A DNA stretch of 64,000 nucleotides. Origin: a virus. This document shows, piece by piece, positions 1 to 64,000 of this stretch. The stretch is from the IMG/VR virus record IMGVR_UViG_3300021962_000059, one strand, 5' to 3'. Position numbers and translations under genes: made by a program. The notes under the pieces were generated by a model. The model saw only the letters and a program-made list of their open reading frames with translations, did no database searches and was not told where the DNA came from. Position 1 is the first letter of the stretch. Each line of letters starts with the position of its first letter.

Positions 1-2396
1 CTTCCCCAATTGGTGTTACGATTAATACCAATTGTTTTTTGAGTTTTTAACCAATCTTGGAACTCTTTAGCTCTTTTCTGCTCGTATTTATCTTTTATAG
101 CTTGACGTTTTCTTTCTAATTCAGCTAGTCTTTCAGGGGATTGAGCAATAGATAAAGATGTGGCTAATCTATTTAGACTATTAACCTCTCTTTGGATTTC
201 TTTTTCTATCTTTTGTTGTTGTCTTTTTTCTTGTTCTTTTCTTTTTTTAGTTAGTTCGGCTCGTTCGTTTATTTCTTGCTTAGTTTTAGGAATACGATTA
301 AGTTTATCGGTTTCTTGCTTAACCGCAATCTTTCTAGCAGACTCTAACTTTTCTAATAATTGAATAGCTCTATCACTGTTAACTCCAAATTGTCTGATAG
401 CAATTTGAACAGCTTTTTGCAATTTATTTAAATAATCGTCATTAATTTGTGGCGAAGTTAAATTTGGACGAGTATAAATTCCTTTTAATTCACTTAAAAC
501 TGGACTAGGTATGCTTTGCCCTTGTTTTAACTTAGATTCAATAACTCGCTCTAATCGCAATTGTCGTTTTAAGTCAGGATTAGCAAAGTTACCGTCAATC
601 TGTTTTGATGCGTTTTTAGACTCTTCAACAATTAATTTAATCTGCTCTTTAATGTAATCACTGGTTTTTTTCCAGTTTTTACGAGCATTAAATGTGGGTC
701 CAGGTGACGCTTCTGATATACCTCCTTGTATTTTTTTAGAATTTCTTTGTGACTCCTGTGTAATCTCATTAATATTTTCTTTAATTGATGCAGTTGTTTT
801 GTCCCAGTTTTGAGATGCTTGTCCAGAAGAAATGGCTTTAAAAATTTGTTTTTCTACATCTGTTTTTGGTGCGCTAACAAAAGCCTCTGTAGCACTAATA
901 GCTTTTTGCGCTGTATTTTTCCGATTAGCAATATCGGCTTGAATTCTTTGAAATTCTGTTCCAAATTTTTTATCTTTTTCTGGCAGATTTTTACCTAAAT
1001 CATTGATTCTTCCTTCTGCTCGTTTTGCTATATCATCATTCAACAAAAACTCAGCTTTTCCTCTTATTTCTCTTATTATTTCTAACGCTTCTGCCAATTC
1101 TTTAGGGTTTAATTTTCTTTTCCCTTTTTCTGCTTTATTAAGTAAAGTTTTTAACCTTTCTCTTTTATCGCCTGTTTTATTAAGTGCCTGCGCTACACTT
1201 TGATACATTTTTGATTGATGCCGAACGTGCGACATCGTTTCTTCAATAAAAGCATCAGTATTTTGCTCTAAATCTTTGTAGTTCCCAGCTATTTCTAACT
1301 TAGGCGCATTTTGTTGTGTAGCTCTTGGTGTACTAATAGCTTGTTCTGACGCTATTTTGCCCGCATTTAATGCGTTGGATTTAAGACTAGGGCTTCTTTC
1401 GGCTAAGACGGGAACTGGCTCTAATCTAGGAATATTTTTGATATTAGCAAGATCAGGTTTAAAAGACTGAGTGTCATTAGCAATATTTGATAGCACTGAA
1501 GACACCAAATTAATAACCGACTCTATGTTCTCTACGGTATTGGCAAATTTAACTGCATTATCAGTTATTTTGTCGATAGCTTGCGCTGTTTTTTGAATGC
1601 TTTTGGCAATTGCATCAGACTGTTCAGTATTAGAAAGTTTTTTAGGTTTAACTCCGTCTTCTGTTTCTGCACTTGATATTCTTTTTGTGTTTTTTTGATT
1701 TTTATTAGTAGCTTTAACGTTTCTAACGTTTAAACTTAGTCCCGCCGTTTCGTCAATTTGAGATAATACTTCGCTAGTTACATCTCCTAAAAATCCTCCT
1801 ATTCCTTCAAGTGAAATATTTGTAGATTTTTTTAAAGAAGATTCTAATCCTTTGCCAATTTTTTTAGATATAACGTTCCCAATTCCTTCAAAAACACCCG
1901 TAAAAACAGCTTCAAAAGGAGCCGTAGCAAATTTTGCAAAATTGGCAGTATTCTGTTTAAATGCTTCTAGATTTTCTTGTAAGCTGTTTTGTGCTGACTC
2001 AGCCATTGAATCAAGGGAGCTTTCAAATCCACTAGAATCAAGAGATATTTCTAGTGAACCTGATAGCAAATCTTGAATTGATTCTAGCTTTTCAAAAAAA
2101 TCATCTAATTTAATTAGATCAACTGATGGAGCTATTGTTTTATCGCTAACCCGATCAATGTGTTTTTCTTTTTCTGATAAATGTTTATTTAAACCATGCA
2201 ATGGACGGTGATCTACTGATGGAACAATTGTTAACTTAGGAATACTTTGTTTAAGAGACCATTCCATGTCTCTAGTGATTTTTTGGGCATGATCCTCAAG
2301 AGAAGAAAGCTGGTCTTTAGCCGATTTGATACCGCTATCATATTGGGCTGTATTTAGCCCTAGACCGATTTCTAAAGTACCAAGCGATAAAGACAT
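1..2396 (-). CDS. Tail tape measure protein, N-terminal ~798 codons (C-terminus lies beyond the window start)
   Basis: The minus-strand frame is open from ATG 2396-2394 to position 1. It is missing from the ORF track because no stop falls in the window. Long Lys/Glu/Gln/Asn-rich helical sequence. It follows the G/GT chaperone pair with a TAATG stop-start overlap. Confidence 0.75.
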   Translation of the reverse strand, partial: MSLSLGTLEIGLGLNTAQYDSGIKSAKDQLSSLEDHAQKITRDMEWSLKQSIPKLTIVPSVDHRPLHGLNKHLSEKEKHIDRVSDKTIAPSVDLIKLDDFFEKLESIQDLLSGSLEISLDSSGFESSLDSMAESAQNSLQENLEAFKQNTANFAKFATAPFEAVFTGVFEGIGNVISKKIGKGLESSLKKSTNISLEGIGGFLGDVTSEVLSQIDETAGLSLNVRNVKATNKNQKNTKRISSAETEDGVKPKKLSNTEQSDAIAKSIQKTAQAIDKITDNAVKFANTVENIESVINLVSSVLSNIANDTQSFKPDLANIKNIPRLEPVPVLAERSPSLKSNALNAGKIASEQAISTPRATQQNAPKLEIAGNYKDLEQNTDAFIEETMSHVRHQSKMYQSVAQALNKTGDKRERLKTLLNKAEKGKRKLNPKELAEALEIIREIRGKAEFLLNDDIAKRAEGRINDLGKNLPEKDKKFGTEFQRIQADIANRKNTAQKAISATEAFVSAPKTDVEKQIFKAISSGQASQNWDKTTASIKENINEITQESQRNSKKIQGGISEASPGPTFNARKNWKKTSDYIKEQIKLIVEESKNASKQIDGNFANPDLKRQLRLERVIESKLKQGQSIPSPVLSELKGIYTRPNLTSPQINDDYLNKLQKAVQIAIRQFGVNSDRAIQLLEKLESARKIAVKQETDKLNRIPKTKQEINERAELTKKRKEQEKRQQQKIEKEIQREVNSLNRLATSLSIAQSPERLAELERKRQAIKDKYEQKRAKEFQDWLKTQKTIGINRNTNWG

Positions 2397-2857
2397 TAGC
2401 TTTTCTCCCCTATTAATTGAATTATTTCGTCGTATAGTCCGCAATCGACTATTATCTGAGTGGCGAAGACTGGCACTTGTCCAGTTTTCATGGCTTCTAA
2501 CAAAATTTGAGCGGTTTCTTGATCAAGAAAATATTTTTTATTTTCTTTGAACTGGTAAGGCAGAAAATCACTAGGATTAAGACTTTGTGACTTGGAACCT
2601 TCCTTAGATTGCGCTATTAGGTAGGCGTGAACCATGGCGGCAATCTGACTAACCGTACCCGATAGCGAATTGATCTCTTCTGCCTTGACTTTTTGAATCC
2701 CTGAATATTTTTTTAGGATTAACCAGTCTGGCCACTCTTCCCACTCTTCGATAGATAACCCCCATGCACACCATTTGTAATAGATTTCTTCCCAATTAAT
2801 GGGGTTAGCGATTGCTTCTAACCGCGCATTAATTGCGTCTTCTATTCGTTTTTTTCG
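2396..2857 (-). CDS. gpT-like -1 frame extension of the tail assembly chaperone (expected only as a G-T fusion)
   Basis: The -1 frame is open for 153 codons, from 2857 to TAA at 2396-2398. The first 74 codons contain no ATG, GTG or TTG. The sequence is protein-like and Trp-rich (INWEEIYYKWCAWGLSIEEWEEW). Confidence 0.55.
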   Translation of the reverse strand, partial: RKKRIEDAINARLEAIANPINWEEIYYKWCAWGLSIEEWEEWPDWLILKKYSGIQKVKAEEINSLSGTVSQIAAMVHAYLIAQSKEGSKSQSLNPSDFLPYQFKENKKYFLDQETAQILLEAMKTGQVPVFATQIIVDCGLYDEIIQLIGEKS

Positions 2858-3627
2858 TCATCCTCCGTTGGCTCTGACTCTGTTTTTTCAGGTTCTGGTT
2901 TTTCAGGTTCTGGGTTTTGCCACTGGGTTATATCCTGCCAGAGATAGTCTTGATAGAGTTTTACTACCATAAATTGGGACATATCATTAATGTCTTCTAT
3001 AGTAAAGTCAACAGAAGATTTATCTTTGAGCTTAACTACCCGGCGAGGACTACCTAAAAAGTTAGCTAACAAGGCTTTATTGTAAGTTTCGTAGGTTGTT
3101 TCTCGATCCTTAAATAAAGCGTTTAATTCATCGAGATAAGGCTCTACAAGTTCTATAGATTCTCTTGTTAGTTCTCTTGTTTTTTTGCGGTTGTTTAATA
3201 TCGATTGCTGTACAATAGCGGCGGTTTCTACTTTTTGCTCTACGCTGTCAGATTTTACCCCGTCAAGGGCATCAACCATTACTTGCTCAATCCGCTCTCG
3301 GATCGAACCGTCATTAACTACCACCCCTTCAATTTCAGAGGTGGATAGCCCCGTTTTTTGCCCAATAGCTTTAATTCTCTCAAGATAAGCTTTATCAGCT
3401 TTTTCTCGTGCTTCTAGGTATTCCTTAACTGTTTCATTTTCCTTTGGATTAATCCCGTATCGTTTTAAAAACTTAATACCGATTTCCCCGTTTTCTTCAG
3501 TAGCAATTGCGTCTATCTTTTCTAATAAAGCATCATTGTCTTGGATATAATAAAGCCATTCTTTTTTTAAAGGGAAAAAGAATGTTTCATTGAACTTCAC
3601 TTTTCCTAACACGCTTAACTTCGCCAT
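2842..3627 (-). CDS. Tail assembly chaperone, gpG-like 0-frame product (261 aa, acidic C-terminus)
   Basis: Lies between the tube protein and the tape measure. It ends ...GAA AAA AAC GAA TAG, with a slippery heptamer 2 codons before the stop. Confidence 0.5.
   Translation of the reverse strand: MAKLSVLGKVKFNETFFFPLKKEWLYYIQDNDALLEKIDAIATEENGEIGIKFLKRYGINPKENETVKEYLEAREKADKAYLERIKAIGQKTGLSTSEIEGVVVNDGSIRERIEQVMVDALDGVKSDSVEQKVETAAIVQQSILNNRKKTRELTRESIELVEPYLDELNALFKDRETTYETYNKALLANFLGSPRRVVKLKDKSSVDFTIEDINDMSQFMVVKLYQDYLWQDITQWQNPEPEKPEPEKTESEPTEDDEKNE
2848..2854 (-). promoter_or_regulatory. -1 programmed frameshift slippery heptamer A AAA AAC
   Basis: Canonical X XXY YYZ heptamer in the 0 frame of 2842..3627. 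After a -1 slip the reading continues CGA ATA GAA... into the open T frame. Confidence 0.6.
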
Positions 3628-3883
3628 TTATTTTTACCTTTTGATTTCTTTTTGCACTTTGTTCTGTATTGAGCCACAGAGGATCAAGGGTTACAGATAC
3701 CTGTATTCTTTCTTGATTTTTTGTTCCGTCTGGTGGTTCGATTAATGTTTTTTCTTGTTGACCTATTTCTCGATCAAACGTACCGAAGGAAAACAAGAGG
3801 TAATTATTAATTATTTTGCAGTTAACTAACATCACCTCTTCGTTTTCATCAACAAGAAGGTTAACCGTTTTAATTGAGGTCAT
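3587..3883 (-). CDS. Hypothetical protein (98 aa) in the tail module
   Basis: ORF overlaps both neighbours (14 nt and 41 nt), as in tightly packed tail operons. No motif recognised. Confidence 0.4.
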   Translation of the reverse strand: MTSIKTVNLLVDENEEVMLVNCKIINNYLLFSFGTFDREIGQQEKTLIEPPDGTKNQERIQVSVTLDPLWLNTEQSAKRNQKVKINGEVKRVRKSEVQ

Positions 3884-4610
3884 CGGCTACATTGGGAGAG
3901 AATGGCGACGTTGCCATCGGTTTAATGTCGATTACATTGCCACTAATGGTTAGTGTGATATTCCCCTGTAAGAAGTTACCCTTTTCTCCACTAACATTTT
4001 GGCTAACATTTGTCTGGAATCCTAAACCGCCGCGCTGTCCCATGTAGATAATTTCGAGATAAATTCGCGCACCTTTTTGCTCTGCAGCCTTAATGATTTC
4101 ATAACCAGGATCGCCAAATACAACCGCACCCGATACCGATCCGGTACTCATAATCTCGGAGATGAATTTTTCAACCGCAATTTCGGTGAAAACACTATCA
4201 CTTACCTCAGTAGTAGAAGTATCAACGTTAAAGGTTTTTGCACTTATAAGCGGAACCCAAGATTTAAGCGTGCATTTTTGCGCGGGGGTAGCAAGGGATG
4301 CGGCAACTTTAGCAGGCTCGATCTGAATTGCTGTCTGAGTGGCTGTGGTTTTTGTCCGAACCACAACGTAGTCGCTACTACTAGCACCGAGATAAATAAG
4401 AGTACCGGGGTAAAGGATTCTACCAAATCCCCCCGTAGCCACAGTGAGGGTCGTGTCACCCAAGACAACCGCGGCAGCTAAATCGGCTTCTCGCGTCGGA
4501 GGATCTTCTCCAAACCCGTAAACACCCGATATGAAAAATCTTGTATCACGGGACGGTGTGAGGTTGTCACTCCGATTCAACTCTAAAATCTGATTACTCA
4601 TTCTGATCAC
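3870..4610 (-). CDS. Major tail (tube) protein
   Basis: 246 aa, Gly/Thr/Val-rich beta-type sequence. Conserved position upstream of the chaperones and tape measure. Confidence 0.55.
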   Translation of the reverse strand: MIRMSNQILELNRSDNLTPSRDTRFFISGVYGFGEDPPTREADLAAAVVLGDTTLTVATGGFGRILYPGTLIYLGASSSDYVVVRTKTTATQTAIQIEPAKVAASLATPAQKCTLKSWVPLISAKTFNVDTSTTEVSDSVFTEIAVEKFISEIMSTGSVSGAVVFGDPGYEIIKAAEQKGARIYLEIIYMGQRGGLGFQTNVSQNVSGEKGNFLQGNITLTISGNVIDIKPMATSPFSPNVADDLN

Positions 4611-4670
4611 TAACTAAACTTTTCTAGTTATATTGTACTATAAAGTTTAGAAAGTTAGTATTTATGTACT

Positions 4671-5120
4671 CTAGAAATCTAAAAGTCTAGCAGTAGTGAT
4701 TTTAAAAGTCGCTTTTGGTCTAATAATCCCTTCAGAAGTTTTGGTGTAAGGAGTTAGGCGCGGCTGATCTAGAAAATTCCAGTAGCGAGAAGATTTAAGT
4801 CTTTCAATTACTGGCGTTAAAGATTTCTCTAGATTATATTGTTTTAAGGTAATGCAATAGTTATTTATGCCTACGGTATAGCCTAATAGGTTTTCGTGAT
4901 AGGGGTCGGGTTCCCTCTGAATAATCGCTTCGATTCCACTATTAGGCTTTATTTTATAGTTAGCGGGTAGTTCGGGAGGTTCTACCCAGATAGCGTCAAT
5001 TTCATTTAATTTTTGCCCTGTAGGGCTTGTTATTTCGTATTTACCTAAGTCAATACCGATAAGTATTTTTAAATTGTTTCTAATACCTAACAAAATATCT
5101 CTTAATTCTGATTCAGTCAT
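4671..5120 (-). CDS. Hypothetical neck/tail-completion protein
   Basis: 149 aa ORF that overlaps the gp10-like gene by 8 nt. Called by position only. Confidence 0.4.
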   Translation of the reverse strand: MTESELRDILLGIRNNLKILIGIDLGKYEITSPTGQKLNEIDAIWVEPPELPANYKIKPNSGIEAIIQREPDPYHENLLGYTVGINNYCITLKQYNLEKSLTPVIERLKSSRYWNFLDQPRLTPYTKTSEGIIRPKATFKITTARLLDF

Positions 5121-5511
5121 TTAATTTTTCCTTTAAAATTTCACTATAAGCTTCAATTGGATTATAGTCTTCTATAGCTGTGTCTATAAAAGGTCGTGCG
5201 GGAACGTCTGTCACTGTCCCGTCGTTACGCTCTATCTGGTATCCTTCATGAACAAGAGCGGCGTAATCAGCCGTATAACCGACTACTTTATAGGTATCCG
5301 AAACATCTTCGATAAATTGACTATTTTTTAACTCACCTGTATCTACAATGTCCCGGGGTGAGCCAACTACACTACCATTTTTTCGCACGGTTTCCCGTGG
5401 CCAAGGCCATTTAGTATCTTCTATCTGAAAGTTAATCTCTTGGGCAAATTCGCCCACCATTTCGTCAAAAGACTCTATGGCTAATTGTTTTCCTAAATTC
5501 CAGTTAATCAT
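5113..5511 (-). CDS. HK97 gp10-family tail-completion / head-tail adaptor protein
   Basis: C-terminal motif ALVHEGYQ...VPARPFIDTAI resembles the HK97 gp10-like family signature. Position in the neck module agrees. Confidence 0.55.
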   Translation of the reverse strand: MINWNLGKQLAIESFDEMVGEFAQEINFQIEDTKWPWPRETVRKNGSVVGSPRDIVDTGELKNSQFIEDVSDTYKVVGYTADYAALVHEGYQIERNDGTVTDVPARPFIDTAIEDYNPIEAYSEILKEKLND

Positions 5512-5567
5512 TAAAAAATAGCCGTAAAGACAACTTACAGCTATTATAACAAGTTTGAATTAGTCGC

Positions 5568-5912
5568 TTATGGACAGTCGGTATTAATCCCCATAATCTC
5601 GCAAGCTTCAAAAAATTTATCTATTCCCCCAAATGTGTCAGGAGTAAGATTCTCGTGGGTAAATAAGCATCGAAGTTCTTCAATAATGCGATCACCCCTA
5701 AGTTTTCTTTGATAATCTTCTGGAGATGCGTATAACTCCCATTTATGCCCTTTTATTGCGCGATGGGTTTTAATATTGAACTTTTTGCCGTCAACCACTA
5801 TATATTTTTGATCAACTGATTCAATAGCTCCCCATCTACAAGTTCCATCTTCATAGGGAATCACCGCCCATACTTTAACCCCTTCTTTAATCTCGAAATC
5901 TTTCGGTAACAT
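5568..5912 (-). CDS. Hypothetical protein (114 aa)
   Basis: Intact ORF on the operon strand. No motif recognised. Confidence 0.45.
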   Translation of the reverse strand: MLPKDFEIKEGVKVWAVIPYEDGTCRWGAIESVDQKYIVVDGKKFNIKTHRAIKGHKWELYASPEDYQRKLRGDRIIEELRCLFTHENLTPDTFGGIDKFFEACEIMGINTDCP

Positions 5913-5925
5913 AAGTTTCCTTAAT

Positions 5926-6207
5926 CTAAAACCCTGATTGAATATAGGTCACGACGACATCGTGAATAAACTTAATATCTGTAGTTATACTTGTTTGATC
6001 GCCATAGTCTTTATCGTTATTCTGCAAAATGACGATAAATTTATTCAATCGACAAAGATAACGTACTCCTATCTGGGAATTTTTTATTCTTGCCCAATAT
6101 CCGTCATTATTGTCAGGAGATTGATTTTGCTCAAATTCCCAAAATTCCCAAAGATAATAGGGAATATTTTTTTTGATTGTAGATTGAAACTCTTGAAATG
6201 ATAACAT
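5926..6207 (-). CDS. Hypothetical protein (93 aa)
   Basis: Intact ORF preceded by a heptamer-repeat leader. Confidence 0.4.
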   Translation of the reverse strand: MLSFQEFQSTIKKNIPYYLWEFWEFEQNQSPDNNDGYWARIKNSQIGVRYLCRLNKFIVILQNNDKDYGDQTSITTDIKFIHDVVVTYIQSGF

Positions 6208-6228
6208 AATTGCCTCTGTTGATTTGTT

Positions 6229-6250
6229 GCTGATAGCTGATAACTGATTA
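6229..6250 (-). repeat. Phased heptamer repeats (minus strand nTATCAG / CAGTTAT type)
   Basis: Minus strand reads TAATCAG TTATCAG CTATCAG between the FGE stop and the next start. Confidence 0.8.
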
Positions 6251-6254
6251 GGAA

Positions 6255-6977
6255 CTAATTGTCACAGACTACCCGGAAGCCATAGTTAAAATCTGAGACA
6301 CGGTGATGGAGACAGCCTCGGTAGCTGCAATAGCAGTTAATCACATCGTTAACCCAAGAGCCACCCCGACGCACGACAATATCTTTGTAAGATTTATTGC
6401 TAGTTTCTGTCCAAGCACTGCCATCTGTCGGCGCACCGTCATAGCTATCGTGCCAAGTATCAGCGCACCACTCCCAAACATTACCAATCATGTCATATAA
6501 TCCCCAATTGTTAGGCCGTTTTAATCCTACAGGATGAGTTCTTTCCTGAGAATTTCTGTAATACTAAGCGTAGTCTCCTAACTCATTAGCATCATTGCCA
6601 TAATAAAAGCGAGTAGTAGTCCCTGCCCGACAAGCATACTCCCATTCGGCTTCCGTCGGTAGGCGATAGGTTTTGCCGGTTATTTGACTTAATTTCTGAC
6701 AAAAAGCTTGAGCATCGTTCCAACTAACATTTTCTACCGGATTTTGAGGATTATTTGAAAAATGAGAGGGATTTATTCCCATTACTGCTTCATATTGTGC
6801 CTGAGTCACTGGATATTTTCCAATCGCAAAACTTATAAGGTAAACCTTGTTGCAAGGTTTTTCATCTTTGGGATGGTTGCAATCTAAAGACAAAGTACCC
6901 ATCAAAAAGTTTCCTGTTGGCACGATTATCATTTCTAATGCGACCTGATTAGGCAAGGTTTCAGTAAATTGGTTCAT
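6255..6977 (-). pseudogene. FGE-sulfatase (SUMF1/EgtB-like) domain gene interrupted by one in-frame TAG
   Basis: ORFs 6564..6977 and 6255..6491 share one frame. Joined, they read ...NDANELGDYA[TAG]YYRNSQERTHPVGLKRPNNWGLYDMIGNVWEWC...RGGSW...GFRVV. The TAG (6564-6566) sits where family members have Trp (AWY). Confidence 0.7.
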
Positions 6978-7007
6978 TTCTTACTCCTAAGTGTTTTGTT
7001 TTTGACG

Positions 7008-7046
7008 GATGATAGCTGATAACTGATAACTGACTACTGATTACTG
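7008..7046 (-). repeat. Phased heptamer repeat leader
   Basis: Minus strand reads CAGTAAT CAGTAGT CAGTTAT CAGTTAT CAGCTAT CATCCGT CAAAAAC AAAACAC TTAGGAG, then ATG at 6977. Confidence 0.85.
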
Positions 7047-7048
7047 TT

Positions 7049-7324
7049 TCACCAAATTACTGAAAAGATAGACGGGATTAATAGCCTAAGTGGACAAATA
7101 ACACCGTTACTTTTAAACTGAATAACGTTACACTGCCTCATCCACTCAATATGATAGTAGTAGTAATGACCGTCTCCGTCTTTCTCTTTAACTATTACTG
7201 GATACTATCCAGTAATTATTTTTCTTAGCGAAGAAAAACTTAAAAGAGGTTTTTTCTCAGAAAATAACTCTTGATATTTTGCTTCGTCTATCTTAAACCG
7301 TTGGTATTCTGCTTTAGTTATCAT
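7049..7324 (-). other. 92-codon reading frame with an in-frame TAG at 7205-7207 (39 aa ORF plus a 51-codon open continuation)
   Basis: ATG 7324 has a TTAGGAG SD and encodes MITKAEYQRFKIDEAKYQELFSEKKPLLSFSSLRKIITG. After the TAG the frame continues YPVIVKEKDGDGHYYYYHIEWMRQCNVIQFKSNGVICPL... to TGA 7049-7051. Confidence 0.3.
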
Positions 7325-7350
7325 TTTGATACTCCTAAGTGATTTGTTTT

Positions 7351-7378
7351 TGATTACTGATAACTGATAACTGATTAT
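7351..7378 (-). repeat. Phased heptamer repeat leader
   Basis: Minus strand reads TTATAAT CAGTTAT CAGTTAT CAGTAAT CAAAAAC AAATCAC TTAGGAG TATCAAA ATG. Confidence 0.85.
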
Positions 7379-7521
7379 AACGCCGGATATTTGTCTAGCA
7401 CTGTTTGTGCTTCCTGATTTAAAGATTGAGCAAATAACTCAATCTCTTTGCAGAAAATTCGAGCCTTTTTAATTTCAGGTGGAGTTTGCGTTGTTTCGAT
7501 TAGTTGTTTGACGTTATCCAT
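7375..7521 (-). CDS. Small early protein (48 aa, below the ORF-track cutoff)
   Basis: ATG at 7521-7519 lies the same distance after the GAGGA SD of cassette 1 as in the other cassettes. Encodes MDNVKQLIETTQTPPEIKKARIFCKEIELFAQSLNQEAQTVLDKYPAL. Confidence 0.45.
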   Translation of the reverse strand: MDNVKQLIETTQTPPEIKKARIFCKEIELFAQSLNQEAQTVLDKYPAL

Positions 7522-7625
7522 AATCTTGTGTCCTCGTGTTTTGTTTACTTGATCCTATCTTACGATATTCTCCCAGAAATGTCAACTATCTGGGAGAATT
7601 ATTTTTCTGAACGTTTGTACTACTG
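7522..7625 (-). promoter_or_regulatory. Early promoter-operator-leader cassette 1
   Basis: -35 TTGACA (7585-7580), 17 bp spacer, -10 TAAGAT (7562-7557). Ten-bp inverted arms TTCTCCCAGA/TCTGGGAGAA (7568-7598) bracket the -35. The leader reads AAACAAAACACGAGGAC. Confidence 0.7.
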
Positions 7626-7641
7626 ATAACTGATAACTGGT
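7621..7641 (-). repeat. Phased heptamer repeats upstream of cassette 1
   Basis: Minus strand reads CCAGTTAT CAGTTAT CAGTAGT and runs into the conserved cassette 5' end AGTAGTACAAACGTTCA. Confidence 0.8.
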
Positions 7642-7643
7642 AT

Positions 7644-8699
7644 TTAACTAATCTCTATATCATTAGCATCAGCAAAATCGTTAATGTCCATAAACCAGTC
7701 TTCCCAGTCATCGGGGTCAGACAGATTGACTTTATCCATTGACCAGTGTCCTAGCTGTAAATATAGCCCTGCCTTCCACTTATCAGGATATGGATACAAC
7801 TGATTCTCTTTTTCGGTATCAGTAGGGGTGAGGATAAACTGGAGAATATCTTTCCCCCACTTGCCTTTTTTGACGCTATAGAAGCAGGATAAGGCATTAA
7901 TGAGGTCGTCGCACTCCTGCTGGTAGTCAGCAAAGTTCTCAGGGAGTGTAAATTTGGGTCGCTTTTTAGCCGTCCGTTTAGGTTTTGGTTGAGGCTCTGA
8001 TTGATTTTTTAGTTGCTTATTTTCCTGTTCTAATTCGTGGATACGAATGTGTAACTGAGTAACAGATTCGTTTAAGACTGTTATCTGATTTGTTTTTTGT
8101 TGCAGTAGATAAACCGCACATTCTAAATCGTGAACTCGTTGTTTTAGGCTGTCAATCCATGCTTCGTTGTATTCTTTACTCTGTTCTAATTCTTGATTTT
8201 TTTTCTCCAGAATTTCATTTTTTGTTTCTAGTTCCTCAACTAATTCGTTTAGGGTAGAAGCTTCGGTATTTAATCGAGGTGATTGAGGTATTAAACTAAT
8301 AGTCCAATCATCCAGTCCAGAAGACTCAGGTTCACCTAACAGTATATTGACAAGCGCAACTTGTCGTTTTTCAGAAAACGATAACTCGTCATCGGTCTTT
8401 AATTCATTTTCCTGATTTTCTGGAAGGGTGTATTCACAATCATCTAGGTAATCCCAAAGATCGTAACAATTGCGAGACTTGTAATCTTCTTGACTAAAGT
8501 TTTCTAGTGCGTCAAAAAGCTTCTGAGTGTCATAGTCAGCTAAATAAACACCTCGATTTTTAATCGTAACGTAATCGTCATTATCAGTCACTGATAATAT
8601 TCCGTGGTTCCCTTCAAAGTATCTTTGGTTAATTTGATCGAGATTGTTCTCAATACGTTTAATAATTGTCGATCTTTCGTAAAATTCGATGGAAGTCAT
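7644..8699 (-). CDS. Acidic early protein with central coiled coil (351 aa); N-domain paralogous to 8795..9331
   Basis: Start moved to ATG 8699 (MTSIEFYE...). The upstream 21 codons of the track ORF are the translated promoter cassette. Shares the motif CYDLWDYLDDCEYT. Confidence 0.6.
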   Translation of the reverse strand: MTSIEFYERSTIIKRIENNLDQINQRYFEGNHGILSVTDNDDYVTIKNRGVYLADYDTQKLFDALENFSQEDYKSRNCYDLWDYLDDCEYTLPENQENELKTDDELSFSEKRQVALVNILLGEPESSGLDDWTISLIPQSPRLNTEASTLNELVEELETKNEILEKKNQELEQSKEYNEAWIDSLKQRVHDLECAVYLLQQKTNQITVLNESVTQLHIRIHELEQENKQLKNQSEPQPKPKRTAKKRPKFTLPENFADYQQECDDLINALSCFYSVKKGKWGKDILQFILTPTDTEKENQLYPYPDKWKAGLYLQLGHWSMDKVNLSDPDDWEDWFMDINDFADANDIEIS

Positions 8700-8794
8700 G
8701 ATTTGTGTCCTCGTGTTTTGTTTGCCTAGATTTATCTTACAAGATTCTCCCATAAAAGTCAATAGATTGGGAGAATTATTTCTGAACAGGTGTA
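8700..8794 (-). promoter_or_regulatory. Early promoter-operator-leader cassette 2
   Basis: -35 TTGACT (8762-8757), 17 bp spacer, -10 TAAGAT (8739-8734). TTCTCCCA...TGGGAGAA arms and a GAGGA SD. Confidence 0.7.
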
Positions 8795-9331
8795 CTAATA
8801 TGAGTAATAAAACTCATCTACTTTTTGAGGTGTAATACCAGCATCATAAATGCGTCGGCGAATATCAATTGCGTCACCTTTGGCACTTAATCCGTAAAAT
8901 TTGCATAACTTACGAAGTTCACCCCAAGACAATTTATACAGTCGTCTTTTAAGACGACTGTAATCGTCGTCATACTCCGTTTCCTCGCTGATAGTTTGGC
9001 TGTCTTGTTTTGTAGAGTTTTCTAGAATGCCACTAACTTCTGGAGTATATTCGCAATCTCGAAGGTAATCAAAAAGATCATAGTAGCCGCCGTTGTCAAA
9101 ATCTTCATCGGTATAATTACATAAAGCATCCAAGAGCGACGGAACATGGTATTCAACCCCATCAATTGTCGCCACTAATAAATCGCTCAAGCGATTAACC
9201 GATATTTCTGAATGAAAAGTGGCACTAAAAGAATTGTTTATGATTAATTCCATGCGGGACTCAATTTCTTTAGCAAGTTCACCTACAGTGAGATCGGAGA
9301 ACAATTCATCAAACCATTTATGGTTAGCCAT
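8795..9331 (-). CDS. Early protein with a SAP-like C-terminal motif (178 aa)
   Basis: N-domain is paralogous to 7644..8699 (YYDLFDYLRDCEYT). The C-terminus LSWGELRKLCKFYGLSAKGDAIDIRRRI resembles a SAP DNA-binding motif. Confidence 0.55.
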   Translation of the reverse strand: MANHKWFDELFSDLTVGELAKEIESRMELIINNSFSATFHSEISVNRLSDLLVATIDGVEYHVPSLLDALCNYTDEDFDNGGYYDLFDYLRDCEYTPEVSGILENSTKQDSQTISEETEYDDDYSRLKRRLYKLSWGELRKLCKFYGLSAKGDAIDIRRRIYDAGITPQKVDEFYYSY

Positions 9332-9430
9332 GTTTAGTACCTCTCGTGTTTTGCTTACATTTCTAATGTATCTGATTCTCCCAATAAAGTCAATAGATTG
9401 GGTGAATTATTTTTGAACGTTTGTACTACT
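9332..9430 (-). promoter_or_regulatory. Early promoter-operator-leader cassette 3
   Basis: -35 TTGACT (9393-9388), 17 bp spacer, -10 TACATT (9370-9365). Same flanking palindrome arms and the same AGTAGTACAAACGTTCAAAAA 5' end. Confidence 0.65.
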
Positions 9431-9808
9431 ACGTCTTTGTTTGTAGCGTTGATGCTGAGATCGTTTTCTTTTGGGATCAAGTTCTCGGTGTTCCAAACAA
9501 TACCCAGAACTGTTACGGCTATTAAGTGCCGTAAACTTACCTATGGCTAGGCAAGCGACACAGTATTTAGTTTCAGGGATACTTACTTCTACAGAGAAAT
9601 TAATCCCTTTTATCTTAGGCTGTTTATCACAGATTAAAGCCACTCTTGTTAAGGCTATGCCAGATAGAGAGTAATCTTGTAATTTAATTAAGTTAGTGTC
9701 GATATTGTCGATATTGTCGATTTTTTGAACAGAAGATTTTAAAACTTCAAAATCTTCTGACTTGAGAGATAGGATTAGGATCATCGTAGTATTTATTGGT
9801 GTTAACAT
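9407..9808 (-). CDS. Hypothetical protein (133 aa)
   Basis: Intact ORF whose basic tail is encoded by the distal part of cassette 3. It has no cassette of its own, and a hairpin abuts its ATG. Confidence 0.35.
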   Translation of the reverse strand: MLTPINTTMILILSLKSEDFEVLKSSVQKIDNIDNIDTNLIKLQDYSLSGIALTRVALICDKQPKIKGINFSVEVSIPETKYCVACLAIGKFTALNSRNSSGYCLEHRELDPKRKRSQHQRYKQRRSSTNVQK

Positions 9809-9809
9809 G

Positions 9810-9831
9810 AAACGGGGAATTATCCCCGTTT
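9810..9831 (-). terminator. Hairpin AAACGGGGA-N4-TCCCCGTTT (possible terminator or attenuator)
   Basis: Perfect 9 bp stem. On the minus strand it is followed by a moderately U-rich stretch (UUUCAUGUU), and its 3' arm ends 1 nt before ATG 9808. Confidence 0.4.
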
Positions 9832-9966
9832 TGACTTACCAAATGCTGTAAAAGTGATAACCACCTTTTATGGCCTCTACGCCGCTAAAATGGGCGTTAT
9901 TGTGTTTGTAAGCGTCGTATATTTCTTTTTCCGTCGGCAACTCTAGAGACAAATCAACTAAAGCCG

Positions 9967-10221
9967 TCACACTGTACAGCGTGTCGTGGCATCCGTGGCT
10001 AAACTCCCCGCAGGAACCATAACCAGTTCCGAGACATAGATAGTGGTGTAGTCTAAAATGTCGTGGTGAATATGTCCGTGTTTTGCCTGAATAGCTTTTG
10101 CTATAAAACTAGCAATCGTGTGACTTCCCCAATGCCATCCGTGATTGCCAATATAGCCATCTTCGTAGATACGAAGTTCTTTTGCTTTAAACTTCTTAAA
10201 CCCGACTTGTTCTGTGTTCAT
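9967..10221 (-). CDS. Hypothetical protein (84 aa) with metallophosphoesterase-like motif remnants
   Basis: Motifs IGNHGWH and HGHIHH...VPAGS resemble MPP motifs III and V, but the N-terminal metal motifs are absent. Confidence 0.35.
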   Translation of the reverse strand: MNTEQVGFKKFKAKELRIYEDGYIGNHGWHWGSHTIASFIAKAIQAKHGHIHHDILDYTTIYVSELVMVPAGSLATDATTRCTV

Positions 10222-10276
10222 GGTATCCTCCTAAATAATAAATTAAATTAAGCAGTTTACTGACTTGCTTGGGTGA

Positions 10277-10630
10277 CTAAAATTTAAAAGTGATAAATTG
10301 TTCTAAGTGTTTGTTTTCCAAATCACGGAACTGTATTTGCTGTAAAGCGATATTCTCCGCTTCTTTATCAATCACAAAAGCGTTAATCATCTCGATGTCG
10401 GGAGATTTCTGATTAGCGATAACAGAAGCATAATATTCTAAATCTCCACTGATAATGTCATAGCGTTCACCAACTTTTTTATTATCAGCTTTTTTGAGGA
10501 TAACAGGGCGAATAAGTCCACCCATTTCAATAATAAGATTGGCTAAATTATCTAATTTAGTTTCGGAGAAGGTTTCTCTGGGAAGGGAAGGATTAATATC
10601 AGTAATATCAACTTGTAAAAATTTCCACAT
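10277..10630 (-). CDS. ParB N-terminal-like domain protein (117 aa)
   Basis: LDNLANLIIEMGGLIRPVILKK...YDIISGDLEYYASVIA resembles the ParB/Srx fold core. The catalytic GxRR motif is not seen. Confidence 0.4.
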   Translation of the reverse strand: MWKFLQVDITDINPSLPRETFSETKLDNLANLIIEMGGLIRPVILKKADNKKVGERYDIISGDLEYYASVIANQKSPDIEMINAFVIDKEAENIALQQIQFRDLENKHLEQFITFKF

Positions 10631-10724
10631 TTATTTAACTCCTGAAATTGTGTGTCTAGACTTATCTTACAATATTCTCCCAAAAATGTCAACTATTTGG
10701 GAGAATTATTTTTGAACGTTTGTA
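10631..10724 (-). promoter_or_regulatory. Early promoter-operator-leader cassette 4
   Basis: -35 TTGACA (10692-10687), 17 bp spacer, -10 TAAGAT (10669-10664). TTCTCCCAAA...TTTGGGAGAA arms and an AGGAG SD. Confidence 0.7.
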
Positions 10725-11528
10725 CTATTCAACGTTAAGCTCTTCTACAAGTTTGACGTATTCCTCGTACGTCGCTGAAAACCAATTGTCTCCAGCCATT
10801 TTTTCGACAAGATAGCAAGCATAAAGGGGCATTCCAGATTCTCGCATTTTTTTTGCAAGAGACCAAATCAGGCACGCCATGTCATTGTCGTCATCACCTA
10901 AAAACTTATCTCCGTCAAACCAGTCAGGAAACATTGGCTTAACTAATGCAATTTGTTCGGCTGTTACAACAGGCAGTTGAATTACATTTGATTTATTTTT
11001 AACTTCAGGTGTAGTTACTGTTGTAATTGCAGGTTTAGCGTTAACAGGCAATTGAATTACATTTGATTTATTTTCAGATTCGGATGCAGTTACTAGATCA
11101 GACAAAGCGGTATCAACCACGGGTTTATTGATAATTTCTGGACTTTTTAATCGAGAGTCCTTTTTCTGCTCATAATATCCGTCAGGAAGTATACTAAAAT
11201 ACTCATTGTCGGCAATTTTTGCAGTAATCTTCCAATCGTCCCCAGACATTTCTTTTATCTCTTGTAAATTAGATCTATAATCGGCATTCTCTACTTGAAT
11301 TACTGTATTGTTAGGATCGACGTAATCAATGTATCCTTTGTAATTATGATACTTTTTAGCAACTGCTTTAACTTCTGACATGGTATAGGAAGAACCGACT
11401 ATAGCTGCAACAGTAACAATGATCAACGAACCTGTTTTAGATTTGCCCATTCTGCAAGTCTTTACAGAAAACTTTAATTCTGGGAATGTTTGAGATAGTT
11501 CTTTTTTGAGTTGGTGTGATTTAGCCAT
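10725..11528 (-). CDS. Early protein (267 aa); N-domain paralogous to 11627..12454
   Basis: Shares QLKKELSQTFPELKFSVKT...YTMSEVKAVAKKYHNY with its neighbour. Contains the internal repeat NKSNVIQLPV twice. Confidence 0.6.
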   Translation of the reverse strand: MAKSHQLKKELSQTFPELKFSVKTCRMGKSKTGSLIIVTVAAIVGSSYTMSEVKAVAKKYHNYKGYIDYVDPNNTVIQVENADYRSNLQEIKEMSGDDWKITAKIADNEYFSILPDGYYEQKKDSRLKSPEIINKPVVDTALSDLVTASESENKSNVIQLPVNAKPAITTVTTPEVKNKSNVIQLPVVTAEQIALVKPMFPDWFDGDKFLGDDDNDMACLIWSLAKKMRESGMPLYACYLVEKMAGDNWFSATYEEYVKLVEELNVE

Positions 11529-11626
11529 GGTTTGTGTCCTCGTGTGTTTTGTTTGTCTAGATTTATCTTACGATATTCTCCCAATAAAGTCAAGTATATG
11601 GGAGAATCTTTTTTTGAACAGGTGTA
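11529..11626 (-). promoter_or_regulatory. Early promoter-operator-leader cassette 5
   Basis: -35 TTGACT (11593-11588), 17 bp spacer, -10 TAAGAT (11570-11565). Palindrome arms and a GAGGA SD. Confidence 0.7.
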
Positions 11627-12454
11627 CTAGGCGGCTAAAAGGATAGAACCGATGTACTCACAGACAGAATGAACCTTAGAAGTTTGGTTTTGTTTTAAAT
11701 TCTTAATTGTTTTTGCGCGTCTATATTGATTGTAGTAATCGTTAATGTCTGGTATCTCAAAAGAGAGATTTAACGCTAGTTCGCCAGTTTCGGACTTAAG
11801 GACTATTTGTTTGTCGGTAATCTCAATTTGAGCGTCCTTAAATTTAGACTCAAGGAATTTGATTGTTGTTTTTTCTGGTTTTTTACAAAACTCGTCTTTT
11901 TTAATCACGGGAGCATCAACTGATTTTAATTGGCTGATTTCCTTCTTAACTTCTACTGGTTTCTTTTGAATTGGTTCTGATTGTTCAATACCTGATTCTA
12001 TTTTTAAGATTTCTAAAACTAATTTAGCTTTATTCCGATTACCTTTGGTAATCGATAATTGGGCATTTAGGCGAGTTAGTTTAATCTGTAGTTTAGCTAT
12101 TTTGTTTTGCGGGGTAACTTCTTTGACTGTTCTAACTACAGTGTTATCGATGGCTTCTTCTTTGGTTTCTTGAATTGTTTCAATTACAGGGTTATCAATT
12201 TCTTCTTTGGTTTCTTCATCAGCATTGACAATAACATTAGTGTCACCAGTAACTGTTTGCCAATCCCAGTTGTGATATTTATTAGTGATTTCTTTTATCT
12301 CCGCTATTGTATAATCAGAATCTTTTAATCCTTTGATAGTTACTGCAATTTCAGTAATATTACCTTTACAAACCATTTTGGTTTTTACAGAAAACTTCAG
12401 TCCCGAAAATGCTTGAGTTAATTCCTTTTTTAATTCTTGTCCTTTGGTAGTCAT
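11627..12454 (-). CDS. Early protein (275 aa), paralogue of 10725..11528
   Basis: Has the conserved N-terminal ~65 aa. The remainder is Lys/Glu-rich. Confidence 0.6.
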   Translation of the reverse strand: MTTKGQELKKELTQAFSGLKFSVKTKMVCKGNITEIAVTIKGLKDSDYTIAEIKEITNKYHNWDWQTVTGDTNVIVNADEETKEEIDNPVIETIQETKEEAIDNTVVRTVKEVTPQNKIAKLQIKLTRLNAQLSITKGNRNKAKLVLEILKIESGIEQSEPIQKKPVEVKKEISQLKSVDAPVIKKDEFCKKPEKTTIKFLESKFKDAQIEITDKQIVLKSETGELALNLSFEIPDINDYYNQYRRAKTIKNLKQNQTSKVHSVCEYIGSILLAA

Positions 12455-12553
12455 TGTCTTGATCCTTGCGTGTTTTGCTTACATTTTTATTATGGATCGT
12501 TCTCCCAATAAAGTCAACTATCTGGGATAATCTTTTTTGAACGTTTGTACTAA
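12455..12553 (-). promoter_or_regulatory. Early promoter-operator-leader cassette 6
   Basis: -35 TTGACT (12518-12513), 17 bp spacer, -10 CATAAT (12495-12490). Palindrome arms TTCTCCCAAT.../...TGGGATAA. Confidence 0.65.
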
Positions 12554-12571
12554 GTATATTTACTCGTTATC

Positions 12572-13010
12572 ATTGTAGATAGATTGTAGATAGGGTGATC
12601 GACAACCGAAACCGTTACCCCGTAAAGGTTCTAGACTTTGTAGATAATGTCAATGCACTATAGAGGAAAAAAGAAGAAAGATAGAACAATAAACCAGACT
12701 GGACAATAAAAAACCGCAAGAGATAAACAAAGTCAACAGTAAAGCTGTTAGTTTGTATCTCGATTGTAGATAAGGTTATCTACAATCGAAAACCTTACAG
12801 GGTATAGGTTTCGAGGTTTGTTTATCTTGTCGATACTCTATACAGGGAAGAGAAAAGATAGAGAGAGATAAACGAACTGGACAATAAGAAAAGGATAAAA
12901 AATCTTGGCACGGGAAAATAGATCAACAATATAAACAAAGTCTAGAATCTATATATATCAATGCTTTTCAATGTTGATCACCTTATCTACAATCTATTTA
13001 CAAACCAACA
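12572..13010. repeat. Left iteron array (about two ~190 bp units, TTGTAGATA/TATCTACAA 9-mers, AT-rich TATATATA block)
   Basis: Units starting at 12572 and 12762 align at roughly 70 percent by eye. A 12 bp-arm palindrome GATTGTAGATAA-GG-TTATCTACAATC lies at 12762-12787. The array is an inverted copy of 23822-24445. Confidence 0.8.
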
Positions 13011-13019
13011 AACTATAAA

Positions 13020-13041
13020 CCCCCTATGAGTCCATAGGGGG
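13020..13041. terminator. Bidirectional hairpin terminator CCCCCTATG-N4-CATAGGGGG
   Basis: 9 bp GC-rich stem flanked by AAA on one side and TTTAT on the other. It lies 22 bp past the stop of 13063..13767. Confidence 0.6.
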
Positions 13042-13062
13042 TTTATATGGGTTTAGGTATTT

Positions 13063-13767
13063 TTACCGTTTTTTATCGTTCCGCATAAGCATTCGACCGC
13101 CTCGCCATCCCCGTGCTTTTTCCCGTTCGGTTTCGAGTAGGTTGAATTTGGCTATGTCTCGCTCTTTTTCGGCGTGTAGCTCTTCGATAACCAGACGCTT
13201 ATAGTCAATCATTGAGTTTTTACTGCTAAAGTCAGCGATCATAGTCTTTTGAGTTTTGATCAACTCCTCTAGTATTTGCTTTTCTTCGCTTAGTTTGACG
13301 ATTTGGCTCTCAAGTTGCCTTACTTCTGTAATTGCCTCGCTCTTGACGCGAAAACCAGCTAAGGTGTGAAGGAATAATCGGACTCCTAACTTAAGCACTT
13401 GAGAGGTTAACTCAGGATTATCCTTTGGCAACCACTTACAGATTAGGTCTTCTGGGATTAAATAAACCCCTTGCAACCCGCCCTCTGTTTGAATTTGAGC
13501 CTGCTTTAGTAATCCTAAGCCTAACCCTTTTGTGTTACCCCCTTGTAATCCGCTCCCTGCCTGAATTTGAGGGTGATTTGGAGATTCAGAAGTTACCCCC
13601 TTGCCATCTTCTTTAGACAGCCGGTTTAATCGCATAATGATGGCGTTGTGACTTTTCCCAGACATCCGTGCGTATCCCTTGATCGATGCGAAGCTTTCAC
13701 CAGTCTGGGTATCGATTATCAGTTCAATACCATCTTGATCAAATCGTTGTAAACTAGAAACAGCCAT
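13063..13767 (-). CDS. DNA-binding protein A: N-domain shared with 22537..23217, C-terminal coiled coil
   Basis: SSLQRFDQDGIELIIDTQTGESFASIKGYARMSGKSHNAIIMRL is near-identical to the N-terminus of 22537..23217 and looks KilA-N/Bro-N-like. The C-terminus is heptad-rich. Confidence 0.55.
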   Translation of the reverse strand: MAVSSLQRFDQDGIELIIDTQTGESFASIKGYARMSGKSHNAIIMRLNRLSKEDGKGVTSESPNHPQIQAGSGLQGGNTKGLGLGLLKQAQIQTEGGLQGVYLIPEDLICKWLPKDNPELTSQVLKLGVRLFLHTLAGFRVKSEAITEVRQLESQIVKLSEEKQILEELIKTQKTMIADFSSKNSMIDYKRLVIEELHAEKERDIAKFNLLETEREKARGWRGGRMLMRNDKKR

Positions 13768-13850
13768 ATTGACTCCTTATTAGTCTTATTGGTTAGTCCC
13801 TCGCGTCAACGAGGGCATATTAGTATTGTACCACTTTAAATAATTAATTA

Positions 13851-13882
13851 TTCCCCAATACAGAATTTTCTGTATTGGGGAA
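13851..13882. promoter_or_regulatory. Operator palindrome TTCCCCAATACAGAA-TT-TTCTGTATTGGGGAA
   Basis: Perfect 15 bp arms. It lies just upstream of the extended -10 TGGTACAAT of gene A. The core AATACAGAAnnTTCTGTATT recurs at 62623-62642. Confidence 0.6.
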
Positions 13883-14009
13883 TCTGGACACAGAAAAAAC
13901 GAGAATCAGGAAACCTATTAACAAAGATAACAAACTAATAAAACCTATATATATCAATACTTTTCACTGTCAATACCCTTGCTAACAATCTGGTAACAAT
14001 ATTAACTAA

Positions 14010-14037
14010 AAACCCGTCAATCAGTTGACGGGTTTTT
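14010..14037. terminator. Bidirectional terminator ACCCGTCAA-N4-TTGACGGGT
   Basis: 9 bp stem flanked by an A5 run and a T5 run. It lies directly 3' of 14040..14285. Confidence 0.65.
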
Positions 14038-14039
14038 AG

Positions 14040-14285
14040 TTAATTAAATTTTTCGTATTCTCTTAATATTATTTGGGTTGCCTCCTCGATTTGTTTTCCT
14101 TTTGATAGTAAGTTGAGAATTTTAGCTAGAACTTGCCTGACTCGTTCTTTACCTATTCCTAATTCTGCTGTAGTTGATGCCACTTTAAAGCGATAGTTCC
14201 GATGCCGGGAAGTGACAGGCACTGGGTCAAGATTGTTGTTTTTAGCCCACACCAGATAGATGTAAGCTTGTCTAGGAGTAATCAA
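14040..14285 (-). CDS. Small HTH protein resembling sigma-70 region 4 (81 aa)
   Basis: TAELGIGKERVRQVLAKILNLL matches the region 4.2 HTH pattern. Confidence 0.45.
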   Translation of the reverse strand: MITPRQAYIYLVWAKNNNLDPVPVTSRHRNYRFKVASTTAELGIGKERVRQVLAKILNLLSKGKQIEEATQIILREYEKFN

Positions 14286-14306
14286 AGTAATTGTCCTTTT
14301 AAAAGT

Positions 14307-14684
14307 TTAGGCATAAAAAACACCATCAGGATCATTTTCGTCAACTACTTCGCCGTCCTCGTTGTACAGTAATTTTACTTTTTCTGGCTTAAAATAAGCA
14401 ATTTTGAATTGTTCCGAAAGTATCTTGATTAAATCTTTAACTTCAGACTGTATCCCGTATTTAAAGCCAAAATAACCACCTTTAAATTCTTCGCCAATTT
14501 TCTTAATAGAAAAATAGCCTTCGCTGCCATTAAAGTAAACACGAATCTCGTCAGGTTTTTTGTCCCAAACACTAGCTTTTACAAAGCAACAAGCTTGCGA
14601 ATGCCACTCCGATCCTTTTGATTGGTTCCAGAGAGTTTGGAGTTTTTGTGCAAACTCTAGTCCTGAAATTAACTTTGCATCCAT
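14307..14684 (-). CDS. Hypothetical protein (125 aa)
   Basis: Intact ORF with an AAACAAAACAC-type leader and an AAGGA SD. Confidence 0.5.
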   Translation of the reverse strand: MDAKLISGLEFAQKLQTLWNQSKGSEWHSQACCFVKASVWDKKPDEIRVYFNGSEGYFSIKKIGEEFKGGYFGFKYGIQSEVKDLIKILSEQFKIAYFKPEKVKLLYNEDGEVVDENDPDGVFYA

Positions 14685-14757
14685 TTGATTTGTCCTTTTG
14701 TGTGTTTTGTTTATATTTTTATAGTAGATCGATTTTCTTGATAGGTGTTGGTCAAGT

Positions 14758-14787
14758 GTGACAGTTTATCAAGTGACACTGCGGGTA
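14758..14787. repeat. 30 bp direct repeat, copy 1 (GTGACAGTTTATCAAGTGACACTGCGGGTA)
   Basis: 27 of 30 positions match 15075-15104. The two copies bracket the structured region upstream of terS. Confidence 0.8.
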
Positions 14788-14804
14788 TCATTGAAAATAC
14801 TTTA

Positions 14805-15022
14805 AAACTATAATCCCAATGCTTTATTAGCATTGGGATTATAGAGAACCACTAGACCAAGTGCGTGCATTAGCTATCTACTATTTCAAGATAGTTACTG
14901 GACTTACACCAGCAAGCTTAGAACGACTTGTTAACCAGTCTCACTAGCCGACTACTATTTCAAATCGGTTGCTGATCTACCCAGTAGCTTATGGAGTCTC
15001 TAATTAATGGATGCACTCGGTT
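14805..15022 (-). ncRNA. Candidate structured ncRNA (~220 nt) antisense-upstream of terS
   Basis: A 16-position closing helix (15022-15007 with 14880-14865) has 14 pairs, including one G.U that exists only on the minus strand. Two hairpins share the loop UUGAAAUAGUAG. The 3' end is a 16 bp hairpin followed by UUUUAAAGUAUUUUC. The promoter is weak or unclear. Confidence 0.4.
14808..14844 (-). terminator. Perfect 16 bp hairpin CTATAATCCCAATGCT-TTATT-AGCATTGGGATTATAG
   Basis: A U-run follows it only on the minus strand. Confidence 0.55.
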
Positions 15023-15074
15023 TACTGTCCATATTCTAAATATATCATGATAATTTTCAGATAGTTGGCGAAGA

Positions 15075-15104
15075 GTGACGGTTTATCAAGTGTCACTGCG
15101 TGTA
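15075..15104. repeat. 30 bp direct repeat, copy 2 (GTGACGGTTTATCAAGTGTCACTGCGTGTA)
   Basis: Second copy of 14758-14787. Contains the inverted pair GTGAC-N12-GTCAC. Candidate pac or TerS-binding site. Confidence 0.8.
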
Positions 15105-15339
15105 CTTTTGTACTGGACTGATTGAATATCCGATTTATTACTGATTTTCAGTATATTTGGTTGTTTTACGTTCGTTCTCGTTGATTATTGATACTGAGAA
15201 TATTGTTAAGCATTTTTAACTATCATAAAGGTTTTTTCCTTTAGAACAATTTAATTTTGTCGGTTTATTTTTTGGTTGCACGGCACAAAAGCTGTCATTT
15301 TGGCATAATATTGATTAATCGAGATTATATCTTAATTTA

Positions 15340-16029
15340 ATGCCAAGACGAAAAAAAGCATCACCAAATAACTCAACCTCGACACCTAAAAGTCCTGTGT
15401 CAGGCAAAGTTAGTCGGTTTGATAATCTAATACCAAACTCACCTATCGAGTTTGGTCACTATCCTATCTGGGAAAGACAGCCTTGCGAAATGTCTCAATG
15501 GTTTGAAAAATTTCAAGCTTTTTACATTCATCTTCCTGCGGGGTACAGAACATTAAATCGTGCTTTCAATGATTGCGCTACGTCGGCAGGCGAGGAGATT
15601 CCAAAGACTGAAAGTAAGCGCAATATTACCGCACCAGAACAATGGCAATTAGCTTATAAAATGTATCGATGGGAGGATCGAGCTAAGGCGTATTGGCTTA
15701 AAAAGATACAAGATCAAGAGGCTTATAGAAATGAAATCCTAAACCAAATAATAGATAAAAGCATAAAGAATGCTTTTAAAACACTCGAAAAAAGCGAGGA
15801 GATAAACAATCGTTCACTGGACGATCCTAACGGCAATTGGAGTCATAAAGACGCTGTAATTATGACTAAAGCTGTCACTGAAATAGTAGAAAAAGCATTA
15901 GGGCTTGACACTGTAGAATATGCTATTAGTATTTTACAAAAAAATGGGTTAAAAGCAATTGATCCTGACGGGAACTTAATAGGACAGCCAACAGATAAGG
16001 GTAATTCAGAAGATGAAACTATCTTATAA
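15340..16029 (+). CDS. terS: Terminase small subunit
   Basis: Basic N-terminus. The segment FEKFQAFYIHLPAGYRTLNRAF...WQLAYKMYRWEDRAKAYW resembles a common TerS HTH/W-R-A motif. It overlaps terL by 17 nt. Confidence 0.6.
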   Translation: MPRRKKASPNNSTSTPKSPVSGKVSRFDNLIPNSPIEFGHYPIWERQPCEMSQWFEKFQAFYIHLPAGYRTLNRAFNDCATSAGEEIPKTESKRNITAPEQWQLAYKMYRWEDRAKAYWLKKIQDQEAYRNEILNQIIDKSIKNAFKTLEKSEEINNRSLDDPNGNWSHKDAVIMTKAVTEIVEKALGLDTVEYAISILQKNGLKAIDPDGNLIGQPTDKGNSEDETIL

Positions 16030-18889
16030 AAATCTCTCAAAGATAAAAACAGCAACCGAAAAATATCGACTTGTTAACACCAAAGAAGAAATTGTTTTTC
16101 CTCAATTACAAGAGGGAAAACAAGCTTTATTTGGAACAATTGATGCTGATGTAATCTTCTATGGCGGAGGCGCAGGAAGTGGAAAAGCAGGACGTGCATC
16201 CAAGACAGGAAAAGCGATTCGAGATAAAATGCTTTCTATGGCGGATGCGCTTTTAGGGAAAAAACTATTATCATATAATAGTAGTTTTAATGAATCGCAA
16301 ATGAAAGATTCAAAGGTCTTGGGATGGAGTGGTCAATGGATTGACTTCTCTGATCTTAAAGTCGGGGATAAGATTATGAATCCTGATGGCCAGTATCAAG
16401 AAATCATCCAAATTCATGAACAGGGATTCAAACAATTTTATCGGGTTTCTTTTGAAGACGGTACAAGTACAGAATGCTGTGGTGATCATTTATGGTCTTT
16501 TTGGGAATCTCGCCGTAATAGCCGCAGGAAGTCTAGTAATGGGATTAATCGAATTGAGTCGAATCTGACACCTCGAGGATGGAATACTAATTACATTACA
16601 AGAGCAAGGGTTAAGGATACTAATTGGTTGATTACTGAAATTAGTAAAGGAAGACGATTTATTATTCCAATTAACGCGCCATTGCAATTTACGGCACTCA
16701 ACAGGTCTGATACTGGCAGAGCCTATTTTTATGGTTGTTTAATAGGTGATGGTTCTTATTGTAGTGATTCAATTGTCGTAACAACTTCTGATAAGTTTAT
16801 TGCTGATAAACTTGTTGATATTTTAGGGAAAGAAGCTACTGTTAAAACACGAACACCAATAAAAGATGACCGCTTAGAAGTTTTATCCGTCAATGCGACA
16901 AAAGTTCAATGGGTTAAATCTTGGATAAGCAACAATGAATATAAAGGAAAAAGAGCGTGGGAAAAAGTATTTCCCGACGGCTATTTATCAGCATCTCTTG
17001 ATTTTCGTTATGCGTTTGCTCAAGGTCTTTTTGATACAGATGGAACTGTTGGAGATAAAAAAAGAGAAGTCTCCTATTGCACAACCAGTAAAGATTTGGC
17101 TATTCAGGTAGCTTCTTTGGTTCGTTCTTTGGGTTATATGGCTAAGATTACGGAAAGACAACCAAAATATAGATACAAAGGGGAACATTTAGATGGTCGT
17201 ACGGCTTACGTTGTGGCTGTTGAGGGAAATCATCTTGAATTACTTTTTAGTTTGCCGCGTAAAGTTAAACGAGCGAAAATACTTGGACAATTCAATGGAG
17301 GATCAAGTTGGCCGGGTAAAAGAATTGTTTCTATTGAACCAACTGAAATTGATTACGCTCGTTGTATTACTGTTAGTAATCCAAATCATCTTTATTTAAC
17401 AGACGATTATATAGTTACGCATAATAGCTTCGCATTATTAGCCGATTTTGCCCGTCAAGAATTTGTCAGCAATCCTGACTATCGGGCTGTTATTTTTCGC
17501 CGGACTTACCCTGAATTTACTCAAGCGGGCGGTTTAATAGATGAAAGCCAAAAAATCTATCAGGCAATAAAAGGCAATTTTATCGAAAAACCTCCGGGGT
17601 GGCGATTTCCATCTGGATCAAAAATAGCTTTTAGGCATTTACAATACGAAAAAACTGTCTATGTTTATCAAGGGGGGCAAATTGCAAAAATAGGTTTTGA
17701 TGAATTGACTCACTTTACAGAAGAGCAGTTTTTCTATCTTCTCTCTAGAAACCGATCTGTATCAGGGATTAAACCAGCAGTTAGAGCAACTTGTAACCCT
17801 GACGCTGACTCTTGGGTAGCTAGTTTTATCTCTTGGTGGATCGACCCTAAAACTGGGTATGCTATCGAGGAAAGAGCGGGAATAGTTAAATATTTTATTA
17901 GGCAAGGGGGCGCGGTTCATTGGGCTGACAGTAAACAAGAATTAATTGATAAGTTTAGTCTTAAAGATGAACTTTTTGATATTATCCCTGATGATAAAAA
18001 AGAAAAGTTTTTATCAGATACAGATGTAAATATTACACCAGATAAACTGATCAAAAGTTTTACTTTTATTCCTGCTACAATCTTTGATAATCCAGCTTTA
18101 ATTAGAGTTAACCCTACCTATTTGGCTAACCTTTACGCTTTACATCCTATTGAGCGGGAAAGACTTCTCAGGGGTAATTGGAAGATTAAATATGAATCTG
18201 GCACTGTATTTGATCGGACTTGGTTTGAGATACTCGATAAAGTACCCGATGATTGGAGACTAATAGGTAAGGTGAGGTTTTGGGATTTAGCGGCAACTGC
18301 TAAAGAGAATGCTGAAAACTATCACTGTTATACCAGTGGCACTCTTGTTTATAAGTATCAAAGAATTAAAAATACACTGCCAGATTCAACTGAGATTAAA
18401 GAATTTGCTTATGTGATTGCTGATAATATCTGTGAGCAGAAAAAGGTCGGGGAAGTGGAGTTAATGCTCAAAAATACTGCTGAATTAGATGGTAGAACCG
18501 TAGCCGTAAGATGGGAACAGGAAGGGGGATCGAGCGGTAAATTTGTTGAAAATACGATTACTAATGTAATTAGGGAAAACCACCCGAACCATGATGTTAG
18601 AGCTATCGCACCTCAAGGGGATAAACTCACTAGGGCTTTACCCGTAGCAACGGCGGCTAGTAGAGGACAAGTCTTTATCTTGAGAGATGGGATATGGAAT
18701 ACTCGATTTTTAAATGCTTGTCAGGGTTTTGATGGCAGTAAAAAAACACCCCCGACTAACGATATTGTGGATAGCTTATCAGGGGCTTTCTATTCTCTTG
18801 AAAATGAGTTTCAGGGACATGAGGAGGTTATTAGTGCGATTGTTACTAATATTCCCATTAATCGGTTTAGGGGCGGTTTTAGTCGCTAG
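16013..18889 (+). CDS. terL: Terminase large subunit, interrupted by an intein in the Walker A P-loop
   Basis: The exteins rejoin as YGGGAGSGK|SFALLADF (Walker A). Also present: Walker B IGFDELTHF, RATCNPD, and a C-terminal nuclease region. The mature protein would be about 545 aa. Confidence 0.85.
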   Translation: MKLSYKNLSKIKTATEKYRLVNTKEEIVFPQLQEGKQALFGTIDADVIFYGGGAGSGKAGRASKTGKAIRDKMLSMADALLGKKLLSYNSSFNESQMKDSKVLGWSGQWIDFSDLKVGDKIMNPDGQYQEIIQIHEQGFKQFYRVSFEDGTSTECCGDHLWSFWESRRNSRRKSSNGINRIESNLTPRGWNTNYITRARVKDTNWLITEISKGRRFIIPINAPLQFTALNRSDTGRAYFYGCLIGDGSYCSDSIVVTTSDKFIADKLVDILGKEATVKTRTPIKDDRLEVLSVNATKVQWVKSWISNNEYKGKRAWEKVFPDGYLSASLDFRYAFAQGLFDTDGTVGDKKREVSYCTTSKDLAIQVASLVRSLGYMAKITERQPKYRYKGEHLDGRTAYVVAVEGNHLELLFSLPRKVKRAKILGQFNGGSSWPGKRIVSIEPTEIDYARCITVSNPNHLYLTDDYIVTHNSFALLADFARQEFVSNPDYRAVIFRRTYPEFTQAGGLIDESQKIYQAIKGNFIEKPPGWRFPSGSKIAFRHLQYEKTVYVYQGGQIAKIGFDELTHFTEEQFFYLLSRNRSVSGIKPAVRATCNPDADSWVASFISWWIDPKTGYAIEERAGIVKYFIRQGGAVHWADSKQELIDKFSLKDELFDIIPDDKKEKFLSDTDVNITPDKLIKSFTFIPATIFDNPALIRVNPTYLANLYALHPIERERLLRGNWKIKYESGTVFDRTWFEILDKVPDDWRLIGKVRFWDLAATAKENAENYHCYTSGTLVYKYQRIKNTLPDSTEIKEFAYVIADNICEQKKVGEVELMLKNTAELDGRTVAVRWEQEGGSSGKFVENTITNVIRENHPNHDVRAIAPQGDKLTRALPVATAASRGQVFILRDGIWNTRFLNACQGFDGSKKTPPTNDIVDSLSGAFYSLENEFQGHEEVISAIVTNIPINRFRGGFSR
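16187..17425 (+). mobile_element. Intein (413 aa) with a double-motif LAGLIDADG homing endonuclease
   Basis: Starts at Ala59, right after the GSGK lysine, and ends ...IVTHN|S. Block B reads GDHLW. LAGLIDADG motifs YGCLIGDGSY and AQGLFDTDGTV. Block F reads RCITV. Confidence 0.8.
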
Positions 18890-19067
18890 TCCATCCACAA
18901 TGCCAAACGATACCAGAGGTACTAATATCAATGCGTTCTATTTCGACTGGGTTGTCATTTTTATTGCTAAAATAACGACACCAATGCCAGATAGCCTCTG
19001 GTTCGGATTTTGATGCGATAAGAAGACTGAATGACGTGACCGAATCTTTAATTAGATACAAATCCAT
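18879..19067 (-). CDS. Doubtful small ORF (62 aa) downstream of the higA-like gene
   Basis: Converges on terL and overlaps its end by 11 nt. No motif recognised. Confidence 0.25.
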   Translation of the reverse strand: MDLYLIKDSVTSFSLLIASKSEPEAIWHWCRYFSNKNDNPVEIERIDISTSGIVWHCGWTSD

Positions 19068-19095
19068 AAATCCTCGTTAATAGTTGTAAAATATC

Positions 19096-19374
19096 CTAAT
19101 CGATTTGATTTACTAGGGATTCTCGGTAAAGTCTTTCACGCTCTATCCAGAAACGAGCAGAAGGTACGCCTAAAGCTAACTCCATTTTGTAGGCAATACG
19201 GATAGTAATTTCTGCTTTACCTTTTATGATTTGATTGATAGTCTTTTTTGGCAACCCCATTCGATTGGCAAATTCAGTTCTAGTTATTTTTCTTTCCTTT
19301 AGGATGCCAGCAAGGGTTTCTCCTGGTGGAGAAACCCAATCGGGTGTAAATCTGTTCTCAATAGTATTAGTCAT
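19096..19374 (-). CDS. higA: HigA-type XRE-family antitoxin-like HTH protein
   Basis: PPGETLAGILKERKITRTEFANRMGLPKKTINQIIKGKAEITIRIAYKMELALGVPSARFW matches the HigA/VapI antidote pattern. Confidence 0.65.
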   Translation of the reverse strand: MTNTIENRFTPDWVSPPGETLAGILKERKITRTEFANRMGLPKKTINQIIKGKAEITIRIAYKMELALGVPSARFWIERERLYRESLVNQID

Positions 19375-19377
19375 GAA

Positions 19378-19920
19378 TTAATCTTCGTTATGTAAAAAAT
19401 CGTGAACAAAATAATTGACAACTTTGATAGCCTCTTTAGTTTTTGGGATAAAATCAAGGTCTAAAGCAATAAAAACAAAAGGGTCTTTTGTTTTTATTGT
19501 ATTTTCTAGCTTGTGAAAACAAGATATATCTAATAATAAAATATCTCCTGCTTTTACTGTTAGTCTTTGAGTGTCTTTTCTGCGAACTAACAGATTATCT
19601 ATTTGTTTATTGGGAATACTAAAGTAATCTGTTTTTAGGAGTTTTTCTATTTTTTTATTATTTACTGGGGATGCGTAAAGTTCATAACGATCACTTTCAA
19701 TAACTAAAATAATTGAGTATTTTCTGTCATCATTAATGTCATCGACGTGCCATTCTACTCCTAGCGTCCCCCATAAAGCATGAGAGTAATCGGACATATC
19801 ATAGAGAGGTGTCACATAATTATGTCTTATAGGAAATTTGACAGTAAAACAAGGATTATTTGCTATTTTGCTTAGATTGTCTAGATTATGGTATTTACCT
19901 AGTTTATGCAAAGATTTCAT
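19378..19920 (-). CDS. Cupin / 2OG-Fe(II) oxygenase-like protein (180 aa)
   Basis: Has an HxD...H arrangement (EWHVDD ... VKAGDILLLDISCFHK) typical of the double-stranded beta-helix fold. It ends 3 nt before the higA-like start. Confidence 0.4.
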   Translation of the reverse strand: MKSLHKLGKYHNLDNLSKIANNPCFTVKFPIRHNYVTPLYDMSDYSHALWGTLGVEWHVDDINDDRKYSIILVIESDRYELYASPVNNKKIEKLLKTDYFSIPNKQIDNLLVRRKDTQRLTVKAGDILLLDISCFHKLENTIKTKDPFVFIALDLDFIPKTKEAIKVVNYFVHDFLHNED

Positions 19921-19938
19921 TTTTTTGTTTGGTTGAGG

Positions 19939-19968
19939 ATTACTAACTGATAACTGGTAACTGATTAC
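19939..19968 (-). repeat. Phased heptamer repeat leader
   Basis: Minus strand reads TCAGTTA CCAGTTA TCAGTTA GTAATCC ... ATG 19920. Confidence 0.85.
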
Positions 19969-20462
19969 CTACCAAATAAAAAAGATGCAGCGCCAAGTAA
20001 ATACACCCATTCTTCTTCAAGCATTAATTCCGTTTTAGAAGGATCAGCTATATCAAATAAACAAAAGTCAACTTCATCTATACGATCACCGTCGTAATAT
20101 AACTCAATATCAGTTTCTGGAAATACTGTCATAAAGCTAAATTTAAATACGGCATCTTGACGATTCTCGCAAGTTAATGTAGCTGAATGACTTGGATTTT
20201 CCCACGGAATACGATCTCTAAAGTTTTGATAGGTTACTTTTAACTTCCAGTCAATAATTGAGGGAAAATCTTCTTTAAAATGATTTTCCTTTACCCATTT
20301 AGCAATTTCGTCTATTATCCATCCTTGATCCTTTTGGATAAAATAGTGAATGCCCTCTGAATATCGAAACGGATAAATTAACTTTGTTTCGTACCAGTCC
20401 AACTTAAATTCTTGCGGTTCCGATTTTATCTTAGGAAATTGTCCTATGTCTATTATTGTCAT
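19965..20462 (-). CDS. DUF6876-like protein (165 aa), distant paralogue of 20520..20858
   Basis: YPFRYSEGIHYFIQKDQGWIIDEIAKW parallels YPFEYTDGIKYLAENGGAYWLLDAIASW in the neighbour. Confidence 0.45.
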   Translation of the reverse strand: MTIIDIGQFPKIKSEPQEFKLDWYETKLIYPFRYSEGIHYFIQKDQGWIIDEIAKWVKENHFKEDFPSIIDWKLKVTYQNFRDRIPWENPSHSATLTCENRQDAVFKFSFMTVFPETDIELYYDGDRIDEVDFCLFDIADPSKTELMLEEEWVYLLGAASFLFGR

Positions 20463-20482
20463 AATTTTTACTCCTAATTTTT

Positions 20483-20518
20483 TACTGATATCTGATAACT
20501 GATTACTGATAACTGAGA
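20483..20518 (-). repeat. Phased heptamer repeat leader
   Basis: Minus strand reads TTCTCAG TTATCAG TAATCAG TTATCAG ATATCAG TAAAAAA TTAGGAG ... ATG 20462. Confidence 0.85.
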
Positions 20519-20519
20519 A

Positions 20520-20858
20520 TTAATATTCACTAGATAGCAACAAAACACCGTCATACAACCAAAGCGTGACCTCTGGAATAGGAAAATCGGTAAATGGTAT
20601 CTGCTGAGTTACAACAAGTCCATCGTCTTGTTCGCAGCTAAGAACTGCCGAGTTATCGGCATTAACTATCAGCATCCAAAACTGAATCTGGCTTGAATCA
20701 AGTTCTTTTTGCCATGACGCAATGGCATCAAGCAACCAGTAAGCTCCTCCATTTTCTGCTAAATACTTGATGCCGTCAGTGTACTCAAATGGGTAATTTT
20801 TATTGCGGTAATAGTTTTCAGTACCCGTAAAATTGCTAAGATTTTCTAGTTTGTTCAT
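20520..20858 (-). CDS. DUF6876-like protein (112 aa)
   Basis: FTGTENYYRNKNYPFEYTDGIKYLAENGGAYWLLDAIASWQ matches my recollection of the DUF6876 signature seen on plasmids and phages. Confidence 0.5.
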   Translation of the reverse strand: MNKLENLSNFTGTENYYRNKNYPFEYTDGIKYLAENGGAYWLLDAIASWQKELDSSQIQFWMLIVNADNSAVLSCEQDDGLVVTQQIPFTDFPIPEVTLWLYDGVLLLSSEY

Positions 20859-20880
20859 GATTTTAGTCTCCTAAATAATT

Positions 20881-20932
20881 GTTAGCTGACAACTGATTAC
20901 TGATAACTGATTACCGATAACTAATAACTGCT
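20881..20932 (-). repeat. Phased heptamer repeat leader (longest, about 7 units)
   Basis: Minus strand reads CAGTTAT TAGTTAT CGGTAAT CAGTTAT CAGTAAT CAGTTGT CAGCTAA CAATTAT TTAGGAG ... ATG 20858. Confidence 0.9.
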
Positions 20933-20934
20933 AT

Positions 20935-21207
20935 TTAGTCAGGAATACCATACCCATCTTCAAACCGTCCAGCGATCTGCTCATCAATCCATTGTCTTAT
21001 TTTTGGTGACAACTCAGCCACCGTAATAATCGGAGGCAGATTTAAATCAGGATAAAACATCACATAGTATTGTTCAATGCTTTTAAACGCTGGCCAAGGC
21101 AATACATCTTCATAGATAGTTAAAACTGTCAGTATGTGTTTTGAATCAACAACAAGAGCAACTTTGCCTGTGTTTGGAGAGATGCCTTCAATACGAATAC
21201 CTTTCAT
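20935..21207 (-). CDS. Hypothetical protein (90 aa)
   Basis: Intact ORF with a heptamer leader and a TTAGGAG SD. Confidence 0.5.
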   Translation of the reverse strand: MKGIRIEGISPNTGKVALVVDSKHILTVLTIYEDVLPWPAFKSIEQYYVMFYPDLNLPPIITVAELSPKIRQWIDEQIAGRFEDGYGIPD

Positions 21208-21230
21208 TTTTTTGACTCCTAAATAATTGT

Positions 21231-21260
21231 TGGCTGATAACTGATAACTGACAACTGATA
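21231..21260 (-). repeat. Phased heptamer repeat leader
   Basis: Minus strand reads CAGTTGT CAGTTAT CAGTTAT CAGCCAA CAATTAT TTAGGAG ... ATG 21207. Confidence 0.85.
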
Positions 21261-21262
21261 TA

Positions 21263-21754
21263 TTAAAACTCTTGCCATGTCATCGGATCAGACATTGGCT
21301 CGCTGTACCGACTTAAATCCGATGGCTCGGTATCTTCATAAATGAAGTCGTCATCAGGCTCATTTGAGGGGAATAAGTAAGGTCGTCCTGCACACTCTAT
21401 CCAATCTGAGTAACCAAAAATAGGTAACTGCGAAGGAACGCTAGAGCGCACAGGTTCAAATTCGATCTCAGGTAATTCGCAACCTGGGATTTTTTTCTCG
21501 GCATCAAAGCCACGGCGTAGTTTCCCATTAAAGGTATCGAAAAACCATTCACGCCCAGTCTTCTGGCAAATGACTCGGAGGGTCGTGATTTGACCCTCTC
21601 CCCATACTTCGAGGGATACACGGTGTTTTTGACCTCGGGCGATCATAGTGAAATCACCAGAGGTAATGGGGGCTTTGACGGAAACGCGATTGGATGGTAT
21701 CATGGCTTTGACCTTTACTAGGGTTGACGGAAAGGCGATCACACTAATTTGCAC
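21263..21754 (-). CDS. Hypothetical protein (163 aa; the start may be the internal Met at 21706)
   Basis: Intact ORF downstream of a TTGACA-N18-TAATAT promoter. Confidence 0.45.
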   Translation of the reverse strand: MQISVIAFPSTLVKVKAMIPSNRVSVKAPITSGDFTMIARGQKHRVSLEVWGEGQITTLRVICQKTGREWFFDTFNGKLRRGFDAEKKIPGCELPEIEFEPVRSSVPSQLPIFGYSDWIECAGRPYLFPSNEPDDDFIYEDTEPSDLSRYSEPMSDPMTWQEF

Positions 21755-21784
21755 TTGGGAGTGGTCGTCTTTCTCTATATCTGT

Positions 21785-21814
21785 ATATTACAATCATACT
21801 TGTAATATTGTCAA
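21785..21814 (-). promoter_or_regulatory. Sigma-70-type promoter CTTGACAATATT-N-TAATAT
   Basis: -35 TTGACA (21814-21809), 18 bp spacer, -10 TAATAT (21790-21785). The same GAATTGTCAAG-type box reads TTGTCA on the plus strand, toward the cro-like gene. Confidence 0.5.
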
Positions 21815-21867
21815 GGGGTATTCCAAAAAAAGTTATAATAAATATATCGAGTGCAAAAACTAATACA

Positions 21868-22071
21868 ATGGTACTAAAAAACAGGGTCAAGGAATTTACG
21901 GAGAACAAAGGTATTACGATTTACAAGTTTGCTAAAGATGTAGGCATATCCTTTAATACGGGGTATAGATTATCAAATGATCCGACTCACTTACCCTCTA
22001 TTACTGTCTTAGAAGCAATCTGTGATTATTATAAGGTCGATCCTAACGAAATTATCTATCGCATTGATTGA
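21868..22071 (+). CDS. Cro/CI-type XRE-family HTH regulator (67 aa)
   Basis: Start moved to the internal ATG (MVLKNRVKEFTENKGITIYKFAKDVGISFNTGYRL...), giving a typical XRE HTH protein. Confidence 0.6.
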   Translation: MVLKNRVKEFTENKGITIYKFAKDVGISFNTGYRLSNDPTHLPSITVLEAICDYYKVDPNEIIYRID

Positions 22072-22091
22072 AAGTGTGATATGCTAGTAAA

Positions 22092-22164
22092 GCGGGGTGA
22101 GTGAAATGGTTTCCACATAGGCCTCATAAGCCTAAAACACTAAGTTCGACTCCTAGACCCCACA
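22092..22164 (+). tRNA. Degenerate tRNA-like gene, anticodon CAU (Met or Ile2 type)
   Basis: The cloverleaf can be drawn: acceptor GCGGGGT/ACCCCAC (C2-A71 mismatch), a D arm with GG, anticodon stem TAGGC/GCCTA with loop CTCATAA, and T arm CTAAG-TTCGACT-CCTAG (one mismatch). G replaces U at position 8, and no CCA is encoded. Confidence 0.4.
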
Positions 22165-22168
22165 CTAA

Positions 22169-22462
22169 TTAAACAAAATCCCAATTAAGAGAATTATTAA
22201 ATTCTTGTATATCAGCAAGGGCTTTTTCCCCTGATTGGGTAATCCGATAGTATCTTTTTCTAGCACCGCCTCTATCGTTAGATCGCTCGGTTCCCCATCG
22301 GGATTTAATGAGTTCTTTTTCCTCTAATTTCTGGAATACAGAGTAAAACAAGCCAATATCAAGGCTTTTACCTTTAATATCAGCTATAGATTGAATTATC
22401 TGCAATCCTGATAATTCTTTATTGTAAAGAGTCCGCAAAACAAGGATTTCTTTAGGTCTCAT
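22169..22462 (-). CDS. PadR-family transcriptional regulator
   Basis: LSGLQIIQSI...LFYSVFQKLEEKELIKSRW...GGARKRYYRITQSGEKAL is the PadR winged-helix pattern. Confidence 0.7.
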   Translation of the reverse strand: MRPKEILVLRTLYNKELSGLQIIQSIADIKGKSLDIGLFYSVFQKLEEKELIKSRWGTERSNDRGGARKRYYRITQSGEKALADIQEFNNSLNWDFV

Positions 22463-22536
22463 CTAAATATGGTATAATATTGATACGCCCCCGCGTTAAC
22501 GGGGGACTAACCACAATTACTACTACACAGTAAATC

Positions 22537-23217
22537 ATGACTGATTCTAGTTTACAGCGTTTTGATCAAGATGGTATCGAACTGATTATCAATACCGAGA
22601 CTGGCGAAAGCTTTGCTACGGTGCGAGGATATGCCCGTATGTCTGGAAAAACACACACAACAATTTTACGGCGTTTAAAGGTGGTAACACCCGATGTTTT
22701 AAATCATGCTCAAATCCAGACAGCAGGCGGGCTACAACAATCAATGCTAATACCTATTAATATTGTTACGTCCATGCTTTTAAGTGATTATAATCAGACG
22801 CCAACGCAAAAACTATTTGAGTCTTTAGTGGCAATTTACAAGCATCAAGGGTTAGATACCAGTGGTTTTAATTTACACAATTTTAACAAAGATAAATCAA
22901 GGGTTTTAAAAGTCCGTGACAGAGAAAAGCAAATACAATTGGCTTATCAATCAAAATATGGGGGAGTAATAGAACATTCTACCGCTAACGGACGAATAGA
23001 TCTACTTACCGACACTACGATTTATGAGTTTAAATCGTTTAAAAATTATAAAGATTGCTTAGGTCAGCTACTTGCTTATCATGACTGCATCCCTGAAGCT
23101 AAACTTGTAGCTGTTTTATTTGGTGTACCTAAAGCAATAGCCTTTAATAGTCCAGAATGCAATCGGATAAAATCCTTGTTAAATAAATACGGAATTACAG
23201 CCGAATTTTTACGTTAA
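22537..23217 (+). CDS. DNA-binding protein B: N-domain shared with 13063..13767, C-terminal PD-(D/E)xK nuclease-like domain
   Basis: The N-terminus SSLQRFDQDGIELIINTETGESFATVRGYARMSGKTHTTILRRL matches gene A. In the C-terminus, GRIDLLTDTTIYEFK...QLLAY fits a D...ExK nuclease core. Confidence 0.55.
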   Translation: MTDSSLQRFDQDGIELIINTETGESFATVRGYARMSGKTHTTILRRLKVVTPDVLNHAQIQTAGGLQQSMLIPINIVTSMLLSDYNQTPTQKLFESLVAIYKHQGLDTSGFNLHNFNKDKSRVLKVRDREKQIQLAYQSKYGGVIEHSTANGRIDLLTDTTIYEFKSFKNYKDCLGQLLAYHDCIPEAKLVAVLFGVPKAIAFNSPECNRIKSLLNKYGITAEFLR

Positions 23218-23258
23218 CTGGGTCTATCGTGTTTCAATTGCGAAAACTCTACCCTAGA

Positions 23259-23303
23259 GGAACAAATCGAGTTAATGGGGGGATATTAGGCAAAAGCAGT
23301 AAA
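23259..23303 (+). repeat. 45 bp direct repeat, copy 1, flanking higA-2
   Basis: GGAACAAATCGAGTTAATGGGGGGATATTAGGCAAAAGCAGTAAA. Copy 2 at 23594-23639 is identical except for one extra A. Confidence 0.85.
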
Positions 23304-23327
23304 ACTGGTACATAAAGGAGTATAAAC

Positions 23328-23624
23328 ATGGTTCGCACACCTACCCATAGAAGACCCACCCATCCGGGTGAAATGCTGAACGAGGAATTTTTAAAGCCGA
23401 TGGGCATCACACAGAGTCAACTCGCTGATGCGATTGGGGTTCCTTACCAGCGAATTAATGAAATTGTCAACCGTCGCCGGGGGATTACCCCTAGCACCGC
23501 TTTAAGACTTGCTAAATACTTCCAAGTCTCTCCTGATTTTTGGTTGAATCTTCAAACCCGATTGGATTTGTTTGACACTAAACAGAAAGAGGGGGAACAA
23601 ATCGAGTTAATGGGGGGATATTAG
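23328..23624 (+). CDS. higA: HigA-family antitoxin-like HTH protein (98 aa)
   Basis: HPGEMLNEEFLKPMGITQSQLADAIGVPYQRINEIVNRRRGITPSTALRLAKYFQVSPDFWLNLQ is the canonical HigA antidote signature. Confidence 0.75.
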   Translation: MVRTPTHRRPTHPGEMLNEEFLKPMGITQSQLADAIGVPYQRINEIVNRRRGITPSTALRLAKYFQVSPDFWLNLQTRLDLFDTKQKEGEQIELMGGY

Positions 23625-23639
23625 GCAAAAAGCAGTAAA
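23594..23639 (+). repeat. 45/46 bp direct repeat, copy 2 (includes the last 10 codons of higA-2)
   Basis: See copy 1. Copy 1 encodes an orphan ...EEQIELMGGY* tail with no start codon. Confidence 0.85.
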
Positions 23640-23708
23640 TAAAGTTATTTACTGCTAAAATAAAAGGTACTTGAAATTGACATCATAATTGATAACTGAT
23701 AAAACCAA

Positions 23709-23736
23709 CCCCTGTAGGGACTACAGGGGTTTTTTA
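23709..23736 (+). terminator. Rho-independent terminator CCCCTGTAG-GGA-CTACAGGGG plus T6
   Basis: 9 bp GC-rich stem followed by TTTTTT, downstream of higA-2. Confidence 0.75.
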
Positions 23737-23741
23737 TTGCC

Positions 23742-23820
23742 TAATGTTCGGAGCTTAGTGGGTAATGTTCGGAGCTTAACAGCTTAATGTTCGGAGCTTA
23801 GTGGGTAATGTTCGGAGCTT
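23742..23820 (+). repeat. Four direct copies of TAATGTTCGGAGCTT at 21-22 bp spacing
   Basis: Copies at 23742, 23763, 23785 and 23806, all exact. Confidence 0.9.
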
Positions 23821-23821
23821 G

Positions 23822-24445
23822 GCTAGTTTGTTAGATTGTAAATAGATTGTAGATAAAGGTATTTACAATAGAATCCTTGATATATATAGATTTCAGACTT
23901 TGTTTATATTGTTATCCCTATCCCTGTGTCAGGATTTTTTGTGTTTTTATTGCTGACCTCGATTAATTAGATTGTTACTTTGTAAATAGATTGTAAATAA
24001 GGGTATTAACAAAAATAGAAAAGATGAAAGTATTGATATATATAGCTTTTATCATTTTTTTACCTCTTTGTTTATATTGCTCATAATTACCCCGTGTGTA
24101 TTTTTTTTGCTTTACTGTTGAGATTGTTGTTTTTTTTTATTGCTGACTTTGTTTGATTTCTTTGTTTTTCTCTCCTCCCTATAAAGCATCAACAGTATCT
24201 ACAAAGTCTAGAACCTAGACAGGGTAAGGATTTTGATTGTAGATAAGCTTATCTACAATCAATCACAAAAAGAACAGATTAGTGATGAAACACTTTTATT
24301 GCTGACTTTGCTGTATATCTTCTCTTTTCTTTCTTTTCCTCTATAAAGCATCGACAATATATACAAAGCCTGAAACCTATATCTAGCAAGAGTTTCCGTT
24401 GTCGATAACCTTATTTACAATCTATCTACAAACTACAATCGCTCT
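23822..24445. repeat. Right iteron array (inverted counterpart of 12572-13010)
   Basis: Contains a perfect 26 bp palindrome GATTGTAGATAAGCTTATCTACAATC at 24235-24260, multiple TTGTA[AG]ATA / TATCTACAA 9-mers and TATATATA blocks. The reverse complement of 24330-24420 aligns with 12590-12670. Confidence 0.8.
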
Positions 24446-24477
24446 GTAGTATTTGTAATATATGTAATACAGATAGA

Positions 24478-24508
24478 CAAAAAAATACCGCTCCCTCGTA
24501 GGGCGGTA
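24478..24508 (-). terminator. Minus-oriented hairpin plus U-run, upstream of a plus-strand operon
   Basis: The minus strand reads ACCGCCCTACGAGGGAGCGGTA followed by TTTTTTT. Confidence 0.4.
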
Positions 24509-24562
24509 ATCCACAGTGAATCTTCTTAAAAATTCTCTCACAGTCTTAATAGAATTGTCAAG

Positions 24563-24607
24563 GCAAAAAAATAACCGCGCTCCCGGGTGCGGTATAAAAG
24601 AGCGCGG
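24563..24607 (-). terminator. Minus-oriented hairpin CCGCGCTC-N17-GAGCGCGG plus U-run
   Basis: 8 bp GC stem. On the minus strand it is followed by TTATTTTTTT. Confidence 0.35.
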
Positions 24608-24689
24608 CGACTTAAATATGTTTTCCTTTTAAGTATATCTCAAAAAAGAAAATTTAATATACAATACAATAAACAGTACAATCTCGTTA

Positions 24690-25148
24690 ATGTCTCAAAA
24701 AGTCCTTACAGGTAATCTCTATTTAATAGGGCAGTCGTATCCTACGATTGTTAGCGAAACTGTTATTGAGATTAAGCAGGGAACGACTTGGGATGAGGAG
24801 TTTTTTATTCAAGGGGATATTACAGGGTGGAACATTAACTTTTATGTAGCCAAACAATCAGGTGAGGCTAGAATAGCTACTGGTCGGATCGAGGGGTTAC
24901 AGTTTGGAAATTTTACGGTAGAGGGAACTGAATATGAAAATTACACTTATTTTAAGTTGATTATCGATAGTAATATTACCGCTGAAATGGACATTACCCC
25001 AATTGCGATTAAAGAAATATCTCAACCAAAGGCTGGTAGGGATTACTGGCAAGCTGACTTAGAAGCTTCTAAAACAATTGCTGGTAAATTGATAGTTCAA
25101 CCTTTAGCTTTTGACCTAACTCCTGTAGTAGTGAGAGGACAAGTCTAA
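24690..25148 (+). CDS. Structural protein of the fibre/baseplate operon (152 aa)
   Basis: First gene of six tightly coupled plus-strand ORFs. Beta-rich sequence. Confidence 0.45.
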   Translation: MSQKVLTGNLYLIGQSYPTIVSETVIEIKQGTTWDEEFFIQGDITGWNINFYVAKQSGEARIATGRIEGLQFGNFTVEGTEYENYTYFKLIIDSNITAEMDITPIAIKEISQPKAGRDYWQADLEASKTIAGKLIVQPLAFDLTPVVVRGQV

Positions 25149-25618
25149 TGGCAGTCATTATTCAATCTTCTGGTGCGATAGCGGAGATAACAGGTAGTTC
25201 TCAAAAGATAATTCTTTCAGCTACTTTAGGGAATGCTGGATGGTCTCCTGTTCTTTCTTTGATTTCCGACGGCAATCGTCGGGTACTGCAAATATCTGAT
25301 TGGGTAGGCGGTTCTGGTTCGCCACCAGCTATTGGAGGATATATCGGGAATAATGGCATAGTTTTATTGATTACTGATGCAATTAATATTCGTGGCGAAA
25401 AAGGTGAGCAGGGAGAGCCAAGTCCGTCCTATCTCCACGCTCAATCTACTGCTTCTAATACTTGGTTAATTAACCATAATTTAAATGCTTATCCTCAAAT
25501 TCAATTATTTAGCTTAGGTTGGGTTAAAATTTATGCCGATGAACAGCATCTATCTTTAAATACTACCCAAGTATCTTTTTCGTATCCTACTACAGGATAC
25601 GCGATTCTTTCTTTATAG
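25148..25618 (+). CDS. Tail fibre-like protein with a short collagen-like segment
   Basis: Contains the Gly-X-Y run GEKGEQGEP. The C-terminal motif NTWLINHNLNAYPQIQLF is common in phage fibre tips. Confidence 0.5.
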   Translation: MAVIIQSSGAIAEITGSSQKIILSATLGNAGWSPVLSLISDGNRRVLQISDWVGGSGSPPAIGGYIGNNGIVLLITDAINIRGEKGEQGEPSPSYLHAQSTASNTWLINHNLNAYPQIQLFSLGWVKIYADEQHLSLNTTQVSFSYPTTGYAILSL

Positions 25619-25627
25619 AGGTAAAAT

Positions 25628-26422
25628 ATGCCTAGATTTGATAATAATCTTACTTTTGCTACTAATGCTACGGCAAAAGTCCCCAATCCACAGAGTGGAA
25701 GCGACGCTGTAAATCTTCAATTTATAGAAGATTATTTTACTGGATTAAATGAAAAGACGGCAGTTTTAGCTTCATCCTCTGGTAATATTAATTTAGCCGC
25801 TCCGGGATCGACTATTGGGGGAATAACGATGCCCCTTAATGGTCGTTTTTTAGCACCTAATCAAACAAATAACACCCAAAACGGGATTTACATTTGGAAC
25901 GGGGCTTCTGTACCGGCAACGCGAAGTTCTGATGCAAATACTTCTGCTGAGTTGAATAATGCTACTGTTTATGTTCCCGATTCTACGGGAACAACTATCG
26001 GTGCGACTTATCGACAAATTACTCGAAATCCAGTAATAGGAACCGATCCAATTATCTGGACTGTTTACGGAAATTCTGTCCCCGACGCAACAACAACTAC
26101 TCCAGGAAGAGTAACTTTAGCAACCTCGACAAATATTAATAACAATACCGATACAAGTAAAGTTGTTACAGTTGAGGCTTTGCTAGGCTCAAATGTAATT
26201 AAACGACAAGCTAAAGCAGTAATCGGAAATGGCACTGATAGCACTTTTCCAATTTCTCATACTTTGAATACTTTTGACGTTGATGTTAAAGTGCGTAGAA
26301 CTGCTGGTGATCGGGCTGACGTTTATCCGGATATTACTCGTCCGACTACTGGATCGATTACGGTCGCTTTTTCTTATGTGCCGTCTGTAGGGGAATTTAC
26401 TGTTTTATTGGAGGCTTATTAA
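25628..26422 (+). CDS. Tail fibre protein
   Basis: SDAVNLQFIEDYF and TTTPGRVTLATSTNINNNTDTSKVVTVEAL are recurrent phage tail-fibre motifs. Confidence 0.55.
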   Translation: MPRFDNNLTFATNATAKVPNPQSGSDAVNLQFIEDYFTGLNEKTAVLASSSGNINLAAPGSTIGGITMPLNGRFLAPNQTNNTQNGIYIWNGASVPATRSSDANTSAELNNATVYVPDSTGTTIGATYRQITRNPVIGTDPIIWTVYGNSVPDATTTTPGRVTLATSTNINNNTDTSKVVTVEALLGSNVIKRQAKAVIGNGTDSTFPISHTLNTFDVDVKVRRTAGDRADVYPDITRPTTGSITVAFSYVPSVGEFTVLLEAY

Positions 26423-26423
26423 T

Positions 26424-26843
26424 GTGCCAGAGAACGCAGGTTTAATTACAAAAGCGCGTGATCTTGTCGATGCTAACTACGTTGCTACTAGACAACAGTT
26501 TCAAGGAATTATTTATGAGGATGTGAATACAGGTTCTCCTAACGAGAATCTGTTAGTTTATCCTCGTAATTATACTCTACAAGCTATTTCTGTTCAAAAT
26601 AATCGAGTTGGCTCGTCAGGGTCGGGAGTAATTTCTATCCTGTTTGGTTCTGGTGCTAGTTTTGTTGCGGTTCCAGGTTTGTCTTCTCGGACTGTTACTA
26701 CTACTAATACAGTGTATAATGTTACTGGTAGTGGTCAATTGGTAACCACGTCTCAGCAGTTACAGGTACAGTTTGTTTCTGTAACTAGCGGACCGATAAA
26801 TGTCGCGATTTATTTCTATTTTAGTGAGCAGTTTGTATTATGA
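26424..26843 (+). CDS. Hypothetical structural protein (139 aa, GTG start)
   Basis: Coupled ORF within the fibre operon. Confidence 0.4.
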   Translation: MPENAGLITKARDLVDANYVATRQQFQGIIYEDVNTGSPNENLLVYPRNYTLQAISVQNNRVGSSGSGVISILFGSGASFVAVPGLSSRTVTTTNTVYNVTGSGQLVTTSQQLQVQFVSVTSGPINVAIYFYFSEQFVL

Positions 26844-27232
26844 ATAGTTTAAAAGCTTTTAATCTGTTTAAAGAAAATCCTGAGTTATTTGCTCTCTACA
26901 GTGCTGGTATAGCCAATCAAGCGAGAGTAAATATGCACCAAATATCCACTGATCCAGGGTTTCAAGTTGCATTTGCAACTGTAATCCGATATTTAATTCT
27001 TGTCGAGTTGCAATTTAACGAAACTTTTCGATCCCAATTGACAAGATTAGCTATGCAAGAAGCAACTACTGGTGAAAATCCAAGAATATTGCTTTCTTTT
27101 CTTCCTGATGGAAATTTGGCAGATGTTCCAGAAATTGACATAAAAACAGCTATTGTAAATCAATTTACCGATAACGGACCACTAAATCAATTACTGAACC
27201 GAAATGTTATTAAATTTAGTTTTAATTTATGA
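26840..27232 (+). CDS. Hypothetical protein (130 aa); possible fibre assembly factor
   Basis: Has a 4 nt overlap at each end and a helical composition. Confidence 0.4.
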   Translation: MNSLKAFNLFKENPELFALYSAGIANQARVNMHQISTDPGFQVAFATVIRYLILVELQFNETFRSQLTRLAMQEATTGENPRILLSFLPDGNLADVPEIDIKTAIVNQFTDNGPLNQLLNRNVIKFSFNL

Positions 27233-27747
27233 TAATCTTAAGGAAAAAAGCTGCGCCAGCTTCACCTTCTTTAATTCCAGGTACAATCTTTCAGTTTGTA
27301 GGATTGACAATCAATGCTGGATCAGTTGCAAACGTAACAAATGGATCTGGCTTGACTCCTGCTATTCCTGCGTTAACGGGAGTACACGAAAATTATAGTA
27401 ATACGAACGGAGTTCGAAGTGCCAATATAATAACTTCTCCTGTTAGTTTGCTATTTACTTTTCCCGCCGTTTACTGGGTAACTGGAATGAGTTTTTGGCA
27501 GGTTACAGGATTCAACAGCGATAATGGACTTCGTTCTGTTTTAATTCAGTCTTCTTTAGATAATTCGTCGTGGATTTCAGTACCCAACGGATCATTGCAG
27601 TTTCCCTTTGGAGGCGACATTCCTTCAAATCCGATTGTTATCTCTTGGCCTCCTGTTCAAGCAAGATTTATCCGATTTTTAGTAAACAGTGTTTGGGGTG
27701 GCACTAGAATCGCTCTTTCGGAAGTGCAATTTGCTGGATATTTATAG
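27229..27747 (+). CDS. F5/8 type C (discoidin)-like carbohydrate-binding protein
   Basis: MSFWQVTGFNSDNGLRSVLIQSSLDNSSW...ARFIRFLVNSVWGGTRIALSEVQFAGY matches the galactose-binding-like domain pattern. Confidence 0.55.
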   Translation: MIILRKKAAPASPSLIPGTIFQFVGLTINAGSVANVTNGSGLTPAIPALTGVHENYSNTNGVRSANIITSPVSLLFTFPAVYWVTGMSFWQVTGFNSDNGLRSVLIQSSLDNSSWISVPNGSLQFPFGGDIPSNPIVISWPPVQARFIRFLVNSVWGGTRIALSEVQFAGYL

Positions 27748-28857
27748 ATCATCCCATCCACTTAACCCAGAAGACATAATGTAGTTGGTAACAGTAGCTT
27801 CAAAAAAGTTTGATTTAGTGTGACCTTCTCCTTGAGTATCAGAGAATTTTTCCAAGTGGGAATAGGGGGATTTTTTGTATTTGTCTTCTGTAAAAATTGG
27901 ATTTAAACCAATCGCCCTTAGTCGAATATTGGCTAAATATTTTGTGTATTGATCAGTGCTATCTTCTGTAATTCCTAATATTTGATTGCCGACAATATGA
28001 TTAGTCCATTTAATTTCTTGTTCAACTGCACAATAAAATAAATCTTCTATTTCTTTTTTGCTATAAGAGAAAACATTCATTGCTTCAATAATTAACTTTT
28101 GATATAATCGGACGTGACTTAATTCGTCTCGATTGATCATCCTAAAAATATCGGCAGAACCAGGCATTAATTGTCGAGAAGCAAGATTATAAAAGAATAT
28201 AAATCCATTATAAAAATACAAACTTTCTAGCAAATAATCAGCAAGAAGGGCAATAAAATAGCTTTTAGTAGTTTGTTTGTCGATGTATTCCTGGTAAAGA
28301 TTAGCAATAAATTCACAACGATCTTTAAGAATTTTATCGGTACGCCAAAAGTCATAAACTTGACTTCTCTGATCCGATGGAATGATAGTCTCAATTAAGT
28401 ATTGGTAACTTTGATTGTGCATAGCCTCTTGAGAGATTTGTTCTGCCATACAAAGGCTAATCTCTGGGGCTGTGACGCAAGATTTTAGGTGGGGGATGTT
28501 ACAGGTCTGGACAGAATCAAGAAAAGTTAAATAAGACAAAATACCATCATAAGCACGTCTTTCGTCAAGGGTTAAGTTATTGTAGTTAGTCACATCTTGA
28601 GTGACATCTATTTTTTGCGGGATCCAGAAGTTTTCACGCATTTGTTGGTATAAACCTACCGCCCAACTATAACGAACGTCGTTTAATTGCATTAAGTTGG
28701 TAGTGTTACCAAACCAGATAGATCGGGTTTCAGTTGTATCATTTCCTGATGGATTAAAGATCGGAGAAACAGGCATTTTGCCGTTAAGATTTGCTGATGT
28801 CATAGCCTTGATTAAGTAGATTATTTTGATACTGGTTTTGTTTTTAAAGGTTCCCAT
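27742..28857 (-). CDS. nrdB: Ribonucleotide reductase class Ia beta subunit (the start may be Met at 28803)
   Basis: Di-iron ligand motifs EQISQEAMHNQSYQY and NRDELSHVRLY. Adjacent to nrdA. Confidence 0.85.
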   Translation of the reverse strand: MGTFKNKTSIKIIYLIKAMTSANLNGKMPVSPIFNPSGNDTTETRSIWFGNTTNLMQLNDVRYSWAVGLYQQMRENFWIPQKIDVTQDVTNYNNLTLDERRAYDGILSYLTFLDSVQTCNIPHLKSCVTAPEISLCMAEQISQEAMHNQSYQYLIETIIPSDQRSQVYDFWRTDKILKDRCEFIANLYQEYIDKQTTKSYFIALLADYLLESLYFYNGFIFFYNLASRQLMPGSADIFRMINRDELSHVRLYQKLIIEAMNVFSYSKKEIEDLFYCAVEQEIKWTNHIVGNQILGITEDSTDQYTKYLANIRLRAIGLNPIFTEDKYKKSPYSHLEKFSDTQGEGHTKSNFFEATVTNYIMSSGLSGWDDL

Positions 28858-29129
28858 TCTCTACATTGTACACAGGAAATAGAAGGATTTACACTACATT
28901 TTAGATTGAAATTTTTGTGAGTTTCAGGATTATAATATTTACAAGAACTAATTCGATTGCGTTCAGCTACTGAATAGTATTTGAATTGTTTAATTGTATA
29001 AATTAAATTAGTCTTAAATCTAAAAAACACTCTACACAAAACAACAGTGAAAATTAAAGCAATATAAAGTAAAAATATACTTAATGCAATAGTTGCTAAA
29101 AAGTTAATAATTATTAACACAATATTCAT
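28821..29129 (-). CDS. Small membrane protein with a C-terminal Cys cluster (102 aa)
   Basis: Hydrophobic N-terminal ~35 aa, then CKYYNP...CSVNPSISCVQC. Confidence 0.4.
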   Translation of the reverse strand: MNIVLIIINFLATIALSIFLLYIALIFTVVLCRVFFRFKTNLIYTIKQFKYYSVAERNRISSCKYYNPETHKNFNLKCSVNPSISCVQCREWEPLKTKPVSK

Positions 29130-29134
29130 AATGA

Positions 29135-29287
29135 TTATTTTCGAGTATTGATAAAATTTTTAAGACCTTCAATGAATCCAAGAGAAAAACTGATTGTATA
29201 AAACATAATAAAAAAAACAATTAGTACAAGTATTGTAAATATTACAATAGCCGCAATAGATAGAATGACAGTAGAAATAATATTCAT
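29135..29287 (-). CDS. Small membrane protein (50 aa, below the ORF-track cutoff)
   Basis: MNIISTVILSIAAIVIFTILVLIVFFIMFYTISFSLGFIEGLKNFINTRK. It fits exactly between nrdA and the next ORF. Confidence 0.4.
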   Translation of the reverse strand: MNIISTVILSIAAIVIFTILVLIVFFIMFYTISFSLGFIEGLKNFINTRK

Positions 29288-29289
29288 GG

Positions 29290-31557
29290 TTAATTAGCGC
29301 AACTAGAGCAGTTATCTTTAAAGTTATCTTTTTGAACAGTTCGTACATAATAAACCGCTTTACAGCCTGATTCCCACGCTAAGATTAAAGTCTCATAAAT
29401 TTCTTTAGCTGTTAATGCGCGGTTTGGTTCATCAGGAAAATAAACACCTTGATTAAGGTTAAACAGTAATTCCATAGAAATCCCTGTATCAATCCATTTT
29501 TGCATTTCGGCAATTGCTTGAACGACAATCTTTTGGTCAAGATTTTGATTTTCTTGATAATACCAAAAAGATTCTTTAATAAAAGGAGGGCAATTAGGGA
29601 TCGCACCTTTTGAGTTCTTTTCTGTAAATACCCGCTTAAAAACAGGTAAAACACTGGCAGTACAACCCTGAATTAAAGATGATGTGGTATTGGGGGCTAT
29701 AGCAGTAATATGAGAGTTTCTAATGCCGTAGCGTTGCACATTAGCGGCTAATCGATGCCAATGATAATAAGTACCTCCATCACAGAGGAACTTAAACCAT
29801 TCTAACGGTTTAGCTCCTAGTAATTTACCTTGACTCCATTCACTACCAGAAAAAGCTTGATAAGCACCGCGTTCTTTAGCCAATCTCATCGAAGCGTGAG
29901 TACAATAATAGCTAATTCTTTCAAATAAATCACTGATAGATTTGTCTTTATGAGATACTTTATAAGATAATTTTCGTTTAGCTAACCAGTCAGCTAAACC
30001 CATAACCCCAACTCCAATAGTCCGATAACGGTCATTGTGTTCTTTGGCTTCACCAATTGGGGGACAAGTGAGGTCAATAGTATTATCGAGCATCCTGACA
30101 GCAAGGTAACACATTTCCGCTAAATTAGCACCAGTTTCAATATTGGCAAGATTAAGACTAACTAAATTACAGCAATGGGCGGTTTTACCTGGCGTGACAT
30201 TTGAAAAACTCTCACAGCATAAATTAACACCGGGGATATAGCCATCGTGTTTATTAGGATTATCTCGGTTAATGGTATCTTTAAAGGCAAGATAGGGCAT
30301 ACCCGTCTCAATTTGAGAGCGCATAACATCCTTGAATAACTCCCTAGCGTTAACTTTTTTGTAGAGAGTTATTTTTATCCCTAGACTATCTTCGATTAAT
30401 TTGTAGGCAGTTTCAAACTTATCTCCCCATAATTCTGCTAATTCTATACCTAATTCCGTCCGAACTTGATAGGGATCGACTAATGTCCACTCGGCTTTAT
30501 CTACTACCCGACGCATAAATTCATCGGGAATAACCAATTGAGGGAAAACATCATAGGCTTTTCTTCTTTGATCACCATTTTCTGTCTGCATTTCCAGAAA
30601 TTCTGGCACGTCTAAATGCCAGATGTCAACCCCAACAGTGACAGCCCCAGCGCGTCTCCCCCCTTGATTTACTGCGATAGCTGTATCGTTGAGTAATTTA
30701 ATCCACGGAATAATCCCACCAGAAGCGTTAGCTTTTCCCATAACCGAGCTACCAGTGGCACGGATTCTACTTACATTCACCCCGACACCACCGCCATTTT
30801 TAGAGATACGAGCAGTATTAGTAATCTCGCTAAAAATACTCTCTAGATTGTCTTGCGTTGCCACGATAAAGCAGCTACTCAAAGAACCGTTAGGGGTTCT
30901 TAAATTACCTAAAATTGGGGTAGCAAGAGAGATTTTTCTTTGAGCTATAGCTAAATAAATTTGAAGCGCAATTCTTAATCTATTTTCTGATTTTTCTTCT
31001 ACACTGGCAAGCAATAAAGCGCAAGTCAAAAAAGCCTCTTGAGGTAATTCACAATCAAGTAAGTACCTTTCTGATAACATGATCGCACCAGCGTAGTCAA
31101 AATCTTTATCGTATTCTGGGTATATCCACTCTCCTGCAATCTCTAGGTCTTTTTCATCATAAATTTCAGTAATTTTTGAATCATAAACACCTCTCTCCAC
31201 TTGCCATTGGACATATTTAGCGTAGTCAGTCCCTTCAAACCTTTTAAAAACTGTACGGGATAAATACCCACCAAATTCTCTTTTGATTCTAGTATCTTTC
31301 CACAGTCCCCAGATATGAAGTCTTCCAGCTACATACTTCCAGTCGGTTTCCTCTACACAGAACAATTGTGTAGCTACATTGATTAAATTTTCTTGAATTT
31401 CCCTAGTGGTAATCCCATCTCGTAATCGAGAAGTTAATCCTGATTCTAATGCAAGAGGATTGACTTCTAACCCTTCACACGCCCATTCTACTACTCGCCG
31501 AATTTTGGTGATGTCTAAAGAACAAGTTTCACCACTTCTTTGAATTACGTTAATCAT
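29290..31557 (-). CDS. nrdA: Ribonucleotide reductase class Ia alpha subunit with an ATP-cone
   Basis: N-terminal ATP-cone (VIQRSGETCSLDITKIRRVVEWA), active-site NLCCES, and a C-terminal CSSCAN redox tail. 755 aa. Confidence 0.9.
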   Translation of the reverse strand: MINVIQRSGETCSLDITKIRRVVEWACEGLEVNPLALESGLTSRLRDGITTREIQENLINVATQLFCVEETDWKYVAGRLHIWGLWKDTRIKREFGGYLSRTVFKRFEGTDYAKYVQWQVERGVYDSKITEIYDEKDLEIAGEWIYPEYDKDFDYAGAIMLSERYLLDCELPQEAFLTCALLLASVEEKSENRLRIALQIYLAIAQRKISLATPILGNLRTPNGSLSSCFIVATQDNLESIFSEITNTARISKNGGGVGVNVSRIRATGSSVMGKANASGGIIPWIKLLNDTAIAVNQGGRRAGAVTVGVDIWHLDVPEFLEMQTENGDQRRKAYDVFPQLVIPDEFMRRVVDKAEWTLVDPYQVRTELGIELAELWGDKFETAYKLIEDSLGIKITLYKKVNARELFKDVMRSQIETGMPYLAFKDTINRDNPNKHDGYIPGVNLCCESFSNVTPGKTAHCCNLVSLNLANIETGANLAEMCYLAVRMLDNTIDLTCPPIGEAKEHNDRYRTIGVGVMGLADWLAKRKLSYKVSHKDKSISDLFERISYYCTHASMRLAKERGAYQAFSGSEWSQGKLLGAKPLEWFKFLCDGGTYYHWHRLAANVQRYGIRNSHITAIAPNTTSSLIQGCTASVLPVFKRVFTEKNSKGAIPNCPPFIKESFWYYQENQNLDQKIVVQAIAEMQKWIDTGISMELLFNLNQGVYFPDEPNRALTAKEIYETLILAWESGCKAVYYVRTVQKDNFKDNCSSCAN

Positions 31558-31624
31558 TTATTTACTCCTGGTTTTTATTTTTTTTAAAGAGGGTAAGACT
31601 TTTTTATGCCTTTTGTTGTATCTC

Positions 31625-31885
31625 CTACTCAAAATCTGGCCAGCATCCAGATTTCTCCCATTTTCCATCTGATCGAACTGTCCAATTTTCTGTTAAATTT
31701 GAACAAAGATTTGTTTTGGGATTATTGCCATTCTTTACACTTCCTTTCCATCTTTTAACAGTAGATAAACTAACTTCATAAAGCCTTGCAAATTCCTGAT
31801 CGGTGAAAATTCTGCCAACAAAAACTATTTTAGGAATAGTATAGTTTCGATACCATTTAGTATTTTCGTAATCACCTAAAAACAT
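31625..31885 (-). CDS. HTH protein, paralogue family member 1 (86 aa)
   Basis: FTDQEFARLYEVSLSTVKRWK...NLCSNLTENWTVRSDGKWEKS is shared with the next two ORFs. Confidence 0.5.
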   Translation of the reverse strand: MFLGDYENTKWYRNYTIPKIVFVGRIFTDQEFARLYEVSLSTVKRWKGSVKNGNNPKTNLCSNLTENWTVRSDGKWEKSGCWPDFE

Positions 31886-31889
31886 TTAT

Positions 31890-32195
31890 CTACTCCTGAT
31901 TTTTGATTTTATTTGAAAGCTCTATAGGGTTTGGTAACGACATTTCTATTCTACCAAAAATTCCTTTGTATTCTGTCTTTTCCCATTTACCATCTTTTCT
32001 AATTGTCCAGTTGTGAGGTAAAGTTGAACAGAGTTTTGTGTTTGGTTGACGACAAGCTTTTATATCTTTTTTCCATCTGCGAATAGTAGTTAAGCTAACG
32101 TCGTAAATTTCGGCAATCTCTTTATCATTAAAAGTTTCACCAGCTTGGATTAAAGCAGGGGTAATATGTGATCGCTTAAAAGATTTTGTCAGCAT
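31890..32195 (-). CDS. HTH protein, paralogue family member 2 (101 aa)
   Basis: FNDKEIAEIYDVSLTTIRRWK...KLCSTLPHNWTIRKDGKWEKTEY. Confidence 0.5.
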   Translation of the reverse strand: MLTKSFKRSHITPALIQAGETFNDKEIAEIYDVSLTTIRRWKKDIKACRQPNTKLCSTLPHNWTIRKDGKWEKTEYKGIFGRIEMSLPNPIELSNKIKNQE

Positions 32196-32241
32196 TTTAT
32201 CTATCTCCTTTAGTCATACCTTGATACCATTTATTGCTGTA

Positions 32242-32490
32242 CTACTCTAACAACCCTAGCATTCCTTCAATATTAGGACGGTCGTTTTCTTCTGATTTTT
32301 CGTAAGCCGCTTTTATAGCTTTATCAATCCAATCATTAATTTGATCATGCCTAATTTCTTCATAATCGGTTTTATCATCAATTTCGTTTTCACTCTTAAT
32401 TCCTATATTTGAATAAAGTAATAAGAAATTGTATAAATCAATTTCGTTGACCGATTATATTAACTTTTTAAGAACTTGTTTAGCGTCCAT
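32242..32490 (-). other. 83-codon frame with an in-frame TAA at codon 12
   Basis: MDAKQVLKKLI[TAA 32455-32457]SVNEIDLYNFLLLYSNIGIKSENEIDDKTDYEEIRHDQINDWIDKAIKAAYEKSEENDRPNIEGMLGLLE*. After the TAA there is no in-frame start until near the end. Confidence 0.25.
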
Positions 32491-32518
32491 TGTTATTTCT
32501 CCTTTTTTGTACTAGCTT

Positions 32519-32938
32519 TTATCGCCACCACAATCTATGAACGATAGTAGTTATATCATCAGTCACAACTTTTACTATAGCCCCTTTCCATGAAGAGTTT
32601 TTATTTGGGTTATATTCTGTTCTTTCCCACATTTTGTTATCCTTAATCTTCCAAATTTTAGGCAAAGAATAACTGCAACAGAGGTTTGTATTTGGTTCCC
32701 ATTCGTTTCCTATGTATTTTCGCCACTTACGGGCAGTAGTTAAATTAATTTCATAAAGGTTTGCAATTTCTCCATCGGTAAAAGTTTCGCCAGACTCAAT
32801 TAAATTAGGGATAATGTATGACTTAGCAAAAAACCTTTGATCATCATTTAATACATTAAGGGTTACTAAATTTGTCGGCATTTTATCTGTCCTAAGTGTA
32901 ACTTGTTTTGAAATAATTACATTTTCATTGGTTGCCAA
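32519..32938 (-). CDS. HTH protein, paralogue family member 3 (139 aa)
   Basis: FTDGEIANLYEINLTTARKWR...NLCCSYSLPKIWKIKDNKMWERTEY. Confidence 0.5.
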   Translation of the reverse strand: MATNENVIISKQVTLRTDKMPTNLVTLNVLNDDQRFFAKSYIIPNLIESGETFTDGEIANLYEINLTTARKWRKYIGNEWEPNTNLCCSYSLPKIWKIKDNKMWERTEYNPNKNSSWKGAIVKVVTDDITTIVHRLWWR

Positions 32939-33315
32939 TTAATTGATATTTTTAGTTTATCATAAGTTCCAGCTTTTATAAAGCCACACTCTTCTAAATA
33001 TTCTATTAAAGATTTAATTCGTTTTCTAGGAAAGCCTAAAATATCAGCTAATTGAGTAATATTAGTCATTGTAAATTTGCCGTTATTTTTTTCTTTGATT
33101 GACTTTGCAGTAGATATAATAGCTTGTCCTTTTATAGCCAAGTAAGCTTTTAAGTTGCCATGATATCGTTGACCTTTTGCTGTTTTTAAAGAGTTAATTA
33201 TAGCAGTCTCATTGCCGTCAAAACACAAGTTGCAAGGATTAACATAGCAAGGGCATTTATACAGATAAGTACCGTCGGGAAAAGATTGTTCCTTTGGAAT
33301 GATTTGTGTTGACAT
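32917..33315 (-). CDS. Cys-cluster plus winged-helix-like protein (132 aa)
   Basis: N-terminal CPCYVNPCNLCFDG. C-terminal ITQLADILGFPRKRIKSLIEYLEECGFIK. Confidence 0.4.
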   Translation of the reverse strand: MSTQIIPKEQSFPDGTYLYKCPCYVNPCNLCFDGNETAIINSLKTAKGQRYHGNLKAYLAIKGQAIISTAKSIKEKNNGKFTMTNITQLADILGFPRKRIKSLIEYLEECGFIKAGTYDKLKISINWQPMKM

Positions 33316-34857
33316 TTATTTATCCTGAGTGTAATTTGTTTTTTGTTGAGATGCTCGTTCAATTTCTCTAGCTAAATAGCCGATATGAAGGGATTGAATA
33401 CTAGGGCAATCAGTAACTATTTGACGGATTAGCTTTAAAGGATTCTTGCCTTCCCATTTTCCCACAAATTCACCATTAGGGGTTAGCTGACCAACTGTGA
33501 TATTGTTCCCATCCGTTTCTACTAAAAAGTTACCAGTAGGGTCACTGTAAGATTGAATCTCTTTATTAATAATTGATTGATATTGATTATTAATTAGCTG
33601 TTCTACGTTTTCCCAACAGTCATCGTAAATATGGGCTGATTGACTAATAGTAATCAGTGGACCCATTGTTAAATCGTAGTCGGACTGACTAGCAATTCCA
33701 TCTCTGATATGATGCTGTAAAGCCCGCAATCCCATTGCGTTAGCTGGCCAAGCGGAAAACATATCATTACTCCTAAAGGTAGCTGTCAGTGACAATTCAT
33801 TATCTACTACTCTTACCCAAATATGATTAAGGCAAGGTGAACCGCCGTGATTATGGTCTGAATCACCCTTTTTTCTTTCTCCTCGCACGATTGTATTATA
33901 ATCGTTGTTACGCCAACTGTTATGTTCGGCAAGTATTTGATAGTTTCCACTTCCACTATCCCATAAAGACATAACGGCACTAGCTGAGTCAATTTCTTTG
34001 ACTAATTTATTGATAACTGCTTTAATTTGATCTTGACCAAACCAAGAACGCAATCGTTGACCATAGGTATATTTAACCCCTTCTCGATAATCAGCATCAT
34101 CAAGTATTTGTGGAATATAGTTCTTTAGATACTCTTTATCTAAAGGTAAGTAATTGGGTTCGGGAAAGTAAAAGTCTTCTGGTTCATCGGTAACTATCGC
34201 CATTAAGTCGATTAATTCTTGCCATTTACCATCATACCCAGTCGGTCTGATAGTGCCAGTGGTTTTGATTCTTTGCAGTATTTTTATCCAAGTTTCAGCA
34301 ATAGTTTTACCTTCAATCCGATGACCATAGAGCGGACCAGGTTTTACCTCTGATGTGGGTTCATTGTAGGGAAAGACCATTGGTTCTGCCCACGGTTTCA
34401 CTTTAGAGTATTGATTTAAGCTCTTTATCTCTACTATCCAATCAAGATTTGAGACTACATTAATTGAAGACCGTGATTGATTTAAAACTTCCAAAGGAAT
34501 ATCTATATCAATATACCCTTTTACCAAAGAGTCAATTATCCAGCACGGTTTCCCTACATCGTTTTTTCCTTTATAAACTCCATTTTCAAAGAAATCTTTT
34601 AGGCATTGAACACTACCAGAATTTTTGTCTTCACGGGTTGAATTTATTACAACAAGATAACGAACGTGGGGATTAGCTAACAAATTACGGACTAAAAAGT
34701 TAATTCCCCTTGATGCGCTATAAAGATTACCAATCACGGCATAATCAGAGGGATCAAGTTTTGAAGCTACCGACTTAGCGGGAGTCCATCCTGTACAGAT
34801 AGCTATATGGCCTGTTCCGATGATTAATTGATTAGGTTTGTAGATTGCGTTAAACAT
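33316..34857 (-). CDS. ThyA-superfamily dUMP C5-(hydroxy)methylase fused to an N-terminal MtrA-like (DUF4346) domain
   Basis: The C-terminal half has GGSPCLNHIWVRVVDNELSLTATFRSNDMFSAWPANAMGL. This aligns with ThyA PCH..QFYV and RS.D...G.PFN and keeps the Asn that specifies uracil. The N-terminal LYSASRGINFLVRNLLANPHVRYLVV resembles DUF4346/MtrA. Confidence 0.6.
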   Translation of the reverse strand: MFNAIYKPNQLIIGTGHIAICTGWTPAKSVASKLDPSDYAVIGNLYSASRGINFLVRNLLANPHVRYLVVINSTREDKNSGSVQCLKDFFENGVYKGKNDVGKPCWIIDSLVKGYIDIDIPLEVLNQSRSSINVVSNLDWIVEIKSLNQYSKVKPWAEPMVFPYNEPTSEVKPGPLYGHRIEGKTIAETWIKILQRIKTTGTIRPTGYDGKWQELIDLMAIVTDEPEDFYFPEPNYLPLDKEYLKNYIPQILDDADYREGVKYTYGQRLRSWFGQDQIKAVINKLVKEIDSASAVMSLWDSGSGNYQILAEHNSWRNNDYNTIVRGERKKGDSDHNHGGSPCLNHIWVRVVDNELSLTATFRSNDMFSAWPANAMGLRALQHHIRDGIASQSDYDLTMGPLITISQSAHIYDDCWENVEQLINNQYQSIINKEIQSYSDPTGNFLVETDGNNITVGQLTPNGEFVGKWEGKNPLKLIRQIVTDCPSIQSLHIGYLAREIERASQQKTNYTQDK

Positions 34858-34993
34858 TAGCCTTTCCTTTTTCTTTGAGATTTGGTTGTTTCCAAGTTTC
34901 TATTTCTTTGAGAAATGAATCGGACTTAGGTTTCCAGTTCTCTATTTTTTCTAGAAGCAAGTCCAGTTTTGCATTAATTTCTTCAAGAGTCAT
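34850..34993 (-). CDS. Small helical protein (47 aa, below cutoff)
   Basis: MTLEEINAKLDLLLEKIENWKPKSDSFLKEIETWKQPNLKEKGKANV. Its stop overlaps the next ATG. Confidence 0.35.
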   Translation of the reverse strand: MTLEEINAKLDLLLEKIENWKPKSDSFLKEIETWKQPNLKEKGKANV

Positions 34994-35132
34994 AATTGAT
35001 TTTACCTCTACTTTGTTCAACAGATTCTATTTCTGTTAATGTTTTTTTGATTGATTCTTTTTCGTTGGTAAGCAATTCTCTTACTTCTTGAAAAAGAATT
35101 GATATTCTTTTGTCAATTTCTACAGTATTCAT
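34983..35132 (-). CDS. Small helical protein (49 aa, below cutoff)
   Basis: MNTVEIDKRISILFQEVRELLTNEKESIKKTLTEIESVEQSRGKINYDS. Its stop overlaps the next ATG. Confidence 0.35.
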   Translation of the reverse strand: MNTVEIDKRISILFQEVRELLTNEKESIKKTLTEIESVEQSRGKINYDS

Positions 35133-35201
35133 GGAGAATTTCTTTGTGCTAATTTTTACTATCTGGCATCAATCTAATAACCAATAACTGACATTGCGGC
35201 A

Positions 35202-35405
35202 CTACTCTGTTTTTGGGAAAGGATTATCACCTAATCCCCACTGGTGTTTAAGAAGAGCGTTGTACATATTTTCCCTGACTATCATTTGTTCATAAAGCTT
35301 GATCAGAAAATCCTGCGCTTGTTCGTGACTCATTTCTTGTACCTGAATACGAAAAGAACGAATACTAAACTGCTGTTCTAATGAAAGTTTGGTAGGTTGA
35401 GACAT
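35202..35405 (-). CDS. nblA: Phycobilisome degradation protein NblA
   Basis: MSQPTKLSLEQQFSIRSFRIQVQEMSHEQAQDFLIKLYEQMIVRENMYNALLKHQWGL follows the NblA family pattern and is very close to Anabaena/Nostoc NblA as I recall it. Start moved to the internal Met. Confidence 0.8.
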   Translation of the reverse strand: MSQPTKLSLEQQFSIRSFRIQVQEMSHEQAQDFLIKLYEQMIVRENMYNALLKHQWGLGDNPFPKTE

Positions 35406-35418
35406 AATTGCTCCTAAG

Positions 35419-35610
35419 TTAAAATTCAGACTCTTCCTTCTGGGGTTCATATCTATTATCAAAGTCTTCCAATGTTTGTTTTAAGCAATGATAAAAGCCG
35501 TTAAATTCGTCAAAGGGTTCCCAATCTTCTTTGTGCTTTTCCAGAAGCTTTCTTGCTAACTCTGGTTCGATGGGAACGTAAATGTAATCTTCTAGTGATT
35601 TATCTTGCAT
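35419..35610 (-). CDS. Hypothetical acidic protein (63 aa)
   Basis: Intact ORF on the operon strand. Confidence 0.4.
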   Translation of the reverse strand: MQDKSLEDYIYVPIEPELARKLLEKHKEDWEPFDEFNGFYHCLKQTLEDFDNRYEPQKEESEF

Positions 35611-35621
35611 AGCATCTCTTT

Positions 35622-35813
35622 TTAGATAATTATCTGCTTTTGATCGCCGCCTTTCTGGAGTATTAACTGACTATCTTCTTTGGCATATAAAGCCATAAGT
35701 TTTAATCCTTTGCAAATGACTTCAGACTCTGTTAAGCCTAGCTGTTTGGCTATTTCTTCAAGGTGTTCTGAGTCTTTTTTACATAAGTTGATTTCCCATT
35801 TGTGAATACCCAT
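35622..35813 (-). CDS. Hypothetical small protein (63 aa)
   Basis: Intact ORF. A possible HTH-like segment is LEEIAKQLGLTESEVICKGL. Confidence 0.4.
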   Translation of the reverse strand: MGIHKWEINLCKKDSEHLEEIAKQLGLTESEVICKGLKLMALYAKEDSQLILQKGGDQKQIII

Positions 35814-35816
35814 GAT

Positions 35817-35912
35817 TTAATTTTTTCCTAAATAAAACCAGTAAAACCATAGAATCACTATCGCAATATTTAACATAAAAAATGTTAAATACATCAACAA
35901 TTGTTTTGACAT
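35817..35912 (-). CDS. 31 aa hydrophobic peptide (below cutoff)
   Basis: MSKQLLMYLTFFMLNIAIVILWFYWFYLGKN. Its stop lies 3 nt before the next ATG. Confidence 0.3.
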   Translation of the reverse strand: MSKQLLMYLTFFMLNIAIVILWFYWFYLGKN

Positions 35913-35965
35913 ATTTTTTGTTTCTATAAATTTACCATAACTAAACTATACGGCTTCTTACTTGA

Positions 35966-35994
35966 ATTGTCAAGATAATTTTGATACACTAAGA
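35966..35994 (+). promoter_or_regulatory. Promoter TTGTCA-N17-TAAGAT within a GAATTGTCAAG box
   Basis: The plus strand reads cTTGAATTGTCAagataattttgatacacTAAGAT, upstream of ATG 36019. The TTG start in the ORF track lies inside the -35 box. Confidence 0.5.
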
Positions 35995-36018
35995 TTAGAT
36001 AAATTTATATTAGTACAA

Positions 36019-36453
36019 ATGTTCGACACTGCTATTGGAGTTGCTGGGAAATTTTTAGAAAATCCCATAATTAAGGCTAATGCCTCCCTATCTTTTTCCG
36101 TGGCTACAGGTTCGACTGTAACTACGGATAGCGTAGGTAATCCGATTATAAGCCCTACAGCGATGGAATCCGTAGTAATTGCCTGTTGGTTACATCAAAC
36201 AAAACCTTCTGTGGCAGAAGTGCAAGAGGGTAGCTATCTCGATTGTGAATACTTTGAAGGAAGATTGGTAAAGCCTAGAGACTACCCTTTTCCAATTAGA
36301 ACTACAGGGGAACTGCAAGTAACAATTAATGGCAGAATCGGTCTTGTTAGGCAGTTAAATGTATTTGAATCGCCGACAAGTCAACAGTTAGGAATTGCCG
36401 CAAAATTAGGACGTAGGATTAAACTTTATGCAAGGTTTGAGCAAGGTAGTTAA
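36019..36453 (+). CDS. Hypothetical protein (144 aa from the ATG)
   Basis: An isolated plus-strand ORF in a minus-strand region, with its own promoter. Confidence 0.45.
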   Translation: MFDTAIGVAGKFLENPIIKANASLSFSVATGSTVTTDSVGNPIISPTAMESVVIACWLHQTKPSVAEVQEGSYLDCEYFEGRLVKPRDYPFPIRTTGELQVTINGRIGLVRQLNVFESPTSQQLGIAAKLGRRIKLYARFEQGS

Positions 36454-36597
36454 CTTTCAGAACCTTTTAGATAACCGAGGTATCCAGAGACAATTGCTGT
36501 AATAACATTGCCGTAAGTATCGCTAGTTTCAGGAGTAAAGAAAGAATGAATCAAGCAGGCAAAGACAATTAAAACACAGACAATAGATGGGTCTAAT

Positions 36598-37011
36598 TTA
36601 AGGTGTGGCATTATCGTTATCATCATCCTCTATAAAAATTTTCTTTATAATCGGTTTATCACTAATTGTTAACTTTAATTCGTCTTTATGCCATTTTGTA
36701 AAGATTGGATCGTATCCATAAATATATTTTAAGCTGTCCCCGACAATAATCCCTGCTTTTTTTAAACCATCATTGACGTATTTTGCACTACCACAAATAT
36801 TATCAGGGTCACGTCCAAAATTTTTAATTCGCCATTCGTAAAGTAGCCATACTTTATCAGGAAACCGTGGAATTTCTTGTTCTATGATAAGTTTTTGTAT
36901 GTCAAAATCCCATTGTTTTTTAGTAGTCGCACTTTTAAATTTGTTTGCACGAGCCAACCTTATCTGTTCATTGAGAGTCGGGGGAAGTGGACAGATGAAA
37001 ACGGCTTTCAT
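36598..37011 (-). CDS. rusA: RusA-family Holliday junction resolvase
   Basis: LPPTLNEQIRLA...GRDPDNICGSAKYVNDGLKKAGIIVGDS matches the RusA motifs (P-x-x-N, D-x-DN, DD/GD). Confidence 0.6.
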   Translation of the reverse strand: MKAVFICPLPPTLNEQIRLARANKFKSATTKKQWDFDIQKLIIEQEIPRFPDKVWLLYEWRIKNFGRDPDNICGSAKYVNDGLKKAGIIVGDSLKYIYGYDPIFTKWHKDELKLTISDKPIIKKIFIEDDDNDNATP

Positions 37012-37679
37012 AAGCTTATTGGGCGATACTTCTTAAATACCATTAACAAATCGTCGGGAATTGTACCAAGCTGACCAGTTCCATAGTTAATTTTTGCCTC
37101 TTCAAAAGGTAATTCTACAGACGAAACACCTTTAAAAGAACCTGTATTACACACCCAATCTAAAATACGACCAAAAGCCGCTTTTATTTCTCTTGTTTGT
37201 CGGTTATCTTGAGAGAAGTCAATACCGCTAGAATATTCCACGTCAGCCTCGGAAAACTCAGGATATGGCTCACGATTATAGCCATGATAACCCCAATATC
37301 CCCACGATCTACTGATTGCAGTAGATAAATGGATCTGACCATCAATATCGATTATATAATCGTTAGAACCTAGAGTTTGCCAACTGTCAGGAGCGATAGC
37401 CCGATTAAATCCGTCGGTAATATTGCCTAATCTAGCTTTAATTATCGGAGCGGGGTTGCTGACAAGTGGAGTATTTATACTGACATAAGTTAATCTAAAA
37501 TTTTGGAATTTTAGATTAACTCTTAGCTTTTCCCGGTGACGGGTAATCTCTAAAGGTCGATCCGCTCCTCTATCGCCTTCGATAATTGATTGGACAAAGT
37601 AAATCGCACCAGTGACGGCATCTTCTGGTAAAGATACCGATGGTGCGAATAGTAGGAGGTCATCAAGGCTAAAAATCAT
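37008..37679 (-). CDS. Hypothetical head-completion / connector protein (223 aa)
   Basis: Called by position, downstream of the MCP. ATGA overlap with rusA. Confidence 0.3.
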   Translation of the reverse strand: MIFSLDDLLLFAPSVSLPEDAVTGAIYFVQSIIEGDRGADRPLEITRHREKLRVNLKFQNFRLTYVSINTPLVSNPAPIIKARLGNITDGFNRAIAPDSWQTLGSNDYIIDIDGQIHLSTAISRSWGYWGYHGYNREPYPEFSEADVEYSSGIDFSQDNRQTREIKAAFGRILDWVCNTGSFKGVSSVELPFEEAKINYGTGQLGTIPDDLLMVFKKYRPISL

Positions 37680-37891
37680 TAGTTTGATTTACTCAATAGA
37701 GGGCATGAGTTGTCATGAACCGGACAAAATGGACGATGATCGAGATCAGTTCTGAGTTGACCTTTACACCGGTTACAGACTGGATAGCCCAATGCTTTTA
37801 GATTGTTATAAGTGACTTCATTGGTTCCATTTGTTGGGGGAATGTTTTTAACAGTTGGAGTTTCTTCGATGGTGGGTTCTTTGCTTGCCAT
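37679..37891 (-). CDS. Small zinc-ribbon protein (70 aa)
   Basis: CNRCKG...CPVHDNSC. Confidence 0.4.
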   Translation of the reverse strand: MASKEPTIEETPTVKNIPPTNGTNEVTYNNLKALGYPVCNRCKGQLRTDLDHRPFCPVHDNSCPLLSKSN

Positions 37892-37911
37892 AATTGTTAG
37901 AAAGATAGGGT

Positions 37912-39810
37912 TTATACGGCCACGTCTAGGGTTCTTAATTCAGCTACTCGCAACTGTTGAGAAGCTTCACCAGTACCTACGGGGTCAACGTCTAAGGTTT
38001 TATATCCGAGCCACGCTAACCAAGTTGCGCGAATCCGACGATCAAATTGAGTGACATTATCAAAAGTGATTTGAAACGGCATCCCTACTCCAACACCTAA
38101 CGCACCGGCTCCAATTAAATAACCAGTACGGGTAGTTTTAGCACCTAAAGAACCGCCTAATGTTTCGCTTTGAACACCGGGTTGGCCAGCCGCTCCGACA
38201 CCGACGCTATTGCCAGTTTCAAAGATATGGAATTTTTCGACTAATCCTAAATACGAGCTAACCCTTCCAGTATCCCCAGGGGGAATATAAGACGGATTGA
38301 GGATATTTAGTAAAGCGTCAAGATCACGAGTCGTATTTGCTTGCCAATCGTCATCGTAACTCTCTTTTAATTGCAGAATTTGAGTCGAATTTAGGAATAA
38401 CAGATACGTCTGGTCAGGATACATTTGGAACCTGTTATCGTGGGCATATTGGTACAATCGCCGCAAGAATCCTTTGGTAAAAGTTCCATCATCTCCTGTT
38501 GCTGATAGTCCAGTGGGGGAGGTAACAAGACTGCCTTTTTTGTTATATAAATGCAGTGACGTGCTATCAAGCATAGTTTTGATCATGGTATTATCAAAAC
38601 TTGCATAGTCGTAATACAGCGTATTCTGCATCCAATCAAGCATTCCCATCGCACTAAAATATTCAGTGAAAGTTGGGATAGAAACAGGTCGGATTGCAGT
38701 AGAAGCTCCTACTTTACCGCGTCCATATTCAAAGATTTCTGCCGATACGCTAGACGCACTATTATTATCTGATTCAGAAGTCAGATCAGCATACTCACCC
38801 TTTCCTGATAGTTGATAGTCGCTTACCGACGGGGAACTGGTTAAATAATTCAGTCTAGGAATACGAATAACAGTTCCATTACGAGCCGTAAAGTCTAAGG
38901 CATAATTAGGAATCTGCCAAAATGCAAACCCAGGGATTTGGGTTGTACGGAGAATTGCTGACAAAGTGTCAAGAAAAAACGGGGGCAGATCCGCCGCAGT
39001 CGTTGGGCTATTTTTTGAAACTTGACCGCCCATTACAGGGGCCGAACGAGTCCCTCTAAACCAGCCTTGTTTGCGTCCCCAATCATCTAAAGAGTTGACA
39101 ATCTGTTGTCGGTTATTTTTGACATGGCGATCTAATCGTACTTTATCGTACAGGTTTACTGTTTGATTACCGCCCATTACAGGAGCCGAATAGATTACAC
39201 CAGAATTTTTCTGAATGTCCTCGATTAGCTCAAAGGTTTCGTCAAGCGCACCTGTAATTTTATCGGCATCATGGGCGACGGTTTTATTGAAGTTAGGCAA
39301 CTGCATTTTTTCTGGTGTTTGGCTACCGTGAAGCTTTCCTAAGTCAGTAAAGTTGTTAATCGTCTTTTCCGACTCAGTGACTTTAGTTTCTAGTTGAGCG
39401 ATTTTCTTGTGGGATTCTTGGATAGCTTCCGTGGCAGAATTGAGAGAAGCTTCTAGGGTAGCTTTCGTAGCCTCGAATTGTTGCTTTTGGGCTTCTAATG
39501 CCGATTGTTTTTCCAATTCCATCGCTTGCTTTACCGATTCAACGGTTGCCGTCACGGTATTTTGTACAAGCTCTTGAAGCATTTTGGGGTCAAAAGCTGG
39601 CGCGGGAGCAGTAGCGGTAACAGGAGTAGGTTCGGGGTCAGAATTTTTAACTGGTACACCACCACCATCAGAAGACTTTAAATCACCTCGAAAAGCCGCT
39701 TTTTTAGTCAAGGTAAAGACTTCCTCTTGAGAAGGAGCATCACTTCCTTCTGCTGAATCTTTAATAACTACGGGAGTAACCCGCTTAATTTCTTTTAGGG
39801 TACTTTTCAT
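37912..39810 (-). CDS. Major capsid protein with an N-terminal coiled-coil (delta/scaffold-like) domain
   Basis: 632 aa. The N-terminal ~170 aa are Ala/Glu/Gln-rich coiled coil, followed by a large alpha/beta domain. It lies directly after the protease gene. Confidence 0.6.
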   Translation of the reverse strand: MKSTLKEIKRVTPVVIKDSAEGSDAPSQEEVFTLTKKAAFRGDLKSSDGGGVPVKNSDPEPTPVTATAPAPAFDPKMLQELVQNTVTATVESVKQAMELEKQSALEAQKQQFEATKATLEASLNSATEAIQESHKKIAQLETKVTESEKTINNFTDLGKLHGSQTPEKMQLPNFNKTVAHDADKITGALDETFELIEDIQKNSGVIYSAPVMGGNQTVNLYDKVRLDRHVKNNRQQIVNSLDDWGRKQGWFRGTRSAPVMGGQVSKNSPTTAADLPPFFLDTLSAILRTTQIPGFAFWQIPNYALDFTARNGTVIRIPRLNYLTSSPSVSDYQLSGKGEYADLTSESDNNSASSVSAEIFEYGRGKVGASTAIRPVSIPTFTEYFSAMGMLDWMQNTLYYDYASFDNTMIKTMLDSTSLHLYNKKGSLVTSPTGLSATGDDGTFTKGFLRRLYQYAHDNRFQMYPDQTYLLFLNSTQILQLKESYDDDWQANTTRDLDALLNILNPSYIPPGDTGRVSSYLGLVEKFHIFETGNSVGVGAAGQPGVQSETLGGSLGAKTTRTGYLIGAGALGVGVGMPFQITFDNVTQFDRRIRATWLAWLGYKTLDVDPVGTGEASQQLRVAELRTLDVAV

Positions 39811-39832
39811 TACTGATTACTGATCACTAACT
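39811..39832 (-). repeat. Heptamer repeats abutting the MCP start
   Basis: The minus strand reads TTAGTGA TCAGTAA TCAGTA, then ATG 39810. Confidence 0.7.
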
Positions 39833-39851
39833 ATTAAATACAATTGTAGTA

Positions 39852-39865
39852 CAGAACTTTCTGTT
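39852..39865. promoter_or_regulatory. Palindrome ACAGAA-CT-TTCTGT (third copy of the operator core)
   Basis: Same half-sites as 13851-13882 and 62623-62642. Lies between the protease stop and the MCP start. Confidence 0.35.
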
Positions 39866-40585
39866 TTAGTTAAAAACAAAAGTATTAAGACGGGAATCTA
39901 CTAATCTCGCCTGACGACAATTGCCACTGGTAACGAAACTGCATTCGATGGAGTCCATCTTTCCGGATCGGCGATAGTAAGGGGTTAGGATTTCTTCATC
40001 TACTAATCCAGCCATATAAGGGGGATAGTGAGGGCATTTAGGATCGCTGTAGGGAATATCACAGATAGGGCAAATCGACTCACCATAGAAAAACCCGCCC
40101 ATTGAAACATCGGCTTTCCGTCCATAGGAAATCTCAGAAATAATCGGGTGAGTCGCTTCTACAAAACCAAAAACCAAGACTTGATGATAACCGTCTTTTT
40201 GAATTATTCGATAATCTTCGCTTGGATTAGGGGATTTTTCGAGGATTCTTGCTATCCCCTCTTTACTTACGCGGGGCAAAGAATAAATTAAGGAATCATA
40301 AATCATGCCAAAAGTTTTGGTCTGATCGTCCCATTCATGATCGATCATCAAAGCGCATCCGGGATAACTAGCCACCATAGTTTCTAGGGCATTTTTATCC
40401 CAGACTTGCAAAGAACTGTGAATTAAGTTATTTGAGGCAATTAAAGCGAATCGCATTAACTCCGATGGTTCCCACGGATCGAGTCCGTAAGGTTTAAATT
40501 GGTTGATTAATTGCATCTCGTCATCGGTGGGGTGACGAGTCTCTAGTAATTGCTCTAATTCAGCGCGGGTTAATTTTAGTTCCAT
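39866..40585 (-). CDS. Prohead protease (or scaffold) candidate
   Basis: Lies between the MuF-like gene and the MCP. ALMIDHEWDDQTKTFGMIY and DVSMGG loosely resemble S78/U35 protease motifs. Also has a Cys4 cluster. Confidence 0.4.
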   Translation of the reverse strand: MELKLTRAELEQLLETRHPTDDEMQLINQFKPYGLDPWEPSELMRFALIASNNLIHSSLQVWDKNALETMVASYPGCALMIDHEWDDQTKTFGMIYDSLIYSLPRVSKEGIARILEKSPNPSEDYRIIQKDGYHQVLVFGFVEATHPIISEISYGRKADVSMGGFFYGESICPICDIPYSDPKCPHYPPYMAGLVDEEILTPYYRRSGKMDSIECSFVTSGNCRQARLVDSRLNTFVFN

Positions 40586-40626
40586 AGCGATAAAAAATAC
40601 TTATACAAACAATTCTATCTAAAGAC

Positions 40627-40655
40627 TTGACGTTTATAGTTGGTTGATGTATATT
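40627..40655 (+). promoter_or_regulatory. Plus-strand promoter TTGACG-N17-TATATT in a minus-strand intergenic gap
   Basis: -35 at 40627-40632, 17 bp spacer, -10 at 40650-40655. Confidence 0.5.
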
Positions 40656-40661
40656 AATAGA

Positions 40662-40771
40662 GTGTGTACAGTCTCCATCCAAACCTATAAATAACCAATT
40701 TCAATATAAAATTTTCGTCTCTGAAGGAAGTGTAAAGTATCTAGCGTGGAAGTGGCCTCCACGCTTTTTTA
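40662..40771 (+). ncRNA. Candidate ~110 nt sRNA (promoter plus intrinsic terminator)
   Basis: Lies downstream of the 40627 promoter and ends in the hairpin AGCGTGGA-N7-TCCACGCT (40743-40765) plus TTTTTTATTTT. It contains no ORF. Confidence 0.45.
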
Positions 40772-41413
40772 TTTTGTCCATCCAAAATTTAACGAGAGCA
40801 TATTCTGGCTAGGGCGTGTCCTGGAATTAGAAAAAACAAAATAACAACCACAATTAGCCCGACAAGTGCATTTTTCAGTCGGTCGGGGGAGTGTTCCAAT
40901 TGGCTGCCAACCGGCACTCTCATAAAAAAGACACTCTTGGCAAGATTCTCTTTTGGTAATTATTCTCTTTTCCCACTTGTTGATTAGAGCGTGACCTCTC
41001 CTATTCCCCTCTTCAAAAGCTTCCCTAGACTTAGCAACATACATCTTAGAGCGGTTTATTATTTGGGCTTCTGATTGAGTACCCAAAATAATATCGCGGG
41101 AAAATTTTCTTAATCGTGCGTATTGCGTCCTAAGCATCTGACCGATTCTACCGTAGTCAGAAGCGTTCATATCGGGTTTACCAATCCGATAAAGTTGAAT
41201 AGTTAGGTCTTTAATCTCAAAAGACATCTTTTCTTCCCACTCGCTGACAGTTATTTTTTTCTGCAAAAGGTCACGGGTAAGTTTATCTGTTTTTTGGATA
41301 CGGGCATTAATAGTTTGTTGGGAGATTTGTCTAACTTTTTCGGTAGAGACAAATCTACCTGTTCTATTATCTCGATAGCGTCGAGTTGCAGGATTAAAGG
41401 AAAAATCATTCAT
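40769..41413 (-). CDS. Head morphogenesis protein, SPP1 gp7 / Mu F-like
   Basis: The C-terminal CQECLFYESAGWQPIGTLPRPTEKCTCRANCGCYFVF is the typical Mu F family ending. Position near the portal agrees. Confidence 0.65.
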   Translation of the reverse strand: MNDFSFNPATRRYRDNRTGRFVSTEKVRQISQQTINARIQKTDKLTRDLLQKKITVSEWEEKMSFEIKDLTIQLYRIGKPDMNASDYGRIGQMLRTQYARLRKFSRDIILGTQSEAQIINRSKMYVAKSREAFEEGNRRGHALINKWEKRIITKRESCQECLFYESAGWQPIGTLPRPTEKCTCRANCGCYFVFSNSRTRPSQNMLSLNFGWTK

Positions 41414-41576
41414 AATTTATTTCTGGTTCTAATAGATTCTTAAATTCATCATCCGGAGGTTTCTTTTTCCAGTCGTCAATAGCTTTTTGAATGTCATCGG
41501 CTGTTACTTCGGCTCTTTCTAGTAATCGAGCAACTGGTTGTAGGTTTTTATCTTCTGGGTTGAATTTATCTGTCAT
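41406..41576 (-). CDS. Small acidic protein (56 aa, below cutoff)
   Basis: MTDKFNPEDKNLQPVARLLERAEVTADDIQKAIDDWKKKPPDDEFKNLLEPEINYE. Overlaps the next start. Confidence 0.35.
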   Translation of the reverse strand: MTDKFNPEDKNLQPVARLLERAEVTADDIQKAIDDWKKKPPDDEFKNLLEPEINYE

Positions 41577-41578
41577 GG

Positions 41579-41788
41579 TTATTTGTCTCCCAGTCCGTCA
41601 TAAACTAATTCTTGGGTGTTTTCTGATTTATTAAGTTTAGCCTTTAGATCACGGTTTTTAACTTCTAACATTTTCACCTTTAACTTTAATTTTTCATGAT
41701 CAAACATCAGGTTGTCGTAAGAATCGATTAATTCAGCGTATTCGGCTCTCAAATCTTCGATGATAGCGTCAAAATTGTTGTTATTCAT
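41579..41788 (-). CDS. Coiled-coil protein (69 aa)
   Basis: Heptad-rich sequence LKLKVKMLEVKNRDLKAKL. Confidence 0.4.
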   Translation of the reverse strand: MNNNNFDAIIEDLRAEYAELIDSYDNLMFDHEKLKLKVKMLEVKNRDLKAKLNKSENTQELVYDGLGDK

Positions 41789-41846
41789 GATTCTTTTATT
41801 TTTAATTTTAACATATTGTCGTTAACTATAATTTCTTCTGTCATGG

Positions 41847-42779
41847 TTAGAATAAGGCTAATTGTAATGGAAAATTATCTAGTGGTTCTTCTGGTTCCTC
41901 TATCGGTTCATCTGGAATATGTTCTATGGGTTGGTCTAATCTGTTACAAGCTATTCGATAATATTCTAGTTCTTTCTCGATACAGATATAATTTCTACCC
42001 AATTCTTTGCAAGCTAAGGCAGTAGTACCAGAACCACAAAAAGGGTCGAGGACTGTCCCACCGGGAGGAGTTAACATCTCTACTAACCGTTTCATTACTT
42101 CTATTGGCTTTTCTGTGGGATGATTGTAGATACCCTTTCCTGCTCGTCCTGGCTGCCGATAAGGCGGCAAAAAAGACCATACATTTGTAAAATTAACATC
42201 TCTAACCGCATATTCGCCTCTGTTATATTCCATCTTTTTAAATTTTCTTGTTACGTTAAACCTTAACCTTTGAGTATCGCCAAATTCTGTTGGTTCTCCA
42301 AATGAACCAGTTTCTATTTTTTTAATTAGTGCAGCAAAGTATCTTTTATAAGATTCTATGCTATGTGTATCAAACATGATACCTGGTATTTTAACATCTG
42401 AATAACGACCAGTCACTTTATTCGCTTTGTGATGCTTACTTGTTCTATATAGTATTATCGACTCATGGCTTTTAGAAAGATTGCTAGGATGAGTTGAGAC
42501 AGTAACTCTTTTTACCCATGAGATATGTTCGTAATAATGCAGCTTCTCATTATTAGCCAAATTAATCCAATTAACCATCGTTGGCATTTGTCCAAAAAAG
42601 CAATAAAAGCCATTAGTAACTCGTTTTACTTCTCTGGTAAATAATGGAATATCAATTGCAGAATCCCATTCAGCCAATCCAATGCCATAAGGCGGATCAG
42701 TTATCACAGCATCTATTGAACCATCAGGAATATCTTTTAAAACATCAAAACAATCGCCGTGAATAATTTGATTAATCAT
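41847..42779 (-). CDS. DNA methyltransferase, beta-class N6A/N4C (PF01555-like)
   Basis: Motif IV VITDPPYGIG is N-terminal and motif I VLDPFCGSGTTALAC is C-terminal. Confidence 0.8.
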   Translation of the reverse strand: MINQIIHGDCFDVLKDIPDGSIDAVITDPPYGIGLAEWDSAIDIPLFTREVKRVTNGFYCFFGQMPTMVNWINLANNEKLHYYEHISWVKRVTVSTHPSNLSKSHESIILYRTSKHHKANKVTGRYSDVKIPGIMFDTHSIESYKRYFAALIKKIETGSFGEPTEFGDTQRLRFNVTRKFKKMEYNRGEYAVRDVNFTNVWSFLPPYRQPGRAGKGIYNHPTEKPIEVMKRLVEMLTPPGGTVLDPFCGSGTTALACKELGRNYICIEKELEYYRIACNRLDQPIEHIPDEPIEEPEEPLDNFPLQLALF

Positions 42780-44046
42780 TTTGATTTATATTTAATTTTT
42801 TAACAGGTTGTTTATTGGTTTCTTCATCAGTTAAATCAGAACCAGTATCCTCAACTTCGCCCCCTGACATACCATCGATAGACTCACTCCATTCTGGCCA
42901 CAATATCCGATATTTATTCCTAGCATTTTCAGCATAAAAGTCTAAACCTTTTCTAAGAATAATTTCCGTATCGATGACCTGCTTAATCGCACCGCTAAGA
43001 AGCTGACACCATCCGTATCTCATCCTAGAATACCGACGGTCAGGCGAGCGGGATAACTCTTTAGTTCCCCCTTTTGACTCTAACCCCGGAAAGAAATAGG
43101 TAGGGAATCCGGGGATAATTAGCTTATACCGGCATTGTAAAAGAGTTTCAATTAACCCTGTTAAATCAGAGTTAAAATTAGCCATTTTGCGAATATCTTG
43201 ACCGGGAAACTTGAGAACATGATCGGTTATAATACCACTTTTCCTACGGATTCCTAAGTCTCGTTCGTAACTCTCAGACTGTTCTTTAGATACCCCCGGC
43301 ATGATATGAAGGGTCGGGGAAACTCCCAAGTCATTAGATGCCCTAATTAAATTATCAAAAGCTTGTTTAACATCAGCCCACGCATCTAAGGACGCTAACC
43401 AAAGAGAGCGACCATAAAGGAAATCAGGTTCATGGCGAATATGACAGATTTTATAGGGTTCAAAAAAATAATCAGGGTCAGAATCTGAAACGTATTTTCT
43501 TTGCTCAAAACCAATTAATTCCCCTTGATCAGTTTCTTTTCTAAAGATCTCAAAGGTAGGTAGATAAAGAGTCTTTGTTACACAAAAGTCTTTGGATTTG
43601 TTAGCAGATAAACCCTCTCTTTCAATACCTAACTCTAGGAAACATTCCCCTTTTCCTAATGCCCATCTTAAAGCTTTTTTAAGCCTATCCCCACCAATCA
43701 CATAGGTTGAAAAATTTTGTTTTCTTAATCTAATATCCTCAGCAATAGCAAACACTTCTGGGTTAATAGGAGTGTCTTCATCGTCTAGGGTTTTGGCTAC
43801 CATCCATCCTTGATCATCCCCATCATCAGAAGCAAAGGTATCAGAAGCGGCCATATCTAAGGCGTGAATGACCTCATAACACCACTGATTAAGTTCGATT
43901 AATTCTCTCGATATTCTCGGATCACGGATAGGATTTTCCGTAATCTCCAAATCATACCGACGCGATACCGACACGATCCCTGGTGAGGAGAGGGAACGCT
44001 GAGAACCTCTTAATGTTTGGTCATCCTTTTTCTTCTTTTTTGCCAT
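42772..44046 (-). CDS. Portal protein candidate (424 aa)
   Basis: Called from its size and its position upstream of the MuF-like, protease and MCP genes. No motif recognised by eye. Confidence 0.5.
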   Translation of the reverse strand: MAKKKKKDDQTLRGSQRSLSSPGIVSVSRRYDLEITENPIRDPRISRELIELNQWCYEVIHALDMAASDTFASDDGDDQGWMVAKTLDDEDTPINPEVFAIAEDIRLRKQNFSTYVIGGDRLKKALRWALGKGECFLELGIEREGLSANKSKDFCVTKTLYLPTFEIFRKETDQGELIGFEQRKYVSDSDPDYFFEPYKICHIRHEPDFLYGRSLWLASLDAWADVKQAFDNLIRASNDLGVSPTLHIMPGVSKEQSESYERDLGIRRKSGIITDHVLKFPGQDIRKMANFNSDLTGLIETLLQCRYKLIIPGFPTYFFPGLESKGGTKELSRSPDRRYSRMRYGWCQLLSGAIKQVIDTEIILRKGLDFYAENARNKYRILWPEWSESIDGMSGGEVEDTGSDLTDEETNKQPVKKLNINQND

Positions 44047-44079
44047 TGGAACTGCCGTGTACTACTTCTATGATATAAG

Positions 44080-44111
44080 AAAAAAAGACCATTTTGTTAA
44101 TGGTCTTTTTT
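44080..44111 (-). terminator. Bidirectional terminator AGACCATT-TTGT-AATGGTCT
   Basis: 8 bp stem flanked by an A7 run and a T5-6 run. On the minus strand it follows 44131..44406. Confidence 0.65.
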
Positions 44112-44130
44112 AAATCACCCAAGGAGAAAT

Positions 44131-44406
44131 CTAAATATTAAAAAATCTATCGAATGTTCCGTCGCTCCGCAAAACCCTTCTTTCGTCAATATCATCACTG
44201 GAAAAAAATAAATCGGTAATTATTGCTTGCATTAAGACATTAGCTGCTTTATTGGATATTGTAATTCCCACTCTTGAGGTCGCATCCACTACATAATTAT
44301 CCCCTACGGGACAATGAGTAATTGTAACAATCTTGTAACAGTCGATAAACTCTGGATAACTATCTACGGTTTCTAAAATCAACGGACGAAATTCTCTTGT
44401 ATTCAT
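44131..44406 (-). CDS. Hypothetical protein (91 aa) in a moron-like unit
   Basis: Has its own consensus promoter and terminator. Confidence 0.5.
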   Translation of the reverse strand: MNTREFRPLILETVDSYPEFIDCYKIVTITHCPVGDNYVVDATSRVGITISNKAANVLMQAIITDLFFSSDDIDERRVLRSDGTFDRFFNI

Positions 44407-44428
44407 GATAACCTCTTAACCTAACTAA

Positions 44429-44457
44429 ATATTACAGATTACTTTTTGAATTGTCAA
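44429..44457 (-). promoter_or_regulatory. Consensus promoter cTTGACAATTC-N-TAATAT
   Basis: -35 TTGACA (44457-44452), 17 bp spacer, -10 TAATAT (44434-44429). Confidence 0.6.
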
Positions 44458-44461
44458 GATT

Positions 44462-45220
44462 TTAGATAAATCTTAAAGCCCTCTCGTAATACCGTTTTCT
44501 TTCAGCTAGTCCATTTGTACCACCGTTGACGCGGCGGGTAACTTGTTCAACGGTTGCCCCACGGTCGCATAATTCATTCATTTTGTTATTTTGCCACCAA
44601 AACCCAGAAGGTAAAAACAAATATCTTTCGCTGACATATCGCCACCCTTCCATAACACGCTGATCGCCTATGTAGTTAGCAAATGCCTGATAATTAGCTC
44701 TGCCAGTCATTTGCAAGGCATCTACACCTCTAAACTTTCTCCCATCACCAGGACGGGTATTTCCTAAGTCTCTACGCTCTTCATAATTTGAGCCGTCATG
44801 AATTTCTACCATAAACCTTAAGCCTGCTGATTCATGGGCTATTTGACTTAAAAAGTGCCTTACTCTTGGTAGCGTGATAATATCAAATCTCTTAAGGCAT
44901 TCATCTAATTTTTGGAACTGAAAATCAGTAATTTTATCGTTAAGCCTATCAAACACAGCCTCAACTTGATCCTTGCGAACCACAGTAGGATTAAGGTCGT
45001 CAAAGTGACTAACAAATGCGTACCAGTTAAATCTACCCTCAATCGGTGGTTTTATTTCTATTAAATAGTGATTTTTTTCTCTTCTAATGATTTGATTATA
45101 AATTACCTTTTGACCAGATTTAATTGGAACTGATCTAAAGTCTTGGGGAAGACTTTCAGAACTAGAGTCGATTAGGTGAGACTTTAAGATAGTGTTGCGA
45201 TTTGCTGTTAGGGATTTCAT
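44462..45220 (-). CDS. Endolysin, glycoside hydrolase family 19-like
   Basis: HFLSQIAHESAGLRFMVEI...YEERRDLGNTRPGDGRKFRGVDALQMTGRANYQAF matches the GH19 catalytic region. Confidence 0.75.
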   Translation of the reverse strand: MKSLTANRNTILKSHLIDSSSESLPQDFRSVPIKSGQKVIYNQIIRREKNHYLIEIKPPIEGRFNWYAFVSHFDDLNPTVVRKDQVEAVFDRLNDKITDFQFQKLDECLKRFDIITLPRVRHFLSQIAHESAGLRFMVEIHDGSNYEERRDLGNTRPGDGRKFRGVDALQMTGRANYQAFANYIGDQRVMEGWRYVSERYLFLPSGFWWQNNKMNELCDRGATVEQVTRRVNGGTNGLAERKRYYERALRFI

Positions 45221-45251
45221 AGTAGTTTAGCTAGTAAAGTTGACAATTCTA

Positions 45252-45659
45252 TTAAGGTTTATGTTCAAGTATTCCAATTCGTCTGTCAAATTCTTCCTGT
45301 TTCCTGCGAATTGTTTCTATTTGATCAAAAATAGATGAGAAAGTTTCTTGTTTGGCTTTAATTAGGCTCATCTCTTTGTCGAGTTGAGATGTTAATGTGG
45401 TCAGTTTTTCTATTCCTGTTGATAGTTTTTCGACCATTTTCTCTAGTTTCTGTTCAAAAGATTCCATCTTCCTTGATATCTTCTCAAGGGTTTCGTGATC
45501 AAGTTCTTTAGCCTGTGATCTGGTATTTTTTGAAAGCACACTAAGTAATGCTATTGCAATAGCCAAAACAGTGCCGATGTCATTAAGACTTATTTTTAGA
45601 CCATAATTCCCAGCATAAGGGGGATGGCTTTGGTTGTTAGCAACAGAAATATAATACAT
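45252..45659 (-). CDS. Membrane-anchored coiled-coil protein (holin or spanin candidate)
   Basis: One TM segment (IGTVLAIAIALLSVL), then coiled coil. It lies directly upstream of the endolysin. Confidence 0.4.
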   Translation of the reverse strand: MYYISVANNQSHPPYAGNYGLKISLNDIGTVLAIAIALLSVLSKNTRSQAKELDHETLEKISRKMESFEQKLEKMVEKLSTGIEKLTTLTSQLDKEMSLIKAKQETFSSIFDQIETIRRKQEEFDRRIGILEHKP

Positions 45660-45718
45660 AGTAAAAGGGGATGTATTTGGTTGGTAACAGAAATATAATA
45701 CATAGTAAAAGGGGAGTA
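45631..45718 (-). repeat. 44 bp tandem duplication covering the start codon context
   Basis: AACAGAAATATAATACATAGTAAAAGGGGA occurs at 45642-45671 and again at 45686-45715. Confidence 0.85.
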
Positions 45719-45768
45719 TAAAACCATTCTAGTCTTTTTTCTTTACTAGATAAAATATTTAAAAAAAG

Positions 45769-48714
45769 TTAACCTTGTCTTGGAGGTGCAAGATAAAAAT
45801 CATTACCTTTCATAAAGTTTCCAAAGCTAGGGATACCTCCAAAGTTTTGAACGTTATCCCAATCGTTTCTACAGGCATTATAGGTACGCTCACAACCAGC
45901 AGTTAAAATTACCTTGTCATGGGCGGCGATAGAGTCAGCCGCACCAGTAAATAACTCAATTCTAGTCCTTTGACCAGATTGCTGAATAGTTTGGTAGATT
46001 GCATAAGTAGCTGATTTATTTTTCCCATCGATAAAGGTACACTTCCCCCATCTAAGGTTAGCAAAATTATCGCCGTAAACGTCAAAAACACGACGATCAC
46101 CGACGCTGGCAACGTAAGTGGTATAAGTTGGGGGGATTTTTCGACAACCAGTTCCATCGCCGTTATCTTGCCCAAAAAACCATCGACAAGATGGGGATGT
46201 TTTTTCGTCTCTAGACTGTCTAAGCTTAATGCTCCCTTCTGTGAGATTTTCGAGAGTATAAGCCTCCTCGCTTTTTGATGTAATTTCTCCTATATATCCG
46301 ACCTGTACCTGTTCGTCAGGAAGACTAAGAAGTGAGTTAGGAAGATTACGCCAATTGACTACGGCTGTGATAATTTTTGCCTCTTGAAATCGGTCTGAGA
46401 AGATTAAATTTTCTGTAATATTGTCGCTAAAAGCTCCCCGCATTTCTTCATTATCTGCCTCAATTCCTAGCTTTCTTTCTAGGGCTGTGGGGTCAAGGGC
46501 ATGATGTGATTTAAATACTATCCCATCGATTATTAAATCACGGGAAAAGTTGGTATATCCTAATTTTTGCCCGTCCGTAAGTTCAATTAAAATACATCGA
46601 CAAAGGGTTAGAACGGGACTTGAGAGATTACCATTTGTCCCATTGTCTATTACTATTCCCTCGCTAAATCTTCTAATCTGTAATTCTCCAAGAGAATAAA
46701 TTTTTAGAGATGTTTGGTTCTGATAGCTTAAACTTTGAGAGTTAAACCTAGATACAATTGATGAATTGTTAACTAAATCTGGGTAGCGAAAGGTAGCACC
46801 CGAACCTTTAGCACACAGCCATAAACAAATTAAATATTCAATATCTTTTTGATCAAGGGTCTTTCTTTGTTGTAAAGAGTTTATATCAGCAGGCGCATTT
46901 CTCCTAGAGTATCTTTTTCTTTCTCCAGAAGATAAAGTGATTATATTGGTTTCAAATTGAGGGCTAATAGTAGATTGCTTGGTTAGATTAAGTGCAAAAT
47001 CGTGGTTAATTGTAGCGTTAAAAATATCAGGCGGGATAATATCTGGTTCAATTCTTGATTCACGCAAAATAAGGTTTGGGACTGAAAAAAGACCGTTAAT
47101 ATTGGTCGGATTTCCGTTGACAGTTTTAACAATTGGTTGATAATCTAACTTATCCTCTTCAAAGTGGCAAAGGGTTTTAAATGTTCCTTCCCAAGTTAGT
47201 GTTCCAGGGTTAGGAGGTGTTTCAAACACTACTCTATCGGGAGTCACGCAATAACCAGATAGTAATGTATTACCTTGATAGATTTTAGGGTTAAAAGGGT
47301 ATTCATGAAGAGCAAATTTATATCTCTGGTTAAAATATCGAGTGGTCGTAATATCTGGTACTGGTAAATTTGGTTGCCCTCCCCATGTGTGTACCCACCA
47401 CGCTTCATAGATATGCCTTCTGCCATTATCACCTATTGGAGTGAGTAAAGTGTGTCTAATCCAATCGTATTGTCCATTGCCAGATTTAATACCAACGACA
47501 ATAGCATAATGGCTTATAGGTAATAAAAATATTGGATTAGGAGCGTTAAAAACAATATTATTAGTACCTGATGGAATATTGCTGGGAATAATAAAATCTG
47601 TTACTTTGTCCCAATGATAGTTATTATAACTTACCTCGTTATTTCCAAAAGGGAAAGATCCCCTGTACAAACTAACTACTAATTCAGAAGAAGGAACAAC
47701 TTGAGTTAACCTAAGAGTAATTGAACCAAGCCAATATCCATCAACCTTTCTTAGACTAGGATTCTCGAAATTATCTGTAGGAACTTCAAAATAAGCCGCT
47801 CTCCATCGATCAACTGTTATATCGTCATAACCACTAGATTCGCTGATTGGACGTACAGTATCAACAAATGTCCTTGAGTTATAAGGTGGTTCGGGATAGA
47901 GGATTGGTCGATAATATTCATTTCCCCCGCAAGAATATTTTTTAGTTAATAGAAACTCTGTTCTTATTCCGTCAGCACTGGGATAAAGAACACCTTGAGT
48001 TGATACGCCGTTCTCAAGTATTTTAGGATTTTTTGTAGCTTCAAAATCGGATAAGTCTCGATAGAGGAGACCTCCTTTTGCCCCTTTAACGGCTTCATGA
48101 AAGTCTAAGAGATTGTTTAGATCATCAGATTTTAAAGCAGTACGGGAAAGATTAAAAATACGAATGGGGTCAGCCCATTCTATAATTCTTTGTTCTGCTG
48201 TCCCAGTGTTGTCATATTCAAAGTTAGAAAATTGAATTTCTGTCTGATAGTCTCGATCAGGAACTATCGGGAAATTAGGAGTATTTAAAGGGTAAGGGCT
48301 TAATGGAAAATAAATAGGATTAATAATAGGAGCGACTTCTATAATTTCAACATTGTAAGCTAATTTTGTAGATTCAGGAGGAGAACTTAATGGAGAATAA
48401 CTAGGGCAAGTTCTTTTTAAATTTACTCCACTAGGAAAAACAAACTCTCCATTAAATACAAACTTACTGGTTACGGTGTCTCTAATATACTGAGATTCTG
48501 CTATTGGATAAATATCGACTTGTTGTCCATATTTAGTCTCAATCTTCCATATCTGATCAAATTGGTTTATCCCCCCAGTGATTGTTAAAAAGGGATTTTT
48601 ATCCCAAGAAATGGGGGTGACGGTTCTCCAAAATATAGGATTATCTTGAGTCCCATCTAAGCTTTTTTCTCTAGCGGTTCCAAAAACGTGATAATAAATA
48701 TTGTGCTGGTTCAT
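45769..48714 (-). CDS. Distal tail / hub protein: GTA gp12-like (DUF2460) plus gp13-like (DUF2163/BR0599) fusion
   Basis: FEYDNTGTAEQRIIEWADPIRIFNLS...LLDFHEAVKGAKGGLLYRDLSDFEAT is DUF2460-like. The C-terminal ILTAGCERTYNACRNDWDNVQNFGGIPSFGNFMKGND is BR0599-like. Confidence 0.6.
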   Translation of the reverse strand: MNQHNIYYHVFGTAREKSLDGTQDNPIFWRTVTPISWDKNPFLTITGGINQFDQIWKIETKYGQQVDIYPIAESQYIRDTVTSKFVFNGEFVFPSGVNLKRTCPSYSPLSSPPESTKLAYNVEIIEVAPIINPIYFPLSPYPLNTPNFPIVPDRDYQTEIQFSNFEYDNTGTAEQRIIEWADPIRIFNLSRTALKSDDLNNLLDFHEAVKGAKGGLLYRDLSDFEATKNPKILENGVSTQGVLYPSADGIRTEFLLTKKYSCGGNEYYRPILYPEPPYNSRTFVDTVRPISESSGYDDITVDRWRAAYFEVPTDNFENPSLRKVDGYWLGSITLRLTQVVPSSELVVSLYRGSFPFGNNEVSYNNYHWDKVTDFIIPSNIPSGTNNIVFNAPNPIFLLPISHYAIVVGIKSGNGQYDWIRHTLLTPIGDNGRRHIYEAWWVHTWGGQPNLPVPDITTTRYFNQRYKFALHEYPFNPKIYQGNTLLSGYCVTPDRVVFETPPNPGTLTWEGTFKTLCHFEEDKLDYQPIVKTVNGNPTNINGLFSVPNLILRESRIEPDIIPPDIFNATINHDFALNLTKQSTISPQFETNIITLSSGERKRYSRRNAPADINSLQQRKTLDQKDIEYLICLWLCAKGSGATFRYPDLVNNSSIVSRFNSQSLSYQNQTSLKIYSLGELQIRRFSEGIVIDNGTNGNLSSPVLTLCRCILIELTDGQKLGYTNFSRDLIIDGIVFKSHHALDPTALERKLGIEADNEEMRGAFSDNITENLIFSDRFQEAKIITAVVNWRNLPNSLLSLPDEQVQVGYIGEITSKSEEAYTLENLTEGSIKLRQSRDEKTSPSCRWFFGQDNGDGTGCRKIPPTYTTYVASVGDRRVFDVYGDNFANLRWGKCTFIDGKNKSATYAIYQTIQQSGQRTRIELFTGAADSIAAHDKVILTAGCERTYNACRNDWDNVQNFGGIPSFGNFMKGNDFYLAPPRQG

Positions 48715-48765
48715 AGATTTAGGGTAATTCTATAATGAAAATGTGATACTTAGAAAATTTAAATA

Positions 48766-49308
48766 TCAATAACTTTGTCCGTTGATGCTAAATTGAAAAG
48801 GACCAGACCCAGAAAAAACACCCCAAATATTTGAAGCCCCTTGATCATTGCTAAAAATAGCCTGATCACCGATCAACCAACCAGTCAACCCTGTTTCTAC
48901 AGTAGAATCAGTCTTAGCCCAAAAATATCTTCCACTACCAATTGAAACCCCAGCAACTAACCAGTAAGTAGTATTAGCGGTTAATAGTTGCGGACTGGTA
49001 AGCGTAAACTCGTAATTGTTAGTGCCACCAATAGAAGGAACATTGAAATTCATTATCTCAGTGTTTGGGCTTCCACTGCCACTATAGAGTTTAACAAACA
49101 AAGAACCCGAAGTGAATTGACCAAACCGAAGAGTGACCGAGCTAATAACATGAACATTACTGGCATTGCCAGTTTGAAAACTTGAACTCACCCATTGATC
49201 GTTTTTTACCTCGAATCCCGCACTAGCTGGAGTTATTGGGGGTCGGTTGCTAACAAGATTTATTACCTGATTAGGGATTGGCATCGGATCAATAGTCAAT
49301 GGCAACAT
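48766..49308 (-). CDS. Tail-associated lectin-like protein (180 aa)
   Basis: Beta-rich. LLTANTTYWLVAGVSIGSGRYFW resembles a segment inside the hub protein. Confidence 0.4.
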   Translation of the reverse strand: MLPLTIDPMPIPNQVINLVSNRPPITPASAGFEVKNDQWVSSSFQTGNASNVHVISSVTLRFGQFTSGSLFVKLYSGSGSPNTEIMNFNVPSIGGTNNYEFTLTSPQLLTANTTYWLVAGVSIGSGRYFWAKTDSTVETGLTGWLIGDQAIFSNDQGASNIWGVFSGSGPFQFSINGQSY

Positions 49309-50948
49309 TAGGGATTCTCCGTGTAATCTATCCGAAAACTGATATTAATTAGTCCTGTGATCGAACTAAAGCTAATTCTTAATCTTCCGCCCGCACTAAG
49401 AATATTATTAGCAGTGGCTAATTGATCAGCTAATACCGTAGTGGTACAATTCAAACTATTGAGTCCCGATATATTAGTCGTATCATTTTGAATAGAAATT
49501 ACGGCACTCCCACTACTCAGGGAGTTGATTAGTCCAGAAACTTTATTGATTGTTACTCCTACGGGAAAAGGAGGTAAAGTCAATGTTTTCGGAAAAGATG
49601 CTCCTTCAAGCCTTGGATCATTCGCAATAAGTGCAAAAATAGTAATCGGCCAAGAATCTTCGCTGCTTCCCCCGCCACCAGTTGGTAAATTCTTGATAGC
49701 AGAAGCATCTAATCGATCACCGCCAGTCAAGGTGGCGAGAGAATCTCTGATTTGAGAAGCTGATAAAACAGGTAAATTAGTTAGTTGACTTCCATCTACT
49801 GCGGGTAATTTAGCGGTATTGTCCAGTCGAATTAGATTGTTAGCTTCGACTCCAATGGGTATTTCAGTGATAGTTCCATTGCCATTGGTGGGCTTACCTA
49901 ATGCAATATTCCCGCTATTTGTCTGTTGTAGCTTGGAATAAGTGACAGATTGATTGTCGATAGTCCAAGTCGTACCAGAGTTAGAAACAGTAATATCACC
50001 CTTATCACCATCTGTAACCCCAGTTCCCCCACCCCCAGTAGGTAAATTAGTTAGTTGGCTCCCGTCTATTGCCGGTAGTTTAGCGGCACTATCTAACCTG
50101 ACAATACTATTGGCAGTCGTACCAGTTTCTACTGTCCAAGTTGTACCAGAGTTACTAACGGCTACATCACCTTTATCACCATCAGTAACACCAGTAATAT
50201 TAAGATCATTAAGCTGTTTTTGAAGTTTACCAAAACCCTGTAAAACGTTGTCAGTAGTGGTTATTGCGCCACCAGTAGTTGTTGACAGTCCAGTTAATAC
50301 AGTTGTTAAAACATTTGCGGACGGATTGATATTATTAATCTGATTTTGAATCTTACCTAACGAAATTAGCAGCGTATCAGTAGCAGTTATCGCACCTCCA
50401 GTAGATGTACTTAAAGCTGTCAATGGAGTTGATAAAACTTTTGAGAAGAACCCAAAAAACCCTTTAACTCCTGATTCTTTTCCATAGAAAGTATCGTTAT
50501 TAGGATTCCCTGCGATTTCATCAGCTTTGGCTACTATTCCCGCAGCACTTCCCCCGTATTCAGCAACAAGCATATCCCCCGCGCCTGTTACTGTCTGCCA
50601 GTTTGTACCATTAAAAAATAAATTATCACCAGAAACAAGGGAGACTTTTATCCCTAGAAAAGGTAGCCAAAATCCCCAATCGCCATTAGGCTGCCCATTT
50701 AGCCCAATCAAAGGAAAGGCTATTTGATTAGTCTTTCCTTCCCATGCTCCGGTGGCTCCCGTGGGAACAATATAATAGCTATCTGGTGTTAATCCAGAAG
50801 TTGGGGGAGTTGTCACGATTCGACTAATTACTGGCACGGAAGCCACCGATGTTAATCGAATCAGTTCGTTTACAAGCTGTTCTTTATACTCCTGAGATGG
50901 GTTAAGCATAAAGCCGTTATTGCCTAATATTTTCCCAGTCATCTCCAA
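49308..50948 (-). CDS. Tail fibre with a DUF2793-like N-terminus and internal repeats
   Basis: The N-terminal YYIVPTGATGAWEGKTNQIAF...WGFWLP is DUF2793-like. Repeat modules are GVTDGDKGD[IV].VSNSGTTWT and KLPA[IV]DGSQLTNLPTGGGG. Confidence 0.65.
   Translation of the reverse strand: MEMTGKILGNNGFMLNPSQEYKEQLVNELIRLTSVASVPVISRIVTTPPTSGLTPDSYYIVPTGATGAWEGKTNQIAFPLIGLNGQPNGDWGFWLPFLGIKVSLVSGDNLFFNGTNWQTVTGAGDMLVAEYGGSAAGIVAKADEIAGNPNNDTFYGKESGVKGFFGFFSKVLSTPLTALSTSTGGAITATDTLLISLGKIQNQINNINPSANVLTTVLTGLSTTTGGAITTTDNVLQGFGKLQKQLNDLNITGVTDGDKGDVAVSNSGTTWTVETGTTANSIVRLDSAAKLPAIDGSQLTNLPTGGGGTGVTDGDKGDITVSNSGTTWTIDNQSVTYSKLQQTNSGNIALGKPTNGNGTITEIPIGVEANNLIRLDNTAKLPAVDGSQLTNLPVLSASQIRDSLATLTGGDRLDASAIKNLPTGGGGSSEDSWPITIFALIANDPRLEGASFPKTLTLPPFPVGVTINKVSGLINSLSSGSAVISIQNDTTNISGLNSLNCTTTVLADQLATANNILSAGGRLRISFSSITGLINISFRIDYTENP
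49676..50195 (-). repeat. Intragenic repeats of the tail fibre gene
   Basis: DNA repeats at 49963-50025 and 50133-50195, and at 49775-49845 and 50043-50113, with a third partial copy near 49676. Confidence 0.75.
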
Positions 50949-52740
50949 ACTCCTCTATCATCTTGGCTTTTACCCAGTTATTATTTTCAATTTTACAAAG
51001 ACTTTTCAAGTAAGTTTCATAACGATTTAAGTCTTCTTTATTATAGTCTTTTTTGAAAATTGCGTGAAGTCTCCACGACTTAGGCGGCATCCAGTCCTTG
51101 CTTAATTTAGGATTTTTGAATGTTTTGATCATCCATCCCCGGACACTGTCAATATGCTCACCTTTTTTATAAGCTTCTTTGAGAGCGTATTTATAGGCTA
51201 GGTATAATTCTCTATCTCTATCGTGAATTATGATTTCTAATCTTTCGTTGGCTATTTGTTTCTTTTCTTTTGTTGGAAATTCGTAACCACAGTGAGGGCA
51301 AATACGAGCGGAAGCATAAGTGATTTTACCGCAATTTTCGCACTCTTTAATCGGAGCCTGTCCTTTTTGAGTATCGGAAGATGTAGAAAGCTTGGGATAG
51401 TCCACATCTTCGATAAATCCGTGTTCCGTCACGTTCCCCGCTTGATCTAATACCAAACAGTCAATTTTATCTAGCCAGCTACAGAGTCTTTGACCCCGAC
51501 CAGTCATTTGAATATAAAGAGTCCGGCTTTTAGTCGGTCTGGCATGGATAATACAAGAAATTGCAGGTAAGTTAAATCCGATCCCGCAAGTGTTAATATT
51601 TACAATTCCCCGCAATCTTAATTCAGCTACTTTTCTGAATATTTCTCTTCTTTCCTGTTCTGGTGTTTCAGCCGTGATAATAGCCGTGGGAACACCCCTT
51701 TTATTAAATTCTGTACAGAGGCTTTTTGCGTGTTCTACACCCGCAGCGAAGCAAACAAATTGTCTCCCTTGACCGAGCCTACGATACTCGGAAACCGTTG
51801 ATTTTACCGCTTCTAGGCAACGAATTTCTAGCTGACTAACATCAAAATCACCGCCATTGATTTTTACTCCTTTAGTATTGATTTTATTTTTAGTACCAAA
51901 ATAAACACAACCAACAAGCGCACCCTGTTCAATCATTTCTTTGGGAGTAGGACCAGTTACCTGAACCTCAAAAATATCTCCTAACTCCTCTCTTTTTGAC
52001 AAACGCCACGGAGTTGCTGTTAGACCAATTACGAGACGATTATCTACTGGTAGGGTTTTTCCCGAAAAAAGATGCTGTTGCTTACGAATCACTTCCCATG
52101 CTGAGTTTATCTCTTGTAAAGTTTCCTTTGATTCAGCGTGAATTAGGCTAAGATGTTTGTATTTTTCCTTAGCTTCATCAAAAGTGATTTTGTAGGGTTC
52201 TAAGTCTTCTCTTTCTACGGCAATCCCTAATACTGCTAATTCATCACGAATATCTTTAATTGAGGTTGTTTGTTTACCATTTTTAAGATTTGGGAAGTTA
52301 TCTTTAAACCACTGACAATAAGCTGATAAATGCACTTCATCAGCTAGTATTACTTCGGGATTGAACCAACTCAAGTCGCGCCCTCTAGACAAGGTTTGCG
52401 TTGTTGCAATTTGAACTAACTGACTTCTATCTTCTTTATAACCACCAGCAATTACTCCGGCAGTTAATCCAAATTTTGCTAATGTTTCTAGAGTCTGTTC
52501 TATGAGTACCGTAAAGGGTACTACAATTAAAGTCCGTCGCTGTCTTTTTACTGCGGCATCATAGATTATTTGACAGAAAAATACTGTTTTTCCCCATCCG
52601 CAAGGGGCAACTACTAAGGCTCTTTTATGGATTTTTAGAGCATCATACAGTTCTCTTTTAAGAGCTTTTTGGTCGTCTCTTAATTGAATTTGTGGTTTAG
52701 TCGGTACGAAAAGTGTTTGTGTTTGTAGTGTTAGTGTCAT
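50917..52740 (-). CDS. SF2 DEAD/DEAH-box helicase with a C-terminal zinc ribbon
   Basis: Walker A APCGWGKT, DEVH box, TATPWR, QMTGRGQR, and CENCG...CPHCG. Confidence 0.8.
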   Translation of the reverse strand: MTLTLQTQTLFVPTKPQIQLRDDQKALKRELYDALKIHKRALVVAPCGWGKTVFFCQIIYDAAVKRQRRTLIVVPFTVLIEQTLETLAKFGLTAGVIAGGYKEDRSQLVQIATTQTLSRGRDLSWFNPEVILADEVHLSAYCQWFKDNFPNLKNGKQTTSIKDIRDELAVLGIAVEREDLEPYKITFDEAKEKYKHLSLIHAESKETLQEINSAWEVIRKQQHLFSGKTLPVDNRLVIGLTATPWRLSKREELGDIFEVQVTGPTPKEMIEQGALVGCVYFGTKNKINTKGVKINGGDFDVSQLEIRCLEAVKSTVSEYRRLGQGRQFVCFAAGVEHAKSLCTEFNKRGVPTAIITAETPEQERREIFRKVAELRLRGIVNINTCGIGFNLPAISCIIHARPTKSRTLYIQMTGRGQRLCSWLDKIDCLVLDQAGNVTEHGFIEDVDYPKLSTSSDTQKGQAPIKECENCGKITYASARICPHCGYEFPTKEKKQIANERLEIIIHDRDRELYLAYKYALKEAYKKGEHIDSVRGWMIKTFKNPKLSKDWMPPKSWRLHAIFKKDYNKEDLNRYETYLKSLCKIENNNWVKAKMIEEFGDDWENIRQ

Positions 52741-52754
52741 GTTTTTATTTGAGA

Positions 52755-53213
52755 TTATATTTTGGTTTCAATGAAATCTATAGTCACTCGCAATTGACTA
52801 TCTTTTTTAGCTTTCCTAGACGAGTCTATTTTGGGCTGCATCTCATTTTCAATAAAATCTGAGATAGGTTTCATTATTTTTTTTGCTTCTGCGAGTAAAG
52901 TATCTAAGTTTTTACCGTCTCCTTGTATTTTTTTTCTGTTTGATTTTATCTCAACCCAACTAAAGCAAGGAATCCGATCAGGTTCTAAAGCGAAACATTC
53001 TACTGTAACTATTAATTTTTTAGAATATTTATTTTGAAACTCAATCCACATCTTGCATTCATATTGCCCTAGACATTGACAAAACATACGCAGTGTTCCT
53101 TGTAGATAGGAGAATCCGTCTTCTGTTTTTATTTGCCATTCCGAGCAATTAGACTGACTAAAAGTTTCTTTACAGAAAACTTCAATTTGTTTTAATGCTT
53201 CTGTTTTGTTCAT
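52755..53213 (-). CDS. Tandem paralogue family, divergent member P1 (152 aa)
   Basis: N-helix ALKQIEVFCKETF and C-helix AKKIMKPISDFIENEMQ. Confidence 0.55.
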   Translation of the reverse strand: MNKTEALKQIEVFCKETFSQSNCSEWQIKTEDGFSYLQGTLRMFCQCLGQYECKMWIEFQNKYSKKLIVTVECFALEPDRIPCFSWVEIKSNRKKIQGDGKNLDTLLAEAKKIMKPISDFIENEMQPKIDSSRKAKKDSQLRVTIDFIETKI

Positions 53214-53217
53214 TGTT

Positions 53218-53700
53218 TTAACAGGTAATCGTTTTGATGAAATTTGATATAGCCTCTACTATTTCGTCTGTTTTATCACAGATAAAATCAATCTCATTTT
53301 GTTTATCAGGGTTCTCAACGTCACTGTAAAGTGATTCATGGTAACTAAACCCTATATATTTATATATTTCTTTTATTTGCCCTGTTCTTAAGTCAAATAT
53401 TCTACTTTTCACTTTGACTGCTGGTAAATCATCAGAATCTCGGTAATGACACATGACTTTAATATGGGCTATTGTTTGCTTGTCTAAAAGAACCTTAGCA
53501 TTACCTATTAAGTGAATTTGTTCATCAAATTTTAATTGCCATTCCGACCAAAGAAGGCTTTTAAACGCCCAACTGTTCCAGTCGGAATTGTTGTTATATT
53601 CTTTGTAACAAAAAGCCGCAATCTTTTGTAGTATTCTTGCTTTTCTCGAGCGCTCCATAGCTTCTAGTTTTTTAAAAAACTCTTCTGCTGTTATTGTCAT
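53218..53700 (-). CDS. Tandem paralogue family, divergent member P2 (160 aa)
   Basis: ILQKIAAFCYKEY...WSEWQLKF...IVEAISNFIKTI. Confidence 0.5.
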   Translation of the reverse strand: MTITAEEFFKKLEAMERSRKARILQKIAAFCYKEYNNNSDWNSWAFKSLLWSEWQLKFDEQIHLIGNAKVLLDKQTIAHIKVMCHYRDSDDLPAVKVKSRIFDLRTGQIKEIYKYIGFSYHESLYSDVENPDKQNEIDFICDKTDEIVEAISNFIKTITC

Positions 53701-54074
53701 AGTGTCACCTCGGTTTGTATTTCATTTTTGATAAACTGAAAAATATCAATCATAATCTGTGTTCCTTTTTTACGCCATAGATTTAATTCTTCATGTTTAG
53801 CGGTTCCACTTTTCTTGAATGAGATTTTACTGTTTTTTCTGTCATTTATCCATACAAGAAAACTTCCTTCCCAATCTAAATTAGAAATAGTAGATCGACC
53901 TTCTATATAATTTCTAAAATCATTAGTAAACTTTATATCTATCCATATAGACTTAGGGCGATACCCGTAAATCATGTCTTGAGTTCTGCTTAAAGACGTA
54001 AATGACCACTTTAGCTCTGGGTAAGTTTTTTGGCAGAAATTGAATATTTTTGTGGTTACTTCTGTTATATTCAT
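53697..54074 (-). CDS. Tandem paralogue family, subfamily A member P3 (125 aa)
   Basis: MNITEVTTKIFNFCQKTYPELKW...DWEGSFLVWIN...IMIDIFQFIKNEIQTEVTL. ATGA overlaps on both sides. Confidence 0.65.
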   Translation of the reverse strand: MNITEVTTKIFNFCQKTYPELKWSFTSLSRTQDMIYGYRPKSIWIDIKFTNDFRNYIEGRSTISNLDWEGSFLVWINDRKNSKISFKKSGTAKHEELNLWRKKGTQIMIDIFQFIKNEIQTEVTL

Positions 54075-54451
54075 AGTGTCACCTGAGATTGTATTTCAAT
54101 TTCGATAAAGTCAAAAATGCTTGACAGTATTTCTTTGGCTTTTACAAATAAATCTGTTGACGTATCAAATTCTTTTTTTGATTTAAAAGAAAATTGAGTT
54201 CCTGTTCTGTCTAACCAAATCTTGAAAGAACCAGTCCATATTTCTGTACTAGAAATAAATGCACTTATATCTCCTAATACAACGTGACTTTCTAATCGCG
54301 TCCCGATAATCTCTATGCCTATATCAATTCCAGTTGTTTCACCCCAAATACGGGAAGTTAAATCTGTGTAATTTATCTGTTCCCAATTTATTTCTGAGTA
54401 ACGGTCTTTGCAAAAATTGAATATTTTTTGAGTTGTTTCTGTTATATTCAT
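54071..54451 (-). CDS. Tandem paralogue family, subfamily A member P4 (126 aa)
   Basis: MNITETTQKIFNFCKDRYSEINW...WTGSFKIWLD...ILSSIFDFIEIEIQSQVTL. Confidence 0.65.
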   Translation of the reverse strand: MNITETTQKIFNFCKDRYSEINWEQINYTDLTSRIWGETTGIDIGIEIIGTRLESHVVLGDISAFISSTEIWTGSFKIWLDRTGTQFSFKSKKEFDTSTDLFVKAKEILSSIFDFIEIEIQSQVTL

Positions 54452-54867
54452 AGTGTCACCTCGGATTGTATTTCATGTTCAATAAATGAAAGAATGTCAA
54501 TCATAATCTGTGTCCCTTTTTCACACCATAAGTTTAGTTCTTCATGCTGACATATTCCATCTCCTTTAAACAAAATTTCATTATTTTTTTCTTGGTTTAC
54601 CCATGCCGTAAAAACTCCTTCCCATGCTAAACGATCTATAGTGCAATAACCTTTTATTAAGCCAACTTGCAAATTACTCGGATCGTGACTAATAATGTCT
54701 ATGTATATTTTTATAGTAAGTATTCCTAGTCTAGTAAAAAAAGCTTTACATCCATAAATACACGGTTCCCCATTTCGTCCAGTCCAACTATCATCATCCC
54801 ATCTTAAATCGGGATGATTTTTCTGACAAAAATCTAATATTTTTGTGGTTACTTCTGTTATGTTCAT
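54448..54867 (-). CDS. Tandem paralogue family, subfamily A member P5 (139 aa)
   Basis: MNITEVTTKILDFCQKNHPDLRW...AWEGVFTAWVN...IMIDILSFIEHEIQSEVTL. Confidence 0.65.
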   Translation of the reverse strand: MNITEVTTKILDFCQKNHPDLRWDDDSWTGRNGEPCIYGCKAFFTRLGILTIKIYIDIISHDPSNLQVGLIKGYCTIDRLAWEGVFTAWVNQEKNNEILFKGDGICQHEELNLWCEKGTQIMIDILSFIEHEIQSEVTL

Positions 54868-55289
54868 AGTGTCACCTCGGTTTGTATTTCATTTTTGATA
54901 AACTCAAAAATATCAATCATAATCTGTGTCCCTTTTTCACACCATAGATTTAACTCTTCGTGTTTAGCGGTTCCACTTTTCTTGAATGAGATTTGACTGT
55001 TTTTTCTGTCATTTATCCATACAAGAAAACTTCCTTCCCAATCTAAATTAGAAATAGTAGATCGACCTTCTATATAATTTCTAAAATCGCTAGGTGAACC
55101 GTCACTGCTATAAGAGTTGTTACTATTGACCCTTATATCTATTTGTATTCCATTTATAGAATTAAGAATAGGGCGATACCCGTAAATCATGTCTTGAGTT
55201 CTGTCTAAAGACGTAAATGACCACTTTAGCTCTGGGTAAGTTTTTTGGCAGAAACCTAATATTTTTTGGGCTGTTTCTTGTTTGTTCAT
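54864..55289 (-). CDS. Tandem paralogue family, subfamily A member P6 (141 aa from MNKQETAQ; the track start at 55310 is an alternative)
   Basis: The C-terminal ~60 aa are nearly identical to P3. The central segment is replaced by ILNSINGIQIDIRVNSNNSYSSDGSPSD. Confidence 0.6.
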   Translation of the reverse strand: MNKQETAQKILGFCQKTYPELKWSFTSLDRTQDMIYGYRPILNSINGIQIDIRVNSNNSYSSDGSPSDFRNYIEGRSTISNLDWEGSFLVWINDRKNSQISFKKSGTAKHEELNLWCEKGTQIMIDIFEFIKNEIQTEVTL

Positions 55290-55293
55290 AATT

Positions 55294-55773
55294 TTAACTT
55301 TTAACCTCAACTATTTTGCAAAACCTTAAAATAGTCTCCATTATCTTTATTGCCTCTGGAACCAAAATATTGAACTCTTCTTTGTTTCCGCTTGGATAAA
55401 GATTATATCTTGAGTTGCAGTCTGGTGTTTCGTTATAACCGTATATCCAACTTAAGGCAACCAAAGACCCGCCTAACGTACCTTCTATTGTGATTTTTTC
55501 AAGGCATTTGTCTACTAATTGATATTCAGTCGAAATTTCTCGACATTCAATCAAAACTTCATACTTTTTACATTTTATTAACTTACCATAAGTTTTGTAA
55601 AGATAATCCTCTTTAATTATCAAAGTTCCTATTAAACGAATACATTTATCGTCTGCAACTGTATCCCATTCTGAGATGTCCACTGTATCGTATTCGGAGA
55701 TGGTCATCTGCTCAAAAGTTTTTTTAAAGAAATCTCTGATTTCTTTAAGTGACTTTTCTTTTAATACTTCCAT
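55294..55773 (-). CDS. Tandem paralogue family, divergent member P7 (159 aa)
   Basis: LKEIRDFFKKTFEQ...VPEAIKIMETILRFCKIVEV. Confidence 0.5.
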   Translation of the reverse strand: MEVLKEKSLKEIRDFFKKTFEQMTISEYDTVDISEWDTVADDKCIRLIGTLIIKEDYLYKTYGKLIKCKKYEVLIECREISTEYQLVDKCLEKITIEGTLGGSLVALSWIYGYNETPDCNSRYNLYPSGNKEEFNILVPEAIKIMETILRFCKIVEVKS

Positions 55774-55783
55774 TGTTTTTACC

Positions 55784-56116
55784 TCAAATACAAATAACTA
55801 GATCACCGACACAAACATTGATAAATTTCTCACAATCGTATCGAGAATTATTACAAGCTTGAATAATAGAAGTATTTTCCTCAATAGAAATAACCATCCC
55901 TGATCCCTTATAAAGGATACGATGACCAATAAAGTCTCTAGTTATTGGGTCGTATATTGGGTTGTTTGTAATTGAATAAACCAGATGAGAGTCATTTATT
56001 CTCATACGATTTAATTCGCCACGGTTTATTACTACTTTAAAATCATCGATAACTTCAATTACCTTAGCTGGATACGTTCCTTTAGTCGGAAGTCCTAGCT
56101 CCTCGTCTGTTGTCAT
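55784..56116 (-). CDS. Unrelated 110 aa beta-rich protein embedded in the array
   Basis: Intact ORF. Its ATG lies 4 nt after the stop of the truncated paralogue. Confidence 0.45.
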   Translation of the reverse strand: MTTDEELGLPTKGTYPAKVIEVIDDFKVVINRGELNRMRINDSHLVYSITNNPIYDPITRDFIGHRILYKGSGMVISIEENTSIIQACNNSRYDCEKFINVCVGDLVICI

Positions 56117-56120
56117 TGTT

Positions 56121-56243
56121 TTAAGTGCCTGTAGCCTCAGTTGTTTTAATAAAGCCTAAAATAGTCTCCATTATCTTTGTCGCTTCTGGAATTAAGATAT
56201 TTAAGATTTCGTTGTCCCCCTCACTTTTTGGCTCTTTTTTAAT
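56121..56243 (-). pseudogene. Truncated paralogue (only the C-terminal helix of a P7-like gene)
   Basis: 56154-56228 aligns at roughly 75 percent by eye with the 3' end of P7. It reads (ATT)KKEPKSEGDNEILNILIPEATKIMETILGFIKTTEATGT* immediately after an AGGAG SD. Confidence 0.6.
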
Positions 56244-56267
56244 CTGTTACTCCTATTGGGTGAAATT

Positions 56268-56290
56268 ACTAGACAGATATTTTGTCTAGT
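56268..56290 (-). promoter_or_regulatory. Inter-gene hairpin ACTAGACA-N7-TGTCTAGT preceding the leader AATTTCACCCAATAGGAG
   Basis: 8 bp stem. A paralogous hairpin and leader occur at 57554-57576. Confidence 0.5.
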
Positions 56291-56297
56291 AGTGTTT

Positions 56298-56660
56298 TCA
56301 TTCTTGAATCTCATCAAGAATGAAAGTGAAGATGTCTAGCATTACTTTTCGGGTTTCTCTGTATTTGTTGTCAAAATAATCGCATTTTGACTTTCTAATA
56401 TAATCAAAGAATATTTTATTTTCATAAGAACGGTTATTGTCTCTATCGTCAGGGTTTATCCATAATTCAAATGTGCCTACATAATACGCTTCACATAAAA
56501 CACGCTTAAGCAAGCCATCCAGAAAAACCTCTATTATTAATTCATCAGGAAAAAGTGGACACTGAATTATATTATTTTCAGGGTCAAGATTCCATCTTAA
56601 ATTTGGATAACTTCTGTGACAGAATTCCAATATTTTCTCTGTTATTTGTTTTATGTCCAT
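56298..56660 (-). CDS. Tandem paralogue family, subfamily B member P8 (120 aa)
   Basis: MDIKQITEKILEFCHRSYPNLRW...GTFELWINP...VMLDIFTFILDEIQE. Confidence 0.65.
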   Translation of the reverse strand: MDIKQITEKILEFCHRSYPNLRWNLDPENNIIQCPLFPDELIIEVFLDGLLKRVLCEAYYVGTFELWINPDDRDNNRSYENKIFFDYIRKSKCDYFDNKYRETRKVMLDIFTFILDEIQE

Positions 56661-56675
56661 TGGTGTTGCTCCTAT

Positions 56676-57086
56676 TTATTCTTGAATTTCGTTAGCAATA
56701 AAATTGAAAATACCTAGCATCACTTCTCGATATTTTTTGTACAAGTCCCAGTCTTTTTTATCCCACTCTTTTGTTATTGGGAGACTACGAAAATCTATTT
56801 TTTTGTCACAATTTAGATGAATACCAAACATCCCCAACCAACCTACATTAACTAGGTCAAAGTGTCCGATTATATAATCATCGGTAGTTTCTTCTTTATA
56901 AGAAGAAACATCATTTCTTTTGTCTGAGCAAATTTTTAGAGTTACTTTAAACAGAGAATCTACTCCACAAATTACAGTTTTATTTGTACATTCACTATTT
57001 AATTTATCTACATTCCACTCTAAATCTGGGTATTGATTTAAGCAATAACCTGATATTTTGTAAGCTATTAGTTGTATCTCCATCAC
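56676..57086 (-). CDS. Tandem paralogue family, subfamily B member P9 (136 aa)
   Basis: ...IAYKISGYCLNQYPDLEW...GWLGMFGIHLN...VMLGIFNFIANEIQE. Confidence 0.65.
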   Translation of the reverse strand: MMEIQLIAYKISGYCLNQYPDLEWNVDKLNSECTNKTVICGVDSLFKVTLKICSDKRNDVSSYKEETTDDYIIGHFDLVNVGWLGMFGIHLNCDKKIDFRSLPITKEWDKKDWDLYKKYREVMLGIFNFIANEIQE

Positions 57087-57098
57087 TGTTACTCCTGT

Positions 57099-57527
57099 CT
57101 ATTCTTGAATTTCATCTTCAATAAAATTAAAGATTTCTCTCACCATTTTTCTGGCTTTTTTTACTAAAAGCCAGCTATCATCATTCCAATCGTCATGAGT
57201 AGCAAGCATAAGCTCTAATTCGCTGTCTTTGTTATGGTTTAACTTAACCTCAAAACTACCCGACCAGAAAAGTAGAGATTTTTCTTCTGATTGAGGTATT
57301 AGAAGCGACCCCAATATATAATCGTAAGTAGCTTCTTTTTCGTAAAACTCTTGTTTTTCATCTGAGCAAATTTCTAGCTCTAATTTAAATAAAGAGCAAG
57401 AGCCAAGAATAAGTGCGACAACGTTATAGTTATTTTTATGGCTGTCAAAATAGTTACAGTTCCAGCCTAAATCTGAATAACTTTGGCAGAAATTAAATAA
57501 TTTTTCTGTCACTTGTTTTGTATCCAT
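57099..57527 (-). CDS. Tandem paralogue family, subfamily B member P10 (142 aa)
   Basis: MDTKQVTEKLFNFCQSYSDLGW...WSGSFEVKLN...MVREIFNFIEDEIQE. Confidence 0.65.
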   Translation of the reverse strand: MDTKQVTEKLFNFCQSYSDLGWNCNYFDSHKNNYNVVALILGSCSLFKLELEICSDEKQEFYEKEATYDYILGSLLIPQSEEKSLLFWSGSFEVKLNHNKDSELELMLATHDDWNDDSWLLVKKARKMVREIFNFIEDEIQE

Positions 57528-57553
57528 TGATTTTACTCCTATTAGGTGAACTT

Positions 57554-57576
57554 ACTAGACAGATATTCTGTCTAGT
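57554..57576 (-). promoter_or_regulatory. Inter-gene hairpin ACTAGACAGA-TAT-TCTGTCTAGT preceding the leader AAGTTCACCTAATAGGAG
   Basis: 10 bp stem between P11 and P10. Confidence 0.5.
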
Positions 57577-57583
57577 ATTGTTT

Positions 57584-57982
57584 TTACTCTTGAATCTCAT
57601 TAAGGATGAAATTGAAAATGTCTAGCATTACTTTTCGGCATTGACTAGCTAATTTCCAATGTTCTGCACTCCATAGTTCATGTTTATAATAGGCAAGATT
57701 CTCAAAAACTATATAGTCTTCATACCGATAGCTCATGTCTTCGATGGGAGGATTTATCCAAATTTTAAACTTTCCTATTTGGTTATCTTGCCACTCAACA
57801 CACTTGAGTTGTCCGTCTAATCCCGACCAAATACCGTATTTAATCTTTATGCTGTCATCAGAAAAAGTTAAGCATTGAATGATTTTATAGTCATTATCTG
57901 TAAAATCAAAATTCCAGTCTAAATCTGGGTATTTTTCTTCACAGAAATTTAGTATCTTTTCTGCTATTTGTTGTGTGTCCAT
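57584..57982 (-). CDS. Tandem paralogue family, subfamily B member P11 (132 aa)
   Basis: MDTQQIAEKILNFCEEKYPDLDW...IGKFKIWINP...VMLDIFNFILNEIQE. Confidence 0.65.
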   Translation of the reverse strand: MDTQQIAEKILNFCEEKYPDLDWNFDFTDNDYKIIQCLTFSDDSIKIKYGIWSGLDGQLKCVEWQDNQIGKFKIWINPPIEDMSYRYEDYIVFENLAYYKHELWSAEHWKLASQCRKVMLDIFNFILNEIQE

Positions 57983-58007
57983 TCGTTAGTCCTGTTGGGT
58001 GAAATTA

Positions 58008-58160
58008 CTAGGAAATACCTACTGTTTCTTCTACTACGATACTGTGATGACCGTTGCGACTTAGAGCTTCTAAATAAGAAGCTAATCGACTCGCGTGCAT
58101 AGATGTTTTAATCTTGCAAGGCTTGTTTTTTCCATCTATTGTTCTAATTGTGTATCGCAT
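58008..58160 (-). CDS. Small protein (50 aa, below cutoff)
   Basis: MRYTIRTIDGKNKPCKIKTSMHASRLASYLEALSRNGHHSIVVEETVGIS. A 3 nt gap separates it from the upstream ORF. Confidence 0.35.
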   Translation of the reverse strand: MRYTIRTIDGKNKPCKIKTSMHASRLASYLEALSRNGHHSIVVEETVGIS

Positions 58161-58163
58161 CTG

Positions 58164-58322
58164 CTATCTCCAATTTTTTGAATTTTGCCTGCAATAATCT
58201 AAATGCGCCTTAAGTCTTTTGGCAGACTTTTGTTCATCTGTTCCTCTAATAAGTCCTTTGTTCTTATCAATGTCATCCTGACTTGATAATTTAGCCCATG
58301 CTTTCTTTTTTTCTTCTGTCAT
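58164..58322 (-). CDS. Small basic protein (52 aa, below cutoff)
   Basis: MTEEKKKAWAKLSSQDDIDKNKGLIRGTDEQKSAKRLKAHLDYCRQNSKNWR. Tightly packed between its neighbours. Confidence 0.35.
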   Translation of the reverse strand: MTEEKKKAWAKLSSQDDIDKNKGLIRGTDEQKSAKRLKAHLDYCRQNSKNWR

Positions 58323-58324
58323 AA

Positions 58325-58513
58325 TTACACCTTTACTGTTTCAAGTCCACGCTGTTCTAAGATTTTATTATACTCTTTGATTTTCGAGTATAAAACCTCT
58401 CGTTTTTGTTGTGCGGTTTCCCCAGATTCTTGCTTAGAACTTCGATATTGTCCCGCGTAAAAATTAGCGTAATAACTAATTTTAGCAGTGTCTATATTTG
58501 CAACAAGCTTCAT
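58325..58513 (-). CDS. Hypothetical protein (62 aa)
   Basis: Intact ORF with a heptamer-type leader and a TAAGGAG SD. Confidence 0.45.
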   Translation of the reverse strand: MKLVANIDTAKISYYANFYAGQYRSSKQESGETAQQKREVLYSKIKEYNKILEQRGLETVKV

Positions 58514-58542
58514 AATTTTCTCCTTAATTCATTGTTGTTTTT

Positions 58543-58562
58543 AACTAATAACTGATAACTAA
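58543..58562 (-). repeat. Heptamer repeat leader
   Basis: Minus strand reads TAGTTAT CAGTTAT TAGTTAA AAACAAC AATGAAT TAAGGAG. Confidence 0.75.
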
Positions 58563-58593
58563 ATCCAATTAATTTTTCCACCTTGCCCGAACA

Positions 58594-58836
58594 TCATATG
58601 TATAAAGCATACATATAAATTGGGTCAGGATTATCTGGTGGTTCATACATTTGATCGTAGGCAGCCTCAATGTCAGAATCTTCAATGTCACCATTAATTA
58701 AATGGTCAATCAAAATAGCAGCCATGTTTTCAGCTTCTTCTTTGGTTAATTGAAGGCCTAAGTCACTCCAATGATCAGTTGCATACTCAAGAATGTATTT
58801 AACTAATTCATCGACTTTATCTTGCAATTTACTCAC
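58594..58836 (-). CDS. Acidic hypothetical protein (80 aa, GTG start)
   Basis: An AGGAGG SD lies 5 nt before GTG 58836. It is downstream of a consensus promoter. Confidence 0.5.
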   Translation of the reverse strand: MSKLQDKVDELVKYILEYATDHWSDLGLQLTKEEAENMAAILIDHLINGDIEDSDIEAAYDQMYEPPDNPDPIYMYALYI

Positions 58837-58862
58837 GATTTCCTCCTTGATTCATTACTTAA

Positions 58863-58891
58863 ATCTTACATTATTCTACTAGAATTGTCAA
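58863..58891 (-). promoter_or_regulatory. Consensus promoter cTTGACAATTC-N-TAAGAT
   Basis: -35 TTGACA (58891-58886), 17 bp spacer, -10 TAAGAT (58868-58863). Confidence 0.6.
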
Positions 58892-59091
58892 GAAATTTCT
58901 TGAAAATCTTCTTTTCTAAAACAGTAAAATTGTTCTCCTTTTGTGAGGTGATCGATTGATTCAAAATGGTAGTAGATTCCTATGGCAGTCTTAATAATTC
59001 CCAGTGGTTTGCACTGAGGAAAAATACGACCATAGGAATTGACACGATAAACTTTTTCAGGGTATCGAGAGGGAATATATTGTCCAATCAT
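58888..59091 (-). CDS. Hypothetical protein (67 aa from MIGQYIPS...)
   Basis: Start moved to ATG 59091. The first 10 codons of the track ORF are the translated T-arm of the tRNA-like element. Confidence 0.45.
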   Translation of the reverse strand: MIGQYIPSRYPEKVYRVNSYGRIFPQCKPLGIIKTAIGIYYHFESIDHLTKGEQFYCFRKEDFQEIS

Positions 59092-59092
59092 A

Positions 59093-59294
59093 GGTACTAG
59101 AGACGGGAATTGAACCCGCAAAACTTAATTAAATCTACTCCTGACGAAACGCCCTTCCCTTACTCAATCTTTGCCAAGTTCGGTGGATTCGCAAATTTCA
59201 GTTTTGAAACAAAAAATAAAGGTATTTTTTGTATTAAGTCCCTTTTCGGTTGAAGGCTCCGTTTCACAGCCTTTAGCTACCAAGCTACTCTAGC
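59093..59294 (-). ncRNA. tRNA-like RNA with a ~130 nt internal insert
   Basis: 5' GCTAGAG-TA-(AGCT-TGGT-AGCT). 3' GCGGG-TTCAATT-CCCGT followed by CTCTAGT-A-CC. The 7 bp acceptor pairing begins with G1.U72, and U8 and A9 are present. The predicted TSS of the upstream promoter falls on the first acceptor base. Confidence 0.5.
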
Positions 59295-59300
59295 ACTTCA

Positions 59301-59329
59301 ATCCTATCAGAGGCTTCTGAAATTGTCAA
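59301..59329 (-). promoter_or_regulatory. Promoter TTGACA-N17-TAGGAT driving the tRNA-like RNA
   Basis: -35 at 59329-59324, 17 bp spacer, -10 at 59306-59301. Predicted +1 is about 59294. The -35 begins 6 nt after the primase stop. Confidence 0.6.
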
Positions 59330-59334
59330 TCCTA

Positions 59335-62220
59335 TCAGGTACTTATATCCTGTAGATAACAGTTAGAAAATGGAATTGTAAAAGCGATCACAGACCCATT
59401 TAAGATAGTTTCTACCCTCAAAAGCCATTGATTGTCAAAAGTCACTTCGATAACTTTTCCGACTGCTCTTGGTGGGATAGTTCGCTCTCCTATCTCTATA
59501 GATGCACCCGTTCGCACTAATACCCTTTCTTTTTCAAGATCAGGAAGACTATCAATGTGTACACCATCAGCCGAGAACTCATCGACTGGCTCCGATTCAA
59601 CTTCTACTATCTCAGGGTTAGAGATCGGTTCATTTTTTGGAGTAGGAGTGGGAATCTGGACAATTTCCTCTTTTATTTCTGATTGATATTCCAGAGATTC
59701 GGGTTCTTCTATCTCAAAAGCTTCTAATTCTTTTGGCTCTTGATAGCGCAGTATCATGCCCCTTGATTTGACCTCTAATCGTCCATAGCCAGCTTGTTCT
59801 AACTGAGTAAGTAGGGTGCGGGCAATAGAGGTGTTTACTTTTTCCCCGTTAATTTTACGCCCGCCGAATTTTTGGGCAACTTCCCGGGGTTTAATCTGTC
59901 CTGCGCTTTTGACAATCTCCCATATCTCGGATAAGATTCCCTGTACCGGATTCTCATCCTGAGAAGTAACCCCTTGAATTGTCAAGAATTGACTGATATA
60001 GAAGTCAGTCATCTTAGCAGCTTTTTTAGCTGTTTGTACTGGTATTTTATAGAGGTCGGTATTATCTGGATCAAATATCCAGTTCAATAGATGGATTGCC
60101 AGAGTAAGCCTTAAGAAAGTCTTCATCTGTTTCCCTATATAAGAAGCAAATGATGGATTAATCGCCCGATACTTTTTGATAAGCATCTCGTAATGATACT
60201 TAATACCGAAGGCATAATCCTCTCCAGTTTCGGTAAACCAACAATTATAAGGATCGACGATTCCATCTTCATCAGCTTCTAGATTAATCCCGCTGATTTG
60301 ATTGATAATATTTTGGATGCACTCTTGAATCGAGTTAGGGTCTTCTGGCGGTCTCCCACGTTGAGGATCGAGGGGTTCATGCAATAGGAAAAGAAACCGA
60401 GAAACCAATCCATCTACATCATTAGATAGGTCTAAGTATTTTTGTACTTTCTGTATCTGTATCCCACCTAATATATTGATAGTTTGCCCATTCAGGAAAT
60501 AGCGATTTTCCTCTTTTACCCTATCAAAAGTATTTTGTACTGGATCATTCCAAGATGATAATAATCGTTGCCGGTCATTACCTTTACCGCCCGACCGGTA
60601 TTGATTTAAGCCTTCAAATAATCCCGTTAACTCATCCGCTACCCACACCCCACCTTGCCAACGAGGTTGAGTGGACATCGTTTTCAGGACACCATCGAAA
60701 GTTCCTTCGTCATAAAACCAGCGACGGGATTGACAGTTTTCTTTTTCGTAAAGACTAGGATTTACTTCAGCGTTTTCTTTGTGTATGCTACGCTCTTCGC
60801 GGGTCATTTCTGCCCATTCTGCTTTTAATTCTTTTAGCCTAGCTTGCTTTTTAGAGAGCCTTTCTAACTCATCTAAGTCCTTTCTTTTTAATACCTTGTA
60901 AATTTCTTTTTGAGTAGTAGTTTTCCCACTACTTACACCACCAGCATCAGCACAATAAAAAATCGGGTATTCTTTCCAGCACTCCCTTTCCCTTGCAGTA
61001 GTTCGGAGGTTAACTGCAAATCGACTACCTAAGATAGCCCCTAATATTGGCCATAGGGAGTGTAGCAATCGGATTGGGGGCTGGTTAAGTGTTCTGGCGC
61101 GGGATATGATTGCCTCAGCTAAAGGTTGGGGTAATATTTGAAAAAGATCAATCTCTTTTTTCTGATAATGCTTACCCCTTAAAAAACCCTCTAATCCTGT
61201 TTTAATAGCGTCCCCTTCCGCTATTTCTGTTTTACGAATTTCGATTAAATGCCGTATTTCTGTTGGCTTTTTACCAGTGGCTTTTGCCCATAAATCGACT
61301 TTTTCTTGCCATTGGGTTCTAGTGATTTCCTCTTGTCCAATACAGCCGTCAATGGCTGTTATTAAGTCTTGGAAAGTCATAGTTTCTGTTACTGTGACTT
61401 CCTTCTCTTTTTTCTCCTTTACTTCTTTTGGTTTGTCAACTATCGAGGCTAATAGTTCTTTAAGATCAATTTTCTTTTCCTCAATCCAGTTGATGATATC
61501 TACCCCCTGAGAATCTGGCAAGTGATTCCATATAAGAGAGTCTGGATAGGCATAAAGCCATTTTGCTTCTGGGAAATCTTGATAAATTTTCTGGCAGTGA
61601 GCTACTCCCCCTTTGTCACGGTCCGGGCATAAAACTAATTTTGCTCCCTTTAAAGCTTCTGTGTGAGACGGTTGCCATTTCTTTGATCCGCCTATATTGC
61701 AAGTGGCAACTAATCCAAAAGATTCAAGCTTTTCTACTTTAGTCTCACCCTCGACTATATAAATCGGAGTTCCTTCCTTGATAGCCTTTTCTAGGCGATC
61801 TGCGTGGTAAAGAGGTATATTTTTGTACTCAATATCACCTATGCCCCACTTCCAGTTTTTACCATTATCTGTAGAGTGCTGTTGTTTTATATCCTTTTTC
61901 CAAATACCATCTTCTTTGTAATCCTTCCGGTACACACGGACTCTCACCCCATTGGCAAGAGGGGGATAAAGGAAGTATTGGGTTTTTTCTTCTTTATAGG
62001 CAGAAAATTTGACTTCTTTTTTAAGATAGTAGAGCGGTGTACCCTCACTATCTACTTTGCTCGATTTTTCCCATCCTGGTGCGGGGTCATAGTTTCGTTT
62101 GCAGACTGAGATGGTATTGCCGTCATCGGCTACATACATATAGCACCAATCGGGCTTGCCACAGTGGGGGCAAGGATTGTTTTTGTCGATCTTGACACGG
62201 TTAGAGTTTTGTGTTACCAT
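59335..62220 (-). CDS. Primase-helicase (zinc finger, TOPRIM, DUF3987-like P-loop domain)
   Basis: CPHCGKPDWC, TOPRIM motifs IVEGETKVEKL and CPDRDKGG, and the P-loop DAGGVSSGKTT. 961 aa. Confidence 0.8.
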   Translation of the reverse strand: MVTQNSNRVKIDKNNPCPHCGKPDWCYMYVADDGNTISVCKRNYDPAPGWEKSSKVDSEGTPLYYLKKEVKFSAYKEEKTQYFLYPPLANGVRVRVYRKDYKEDGIWKKDIKQQHSTDNGKNWKWGIGDIEYKNIPLYHADRLEKAIKEGTPIYIVEGETKVEKLESFGLVATCNIGGSKKWQPSHTEALKGAKLVLCPDRDKGGVAHCQKIYQDFPEAKWLYAYPDSLIWNHLPDSQGVDIINWIEEKKIDLKELLASIVDKPKEVKEKKEKEVTVTETMTFQDLITAIDGCIGQEEITRTQWQEKVDLWAKATGKKPTEIRHLIEIRKTEIAEGDAIKTGLEGFLRGKHYQKKEIDLFQILPQPLAEAIISRARTLNQPPIRLLHSLWPILGAILGSRFAVNLRTTARERECWKEYPIFYCADAGGVSSGKTTTQKEIYKVLKRKDLDELERLSKKQARLKELKAEWAEMTREERSIHKENAEVNPSLYEKENCQSRRWFYDEGTFDGVLKTMSTQPRWQGGVWVADELTGLFEGLNQYRSGGKGNDRQRLLSSWNDPVQNTFDRVKEENRYFLNGQTINILGGIQIQKVQKYLDLSNDVDGLVSRFLFLLHEPLDPQRGRPPEDPNSIQECIQNIINQISGINLEADEDGIVDPYNCWFTETGEDYAFGIKYHYEMLIKKYRAINPSFASYIGKQMKTFLRLTLAIHLLNWIFDPDNTDLYKIPVQTAKKAAKMTDFYISQFLTIQGVTSQDENPVQGILSEIWEIVKSAGQIKPREVAQKFGGRKINGEKVNTSIARTLLTQLEQAGYGRLEVKSRGMILRYQEPKELEAFEIEEPESLEYQSEIKEEIVQIPTPTPKNEPISNPEIVEVESEPVDEFSADGVHIDSLPDLEKERVLVRTGASIEIGERTIPPRAVGKVIEVTFDNQWLLRVETILNGSVIAFTIPFSNCYLQDIST
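62192..62220 (+). promoter_or_regulatory. Possible plus-strand promoter TTGACA-N17-TACCAT inside the primase 5' end
   Basis: -35 at 62192-62197. The -10 at 62215-62220 is the complement of the primase start codon region. Confidence 0.35.
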
Positions 62221-62226
62221 AGCTTT

Positions 62227-62276
62227 ATATGAAAAGTGTTTTGTTTACACGACCCGCCTCCAAGCGGGTTTTTTAT
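62227..62276 (+). ncRNA. Candidate ~50 nt cis-antisense RNA to the primase leader
   Basis: Ends in ACCCGC-CTCCAA-GCGGGT (62252-62269) plus TTTTTT, which is a terminator only on the plus strand. Confidence 0.35.
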
Positions 62277-62359
62277 TGGGTAGATGGAGTGGTAGGGAAC
62301 AAATCAAAGTATTTACTATCCTAGCAGAATTTTCTTGATCGGTAAATACTACACTTGCA

Positions 62360-62608
62360 CTACACCTGCAAATCCTTGCTACGCTTAGGTTTTAGGCTAT
62401 GCAAAGAGTTGTAAAACGCGGCTTCCCCCTCTTTCCTTGCATTGAGTTCGGTATCAACGGGAATGATAAGGTAGGATTTTAGTGCAATTTCGATCACCTC
62501 TGGAGTTTTCAAACCTAAAATCTCGGCTCTTTGGCACATCTCAGCCCATAACTCTTTTTTTACTCGGACTGACACAACTTTTATAGGGGCATCTTGATTA
62601 ACAGACAT
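62360..62608 (-). CDS. Ribbon-helix-helix (CopG/Arc-like) regulator
   Basis: IKVVSVRVKKELWAEMCQRAEILGLKTPEVIEIALKSYL fits the beta-alpha-alpha RHH pattern. Confidence 0.55.
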   Translation of the reverse strand: MSVNQDAPIKVVSVRVKKELWAEMCQRAEILGLKTPEVIEIALKSYLIIPVDTELNARKEGEAAFYNSLHSLKPKRSKDLQV

Positions 62609-62622
62609 AGATTAAGCTATGA

Positions 62623-62642
62623 AATACAGAATTTTCTGTATT
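62623..62642. promoter_or_regulatory. Operator palindrome AATACAGAA-TT-TTCTGTATT overlapping an extended -10 TGGTATAAT
   Basis: On the minus strand TGGTATAAT runs directly into the palindrome, 15 bp upstream of ATG 62608. Confidence 0.55.
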
Positions 62643-62668
62643 ATACCACAAAAGTTGAGTTTGGCTAT

Positions 62669-62702
62669 AAGTTTTTTGTAAGTTTTTTGTAAGTTTTTTG
62701 TA
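62669..62702 (+). repeat. Three tandem 11 bp repeats TAAGTTTTTTG
   Basis: ctaTAAGTTTTTTGTAAGTTTTTTGTAAGTTTTTTGtaagg. The period is about one helical turn. They overlap the -35 region of the plus-strand promoter (-10 TAAGAT at 62711-62716). Confidence 0.8.
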
Positions 62703-62743
62703 AGGTAGTGTAAGATAAGGGTATCTTATCAAAATATGATTTT

Positions 62744-63349
62744 ATGGCTACACCACGGTTTAATAGTGACGGGACACCTCGCAAGCGAGTCAAGGCTTCG
62801 GCTCTGACAGAAAAAGGTATAGTGCGAATGGCTGGCACTATCAAGGGAAAGCGGCTAAGCTTGGGCATGACTCAAGCTGAGTTTACCGAGTGGATATTGA
62901 AAGAAGGTAAGCGGTTGGGCTTGCCTGGCACAGAATTTTCTAATGGCGCAATTCAGAACTGGGAGCTAAAAAATATCGCTAGTTGCCCTGATCTAGGGAA
63001 TATGCGGCTGTTGGCTGCTGTATTTGGGCTTGATACGGATTCTTTTGTGAACTATCTTAATGGTGATTGGCCGACAATTCAGGATTTTCTCAAAGACCCA
63101 ATCAATCAAAAAAAGGATTGTGTTAAGAATCCTAATCTAATCCCGGAACTTTTTCAGGAAGCTGATACTCAGGTCAAGGCAAAACTTGTAATCAAAGAAG
63201 TCGAGTCTCTTTATTCAAAACTGGATGAGTTACAAAAAATGATTAAAGAGATCGATCTAGAGGATGTAAAGTCTTTTCTGTGTTCCGCCCCAAAGGAATT
63301 ACAGAAAGAAGTTTACCAATATTTACAGGAGAAACTAATCGGAGCGTAA
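62744..63349 (+). CDS. CI-like XRE-family repressor candidate (201 aa)
   Basis: HTH KGKRLSLGMTQAEFTEWILKEG...NGAIQNWELKN. Divergent from the RHH gene. Confidence 0.55.
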   Translation: MATPRFNSDGTPRKRVKASALTEKGIVRMAGTIKGKRLSLGMTQAEFTEWILKEGKRLGLPGTEFSNGAIQNWELKNIASCPDLGNMRLLAAVFGLDTDSFVNYLNGDWPTIQDFLKDPINQKKDCVKNPNLIPELFQEADTQVKAKLVIKEVESLYSKLDELQKMIKEIDLEDVKSFLCSAPKELQKEVYQYLQEKLIGA

Positions 63350-63391
63350 CAGAAAAAACAGAGGGTTAACCCTCTGTTTTTTCTTTGAAAT

Positions 63392-63754
63392 TCATTCAAA
63401 CATATCATTTGTTGCTTGATATGTCCTAACTGGAGTAAATCCTTCTTTATCTTTTCGGTTAATTCCGTAGGCACTCAAGTACGGACCACAAAGGGGAACA
63501 ACTTCTAGATGTCTGTAATAATTCTCTAAGTTCCATCGGCTACCATCAGAAAATTCGTAAACTGTATATCCGTAAACTATTTCAATTTTTTCTACACTCC
63601 CAAGTATCCTTTTAGTGTGTTTATTTCTAAAAATCTTTTTTTCTGCCCGTTGTTTTTCTTTTTCTATTTTTTCTGGACTCAGATGTACGGGGTCAGGACA
63701 AGGCCACTCTATCTCACGGGCGGGACAATCTAAAGCCACAAAATTTAAAAACAT
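63392..63754 (-). CDS. Hypothetical protein (120 aa)
   Basis: Intact ORF with a heptamer-type leader and a TAGGAG SD. Confidence 0.45.
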   Translation of the reverse strand: MFLNFVALDCPAREIEWPCPDPVHLSPEKIEKEKQRAEKKIFRNKHTKRILGSVEKIEIVYGYTVYEFSDGSRWNLENYYRHLEVVPLCGPYLSAYGINRKDKEGFTPVRTYQATNDMFE

Positions 63755-63788
63755 AATGAGTTACTCCTAATTCATTTGATTTTTTGAC

Positions 63789-63848
63789 TAATTACTGATC
63801 ACTTACTTCTGATAACTGACGACTTACTTCTGCTATCTGATAACTAAG
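63789..63848 (-). repeat. Heptamer-type repeats, partly translated as the C-terminus of the upstream ORF
   Basis: The minus strand reads ...CTTAGTTATCAGATAGCAGAAGTAAGTCGTCAGTTATCAGAAGTAAGTGATCAGTAA. Confidence 0.75.
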
Positions 63849-64000
63849 AATTTGCATATCAAATGTCTTGCACTCTATCTCAATTAATAAAACTTTAATC
63901 GTTTCTAATGCACATCTTGCTTCTACACAGTCTAAAGACGCTAATTTATCGAGCATCTGTTTATAGAGGATAGCTTTTTCCTTTTTATTGAAGCCACTAG
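63792..64000 (-). CDS. Partial ORF (N-terminus beyond the window end)
   Basis: The frame is open from the window edge to TAA 63792-63794: ...KEKAILYKQMLDKLASLDCVEARCALETIKVLLIEIECKTFDMQILSYQIAEVSRQLSEVSDQ*. Confidence 0.4.
   Translation of the reverse strand, partial: SGFNKKEKAILYKQMLDKLASLDCVEARCALETIKVLLIEIECKTFDMQILSYQIAEVSRQLSEVSDQ

Follow-up and report, generated by a model that had tools for sequence, protein, structure and literature searches.

Six homologous promoter cassettes of an uncultured cyanophage combine PeSL-type anatomy with a putative operator

The analysed window is a 64,000-nt stretch of viral DNA (IMG/VR record IMGVR_UViG_3300021962_000059), in which every long open reading frame (ORF) between positions 1 and 15,000 has minus-strand orientation. 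Directly 5' of a start codon each lie six homologous cassettes, which are 97-101 nt long from an upstream box to the base preceding the ATG (Table 1). The genes that they head are small accessory genes, i.e. LPD29-like, ParB_N-only and ORFan genes, which follow the order 17-23-14-12-0-1 in terms of gene clusters. Gene 2 is an N-terminal paralogue of gene 1, genes 4 and 5 have a 'YDLxDYLxDCEYT' module in common, and the product of gX combines a CxxC...CxxH motif, which is conserved, with a basic tail. Gene 5, which is internally mosaic, is the most widespread gene of such arrays, and gene 6 is where the series of cassette-headed genes ends in most related arrays. The notion of one gene per cassette, put forward in a previous sequence-only reading of this DNA, does not hold strictly: C3 heads an operon of three ORFs, and at least five further minus-strand genes (7325 down to 5568) follow C6 without a cassette. 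A canonical intrinsic terminator closes the unit upstream of the array, and the early transcription region, into which all six promoters feed, probably has its 3' end at a second one. The TAG of the box is at the same time the stop codon of gene 1 in C2, of gene 2 in C3 and of the upstream gene in C5, and gX stops at a TAA within the A-tract of C4.

Table 1 Cassettes, genes and terminators in and around the array (positions refer to the window; SD, Shine-Dalgarno sequence).
Feature	Position	Strand	Details
C1, first of array	12455..12552	-	box 12538-12552; inverted repeat 12500-12530; -35 TTGACT 12512-12517; -10 CATAAT 12489-12494; leader and SD, then ATG 12454
C2	11529..11629	-	box 11615-11629, TAGTACACCTGTTCA; inverted repeat 11576-11606; -35 TTGACT 11588-11593; -10 TAAGAT 11565-11570; ATG 11528
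C3	10631..10727	-	box 10713-10727; inverted repeat 10675-10705; -35 TTGACA 10687-10692; -10 TAAGAT 10664-10669; ATG 10630
C4	9332..9428	-	box 9414-9428; inverted repeat 9376-9406; -35 TTGACT 9388-9393; -10 TACATT 9365-9370; ATG 9331
C5	8700..8797	-	box 8783-8797, TAGTACACCTGTTCA; inverted repeat 8745-8775; -35 TTGACT 8757-8762; -10 TAAGAT 8734-8739; ATG 8699
C6	7522..7622	-	box 7608-7622; inverted repeat 7568-7598; -35 TTGACA 7580-7585; -10 TAAGAT 7557-7562; ATG 7521
Gene 1	11627..12454	-	275 aa; weak LPD29 N-terminal domain (polyvalent-protein-associated)
Gene 2	10725..11528	-	267 aa; LPD29 N-terminal domain at Pfam threshold
C3 operon	9407..10630	-	117-, 84- and 133-aa ORFs
ParB_N-only protein, C3 operon	10277-10630	-	117 aa
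84-aa ORF, C3 operon	9967-10221	-	DNA 81-86% identical to Ma-LMM01-type Microcystis phages
gX, C3 operon	9407-9808	-	133-aa ORF; likely start M9 at 9784
Gene 4	8795..9331	-	178 aa; ORFan
Gene 5	7644..8699	-	351 aa; ATG 8699; cluster 0
Gene 6	7375..7521	-	48 aa; cluster 1
Canonical intrinsic terminator	13014..13047	-	15-bp stem, 4-nt loop, T-rich tail
Canonical intrinsic terminator	5517..5545	-	12-bp stem, TTTTTAATGAT tail

The core pattern TTCTCCCA-N5-TTGAC-N5-TGGGAGAA, allowing up to three mismatches, matched six sites in the 64 kb, all of which are the cassettes; shuffled sequence gave no match and the chance expectation is 0. The cassettes thus lie at the places claimed in the sequence-only reading and nowhere else in the window. 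Its term near-identical is too strong, since pairwise identity within the 58-nt core amounts to 62-86%, i.e. the copies are homologous; the alignment of the six has 48 invariant columns and a mean column identity of 76%. The left arm of the inverted repeat is imperfect in C1 (TTATCCCA) and C4 (TTCACCCA), the arms reach 10-11 bp in C3 and C6, and the leader of C3 (ACACACAATTTCAGGAG) departs from the other five.

Each cassette contains a -35 element TTGAC[A/T], a spacer of exactly 17 bp and a -10 element, which is TAAGAT in four copies and CATAAT or TACATT in the others, in agreement with the geometry originally described. A window-wide scan for consensus promoters identified 44 sites compared to 37.6 ± 6.2 in shuffled sequences, which is no excess, and therefore the case for the promoter is based on conservation and not on consensus matching. 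One pattern retrieved 103 IMG/VR stretches, and in total 242 cassettes, of which 138 are distinct, were collected from 107 loci on uncultured viral contigs, the window included. Most of them were retrieved by patterns that fixed TTGAC together with the box or with the right arm and the left-arm CCCA core, and the conservation of these fixed parts is partly due to ascertainment, a bias that a protein-anchored set lowers but does not remove. Spacer length and -10 sequence, which were not imposed by the searches, are nevertheless constrained: the spacer is 17 bp in every distinct cassette, and the -10 conforms to YAnnAT, with A2 and T6 in 138/138 and an A at position 5 in 132/138. The interior of the -10 varies freely, with three to four alleles, and A2 and T6 are common to the variants TAAGAT, TAATAT, CACAAT, CATAAT, TACTAT and TACAAT. 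Furthermore, 114 of 117 distinct copies have the -35 pointing forward with respect to the leader, and one family cassette lacking the right arm still has TTGACA-17-CATTAT. Taking the start site about 7 nt past the -10, an A-tract that is invariant on the sense strand occupies about -56 to -49, which is the position of an UP element, and the leader of ~30 nt is CA-rich and unstructured and contains a GAGG/AGGAG Shine-Dalgarno sequence ahead of the ATG. From this comparison of sequences we conclude that the promoter elements are under purifying selection, and a promoter of the type read by the host primary sigma factor (sigma-70/SigA) is strongly supported; the 138 family cassettes likewise bear out the proposed sigma-70-type promoter with its Shine-Dalgarno leader. 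Judging from promoter type and gene content, the cassette-headed genes would be early genes.

The inverted repeat TTCTCCCA-N15-TGGGAGAA (8-N15-8) is centred on the -35, with its arms at about -48 to -41 and -25 to -18. Across the family, there is hardly any variation at the 16 arm positions and very little covariation, with at least 16 uncompensated arm variants versus one compensated variant at ~24% divergence between cassettes; cassettes of one genome are only ~76% alike, which equals the likeness between genomes. In phage phi29, a dimer of p4 binds AACTTTTT-15 bp-AAAATGTT, overlapping the -35 of A2c and of A2b, which are early promoters, and these sites mediate early shut-off of strong early promoters (PMC1904284, PMC3100819). 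Arms of 8 bp placed 15 bp apart over the -35 therefore have an exact geometric precedent, although the arms described here contain G/C instead of A-tracts, the four phi29 sites belong to a single control region and not to one gene each, and binding is known for p4, whereas the site in the cassettes is predicted. Conserved arm sequences that show hardly any covariation, together with the geometry shared with the p4 operators, lead us to favour a protein operator, and we give the assignment of the repeat as a putative operator an even chance of being correct. A dimeric or tetrameric protein, probably phage-encoded, would clamp the two arms and deny sigma region 4 access to the -35, which would result in a joint shut-off of all units. 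The palindrome as a switch for a dimeric regulator, as first suggested, is thus plausible in view of arm conservation and precedent, but no binding protein is linked to it and a hairpin offers an alternative. Likewise, the earlier statement that no candidate regulator can be assigned was too pessimistic insofar as two Cro/CI-type HTH proteins and one PadR protein are encoded in the window, and gX in the array itself; it was correct insofar as none of them is tied to the site. We found no link of the HTH, PadR or Cys/His candidates to the inverted repeat, no half-sites of the palindrome near regulator genes and no p4-like protein among the window ORFs scanned.

Alternatively, the repeat could function as a stem-loop in nucleic acid and not as a protein site. 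A 9-11-bp hairpin in read-through RNA from the upstream cassette would attenuate transcription, or protect the upstream message at its 3' end, and insulate each unit, which we regard as possible but rather unlikely. The predicted RNA hairpins of the six cassettes range from -7.8 to -17.2 kcal/mol; two have z below -3 relative to shuffles, but the other four (z -0.9 to -2.0) are no more stable than these. For the PeSL (promoter-early stem-loop) cassettes of the T4-type myoviruses RB49/phi1, PST and nt-1, a hairpin role of this kind has been proposed and demonstrated in part: their stem-loops cover the -10 or occupy the interval from -35 to -10, and reporter tests revealed terminator or attenuator activity (Arbiol et al. 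2010, PMC2839356; Comeau et al. 2014, PMC4122927). In class B, a second class of cassettes from sibling phages, another inverted repeat encloses the -10, which recalls this variable placement, and the box is lacking. Pairing is further hinted at by a single arm variant that is doubly compensated (TTAACCCA/TGGGTTAA) and whose uncompensated intermediate also occurs, and by a predominance of wobble-compatible transitions, the commonest variants TTTTCCCA, TGGGGGAA and TTCTCTCA being G-U compatible on the sense strand. In lineages with a decayed promoter (TTGATA, TAAGAC), the arms are still nearly intact. However, the loops of 11-15 nt and the missing U-tract after the stem differ from the 4-5-nt loops and T-rich tails of the phage's own terminators, and the near-invariance of the arms argues for recognition of sequence by a protein. 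On the plus strand, the hairpin is followed by TTATTTTT, and the cassettes might double as terminators of antisense transcription into the early region, which we consider highly improbable. The T-rich plus-strand sequence past the stem (TTATTTTTGAACG) and the invariance of the sense-strand A-tract would fit, but an UP element explains the A-tract equally well, the terminator scan, for which loops of this length are too long, called none, and the minus-strand orientation of the surrounding ORFs leaves no evident antisense source.

The upstream box TAGTACA-N3-GYTCA is a 14-15-bp dyad centred near -64; it reads exactly TAGTACAAACGTTCA in four cassettes and TAGTACACCTGTTCA, with three mismatches, in C2 and C5. 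It may represent a second protein site, for which host LexA is the only concrete, albeit weak, candidate. LexA bound at this position would either repress alpha-CTD/UP contacts or act as a class-I-type activator, tying early phage transcription to the SOS/cell-cycle state of the host; we consider this doubtful. The box resembles the cyanobacterial LexA box RGTACNNNDGTWCB or AGTACWNWTGTACT (Mazon et al. 2004, as cited in Li et al. 2010, PMC3091678) in being a 14-bp dyad in which AGTAC (left) and GTTC (right) flank a variable centre of 4 nt; to this LexA box, C2 and C5 match at 13/14 positions. Its conservation is dyad-like with constant halves and a variable centre, though the search patterns fixed GTAC and the right-half G-Y-T. 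A weight matrix built from 48 published LexA sites ranked C2 and C5 5th-6th (13.3 bits) and the other four cassettes 27th-30th (8.9 bits) of ~128,000 window positions, but with a probability of ~0.05 a 100-nt cassette contains a 14-mer of 8.9 bits or more by chance. A stronger box (14.4-14.9 bits) is located at another promoter-like site (36012-36025), and an activator role has been proposed for Microcystis LexA (Honda 2018, as cited in PMC6950475). On the other hand, 64 of the 138 family boxes (46%) have GCTC where LexA boxes have GTWC, a base absent there in all 48 training sites, and the final position, for which the consensus calls for B, is an A throughout. In addition, the box lies upstream of the core promoter and not over it, the two LexA boxes predicted in Microcystis itself look different (CATACT..TGTACT), and class B cassettes do without a box. 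The LexA-like dyad form of the box had been absent from the sequence-only reading.

Comparison of the family loci revealed extensive shuffling. Array gene orders vary by contig (e.g. 2-3-0-1, 2-5-0-1, 2-3-13-0-1 and 2-2-5-13-0-1), and between two of the loci a 566-nt gene-plus-cassette unit is inserted exactly from cassette to cassette (L012 vs L006). Cassettes hold 12-26% of the ends of homology blocks versus 4.5% of the sequence, and the stop codon of the upstream gene is located inside the cassette or at most 25 nt away in most cases. Judged by their sequences, the cassettes are recombinant mosaics, with 106 different box/loop/-10 combinations among 137 distinct cassettes and one chimera, in which a class A and a class B cassette are joined at TTGAC. 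From these comparisons we conclude that the cassettes are joints where gene units get inserted, deleted, duplicated and replaced between related phages. The arms, and perhaps the box, could even serve mainly for DNA recombination, as crossover or cruciform sites similar to integrons or PeSL mini-circles, with the promoter overlap being incidental. Besides the junctions and mosaics, one copy with an inverted segment between the arms (L338), the presence of gene-plus-cassette units in other phage lineages and the formation of mini-circles by recombination between flanking PeSL copies (PMC2839356; PMC4122927) are in line with this. It is nonetheless quite improbable: similarity suffices for homologous recombination and an inverted repeat is not needed, no integrase or recombinase was present among the ORFs scanned (about half of those in the window), and the arms keep strictly to one distance from the -35, which suggests a tie to transcription.

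By sequence comparison, the cassette is of PeSL-type anatomy (early promoter, stem-loop, Shine-Dalgarno sequence) in an unrelated, CL131-like cyanophage, whose large terminase is closest to that of the Aphanizomenon siphophage CL131 (40% amino acid identity). Both systems have an AT-rich tract upstream of a sigma-70 early promoter that is consensus-like, an inverted repeat lying within the core promoter and a Shine-Dalgarno sequence at the 3' end; in both, one module precedes each small ORFan gene of a hyperplastic region, and indel and replacement junctions between relatives fall in the modules. They differ in phage lineage and cyanobacterial host, in the fixed, sequence-conserved 8-N15-8 arms bracketing the -35 as opposed to G/C-tract stems of variable position, and in the additional conserved dyad box; moreover, stem-loop and mini-circle activity has been shown for PeSLs, whereas the cassettes are known from sequence. 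The sequence-only reading is partly supported overall: promoter and leader are supported and the operator is plausible, but calling an own promoter for each gene unusual was overstated, since the published PeSLs of T4-type phages likewise provide each small gene with one strong early promoter (PMC2839356; PMC4122927).

Taken together, the six elements are probably composite early-expression cassettes of a lytic-type uncultured cyanophage, uniting promoter, inverted repeat, dyad box and leader, and PeSL-like shuffling sites. The host is probably Microcystis, whose RNA polymerase would fire all six promoters immediately on DNA entry, with transcripts presumably running on to the downstream terminator. 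The early promoters of T4 and the terminal-redundancy early operons of SPO1 are multi-promoter host-takeover regions of large lytic phages, which similarly contain many strong promoters for host RNA polymerase, each for one or a few small, often anti-host early genes, but whose promoters are not known to lie within a conserved inverted repeat or to have a conserved upstream box. To our knowledge, promoters as recombination joints have been documented only for PeSLs. That the cassette occurs family-wide and forms the recombination joints of a hyperplastic gene region had escaped the sequence-only reading.

Between 7522 and 12552, read on the minus strand, the window carries six homologous intergenic modules of 97-101 nt each (cassettes C1 to C6), whose 3' ends abut the ATGs of the genes that follow. 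Scanning the window revealed no seventh site: the core pattern TTCTCCCA-N5-TTGAC-N5-TGGGAGAA, with up to three mismatches, matches these six sites only in 64 kb and none in shuffled sequences. The MAFFT alignment comprises 48 invariant columns at a mean column identity of 76%, and among the promoter-like sites in 2500-15500 the cassettes make up three of the best four. The six promoter-operator-leader cassettes proposed in the sequence-only reading are present at the six ATGs, with the hexamers and the 17-bp spacer exactly as described there. From this we conclude that the observation stands, with four corrections: the copies are not near-identical, the identity of the 58-nt core being only 62-86%; the left arm has a single mismatch in C1 and in C4; the leader of C3 is unlike the others; and C3 lies upstream of three ORFs instead of a single one. 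Genes without a cassette follow C6 down to 5568.

Coordinates of the features of the window that are discussed in the text
Feature	Position	Strand	Remark
Cassette C1	12455-12552	minus	ATG at 12454
Cassette C2	11529-11629	minus	ATG at 11528
Cassette C3	10631-10727	minus	ATG at 10630
Cassette C4	9332-9428	minus	ATG at 9331
Cassette C5	8700-8797	minus	ATG at 8699
Cassette C6	7522-7622	minus	ATG at 7521
Gene 1	11627-12454	minus	behind C1
gX	9407-9808	minus	133-aa ORF in C3 operon
Gene 5	7644-8699	minus	ORF cluster 0
Canonical terminator	13014-13047		directly ahead of the non-coding DNA that precedes C1
Canonical terminator	5517-5545		other boundary of the cassette region
ProQ C-terminal-like protein	5568-5912		last gene ahead of the downstream terminator
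FGE-sulfatase-like gene	6255-6491, 6564-6977		apparently split in two ORFs
Large terminase ORF	16013-18889		958 aa
Ma-LMM01/MaMV-like DNA patches	10121-10279, 55328-56673, 59037-59346		81-93% identical
Small paralogous genes	53218-57982	minus	in tandem
LexA-like box	36012-36025		in divergent intergenic region 35960-36025
LexA-like dyad	11645-11658		in 3' end of gene 1
CAGTTAT runs	6229-6261, 7001-7058, 7342-7385, 7619-7647, 19943-19971, 20470-20527, 20878-20935, 21226-21269, 39809-39837, 63787-63851	minus	2-4 units
160-180-nt repeat units (approximate length)	12561-13003, 13924-13999, 23824-24431
HTH_3 gene	23328-23624		adjoins one set of 10-2-10 palindromes
Direct repeats	23737-23815		just after terminator

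In IMG/VR, the pattern CCCA-N5-TTGAC-N5-TGGGAGAA matched 103 stretches, with as many as six copies on a single contig, and together with a second, palindrome-independent scan we obtained 242 cassettes at 107 loci including the window (138 distinct cassettes). The positions counted as informative are those left free by the search patterns. The -35 and -10 elements are 17 bp apart in all 138 distinct copies, and within the -10 element A2 and T6 are present in 138/138 and A5 in 132/138, with three alleles each at positions 3 and 4; variants such as TAAGAT, TAATAT, CACAAT, CATAAT, TACTAT, TACAAT and others keep A2 and T6 throughout. In sigma-70 holoenzymes, these two bases are the ones that are flipped out and read by sigma region 2. 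The promoter pattern is TTGAC[A/T]-17-YAnnAT with an A-tract at about -56 to -49, and the AAA at -19 to -17 relative to TTGAC is invariant. The -35 is oriented forward relative to the leader in 114 of 117 distinct copies, and one cassette with a replaced right arm retains TTGACA-17-CATTAT. Since a plain consensus promoter scan did not give more sites than shuffles, the promoter reading rests on conservation, by which the cassettes are well supported as putative sigma-70-type promoters; the earlier proposal of a promoter with leader is likewise supported.

The inverted repeat, TTCTCCCA-N15-TGGGAGAA, has arms of 8-11 bp around the -35 and is centred on the G of TTGAC. Protein p4 of phage phi29 binds AACTTTTT-15 bp-AAAATGTT as a dimer, and it helps to shut off the early promoters A2c and A2b, whose -35 elements overlap with p4 sites 1 and 3 (PMC1904284, PMC3100819). 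With 8-bp arms, a 15-bp gap and an overlapped -35, the p4 operator is an exact geometric precedent for the cassettes. About a quarter of the core positions differ between cassettes, many sites being multi-allelic, yet the 16 arm positions are almost invariant; among the arm variants, at least 16 are uncompensated versus one that is compensated. The near-invariant arms and the scarce compensation fit a read-out of the repeat as sequence, with the caveat that most copies were retrieved with the right arm fixed.

The repeat could instead work as a hairpin. The RNA hairpins predicted for the six cassettes range from -7.8 to -17.2 kcal/mol, but a clear advantage over shuffles is seen for no more than two of them. 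The loops measure 11-15 nt and are not followed by a sense-strand U-tract, whereas the terminators of this phage combine loops of 4-5 nt with T-rich tails. The single doubly compensated arm variant (TTAACCCA/TGGGTTAA, of which the uncompensated intermediate was also found) and the G-U-compatible transitions, which form the majority of the arm variants, favour a hairpin, against which stand the near-invariance of the arms and the much larger number of uncompensated variants. A stem-loop also has a precedent in the PeSL (promoter-early stem-loop) cassettes of T4-type phages, and a second, differently placed repeat occurs in another cassette class of the relatives. The arms show too little variation for covariation to favour or exclude structure. 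Weighing arm invariance and the p4 precedent against the PeSL precedent and the compensated variant, we regard a protein operator as a plausible candidate with a roughly even chance of being correct, a reasonable but unproven reading with good precedent, and a hairpin as rather unlikely. Three further structures were rejected. Intrinsic (Rho-independent) terminators have a G+C-rich stem, a short loop (3-8 nt) and a U-tract directly after the stem; the terminator scan called none of the six cassettes, in which the loop measures 11-15 nt and the sense-strand tail reads UAUCGUAAGAU. In a single-strand (Frpo-like) promoter the -35 would fall in the loop, and for an RNase III site the stems are too short.

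A p4-like (N-hook) regulator gave no Pfam match among the roughly 40 ORFs scanned, and no palindrome half-sites were found near regulator genes. Scanning host genomes for the palindrome yielded, among the matches listed, scattered chance matches in unrelated bacteria and a mis-binned phage contig (L200). The DNA-binding candidates elsewhere in the window, two HTH_3 proteins (19096-19374 and 23328-23624) and a PadR protein (22169-22462), are not linked to the site. Judged by its sequence features, gX is a candidate regulator: it is conserved in 56 of 106 related loci, its stop lies inside C4, and it combines an invariant CxxC...CxxH pattern with a basic tail. Its homologues occur only within this phage group; it had no sequence match in the PDB, and its AlphaFold model is poor (pLDDT 66.7; best fold match E 0.14).

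Upstream of the core promoter lies a further conserved element, the box TAGTACAAACGTTCA, which is perfect in four of the six cassettes and replaced by TAGTACACCTGTTCA in C2 and C5. In the 138 copies it reads AGTACA, followed by two free bases, a third that is T or C, and G-[T/C]-TCA, where GTAC and the G-Y-T of the right half were fixed by the box search patterns themselves. The scan keyed on box and TTGAC, which is independent of the palindrome, retrieved no family-like cassette without the repeat, and box and repeat can therefore not be separated. A conserved stop codon does not explain the box, because its TAG serves as the stop of the upstream ORF in only 9 of 141 contexts. The cyanobacterial LexA box is RGTACNNNDGTWCB (Mazon et al. 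2004, as quoted in PMC3091678). C2 and C5 match this consensus at 13 of 14 positions and the other four cassettes at 12, and a weight matrix built from 48 published sites ranks C2 and C5 at 5-6 and the others at 27-30 of about 128,000 window positions, with 13.3 bits for C2 and C5 where the training sites have a median of 15.9; however, GCTC is present in 64 of 138 family boxes and in no training site, the last base never fits the consensus, and the predicted boxes of Microcystis itself look different. A site for host LexA is kept as a lead that we consider quite unlikely; the most apt description of the box is a second conserved dyad site to which no partner is assigned. If transcription starts 7 nt past the -10, the centre of the box is near -64, upstream of the A-tract, a position better suited to a factor in contact with the alpha subunit than to a repressor of the classical occluding type. 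The best LexA-box match in the window (AGTACAAATGTTCG, 14.4-14.9 bits) overlaps the likely ATG of a plus-strand gene, 3' of TTGTCA-17-TAAGAT, in a divergent intergenic region next to several small minus-strand ORFs in a row. Another LexA-like dyad (AGTACATCGGTTCT, 12.7 bits) is located 30 nt upstream of the C2 box, so that C2 has two boxes, three helical turns apart.

Sibling contigs (loci L096, L297, L299, L321 and others) carry a class B cassette, TTGACATAYAAACATATACCTGT-CATTAT-AGGTATAT, in which the -10 lies between the arms of an inverted repeat; this class is absent from the window, and a GGGGTTTAA...TTAAACCCC hairpin often precedes it. A chimera (L103:1327, minus strand) joins the upstream half of class A, the type found in the window, to the downstream half of class B at TTGAC. 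In other phage lineages (L323-L332, L337-L339; e.g. the 107-kb IMGVR_UViG_3300008120_000018), which were retrieved via homology to gene 5 and not via the cassette sequence, the gene 5 homologue has a decayed cassette without box, with the left arm TTCTCTCA, the -35 TTGATA and the -10 TAAGAC; the 15 nt between the arms are inverted in L338, and the right arm is partly deleted in L337.

When the ORFs following each cassette were clustered, the arrays proved to be mosaics on a common frame, with cluster orders such as 2-3-0-1, 2-5-0-1, 2-3-13-0-1, 2-2-5-13-0-1, 2-11-0-0-7-6 and 20-21-14-15-0, and 17-23-14-12-0-1 in the window. The junctions of insertions, deletions and replacements between related genomes fall in cassettes, which corresponds to modular shuffling. 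Relative to L006, locus L012 has an extra unit of 566 nt made up of one gene and one cassette, homology being lost at +19 of one cassette and regained at the -35 of the next; in replacements the break lies at about +47, within the leader. Internal ends of long homology blocks lie inside cassettes in 12-26% of cases, versus the 4.5% of sequence that cassettes occupy; redundancy among contigs inflates the counts of block ends. The stop codon of the upstream ORF is inside the cassette or at most 25 nt away in most of 141 contexts. The cassettes are themselves recombinants: box centre, loop and -10 occur in 106 combinations among 137 distinct copies, and one gene can stand behind differing variants from genome to genome. 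Intragenomic homogenisation was rejected, as cassette identity is 0.762 within and 0.764 between contigs; what the cassettes share is therefore maintained by selection within a common pool and not by recent copying inside a genome. Integron gene cassettes are promoterless, end in an imperfect attC hairpin and lie next to a tyrosine-recombinase integrase, whereas each unit here comes with a promoter; the ORFs scanned, which represent part of the window's ORFs, included no integrase.

The window belongs to a tailed phage encoding a large terminase, ribonucleotide reductase, helicases and tail genes, and the same array, with identical gene order, is on record in run SRR7130820. The terminase is closest to that of the Aphanizomenon siphophage vB_AphaS-CL131 (40% amino acid identity). 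The host is probably Microcystis, because a few short stretches of DNA share 81-93% identity with Ma-LMM01/MaMV-type Microcystis myoviruses; these stretches also point to gene exchange among unrelated phages of presumably the same host. Searched against 50,697 deposited phage records, cassette DNA gave only 35-nt chance matches and none of these records carries the cassette; Rfam identified a tRNA-Met only in the whole window. PeSLs unite a strong early promoter, sigma-70-like and preceded by an AT-rich tract, with an embedded stem-loop, an SD and the ATG; they flank ORFans in hyperplastic regions of T4-type phages and mediate modular shuffling (PMC2839356, PMC4122927). The cassettes resemble them in the sigma-70-like -35 and -10 elements with an AT-rich upstream tract, the stem-loop-forming inverted repeat in the core promoter, the mostly ORFan genes they head, the nearby upstream stop codons and the junctions lying within them, but the phage carrying them is not a T4-type myovirus. 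Given the CL131-like terminase and the absence of cassette DNA from the deposited phages, we file them as a PeSL-kind element in a new lineage and not as PeSL homologues. The earlier view that one promoter per early gene is unusual fails, since the published PeSL arrangement is alike; the finding is real and richer than could be seen from the window's sequence, yet of a known kind. The new aspects are the CL131-like cyanophage lineage, the fixed 8-N15-8 repeat that encloses the -35, and an additional dyad box; moreover, the large set of natural variants allows the questions to be tested directly.

It is plausible that the six promoters supply a transcription region of about 7 kb, bounded by two terminators. 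The array genes are small and accessory, comprising two weak-LPD29 paralogues, a ParB_N-only protein and ORFans with shuffled internal modules. In a joint reading, which we regard as very unlikely to hold in full, early genes would stand behind a portable two-input switch and be exchanged in an integrase-free, integron-like manner, the regulatory unit itself being mobile. Through the LexA-like dyad at about -64, as a host-factor site, the phage would sense the DNA-damage or cell-cycle state of the host, the phi29-p4-like clamp site around the -35 would let a single phage protein silence the whole set, and the stop-to-ATG module would be the crossover point where Microcystis phages of differing lineages swap ready-to-express anti-host genes. 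If the main reading, that of PeSL-kind early-promoter cassettes, is right, PeSL-style promoter-plus-gene modules are not peculiar to T4-like coliphages but would be a convergent solution in an unrelated cyanophage lineage of freshwater blooms, and the cassettes flag the first-expressed phage genes (LPD29-like, ParB_N-only and ORFan proteins, likely with host-takeover or anti-defence functions) and their movement between phages. The roughly 240 natural variants would then provide cyanobacterial synthetic biology with a useful, ready mutational series for a strong promoter of the cyanobacterial SigA type together with its leader, and the 8-N15-8 site and the LexA-like box could lead to the early-to-late switch of a bloom-relevant phage group.

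Several other features of the window were noted. The ProQ C-terminal-like protein, in the presumed early region, is a possible RNA chaperone. The FGE-sulfatase-like gene seems to be split into one ORF of 137 aa, which matches a PHROG annotated 'kinase', and another of 78 aa, and several tandem copies of this segment occur in related contigs. The N-terminal ~470 aa of the large terminase ORF match primase, DnaC-like and 'DarB-like' profiles, and the protein is either a fusion of an unusual kind or a TerL that bears an intein or an extension. About a dozen small paralogous genes (110-160 aa) with repeat families of up to 95% identity (D1, D2, D8, D11, D15-D17) form a second hyperplastic region without class A cassettes. 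CAGTTAT heptamer runs, including variants, lie just 5' of the SD of many cassette-less minus-strand genes and, in one case, directly 5' of the C6 box; this second class of intergenic element recalls the heptamer repeats of cyanobacteria. The larger repeat units, each about 160-180 nt long, comprise a CT-rich tract, a CTATAAAGCATCGACA-like sequence, a hairpin of the form GAAACC...GGTTTC and the 10-2-10 palindrome TTGTAGATAAGGTTATCTACAA; two copies are oriented toward C1 and others toward a plus-strand operon starting at 24690. The 10-2-10 palindromes look like Cro/CI-type operators. Finally, TAATGTTCGGAGCTT occurs four times as a direct repeat with a spacing of 19-21 nt, an iteron-like arrangement that may mark a replication origin.

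Follow-up and report, generated by a model that had tools for sequence, protein, structure and literature searches.

In a 64,000-nucleotide stretch of DNA (IMG/VR record IMGVR_UViG_3300021962_000059, hereafter the window), from an uncultured freshwater phage whose host is probably Microcystis, two inverted, non-coding repeat arrays bracket the terminase genes, and each lies beside one of two related genes, labeled A and B. What do these arrays do? An earlier note had proposed replication origins with their initiators, centromere-like partition sites, or the ends of an invertible module. That interpretation is partly supported by the analysis below.

Organization of the arrays

The left (12561–13015) and right (23824–24445) arrays are, as had been claimed, mutually inverted non-coding copies of one repeat family, with 65–67% identity. 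An ORF scan found no reading frame of 50 amino acids or more in 12455–13062 or in 23625–24689, and indels of 1–2 nt between the arrays of relatives rule out a coding function. A repeat search linked the two regions through inverted pairs of 86–115 nt with 71–80% complementarity (e.g. 12573–12681 with 24323–24431), and in a whole-array alignment the reverse-complemented left array is colinear with units R2–R4 of the right array.

The 9-mer TTGTAGATA, allowing at most one mismatch, has 55 matches in the window, against 25.6 ± 5.6 expected from 100 shuffles, none of which reached 55. The two arrays (∼1.7% of the window) hold 20 of these matches and 11 of the 14 exact sites, in both orientations, confirming the clustering noted earlier; each carries 7–12 sites across 450–620 bp, spaced 11 bp in tandem and 13 bp when inverted. 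The long palindromes and AT-only blocks were also correctly described, the AT block TTGATATATATAG / CTATATATATCAA being found at 12949, 13946, 23877 and 24033. The fixed unit of ∼190 bp was not recovered, the spacing varying between 144 and 190 bp. Overall array GC is 0.29–0.34 (window, 0.37), and the most AT-rich part is a 40-nt stretch at 24004 (GC 0.15), a value reached by only 0.4% of windows. The 15-mers with a 21–22 bp period beside the right array (Table 1) were missing from the earlier note.

Within each array, cores of ∼100 nt are arranged convergently, those on one side pointing right and those on the other pointing left. A core carries a triad, in which two 9-mers lie 11 bp apart on the same helical face, followed 13 bp on by an inverted third; the second and third jointly make a palindrome of 22–26 bp. 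The triad is followed by a box that distinguishes two classes, TTGATATATATAG in class I and TTAC-N3-GTAA-AGG in class II, and a fourth 9-mer-like box lies beyond it. In core L1, the triad gives way to a TTACCCCGTAAAGG box, beyond which come the fourth 9-mer (12638) and then CTATAGAGGAAAA. Paralogous cores are only ∼60% alike overall, yet the 9-mers and boxes are conserved. The class-specific boxes disrupt the complementarity of facing arms, and selection therefore does not favor a hairpin or cruciform. As judged from sequence, this grammar (11-bp tandem, 13-bp inverted, perfect 26-mer) is typical of protein binding.

Table 1. Coordinates of the arrays, adjoining genes and associated signals in the window.
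Feature	Position	Strand	Remarks
Outward sigma-70-type promoter, TTGACT-17-CATAAT	12489..12517	-	consensus score 10/12; ∼55 bp beyond last 9-mer of left array; serves leftward LPD29/ParB_N operon
Core L1, class II	12561..12672	+	tandem 9-mers 12573, 12584; degenerate inverted site
Core L2, class II	12741..12852	+	contains 26-bp palindrome 12762–12787 (12-bp arms, GG centre)
Core L3, class I, reversed	12905..13015	-	AT block CTATATATATCAA; tandem 9-mers 12984, 12995
Intrinsic terminator of gene A	13014..13047	-	15-bp stem
Gene A, 234 aa	13063..13767	-	Bro-N-like N-domain, Gly/Gln-rich insert, conserved helices, coiled-coil tail
Gene A leader	13790..13833	-	extended -10 TGGTACAAT 13825–13833; 5′ hairpin CCCTCG-N6-CGAGGG 13798–13815; then GACTAACCA 13790–13798
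Degenerate class I core	13905..14011	-	upstream of gene A promoter; AT block kept, 9-mers decayed
Gene B leader	22470..22513	+	extended -10 TGGTATAAT 22470–22478; hairpin CCCCCG-N6-CGGGGG 22488–22505; then GACTAACCA 22505–22513
Gene B, 226 aa	22537..23217	+	Bro-N-like N-domain aa 1–105; probable PD-(D/E)xK aa ∼126–226
3′-end remnant of ancestral 172-aa coiled-coil paralog (…LEEQIELMGGY*)	23240..23295	+	compared with intact gene end in L001, L010
Inserted HigA-like HTH gene	23328..23624	+	HTH_3 2e-13; phrog_1381
Bidirectional intrinsic terminator	23707..23731	+	closes gene B / HTH unit
Four exact 15-mers, TAATGTTCGGAGCTT	23742..23820	+	variable-number tandem repeat, only at right array's inner edge; 1–7 copies among relatives
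Core R1, class I	23824..23930	+	
Core R2, class I	23968..24085	+	includes GC 0.15 stretch
Core R3, class II, reversed	24170..24282	-	contains perfect 26-bp palindrome 24235–24260, GATTGTAGATAAGCTTATCTACAATC
Core R4, class II, reversed	24335..24445	-	outermost; faces 24690–27747 operon

The adjoining genes

Genes A and B are paralogous (BLASTP 2e-28). Their close similarity at the N-terminus stands, but the ∼80% identity estimated by eye over the first ∼50 residues comes to 74% (35 of 47). The leaders align as described, sharing an extended -10, a GC hairpin and GACTAACCA; the folding energies of the hairpins are -14.5 (A; z = -2.8) and -13.7 kcal/mol (B). The mirror-symmetric layout, with the 3′ end of each gene facing its array, is confirmed, and many relatives conserve it; the terminator of gene A insulates the left array from cassette read-through.

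The shared N-domain, modeled with AF2 at pLDDT 88.5, looks like a divergent Bro-N/KilA-N(APSES)-like fold, in line with the DNA-binding role proposed earlier: a structure search returned Bro-N and Ant matches in BFVD (E 1e-4 to 1e-3) and Mbp1 as top match in the PDB (probability 0.91). Searches of Pfam, PHROG, NCBIfam and PDB sequences gave no match for gene A; its coiled-coil tail is present as predicted, and its homologues match coiled-coil Pfam families and bear coiled-coil-type source names. For gene B, the C-terminus is probably a PD-(D/E)xK nuclease domain, since it has an invariant E...D...ExK...Q motif and a modeled alpha-beta-beta-beta-alpha-beta order typical of these nucleases. Motif and model thus agree with the earlier assignment, while Pfam matches are sub-threshold only. 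Gene B is also a mosaic bordered by a 37-bp exact direct repeat, with one copy in the paralog remnant (23259–23295) and the other (23594–23630) providing the last codons of the HigA-like HTH gene, which is missing in three relatives (L001, L010 and L070).

Exchange of genes beside the arrays

Among relatives, the same type of leader drives a canonical Bro-N, a Phage_pRha or another N-domain with diverse C-termini; in all, 62 leaders precede four N-domain types and at least seven C-terminal forms. The gene-A slot may hold two tandem paralogs or a canonical Bro-N protein, whose domain is unrelated in sequence and whose first ∼10 codons are shared. The left array beside a swapped slot is nonetheless ∼87% identical, with core order and 9-mer sites unchanged, and other arrays adjoin a Phage_pRha gene or no cassette whatever. 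The predicted recognition helix also differs between paralogs adjoining similar arrays, which weighs against a regulatory reading. Since that helix varies and an unrelated Bro-N stands beside the same 9-mers, the neighboring protein is not necessarily the cognate one, and the earlier idea of matched protein–site pairs is weakened.

Comparison of these sequences shows that the adjoining antirepressor-like genes have been duplicated, swapped and rebuilt at the arrays. Arrays and leaders recur as homologous sequences at several places in the genome, and therefore act as recombination substrates too. Contig ends fall at arrays in 28 of 68 cases, against 13.4 expected (p = 4e-5).

Such plasticity would also suit functionless arrays, either decaying duplicates of cassette upstream regions or a selfish MITE-like repeat, persisting as hotspots for cassette gain, loss and swap. 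Consistent with this, class I cores match sequence ahead of cassette promoters, and post-core sequence resembles the cassette upstream region (CTGTGTCAGGATT vs CTGTGTCCAGATT); the hypervariable cassette content, the excess of contig ends, the variable number and positions of arrays, and a minimal form that is an inverted-repeat element of ∼250 bp point the same way. However, neutral decay would not preserve the 9-mers, the 11/13 bp spacing and the class boxes in cores only ∼60% alike, and these are preserved across 114 contigs. The left–right colinearity predates the divergence of these phages, no target-site duplication is visible at minimal pairs, no transposase was found, and the repeat is absent from the cellular genomes scanned (185,579 species genomes, Microcystis included) save one mis-binned phage scaffold. 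A functionless relic is accordingly quite unlikely.

Arrays in related phages

Such arrays are present in 114 stretches of IMG/VR. Relatives have 2–4 of them, and the copy number extends down to 1. Orthologous arrays are 73–89% identical, against 65–67% for left versus right. In the genome studied here, a third array lies 5.5 kb beyond the window end within a divergent promoter region, so that the pair described earlier is real but not the whole set.

This contradicts a two-end picture, in which the arrays would bound an 11-kb segment that inverts or recombines in some other way. The inverted repeats that bracket the block, the frequent breaks of assemblies at arrays, and one divergent lineage in which the 24690–26422 gene block is flipped relative to the terminase could suggest such a segment. 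However, a single orientation is seen in all of the ∼40 loci that cover an array together with its two flanks, no recombinase was found in the block and no invertase or resolvase in or near it, and 65–67% identity is poor for homologous recombination. Flipping would moreover point the outward promoters and cassettes inward. Inversion is extremely improbable.

Partition (centromere-like) or packaging (pac) sites are highly improbable. Direct and inverted repeated sites at several loci resemble the sites of omega protein or ParR, a ParB_N protein is encoded at 10277, and the arrays bracket the terminase genes. However, the ParB_N protein has only 117 aa and lacks an HTH or other DNA-binding domain, the ORFs scanned included no ParA, and the scan of 185,579 species genomes revealed neither a plasmid or prophage form nor a copy of the repeat in any sequenced host genome. 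As for packaging, distances of 2.3 kb and 5 kb separate the arrays from the terminase genes, and the intergenic region beside the small-terminase-like gene bears its own distinct repeats. In addition, the terminase is retained by an array-poor lineage in which the left array is reduced to a single promoter-proximal triad and the right one is missing.

A possible regulatory role

The arrays are located 55–160 bp upstream of predicted promoters, called by consensus alone, at the start of transcription units. At the third array (L170:4060–4215) and in relatives L007 and L097, the left array's combination of class II core, ∼55-bp spacer and promoter type is seen again. L007 has one core ahead of each of two tandem cassette promoters, both paralogs being preceded by intact equivalents of the degenerate core upstream of gene A, and in relatives the promoter of the pRha cassette has an array ∼110 bp upstream, where tail genes meet a long leftward unit. 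In the array-poor lineage, whose surviving triad is the promoter-proximal one, the cassette leader bears a single 9-mer placed exactly between -10 and hairpin, in two contigs whose downstream ORFs differ; the fragments recovered retain A/B-type and Rha-type genes, and genes for HTH_26, HTH_3, PadR and an 81-aa protein were undetected in them. Because the arrays head major transcription units beside swappable antirepressor-like genes, they are most likely regulatory platforms and recombination hotspots, a reading I favour over an invertible or partition module. I tentatively suggest that they are cis-acting, operator/enhancer-like elements with multiple putative protein-binding sites, heading the main transcription units and cassette genes. 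A sequence-specific dimeric or oligomeric protein would bind the triads cooperatively and set the activity of promoters at a distance of 55–160 bp, so that several units would switch at once. The Bro-N-like proteins encoded beside the arrays would be the leading candidates, with coiled-coil tails that could oligomerise and so bridge sites or arrays.

Against this regulatory role, the window has no 9-mer that overlaps a -35 or -10 hexamer, the sequence from the right array to orf 24690 yielded no assignable promoter, and more distant A/B-family homologues are found where there is no array. The helically phased repeats, AT-rich block and extra 21–22 bp repeats also fit an origin.

Replication origins, 2–4 per genome, are a serious rival explanation, in which the 9-mers would serve as iterons bound by a phage initiator or by host DnaA, and the AT block an unwinding element possibly activated by neighboring promoters. 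The short repeats are phased and in both orientations, a 13-bp AT-only block is conserved, the 15-mers flank the right array, and the arrays sit at intergenic boundaries beside promoters. Multi-site origins have precedents in SPP1 (oriL/oriR), P4 (ori/crr) and T4. TTATCTACA is one mismatch from the E. coli DnaA box; the 9-mer is, however, two mismatches from the cyanobacterial box TTTTCCACA. The only recognisable replication gene, a primase/helicase (59335–62220), is 35–40 kb from the arrays, and the genes beside them are antirepressor-like, not initiator-like. Copy numbers of both the array and the 21-bp repeat vary, down to the single triad of the array-poor lineage, array GC is near that of the window, and GC skew turns track gene-strand changes, not arrays. 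An origin function is unlikely, though it is a rival to be taken seriously.

The binder could also be a host regulator, either an OmpR-type response regulator such as RpaB, whose sites are called HLR1, or DnaA in the role of a transcription factor, and phage transcription would then be tied to the physiology of the host. The HLR1 half-site is (G/T)TTACA(T/A)(T/A), arranged as direct repeats, and cyanophage genomes are reported to contain HLR1 motifs (PMC6525291). The reverse-complement 9-mer, T(C/T)TACAA(T/A), resembles this half-site, and the arrays are unchanged where the neighboring phage gene is swapped. However, the HLR1 period is 10 bp, against 11 bp here, and the commonest 9-mer mismatches a core T in that half-site. 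Head-to-tail repeats are what OmpR-type proteins bind, whereas the array sites include perfect palindromes, and the tandem motif was not found in the host genomes scanned. A host regulator is thus very unlikely.

Returning to the regulatory platform, classical operators are much smaller than these arrays, a difference that counts against it. An analogy, for arrays beside Bro-N-like genes, is provided by the hr/bro regions of baculoviruses.

Organization of the repeat arrays

The two arrays are non-coding, as had been claimed from the sequence: no ORF of 50 amino acids or more is found in 12455–13062 or 23625–24689, and 1–2 nt indels between the arrays of relatives exclude coding. They are also, as the earlier note stated, inverted copies of a single family. 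A repeat search of the window identified arm pairs of 86–115 nt with 71–80% complementarity (for example 12573–12681 with 24323–24431), and the left array, once reverse-complemented, is colinear with three of the right array's four units, at 65–67% identity. The 9-mer TTGTAGATA, which had been singled out for its many copies, is present 55 times in the window with at most one mismatch, against 25.6 ± 5.6 expected, a number that no shuffle reaches; 20 of these matches, and 11 of the 14 exact ones, fall within the ~1.1 kb of arrays. Both palindromes were found as described, the one at 24235–24260 being a perfect 26-mer. The proposed unit of ~190 bp did not hold as a fixed length, as the spacing of the array units ranges from 144 to 190 bp. 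An extra, degenerate unit is located upstream of the gene A promoter.

Within the arrays, tandem neighbouring 9-mers are 11 bp apart and inverted neighbours 13 bp apart, and the 11-bp spacing occurs only as pairs, with inverted copies mixed in. Binding of the arrays by a host regulator is very unlikely. The RpaB HLR1 site was rejected on its period, and the NtcA site on its spacing, read from the sequence.

The structure of the core was derived from an alignment of twelve units, taken from the window and its relatives. It consists of a 9-mer, 2 nt, a second 9-mer, ~4 nt, an inverted 9-mer and ~12 nt, followed by a second box, ~10 nt, CTTTGT(A/T)(G/T)ATA and TGTTGAT, for ~100 nt in total. In class I cores (R1, R2, L3, the core upstream of gene A, and those upstream of cassette promoters in relatives), the second box is TTGATATATATAG; in class II cores (R3, R4, L1 and L2), a small dyad, TTAC-N3-GTAA-AGG, is followed by CTATAGAGGAAAA. 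The 9-mers run '+ ... + - ... -' in every array of all loci examined, so that class I cores are opposed to class II cores, with a pyrimidine-rich spacer containing TTATTGCTGAC between them. The class-specific boxes disrupt the complementarity of the facing arms, indicating that selection acts on the boxes, and not on a hairpin. A long RNA or DNA hairpin was rejected, since the arm pairing is interrupted by these boxes, and an Rfam scan of 11.5–25.5 kb returned only the tRNA, with nothing in the arrays.

Whole arrays have a GC content of 0.29–0.34, versus 0.37 for the window; each class I core includes a 13-bp AT-only block, and one 40-nt stretch has a GC of 0.15. The 15-mer TAATGTTCGGAGCTT, repeated at the inner edge of the right array, is absent from the rest of the window and is found in 1–7 copies in relatives, at the right array only. 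It may represent iterons of the classical kind, or a repeat prone to slippage. A per-column conservation track over 31 right and 51 left arrays was uninformative, because the orthologues are too alike and deletion lineages distort it; the comparison of paralogous cores was informative.

I conclude that the arrays make up a cis-element system that is genuine, conserved and unusually elaborate. Counted here as observed are the grammar of the sites, the division of the cores into two classes, the convergent layout, the number of copies and their conservation.

Coordinates of the features discussed in the text (window positions, unless a contig or residues are indicated)
Feature	Position	Remarks
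Left array	12561–13015	Cores L1, L2, L3
Right array	23824–24445	Cores R1–R4
Third array	L170:4185–4440	Window's own genome, ~5.5 kb beyond window position 64000
Gene A	13063–13767 (−)	234 aa
Gene B	22537–23217 (+)	226 aa
Gene B C-domain elements (AF2)	Residues H126–141, E144–149, E152–157, E161–167, H168–184, E189–195	
Extra degenerate unit	13905–14011	
Four exact 15-mers TAATGTTCGGAGCTT	23742–23820	21–22 bp period; between gene B terminator and right array
LPD29-heading promoter	12489–12535 (−)	
Further promoters of this type	L007:11330–11400, 11700–11790	
Promoter-like site and hairpin	24478–24561 (−)	
Perfect palindrome	14001–14044	20-bp arms
Intergenic region before small-terminase-like gene	14685–15339	Divergent
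41-nt repeat pair	14747–14787, 15064–15104	85% identity
33-nt repeat pair	14868–14900, 14942–14974	
Large terminase	16013–18889	958 aa
81-aa gene	14040–14285	Central block
HTH_3 gene	19096–19374	Central block
HTH_26 gene	21808–22071	Central block
PadR gene	22169–22462	Central block
Match to MaMV-DC	18889–20031	83% DNA identity
Match to Microcystis plasmid	~20.7–20.9 kb	85%, DUF6876 gene
Heptamer runs	19922–21259, 23685–23702, ~63780–63850	CTGATAA / ATCAGTT
tRNA-Met (CAT)	22092–22165	
37-bp direct repeat	23259–23295, 23594–23630	Exact
HigA-like HTH gene	23328–23624	
Primase/helicase	59335–62220	
Distant gene B homologues, leader	L151:5900–6000, L153:5920–6000	
Mom-family gene	L057:9019–9669	Pfam Mom, 1.6e-44

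Distribution of the arrays and phage genome context

The window corresponds to the final 64 kb of a 90.9-kb metagenomic contig, in reversed orientation, and encodes an intein-containing large terminase, ribonucleotide reductase, thymidylate synthase, a primase/helicase, tail and lysis genes. The terminase is only 42% identical to that of the closest isolates, and DNA matches to the region are short, and come from Microcystis phages (MaMV-DC, with 83% over 1.1 kb) and from a Microcystis plasmid only. The MaMV-DC match spans a hypothetical gene and an XRE/antitoxin-like gene; together with the plasmid match, it points to recent gene exchange among Microcystis elements. Heptamer runs are found in short intergenic gaps, and the same 7-nt repeat has been described in the Microcystis phage Mic1 and in the Microcystis aeruginosa genome (PMC7156551), which supports Microcystis as the host. 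Mic1 is of similar size and style, yet is a different phage, and two terminase inteins have been reported for it (PMC7156551). In the window, the terminase intein includes a LAGLIDADG homing endonuclease, and the terminase of one relative (L001) is intein-free, at 549 aa. A tRNA-Met gene lies in the central block, flanked by the HTH_26 gene on one side and the PadR gene on the other.

The tandem 9-mer pattern was identified in 114 IMG/VR stretches, all from freshwater samples. Among 185,579 species genomes, a tandem 9-mer array is present on a single scaffold, of 86.5 kb, mis-binned into a Crocinitomicaceae MAG, and the remaining matches are single and by chance. The pattern is therefore a phage feature, and neither a host repeat nor a common prophage. 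No arrays and no close homologue of A or B were found in isolated phages or plasmids, the sole isolate match being a weak N-domain similarity in Anabaena phage A-4L, which does not have an array; primers and unrelated sequences were all that a full-text literature search with the 9-mer brought up.

Three arrays are found on large contigs, with four on one of them; the third array of the window's own genome lies beyond the window, and the fourth array of a relative (L146) is in the divergent intergenic region before the small-terminase-like gene. Orthologous arrays are 73–89% identical, versus 65–67% for left against right, indicating that the array duplication predates the divergence of these phages. 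Contig ends are over-represented at arrays (28 of 68, with 13.4 expected; p = 4e-5), a usual effect of repeats and variable cassettes on assemblies. It is rather unlikely that the arrays are functionless relics, or selfish repeats serving only as recombination hotspots. MITE or transposon ends were rejected: there is no target-site duplication at the minimal pairs, there are no host copies, and array positions are largely conserved among relatives.

The mirror-symmetric layout of genes and arrays put forward in the earlier note is confirmed, with two clusters in mirror orientation around a block rich in small HTH regulators. Its further suggestion, that the arrays are the ends of an invertible segment, is extremely improbable, as a single orientation is seen in all ~40 loci spanning an array and both flanks, and no recombinase domain was found among the genes of the block, including in precomputed Pfam matches. 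A role as partition or packaging sites is highly improbable. The ParB_N protein, which had prompted the partition proposal, has only 117 aa and does not include the DNA-binding part; no ParA was found among the ORFs scanned, which are part of the ORFs of the genome; and there is no sign of a plasmid or prophage state, as the mis-binned phage scaffold is the only tandem 9-mer array in the species genomes. A pac site was rejected because of the long distance between the arrays and the small-terminase-like gene, and because the intergenic region of that gene contains repeats of its own, distinct from the arrays. These repeat pairs are themselves candidate pac or regulatory sites, judging from the sequence.

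Position of the arrays relative to promoters

The strong outward promoter TTGACT-17-CATAAT, called by its consensus, heads a leftward operon comprising LPD29, ParB_N and later genes, and the end of the left array lies 55 bp upstream of it. At the third array, where a class II and a class I core form a minimal pair within a divergent intergenic region, this module recurs, with a class II core, the spacer GAACGTTTGTACTAAGTATATTTACTCGTT, and then the same promoter type; on the other side of this array, a promoter-like TTGACA-17-TAAGAT is seen by eye ~85 bp past the class I core. In relatives, two tandem cassette promoters each have one class I core 130–160 bp upstream, and the promoter that drives a Phage_pRha gene has an array ~110 bp upstream, at a site that, from the gene order on large contigs, corresponds to the end of the tail genes and the start of a long leftward gene run. 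In at least four units or cassettes, the promoter has triads 55–160 bp upstream, and terminators stand between genes A and B and their arrays, which indicates that the arrays mark the heads of the main transcription units. No promoter could be assigned between the right array and orf 24690.

The recurrence of short dyad or tandem sites at a number of promoters is as expected of an operator or upstream-regulatory site cluster. My tentative reading, to which I would give somewhat less than an even chance, is that the arrays are upstream regulatory platforms controlling the adjacent promoters. A dimeric or oligomeric protein would bind the triads cooperatively and control the neighbouring promoters; the best candidates for this would be the Bro-N-like proteins, whose coiled coils could bridge sites.

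Other elements were noted around these promoters. The LPD29-heading promoter type is repeated before each LPD29 paralog, and includes by eye an inverted repeat, TCCCA ... TGGGA, within TTATCCCAGATAGTTGACTTTATTGGGAGAA around the -35, which may be a separate operator. Beyond the right array, a minus-strand promoter-like TTGACA-18-GAGAAT with a TG is directed into the array, with a hairpin and T-run seen by eye ~25 nt further on the same strand; together these could produce a ~45-nt RNA. A similar -35 region (CTTGACAATTCTA) drives an outward gene at the third array. Finally, a perfect palindrome (ATTAACTAAAAACCCGTCAA / TTGACGGGTTTTTAGTTAAT), conserved in relatives, between the 81-aa gene and the degenerate core, is likely a bidirectional terminator.

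A lineage with few arrays

One lineage, represented by at least four contigs from different samples (L039, L057, L096 and L097), retains only the outermost triad, beside the LPD29-type promoter. A 466-aa gene replaces gene A and the remainder of the left array, and the right array is not present in these contigs. The cassette leader in this lineage reads TATAAT-AATATCTACAAG-hairpin, placing one 9-mer at the expected transcription start; this is seen in two contigs, whose downstream ORFs differ, and the leader variant of the lineage is shared by L163. By its sequence, this leader appears to tie the 9-mer to promoter control. The HTH_26, HTH_3, PadR and 81-aa genes of the central block were undetected in these fragments, while A/B-type and Rha-type genes are still present, which makes the cassette proteins slightly better candidates for the 9-mer binder than the small HTH proteins. 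The block replacing the small regulators includes, in L057, a Mom-family DNA-modification gene.

This lineage also bears on the proposal that the arrays are replication origins, which is on balance unlikely. The phased repeats, the AT block and the 21–22 bp repeats would suit an origin, but the arrays are largely missing from this viable-looking lineage, and their copy number varies. Moreover, the primase/helicase is 35–40 kb from the arrays, and no initiator gene lies at the repeats, where the neighbours are Bro-N-like, Bro-N or pRha genes, or no cassette at all.

Leaders and cassette shuffling

The leaders of genes A and B align as had been described, with an extended -10, a GC hairpin and GACTAACCA, and their hairpins fold at -14.5 and -13.7 kcal/mol respectively. 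Across loci, 62 leaders represent 23 sequence variants, which differ in their loops, while compensatory change of T-A to C-G preserves the stem. In relatives, this same type of leader drives a Pfam Bro-N protein in the gene A slot (E 3e-21), a Phage_pRha protein at the third site (E 3e-15), and a fourth N-domain type. The Bro-N replacement retains the first ~10 codons of the A/B genes, which places the recombination junction inside the ORF. The locus is a clean case of gene shuffling, showing how DNA-binding heads and effector tails can be exchanged in a phage by means of flanking repeats and a portable leader of promoter and hairpin. I count this cassette shuffling, the positions upstream of promoters and the N-domain fold described below among the observations.

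The N-domain of genes A and B

Genes A and B are paralogous (BLASTP 2e-28), with 35 of the first 47 residues identical, against the ~80% estimated by eye in the earlier note. Neither gives any match in Pfam, PHROGs, NCBIfam or PDB sequences; their N-domain has no match to Pfam, PHROG or NCBIfam models at E up to 0.1, and its profile is not significantly similar to a single Bro-N (with hhalign) or pRha sequence. A homology search identified 139 relatives, in which the shared N-domain is joined to differing tails: a coiled-coil form of 172–175 aa, forms of 234, 266 and 281 aa, a KilAC/ANT form (PF03374, in homologues P0076 and P0078), and the gene B form.

An AlphaFold (AF2) model of N-domain residues 1–108 is confident, with a pLDDT of 88.5 and a pTM of 0.81. 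It consists of three strands, a helix-turn-helix, a beta hairpin and two helices; the beta strands, helix-turn-helix and beta-hairpin wing of this predicted model are those of the Bro-N/KilA-N (APSES) fold. The top PDB structure match is the yeast Mbp1 APSES domain, with a probability of 0.91 but an E of 0.095, and among BFVD predicted structures, many Bro-N, Ant-N and 'repressor domain' proteins match with E of 1e-4 to 1e-3 and TM of 0.5–0.65. The N-terminal position and the interchangeable C-modules (coiled coil, nuclease and others) are those of the superfamily, and the cassette slots of relatives are filled by PF02498 or PF09669 proteins. As modeled, the A/B N-domain is a Bro-N/KilA-N superfamily member only in its fold and architecture.

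More distant homologues (P0021, P0044, P0094 and P0102) do not have arrays, and possess their own promoter and 5' hairpin. For distant gene B homologues of other phage lineages, on L151 and L153, a promoter and nested 5' hairpin (GCCGATCGGGATA...TATCCCGCTTAACATCGGC) are conserved, with no arrays. A structured 5' leader thus seems to be a trait of the family.

Gene B, a mosaic with a predicted nuclease domain

Gene B had been proposed to possess a PD-(D/E)xK-like nuclease core. The motif agrees with this and the topology of the predicted model fits, but matches to family models are only sub-threshold. Residues E13, E29, D38 (GRIDLL), E47-x-K49 (YEFK) and Q60...Y64 of the C-domain are invariant across 10 diverse homologues, and provide the E...D...(D/E)xK motif and downstream Q/Y helix of this fold, and the AF2 topology of the C-domain fits alpha-beta-beta-beta-alpha-beta. 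In Pfam, only PDDEXK_9 (0.0067, in one of 10 members) and UPF0102 (0.13) were found, both below threshold, and a PDB profile search with the C-domain returned nothing relevant. The full-length two-domain model of gene B was uninformative in Foldseek, with EcoO109I, BbvCI, XisH and CdiA-CT only at E above 0.08, while the N-domain modeled alone gave usable matches. The fusion of this N-domain to a PD-(D/E)xK-like domain is unmatched by the Pfam, PHROG, NCBIfam or PADLOC-independent models scanned.

Gene B is followed, within 23240–23630, by a relic of the 3' end of a coiled-coil gene. A 37-bp direct repeat flanks the HigA-like HTH gene, and both copies correspond to the 3' end of the ancestral coiled-coil paralog (…EQIELMGGY*), indicating that the nuclease tail of gene B and the HTH gene are later insertions.

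Comparison with known systems

The Bro-N, KilA-N and Rha 'antirepressor-like' genes are among the commonest of those phage genes that are not known to have any DNA target or role. In 2002, Iyer and colleagues reportedly described the KilA-N/APSES/Bro-N proteins of DNA viruses as variable N-terminal DNA-binding domains fused to KilAC/ANT and other C-domains. The A/B proteins resemble these in the fold type of the N-domain, in having homologues fused to PF03374 ANT/KilAC, and in that this domain is positionally interchangeable with Pfam Bro-N and Phage_pRha domains; they differ in that the existing Pfam, PHROG and NCBIfam models miss their N-domain. With a divergent Bro-N-like member beside conserved, defined candidate sites (the 26-bp palindrome and the 9-mer triads), a simple binding test is possible, and the arrays offer defined candidate DNA targets for a very common and poorly understood class of phage proteins.

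In phage lambda, two inverted clusters, OL and OR, bracket the immunity region and are bridged by the repressor. As in these, the P1 C1 operators and the mycobacteriophage L5 stoperators, short repeated candidate regulator sites are found here at several loci, and as in lambda, mirror clusters surround a block of small HTH regulators, with promoters firing outward. By analogy, looping between the clusters is plausible. However, the arrays are far larger (7–12 sites over 450–620 bp), lie upstream of the promoter hexamers and not over them, and have two core classes and extra boxes; the clusters are 11 kb apart.

The PeSL cassettes of T4-type phages are units of an early promoter and a stem-loop that mediate modular gene shuffling. 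The leader described here, though not the arrays, is similar: a portable promoter and GC hairpin is repeated before different swappable ORFs, its stem is kept by compensatory change, and the recombination junctions are just inside the ORFs. Unlike in PeSL, the hairpin comes after the promoter, where the transcript has its 5' end, and the cargo consists of antirepressor-like genes only. SPP1 oriL/oriR and P4 ori/crr are sites bound by an initiator (G38P or alpha) encoded at or near one of them. There, as here, one repeat family is found at two distant sites with an AT-rich stretch alongside, but the neighbours here are Bro-N-like, pRha or no cassette, with the primase/helicase 35–40 kb off.

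The nearest functional analogy would be the hr/bro arrangement of baculoviruses, whose hrs have enhancer or origin activity. In both, several dispersed arrays per genome are built from imperfect palindromes; these intergenic arrays adjoin a multigene family with a shared Bro-N-type N-domain and variable C-termini; and their neighbourhoods are recombination-prone and differ between strains. The phage considered here is, in contrast, a tailed phage of a cyanobacterium; its repeats are made of 9-mer triads set in ~100-nt cores, which fall into two classes, and its N-domain fails the Pfam Bro-N model and matches by fold only. There is no sequence relationship to hr/bro, nor is lambda OL/OR or T4 PeSL a sequence relative.

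A bolder proposal, and a decidedly unlikely one, would make the coiled-coil Bro-N-like proteins and the arrays parts of a system encoded by the phage to organise its genome, the prokaryotic equivalent of hr/bro. By binding the triads and bridging the three arrays, the proteins would fold the ~91-kb genome into loops matching the three transcription units, and the sites would double as enhancers, possibly as origins, and as recombination points diversifying the bro-like genes. 

Should the heads of the three transcription units be under the control of the arrays, as in the regulatory platform reading, the arrays would be the main regulatory switchboard of a widespread lineage of uncultured, bloom-associated freshwater phages, and a striking parallel to the hr/bro regions of insect viruses.
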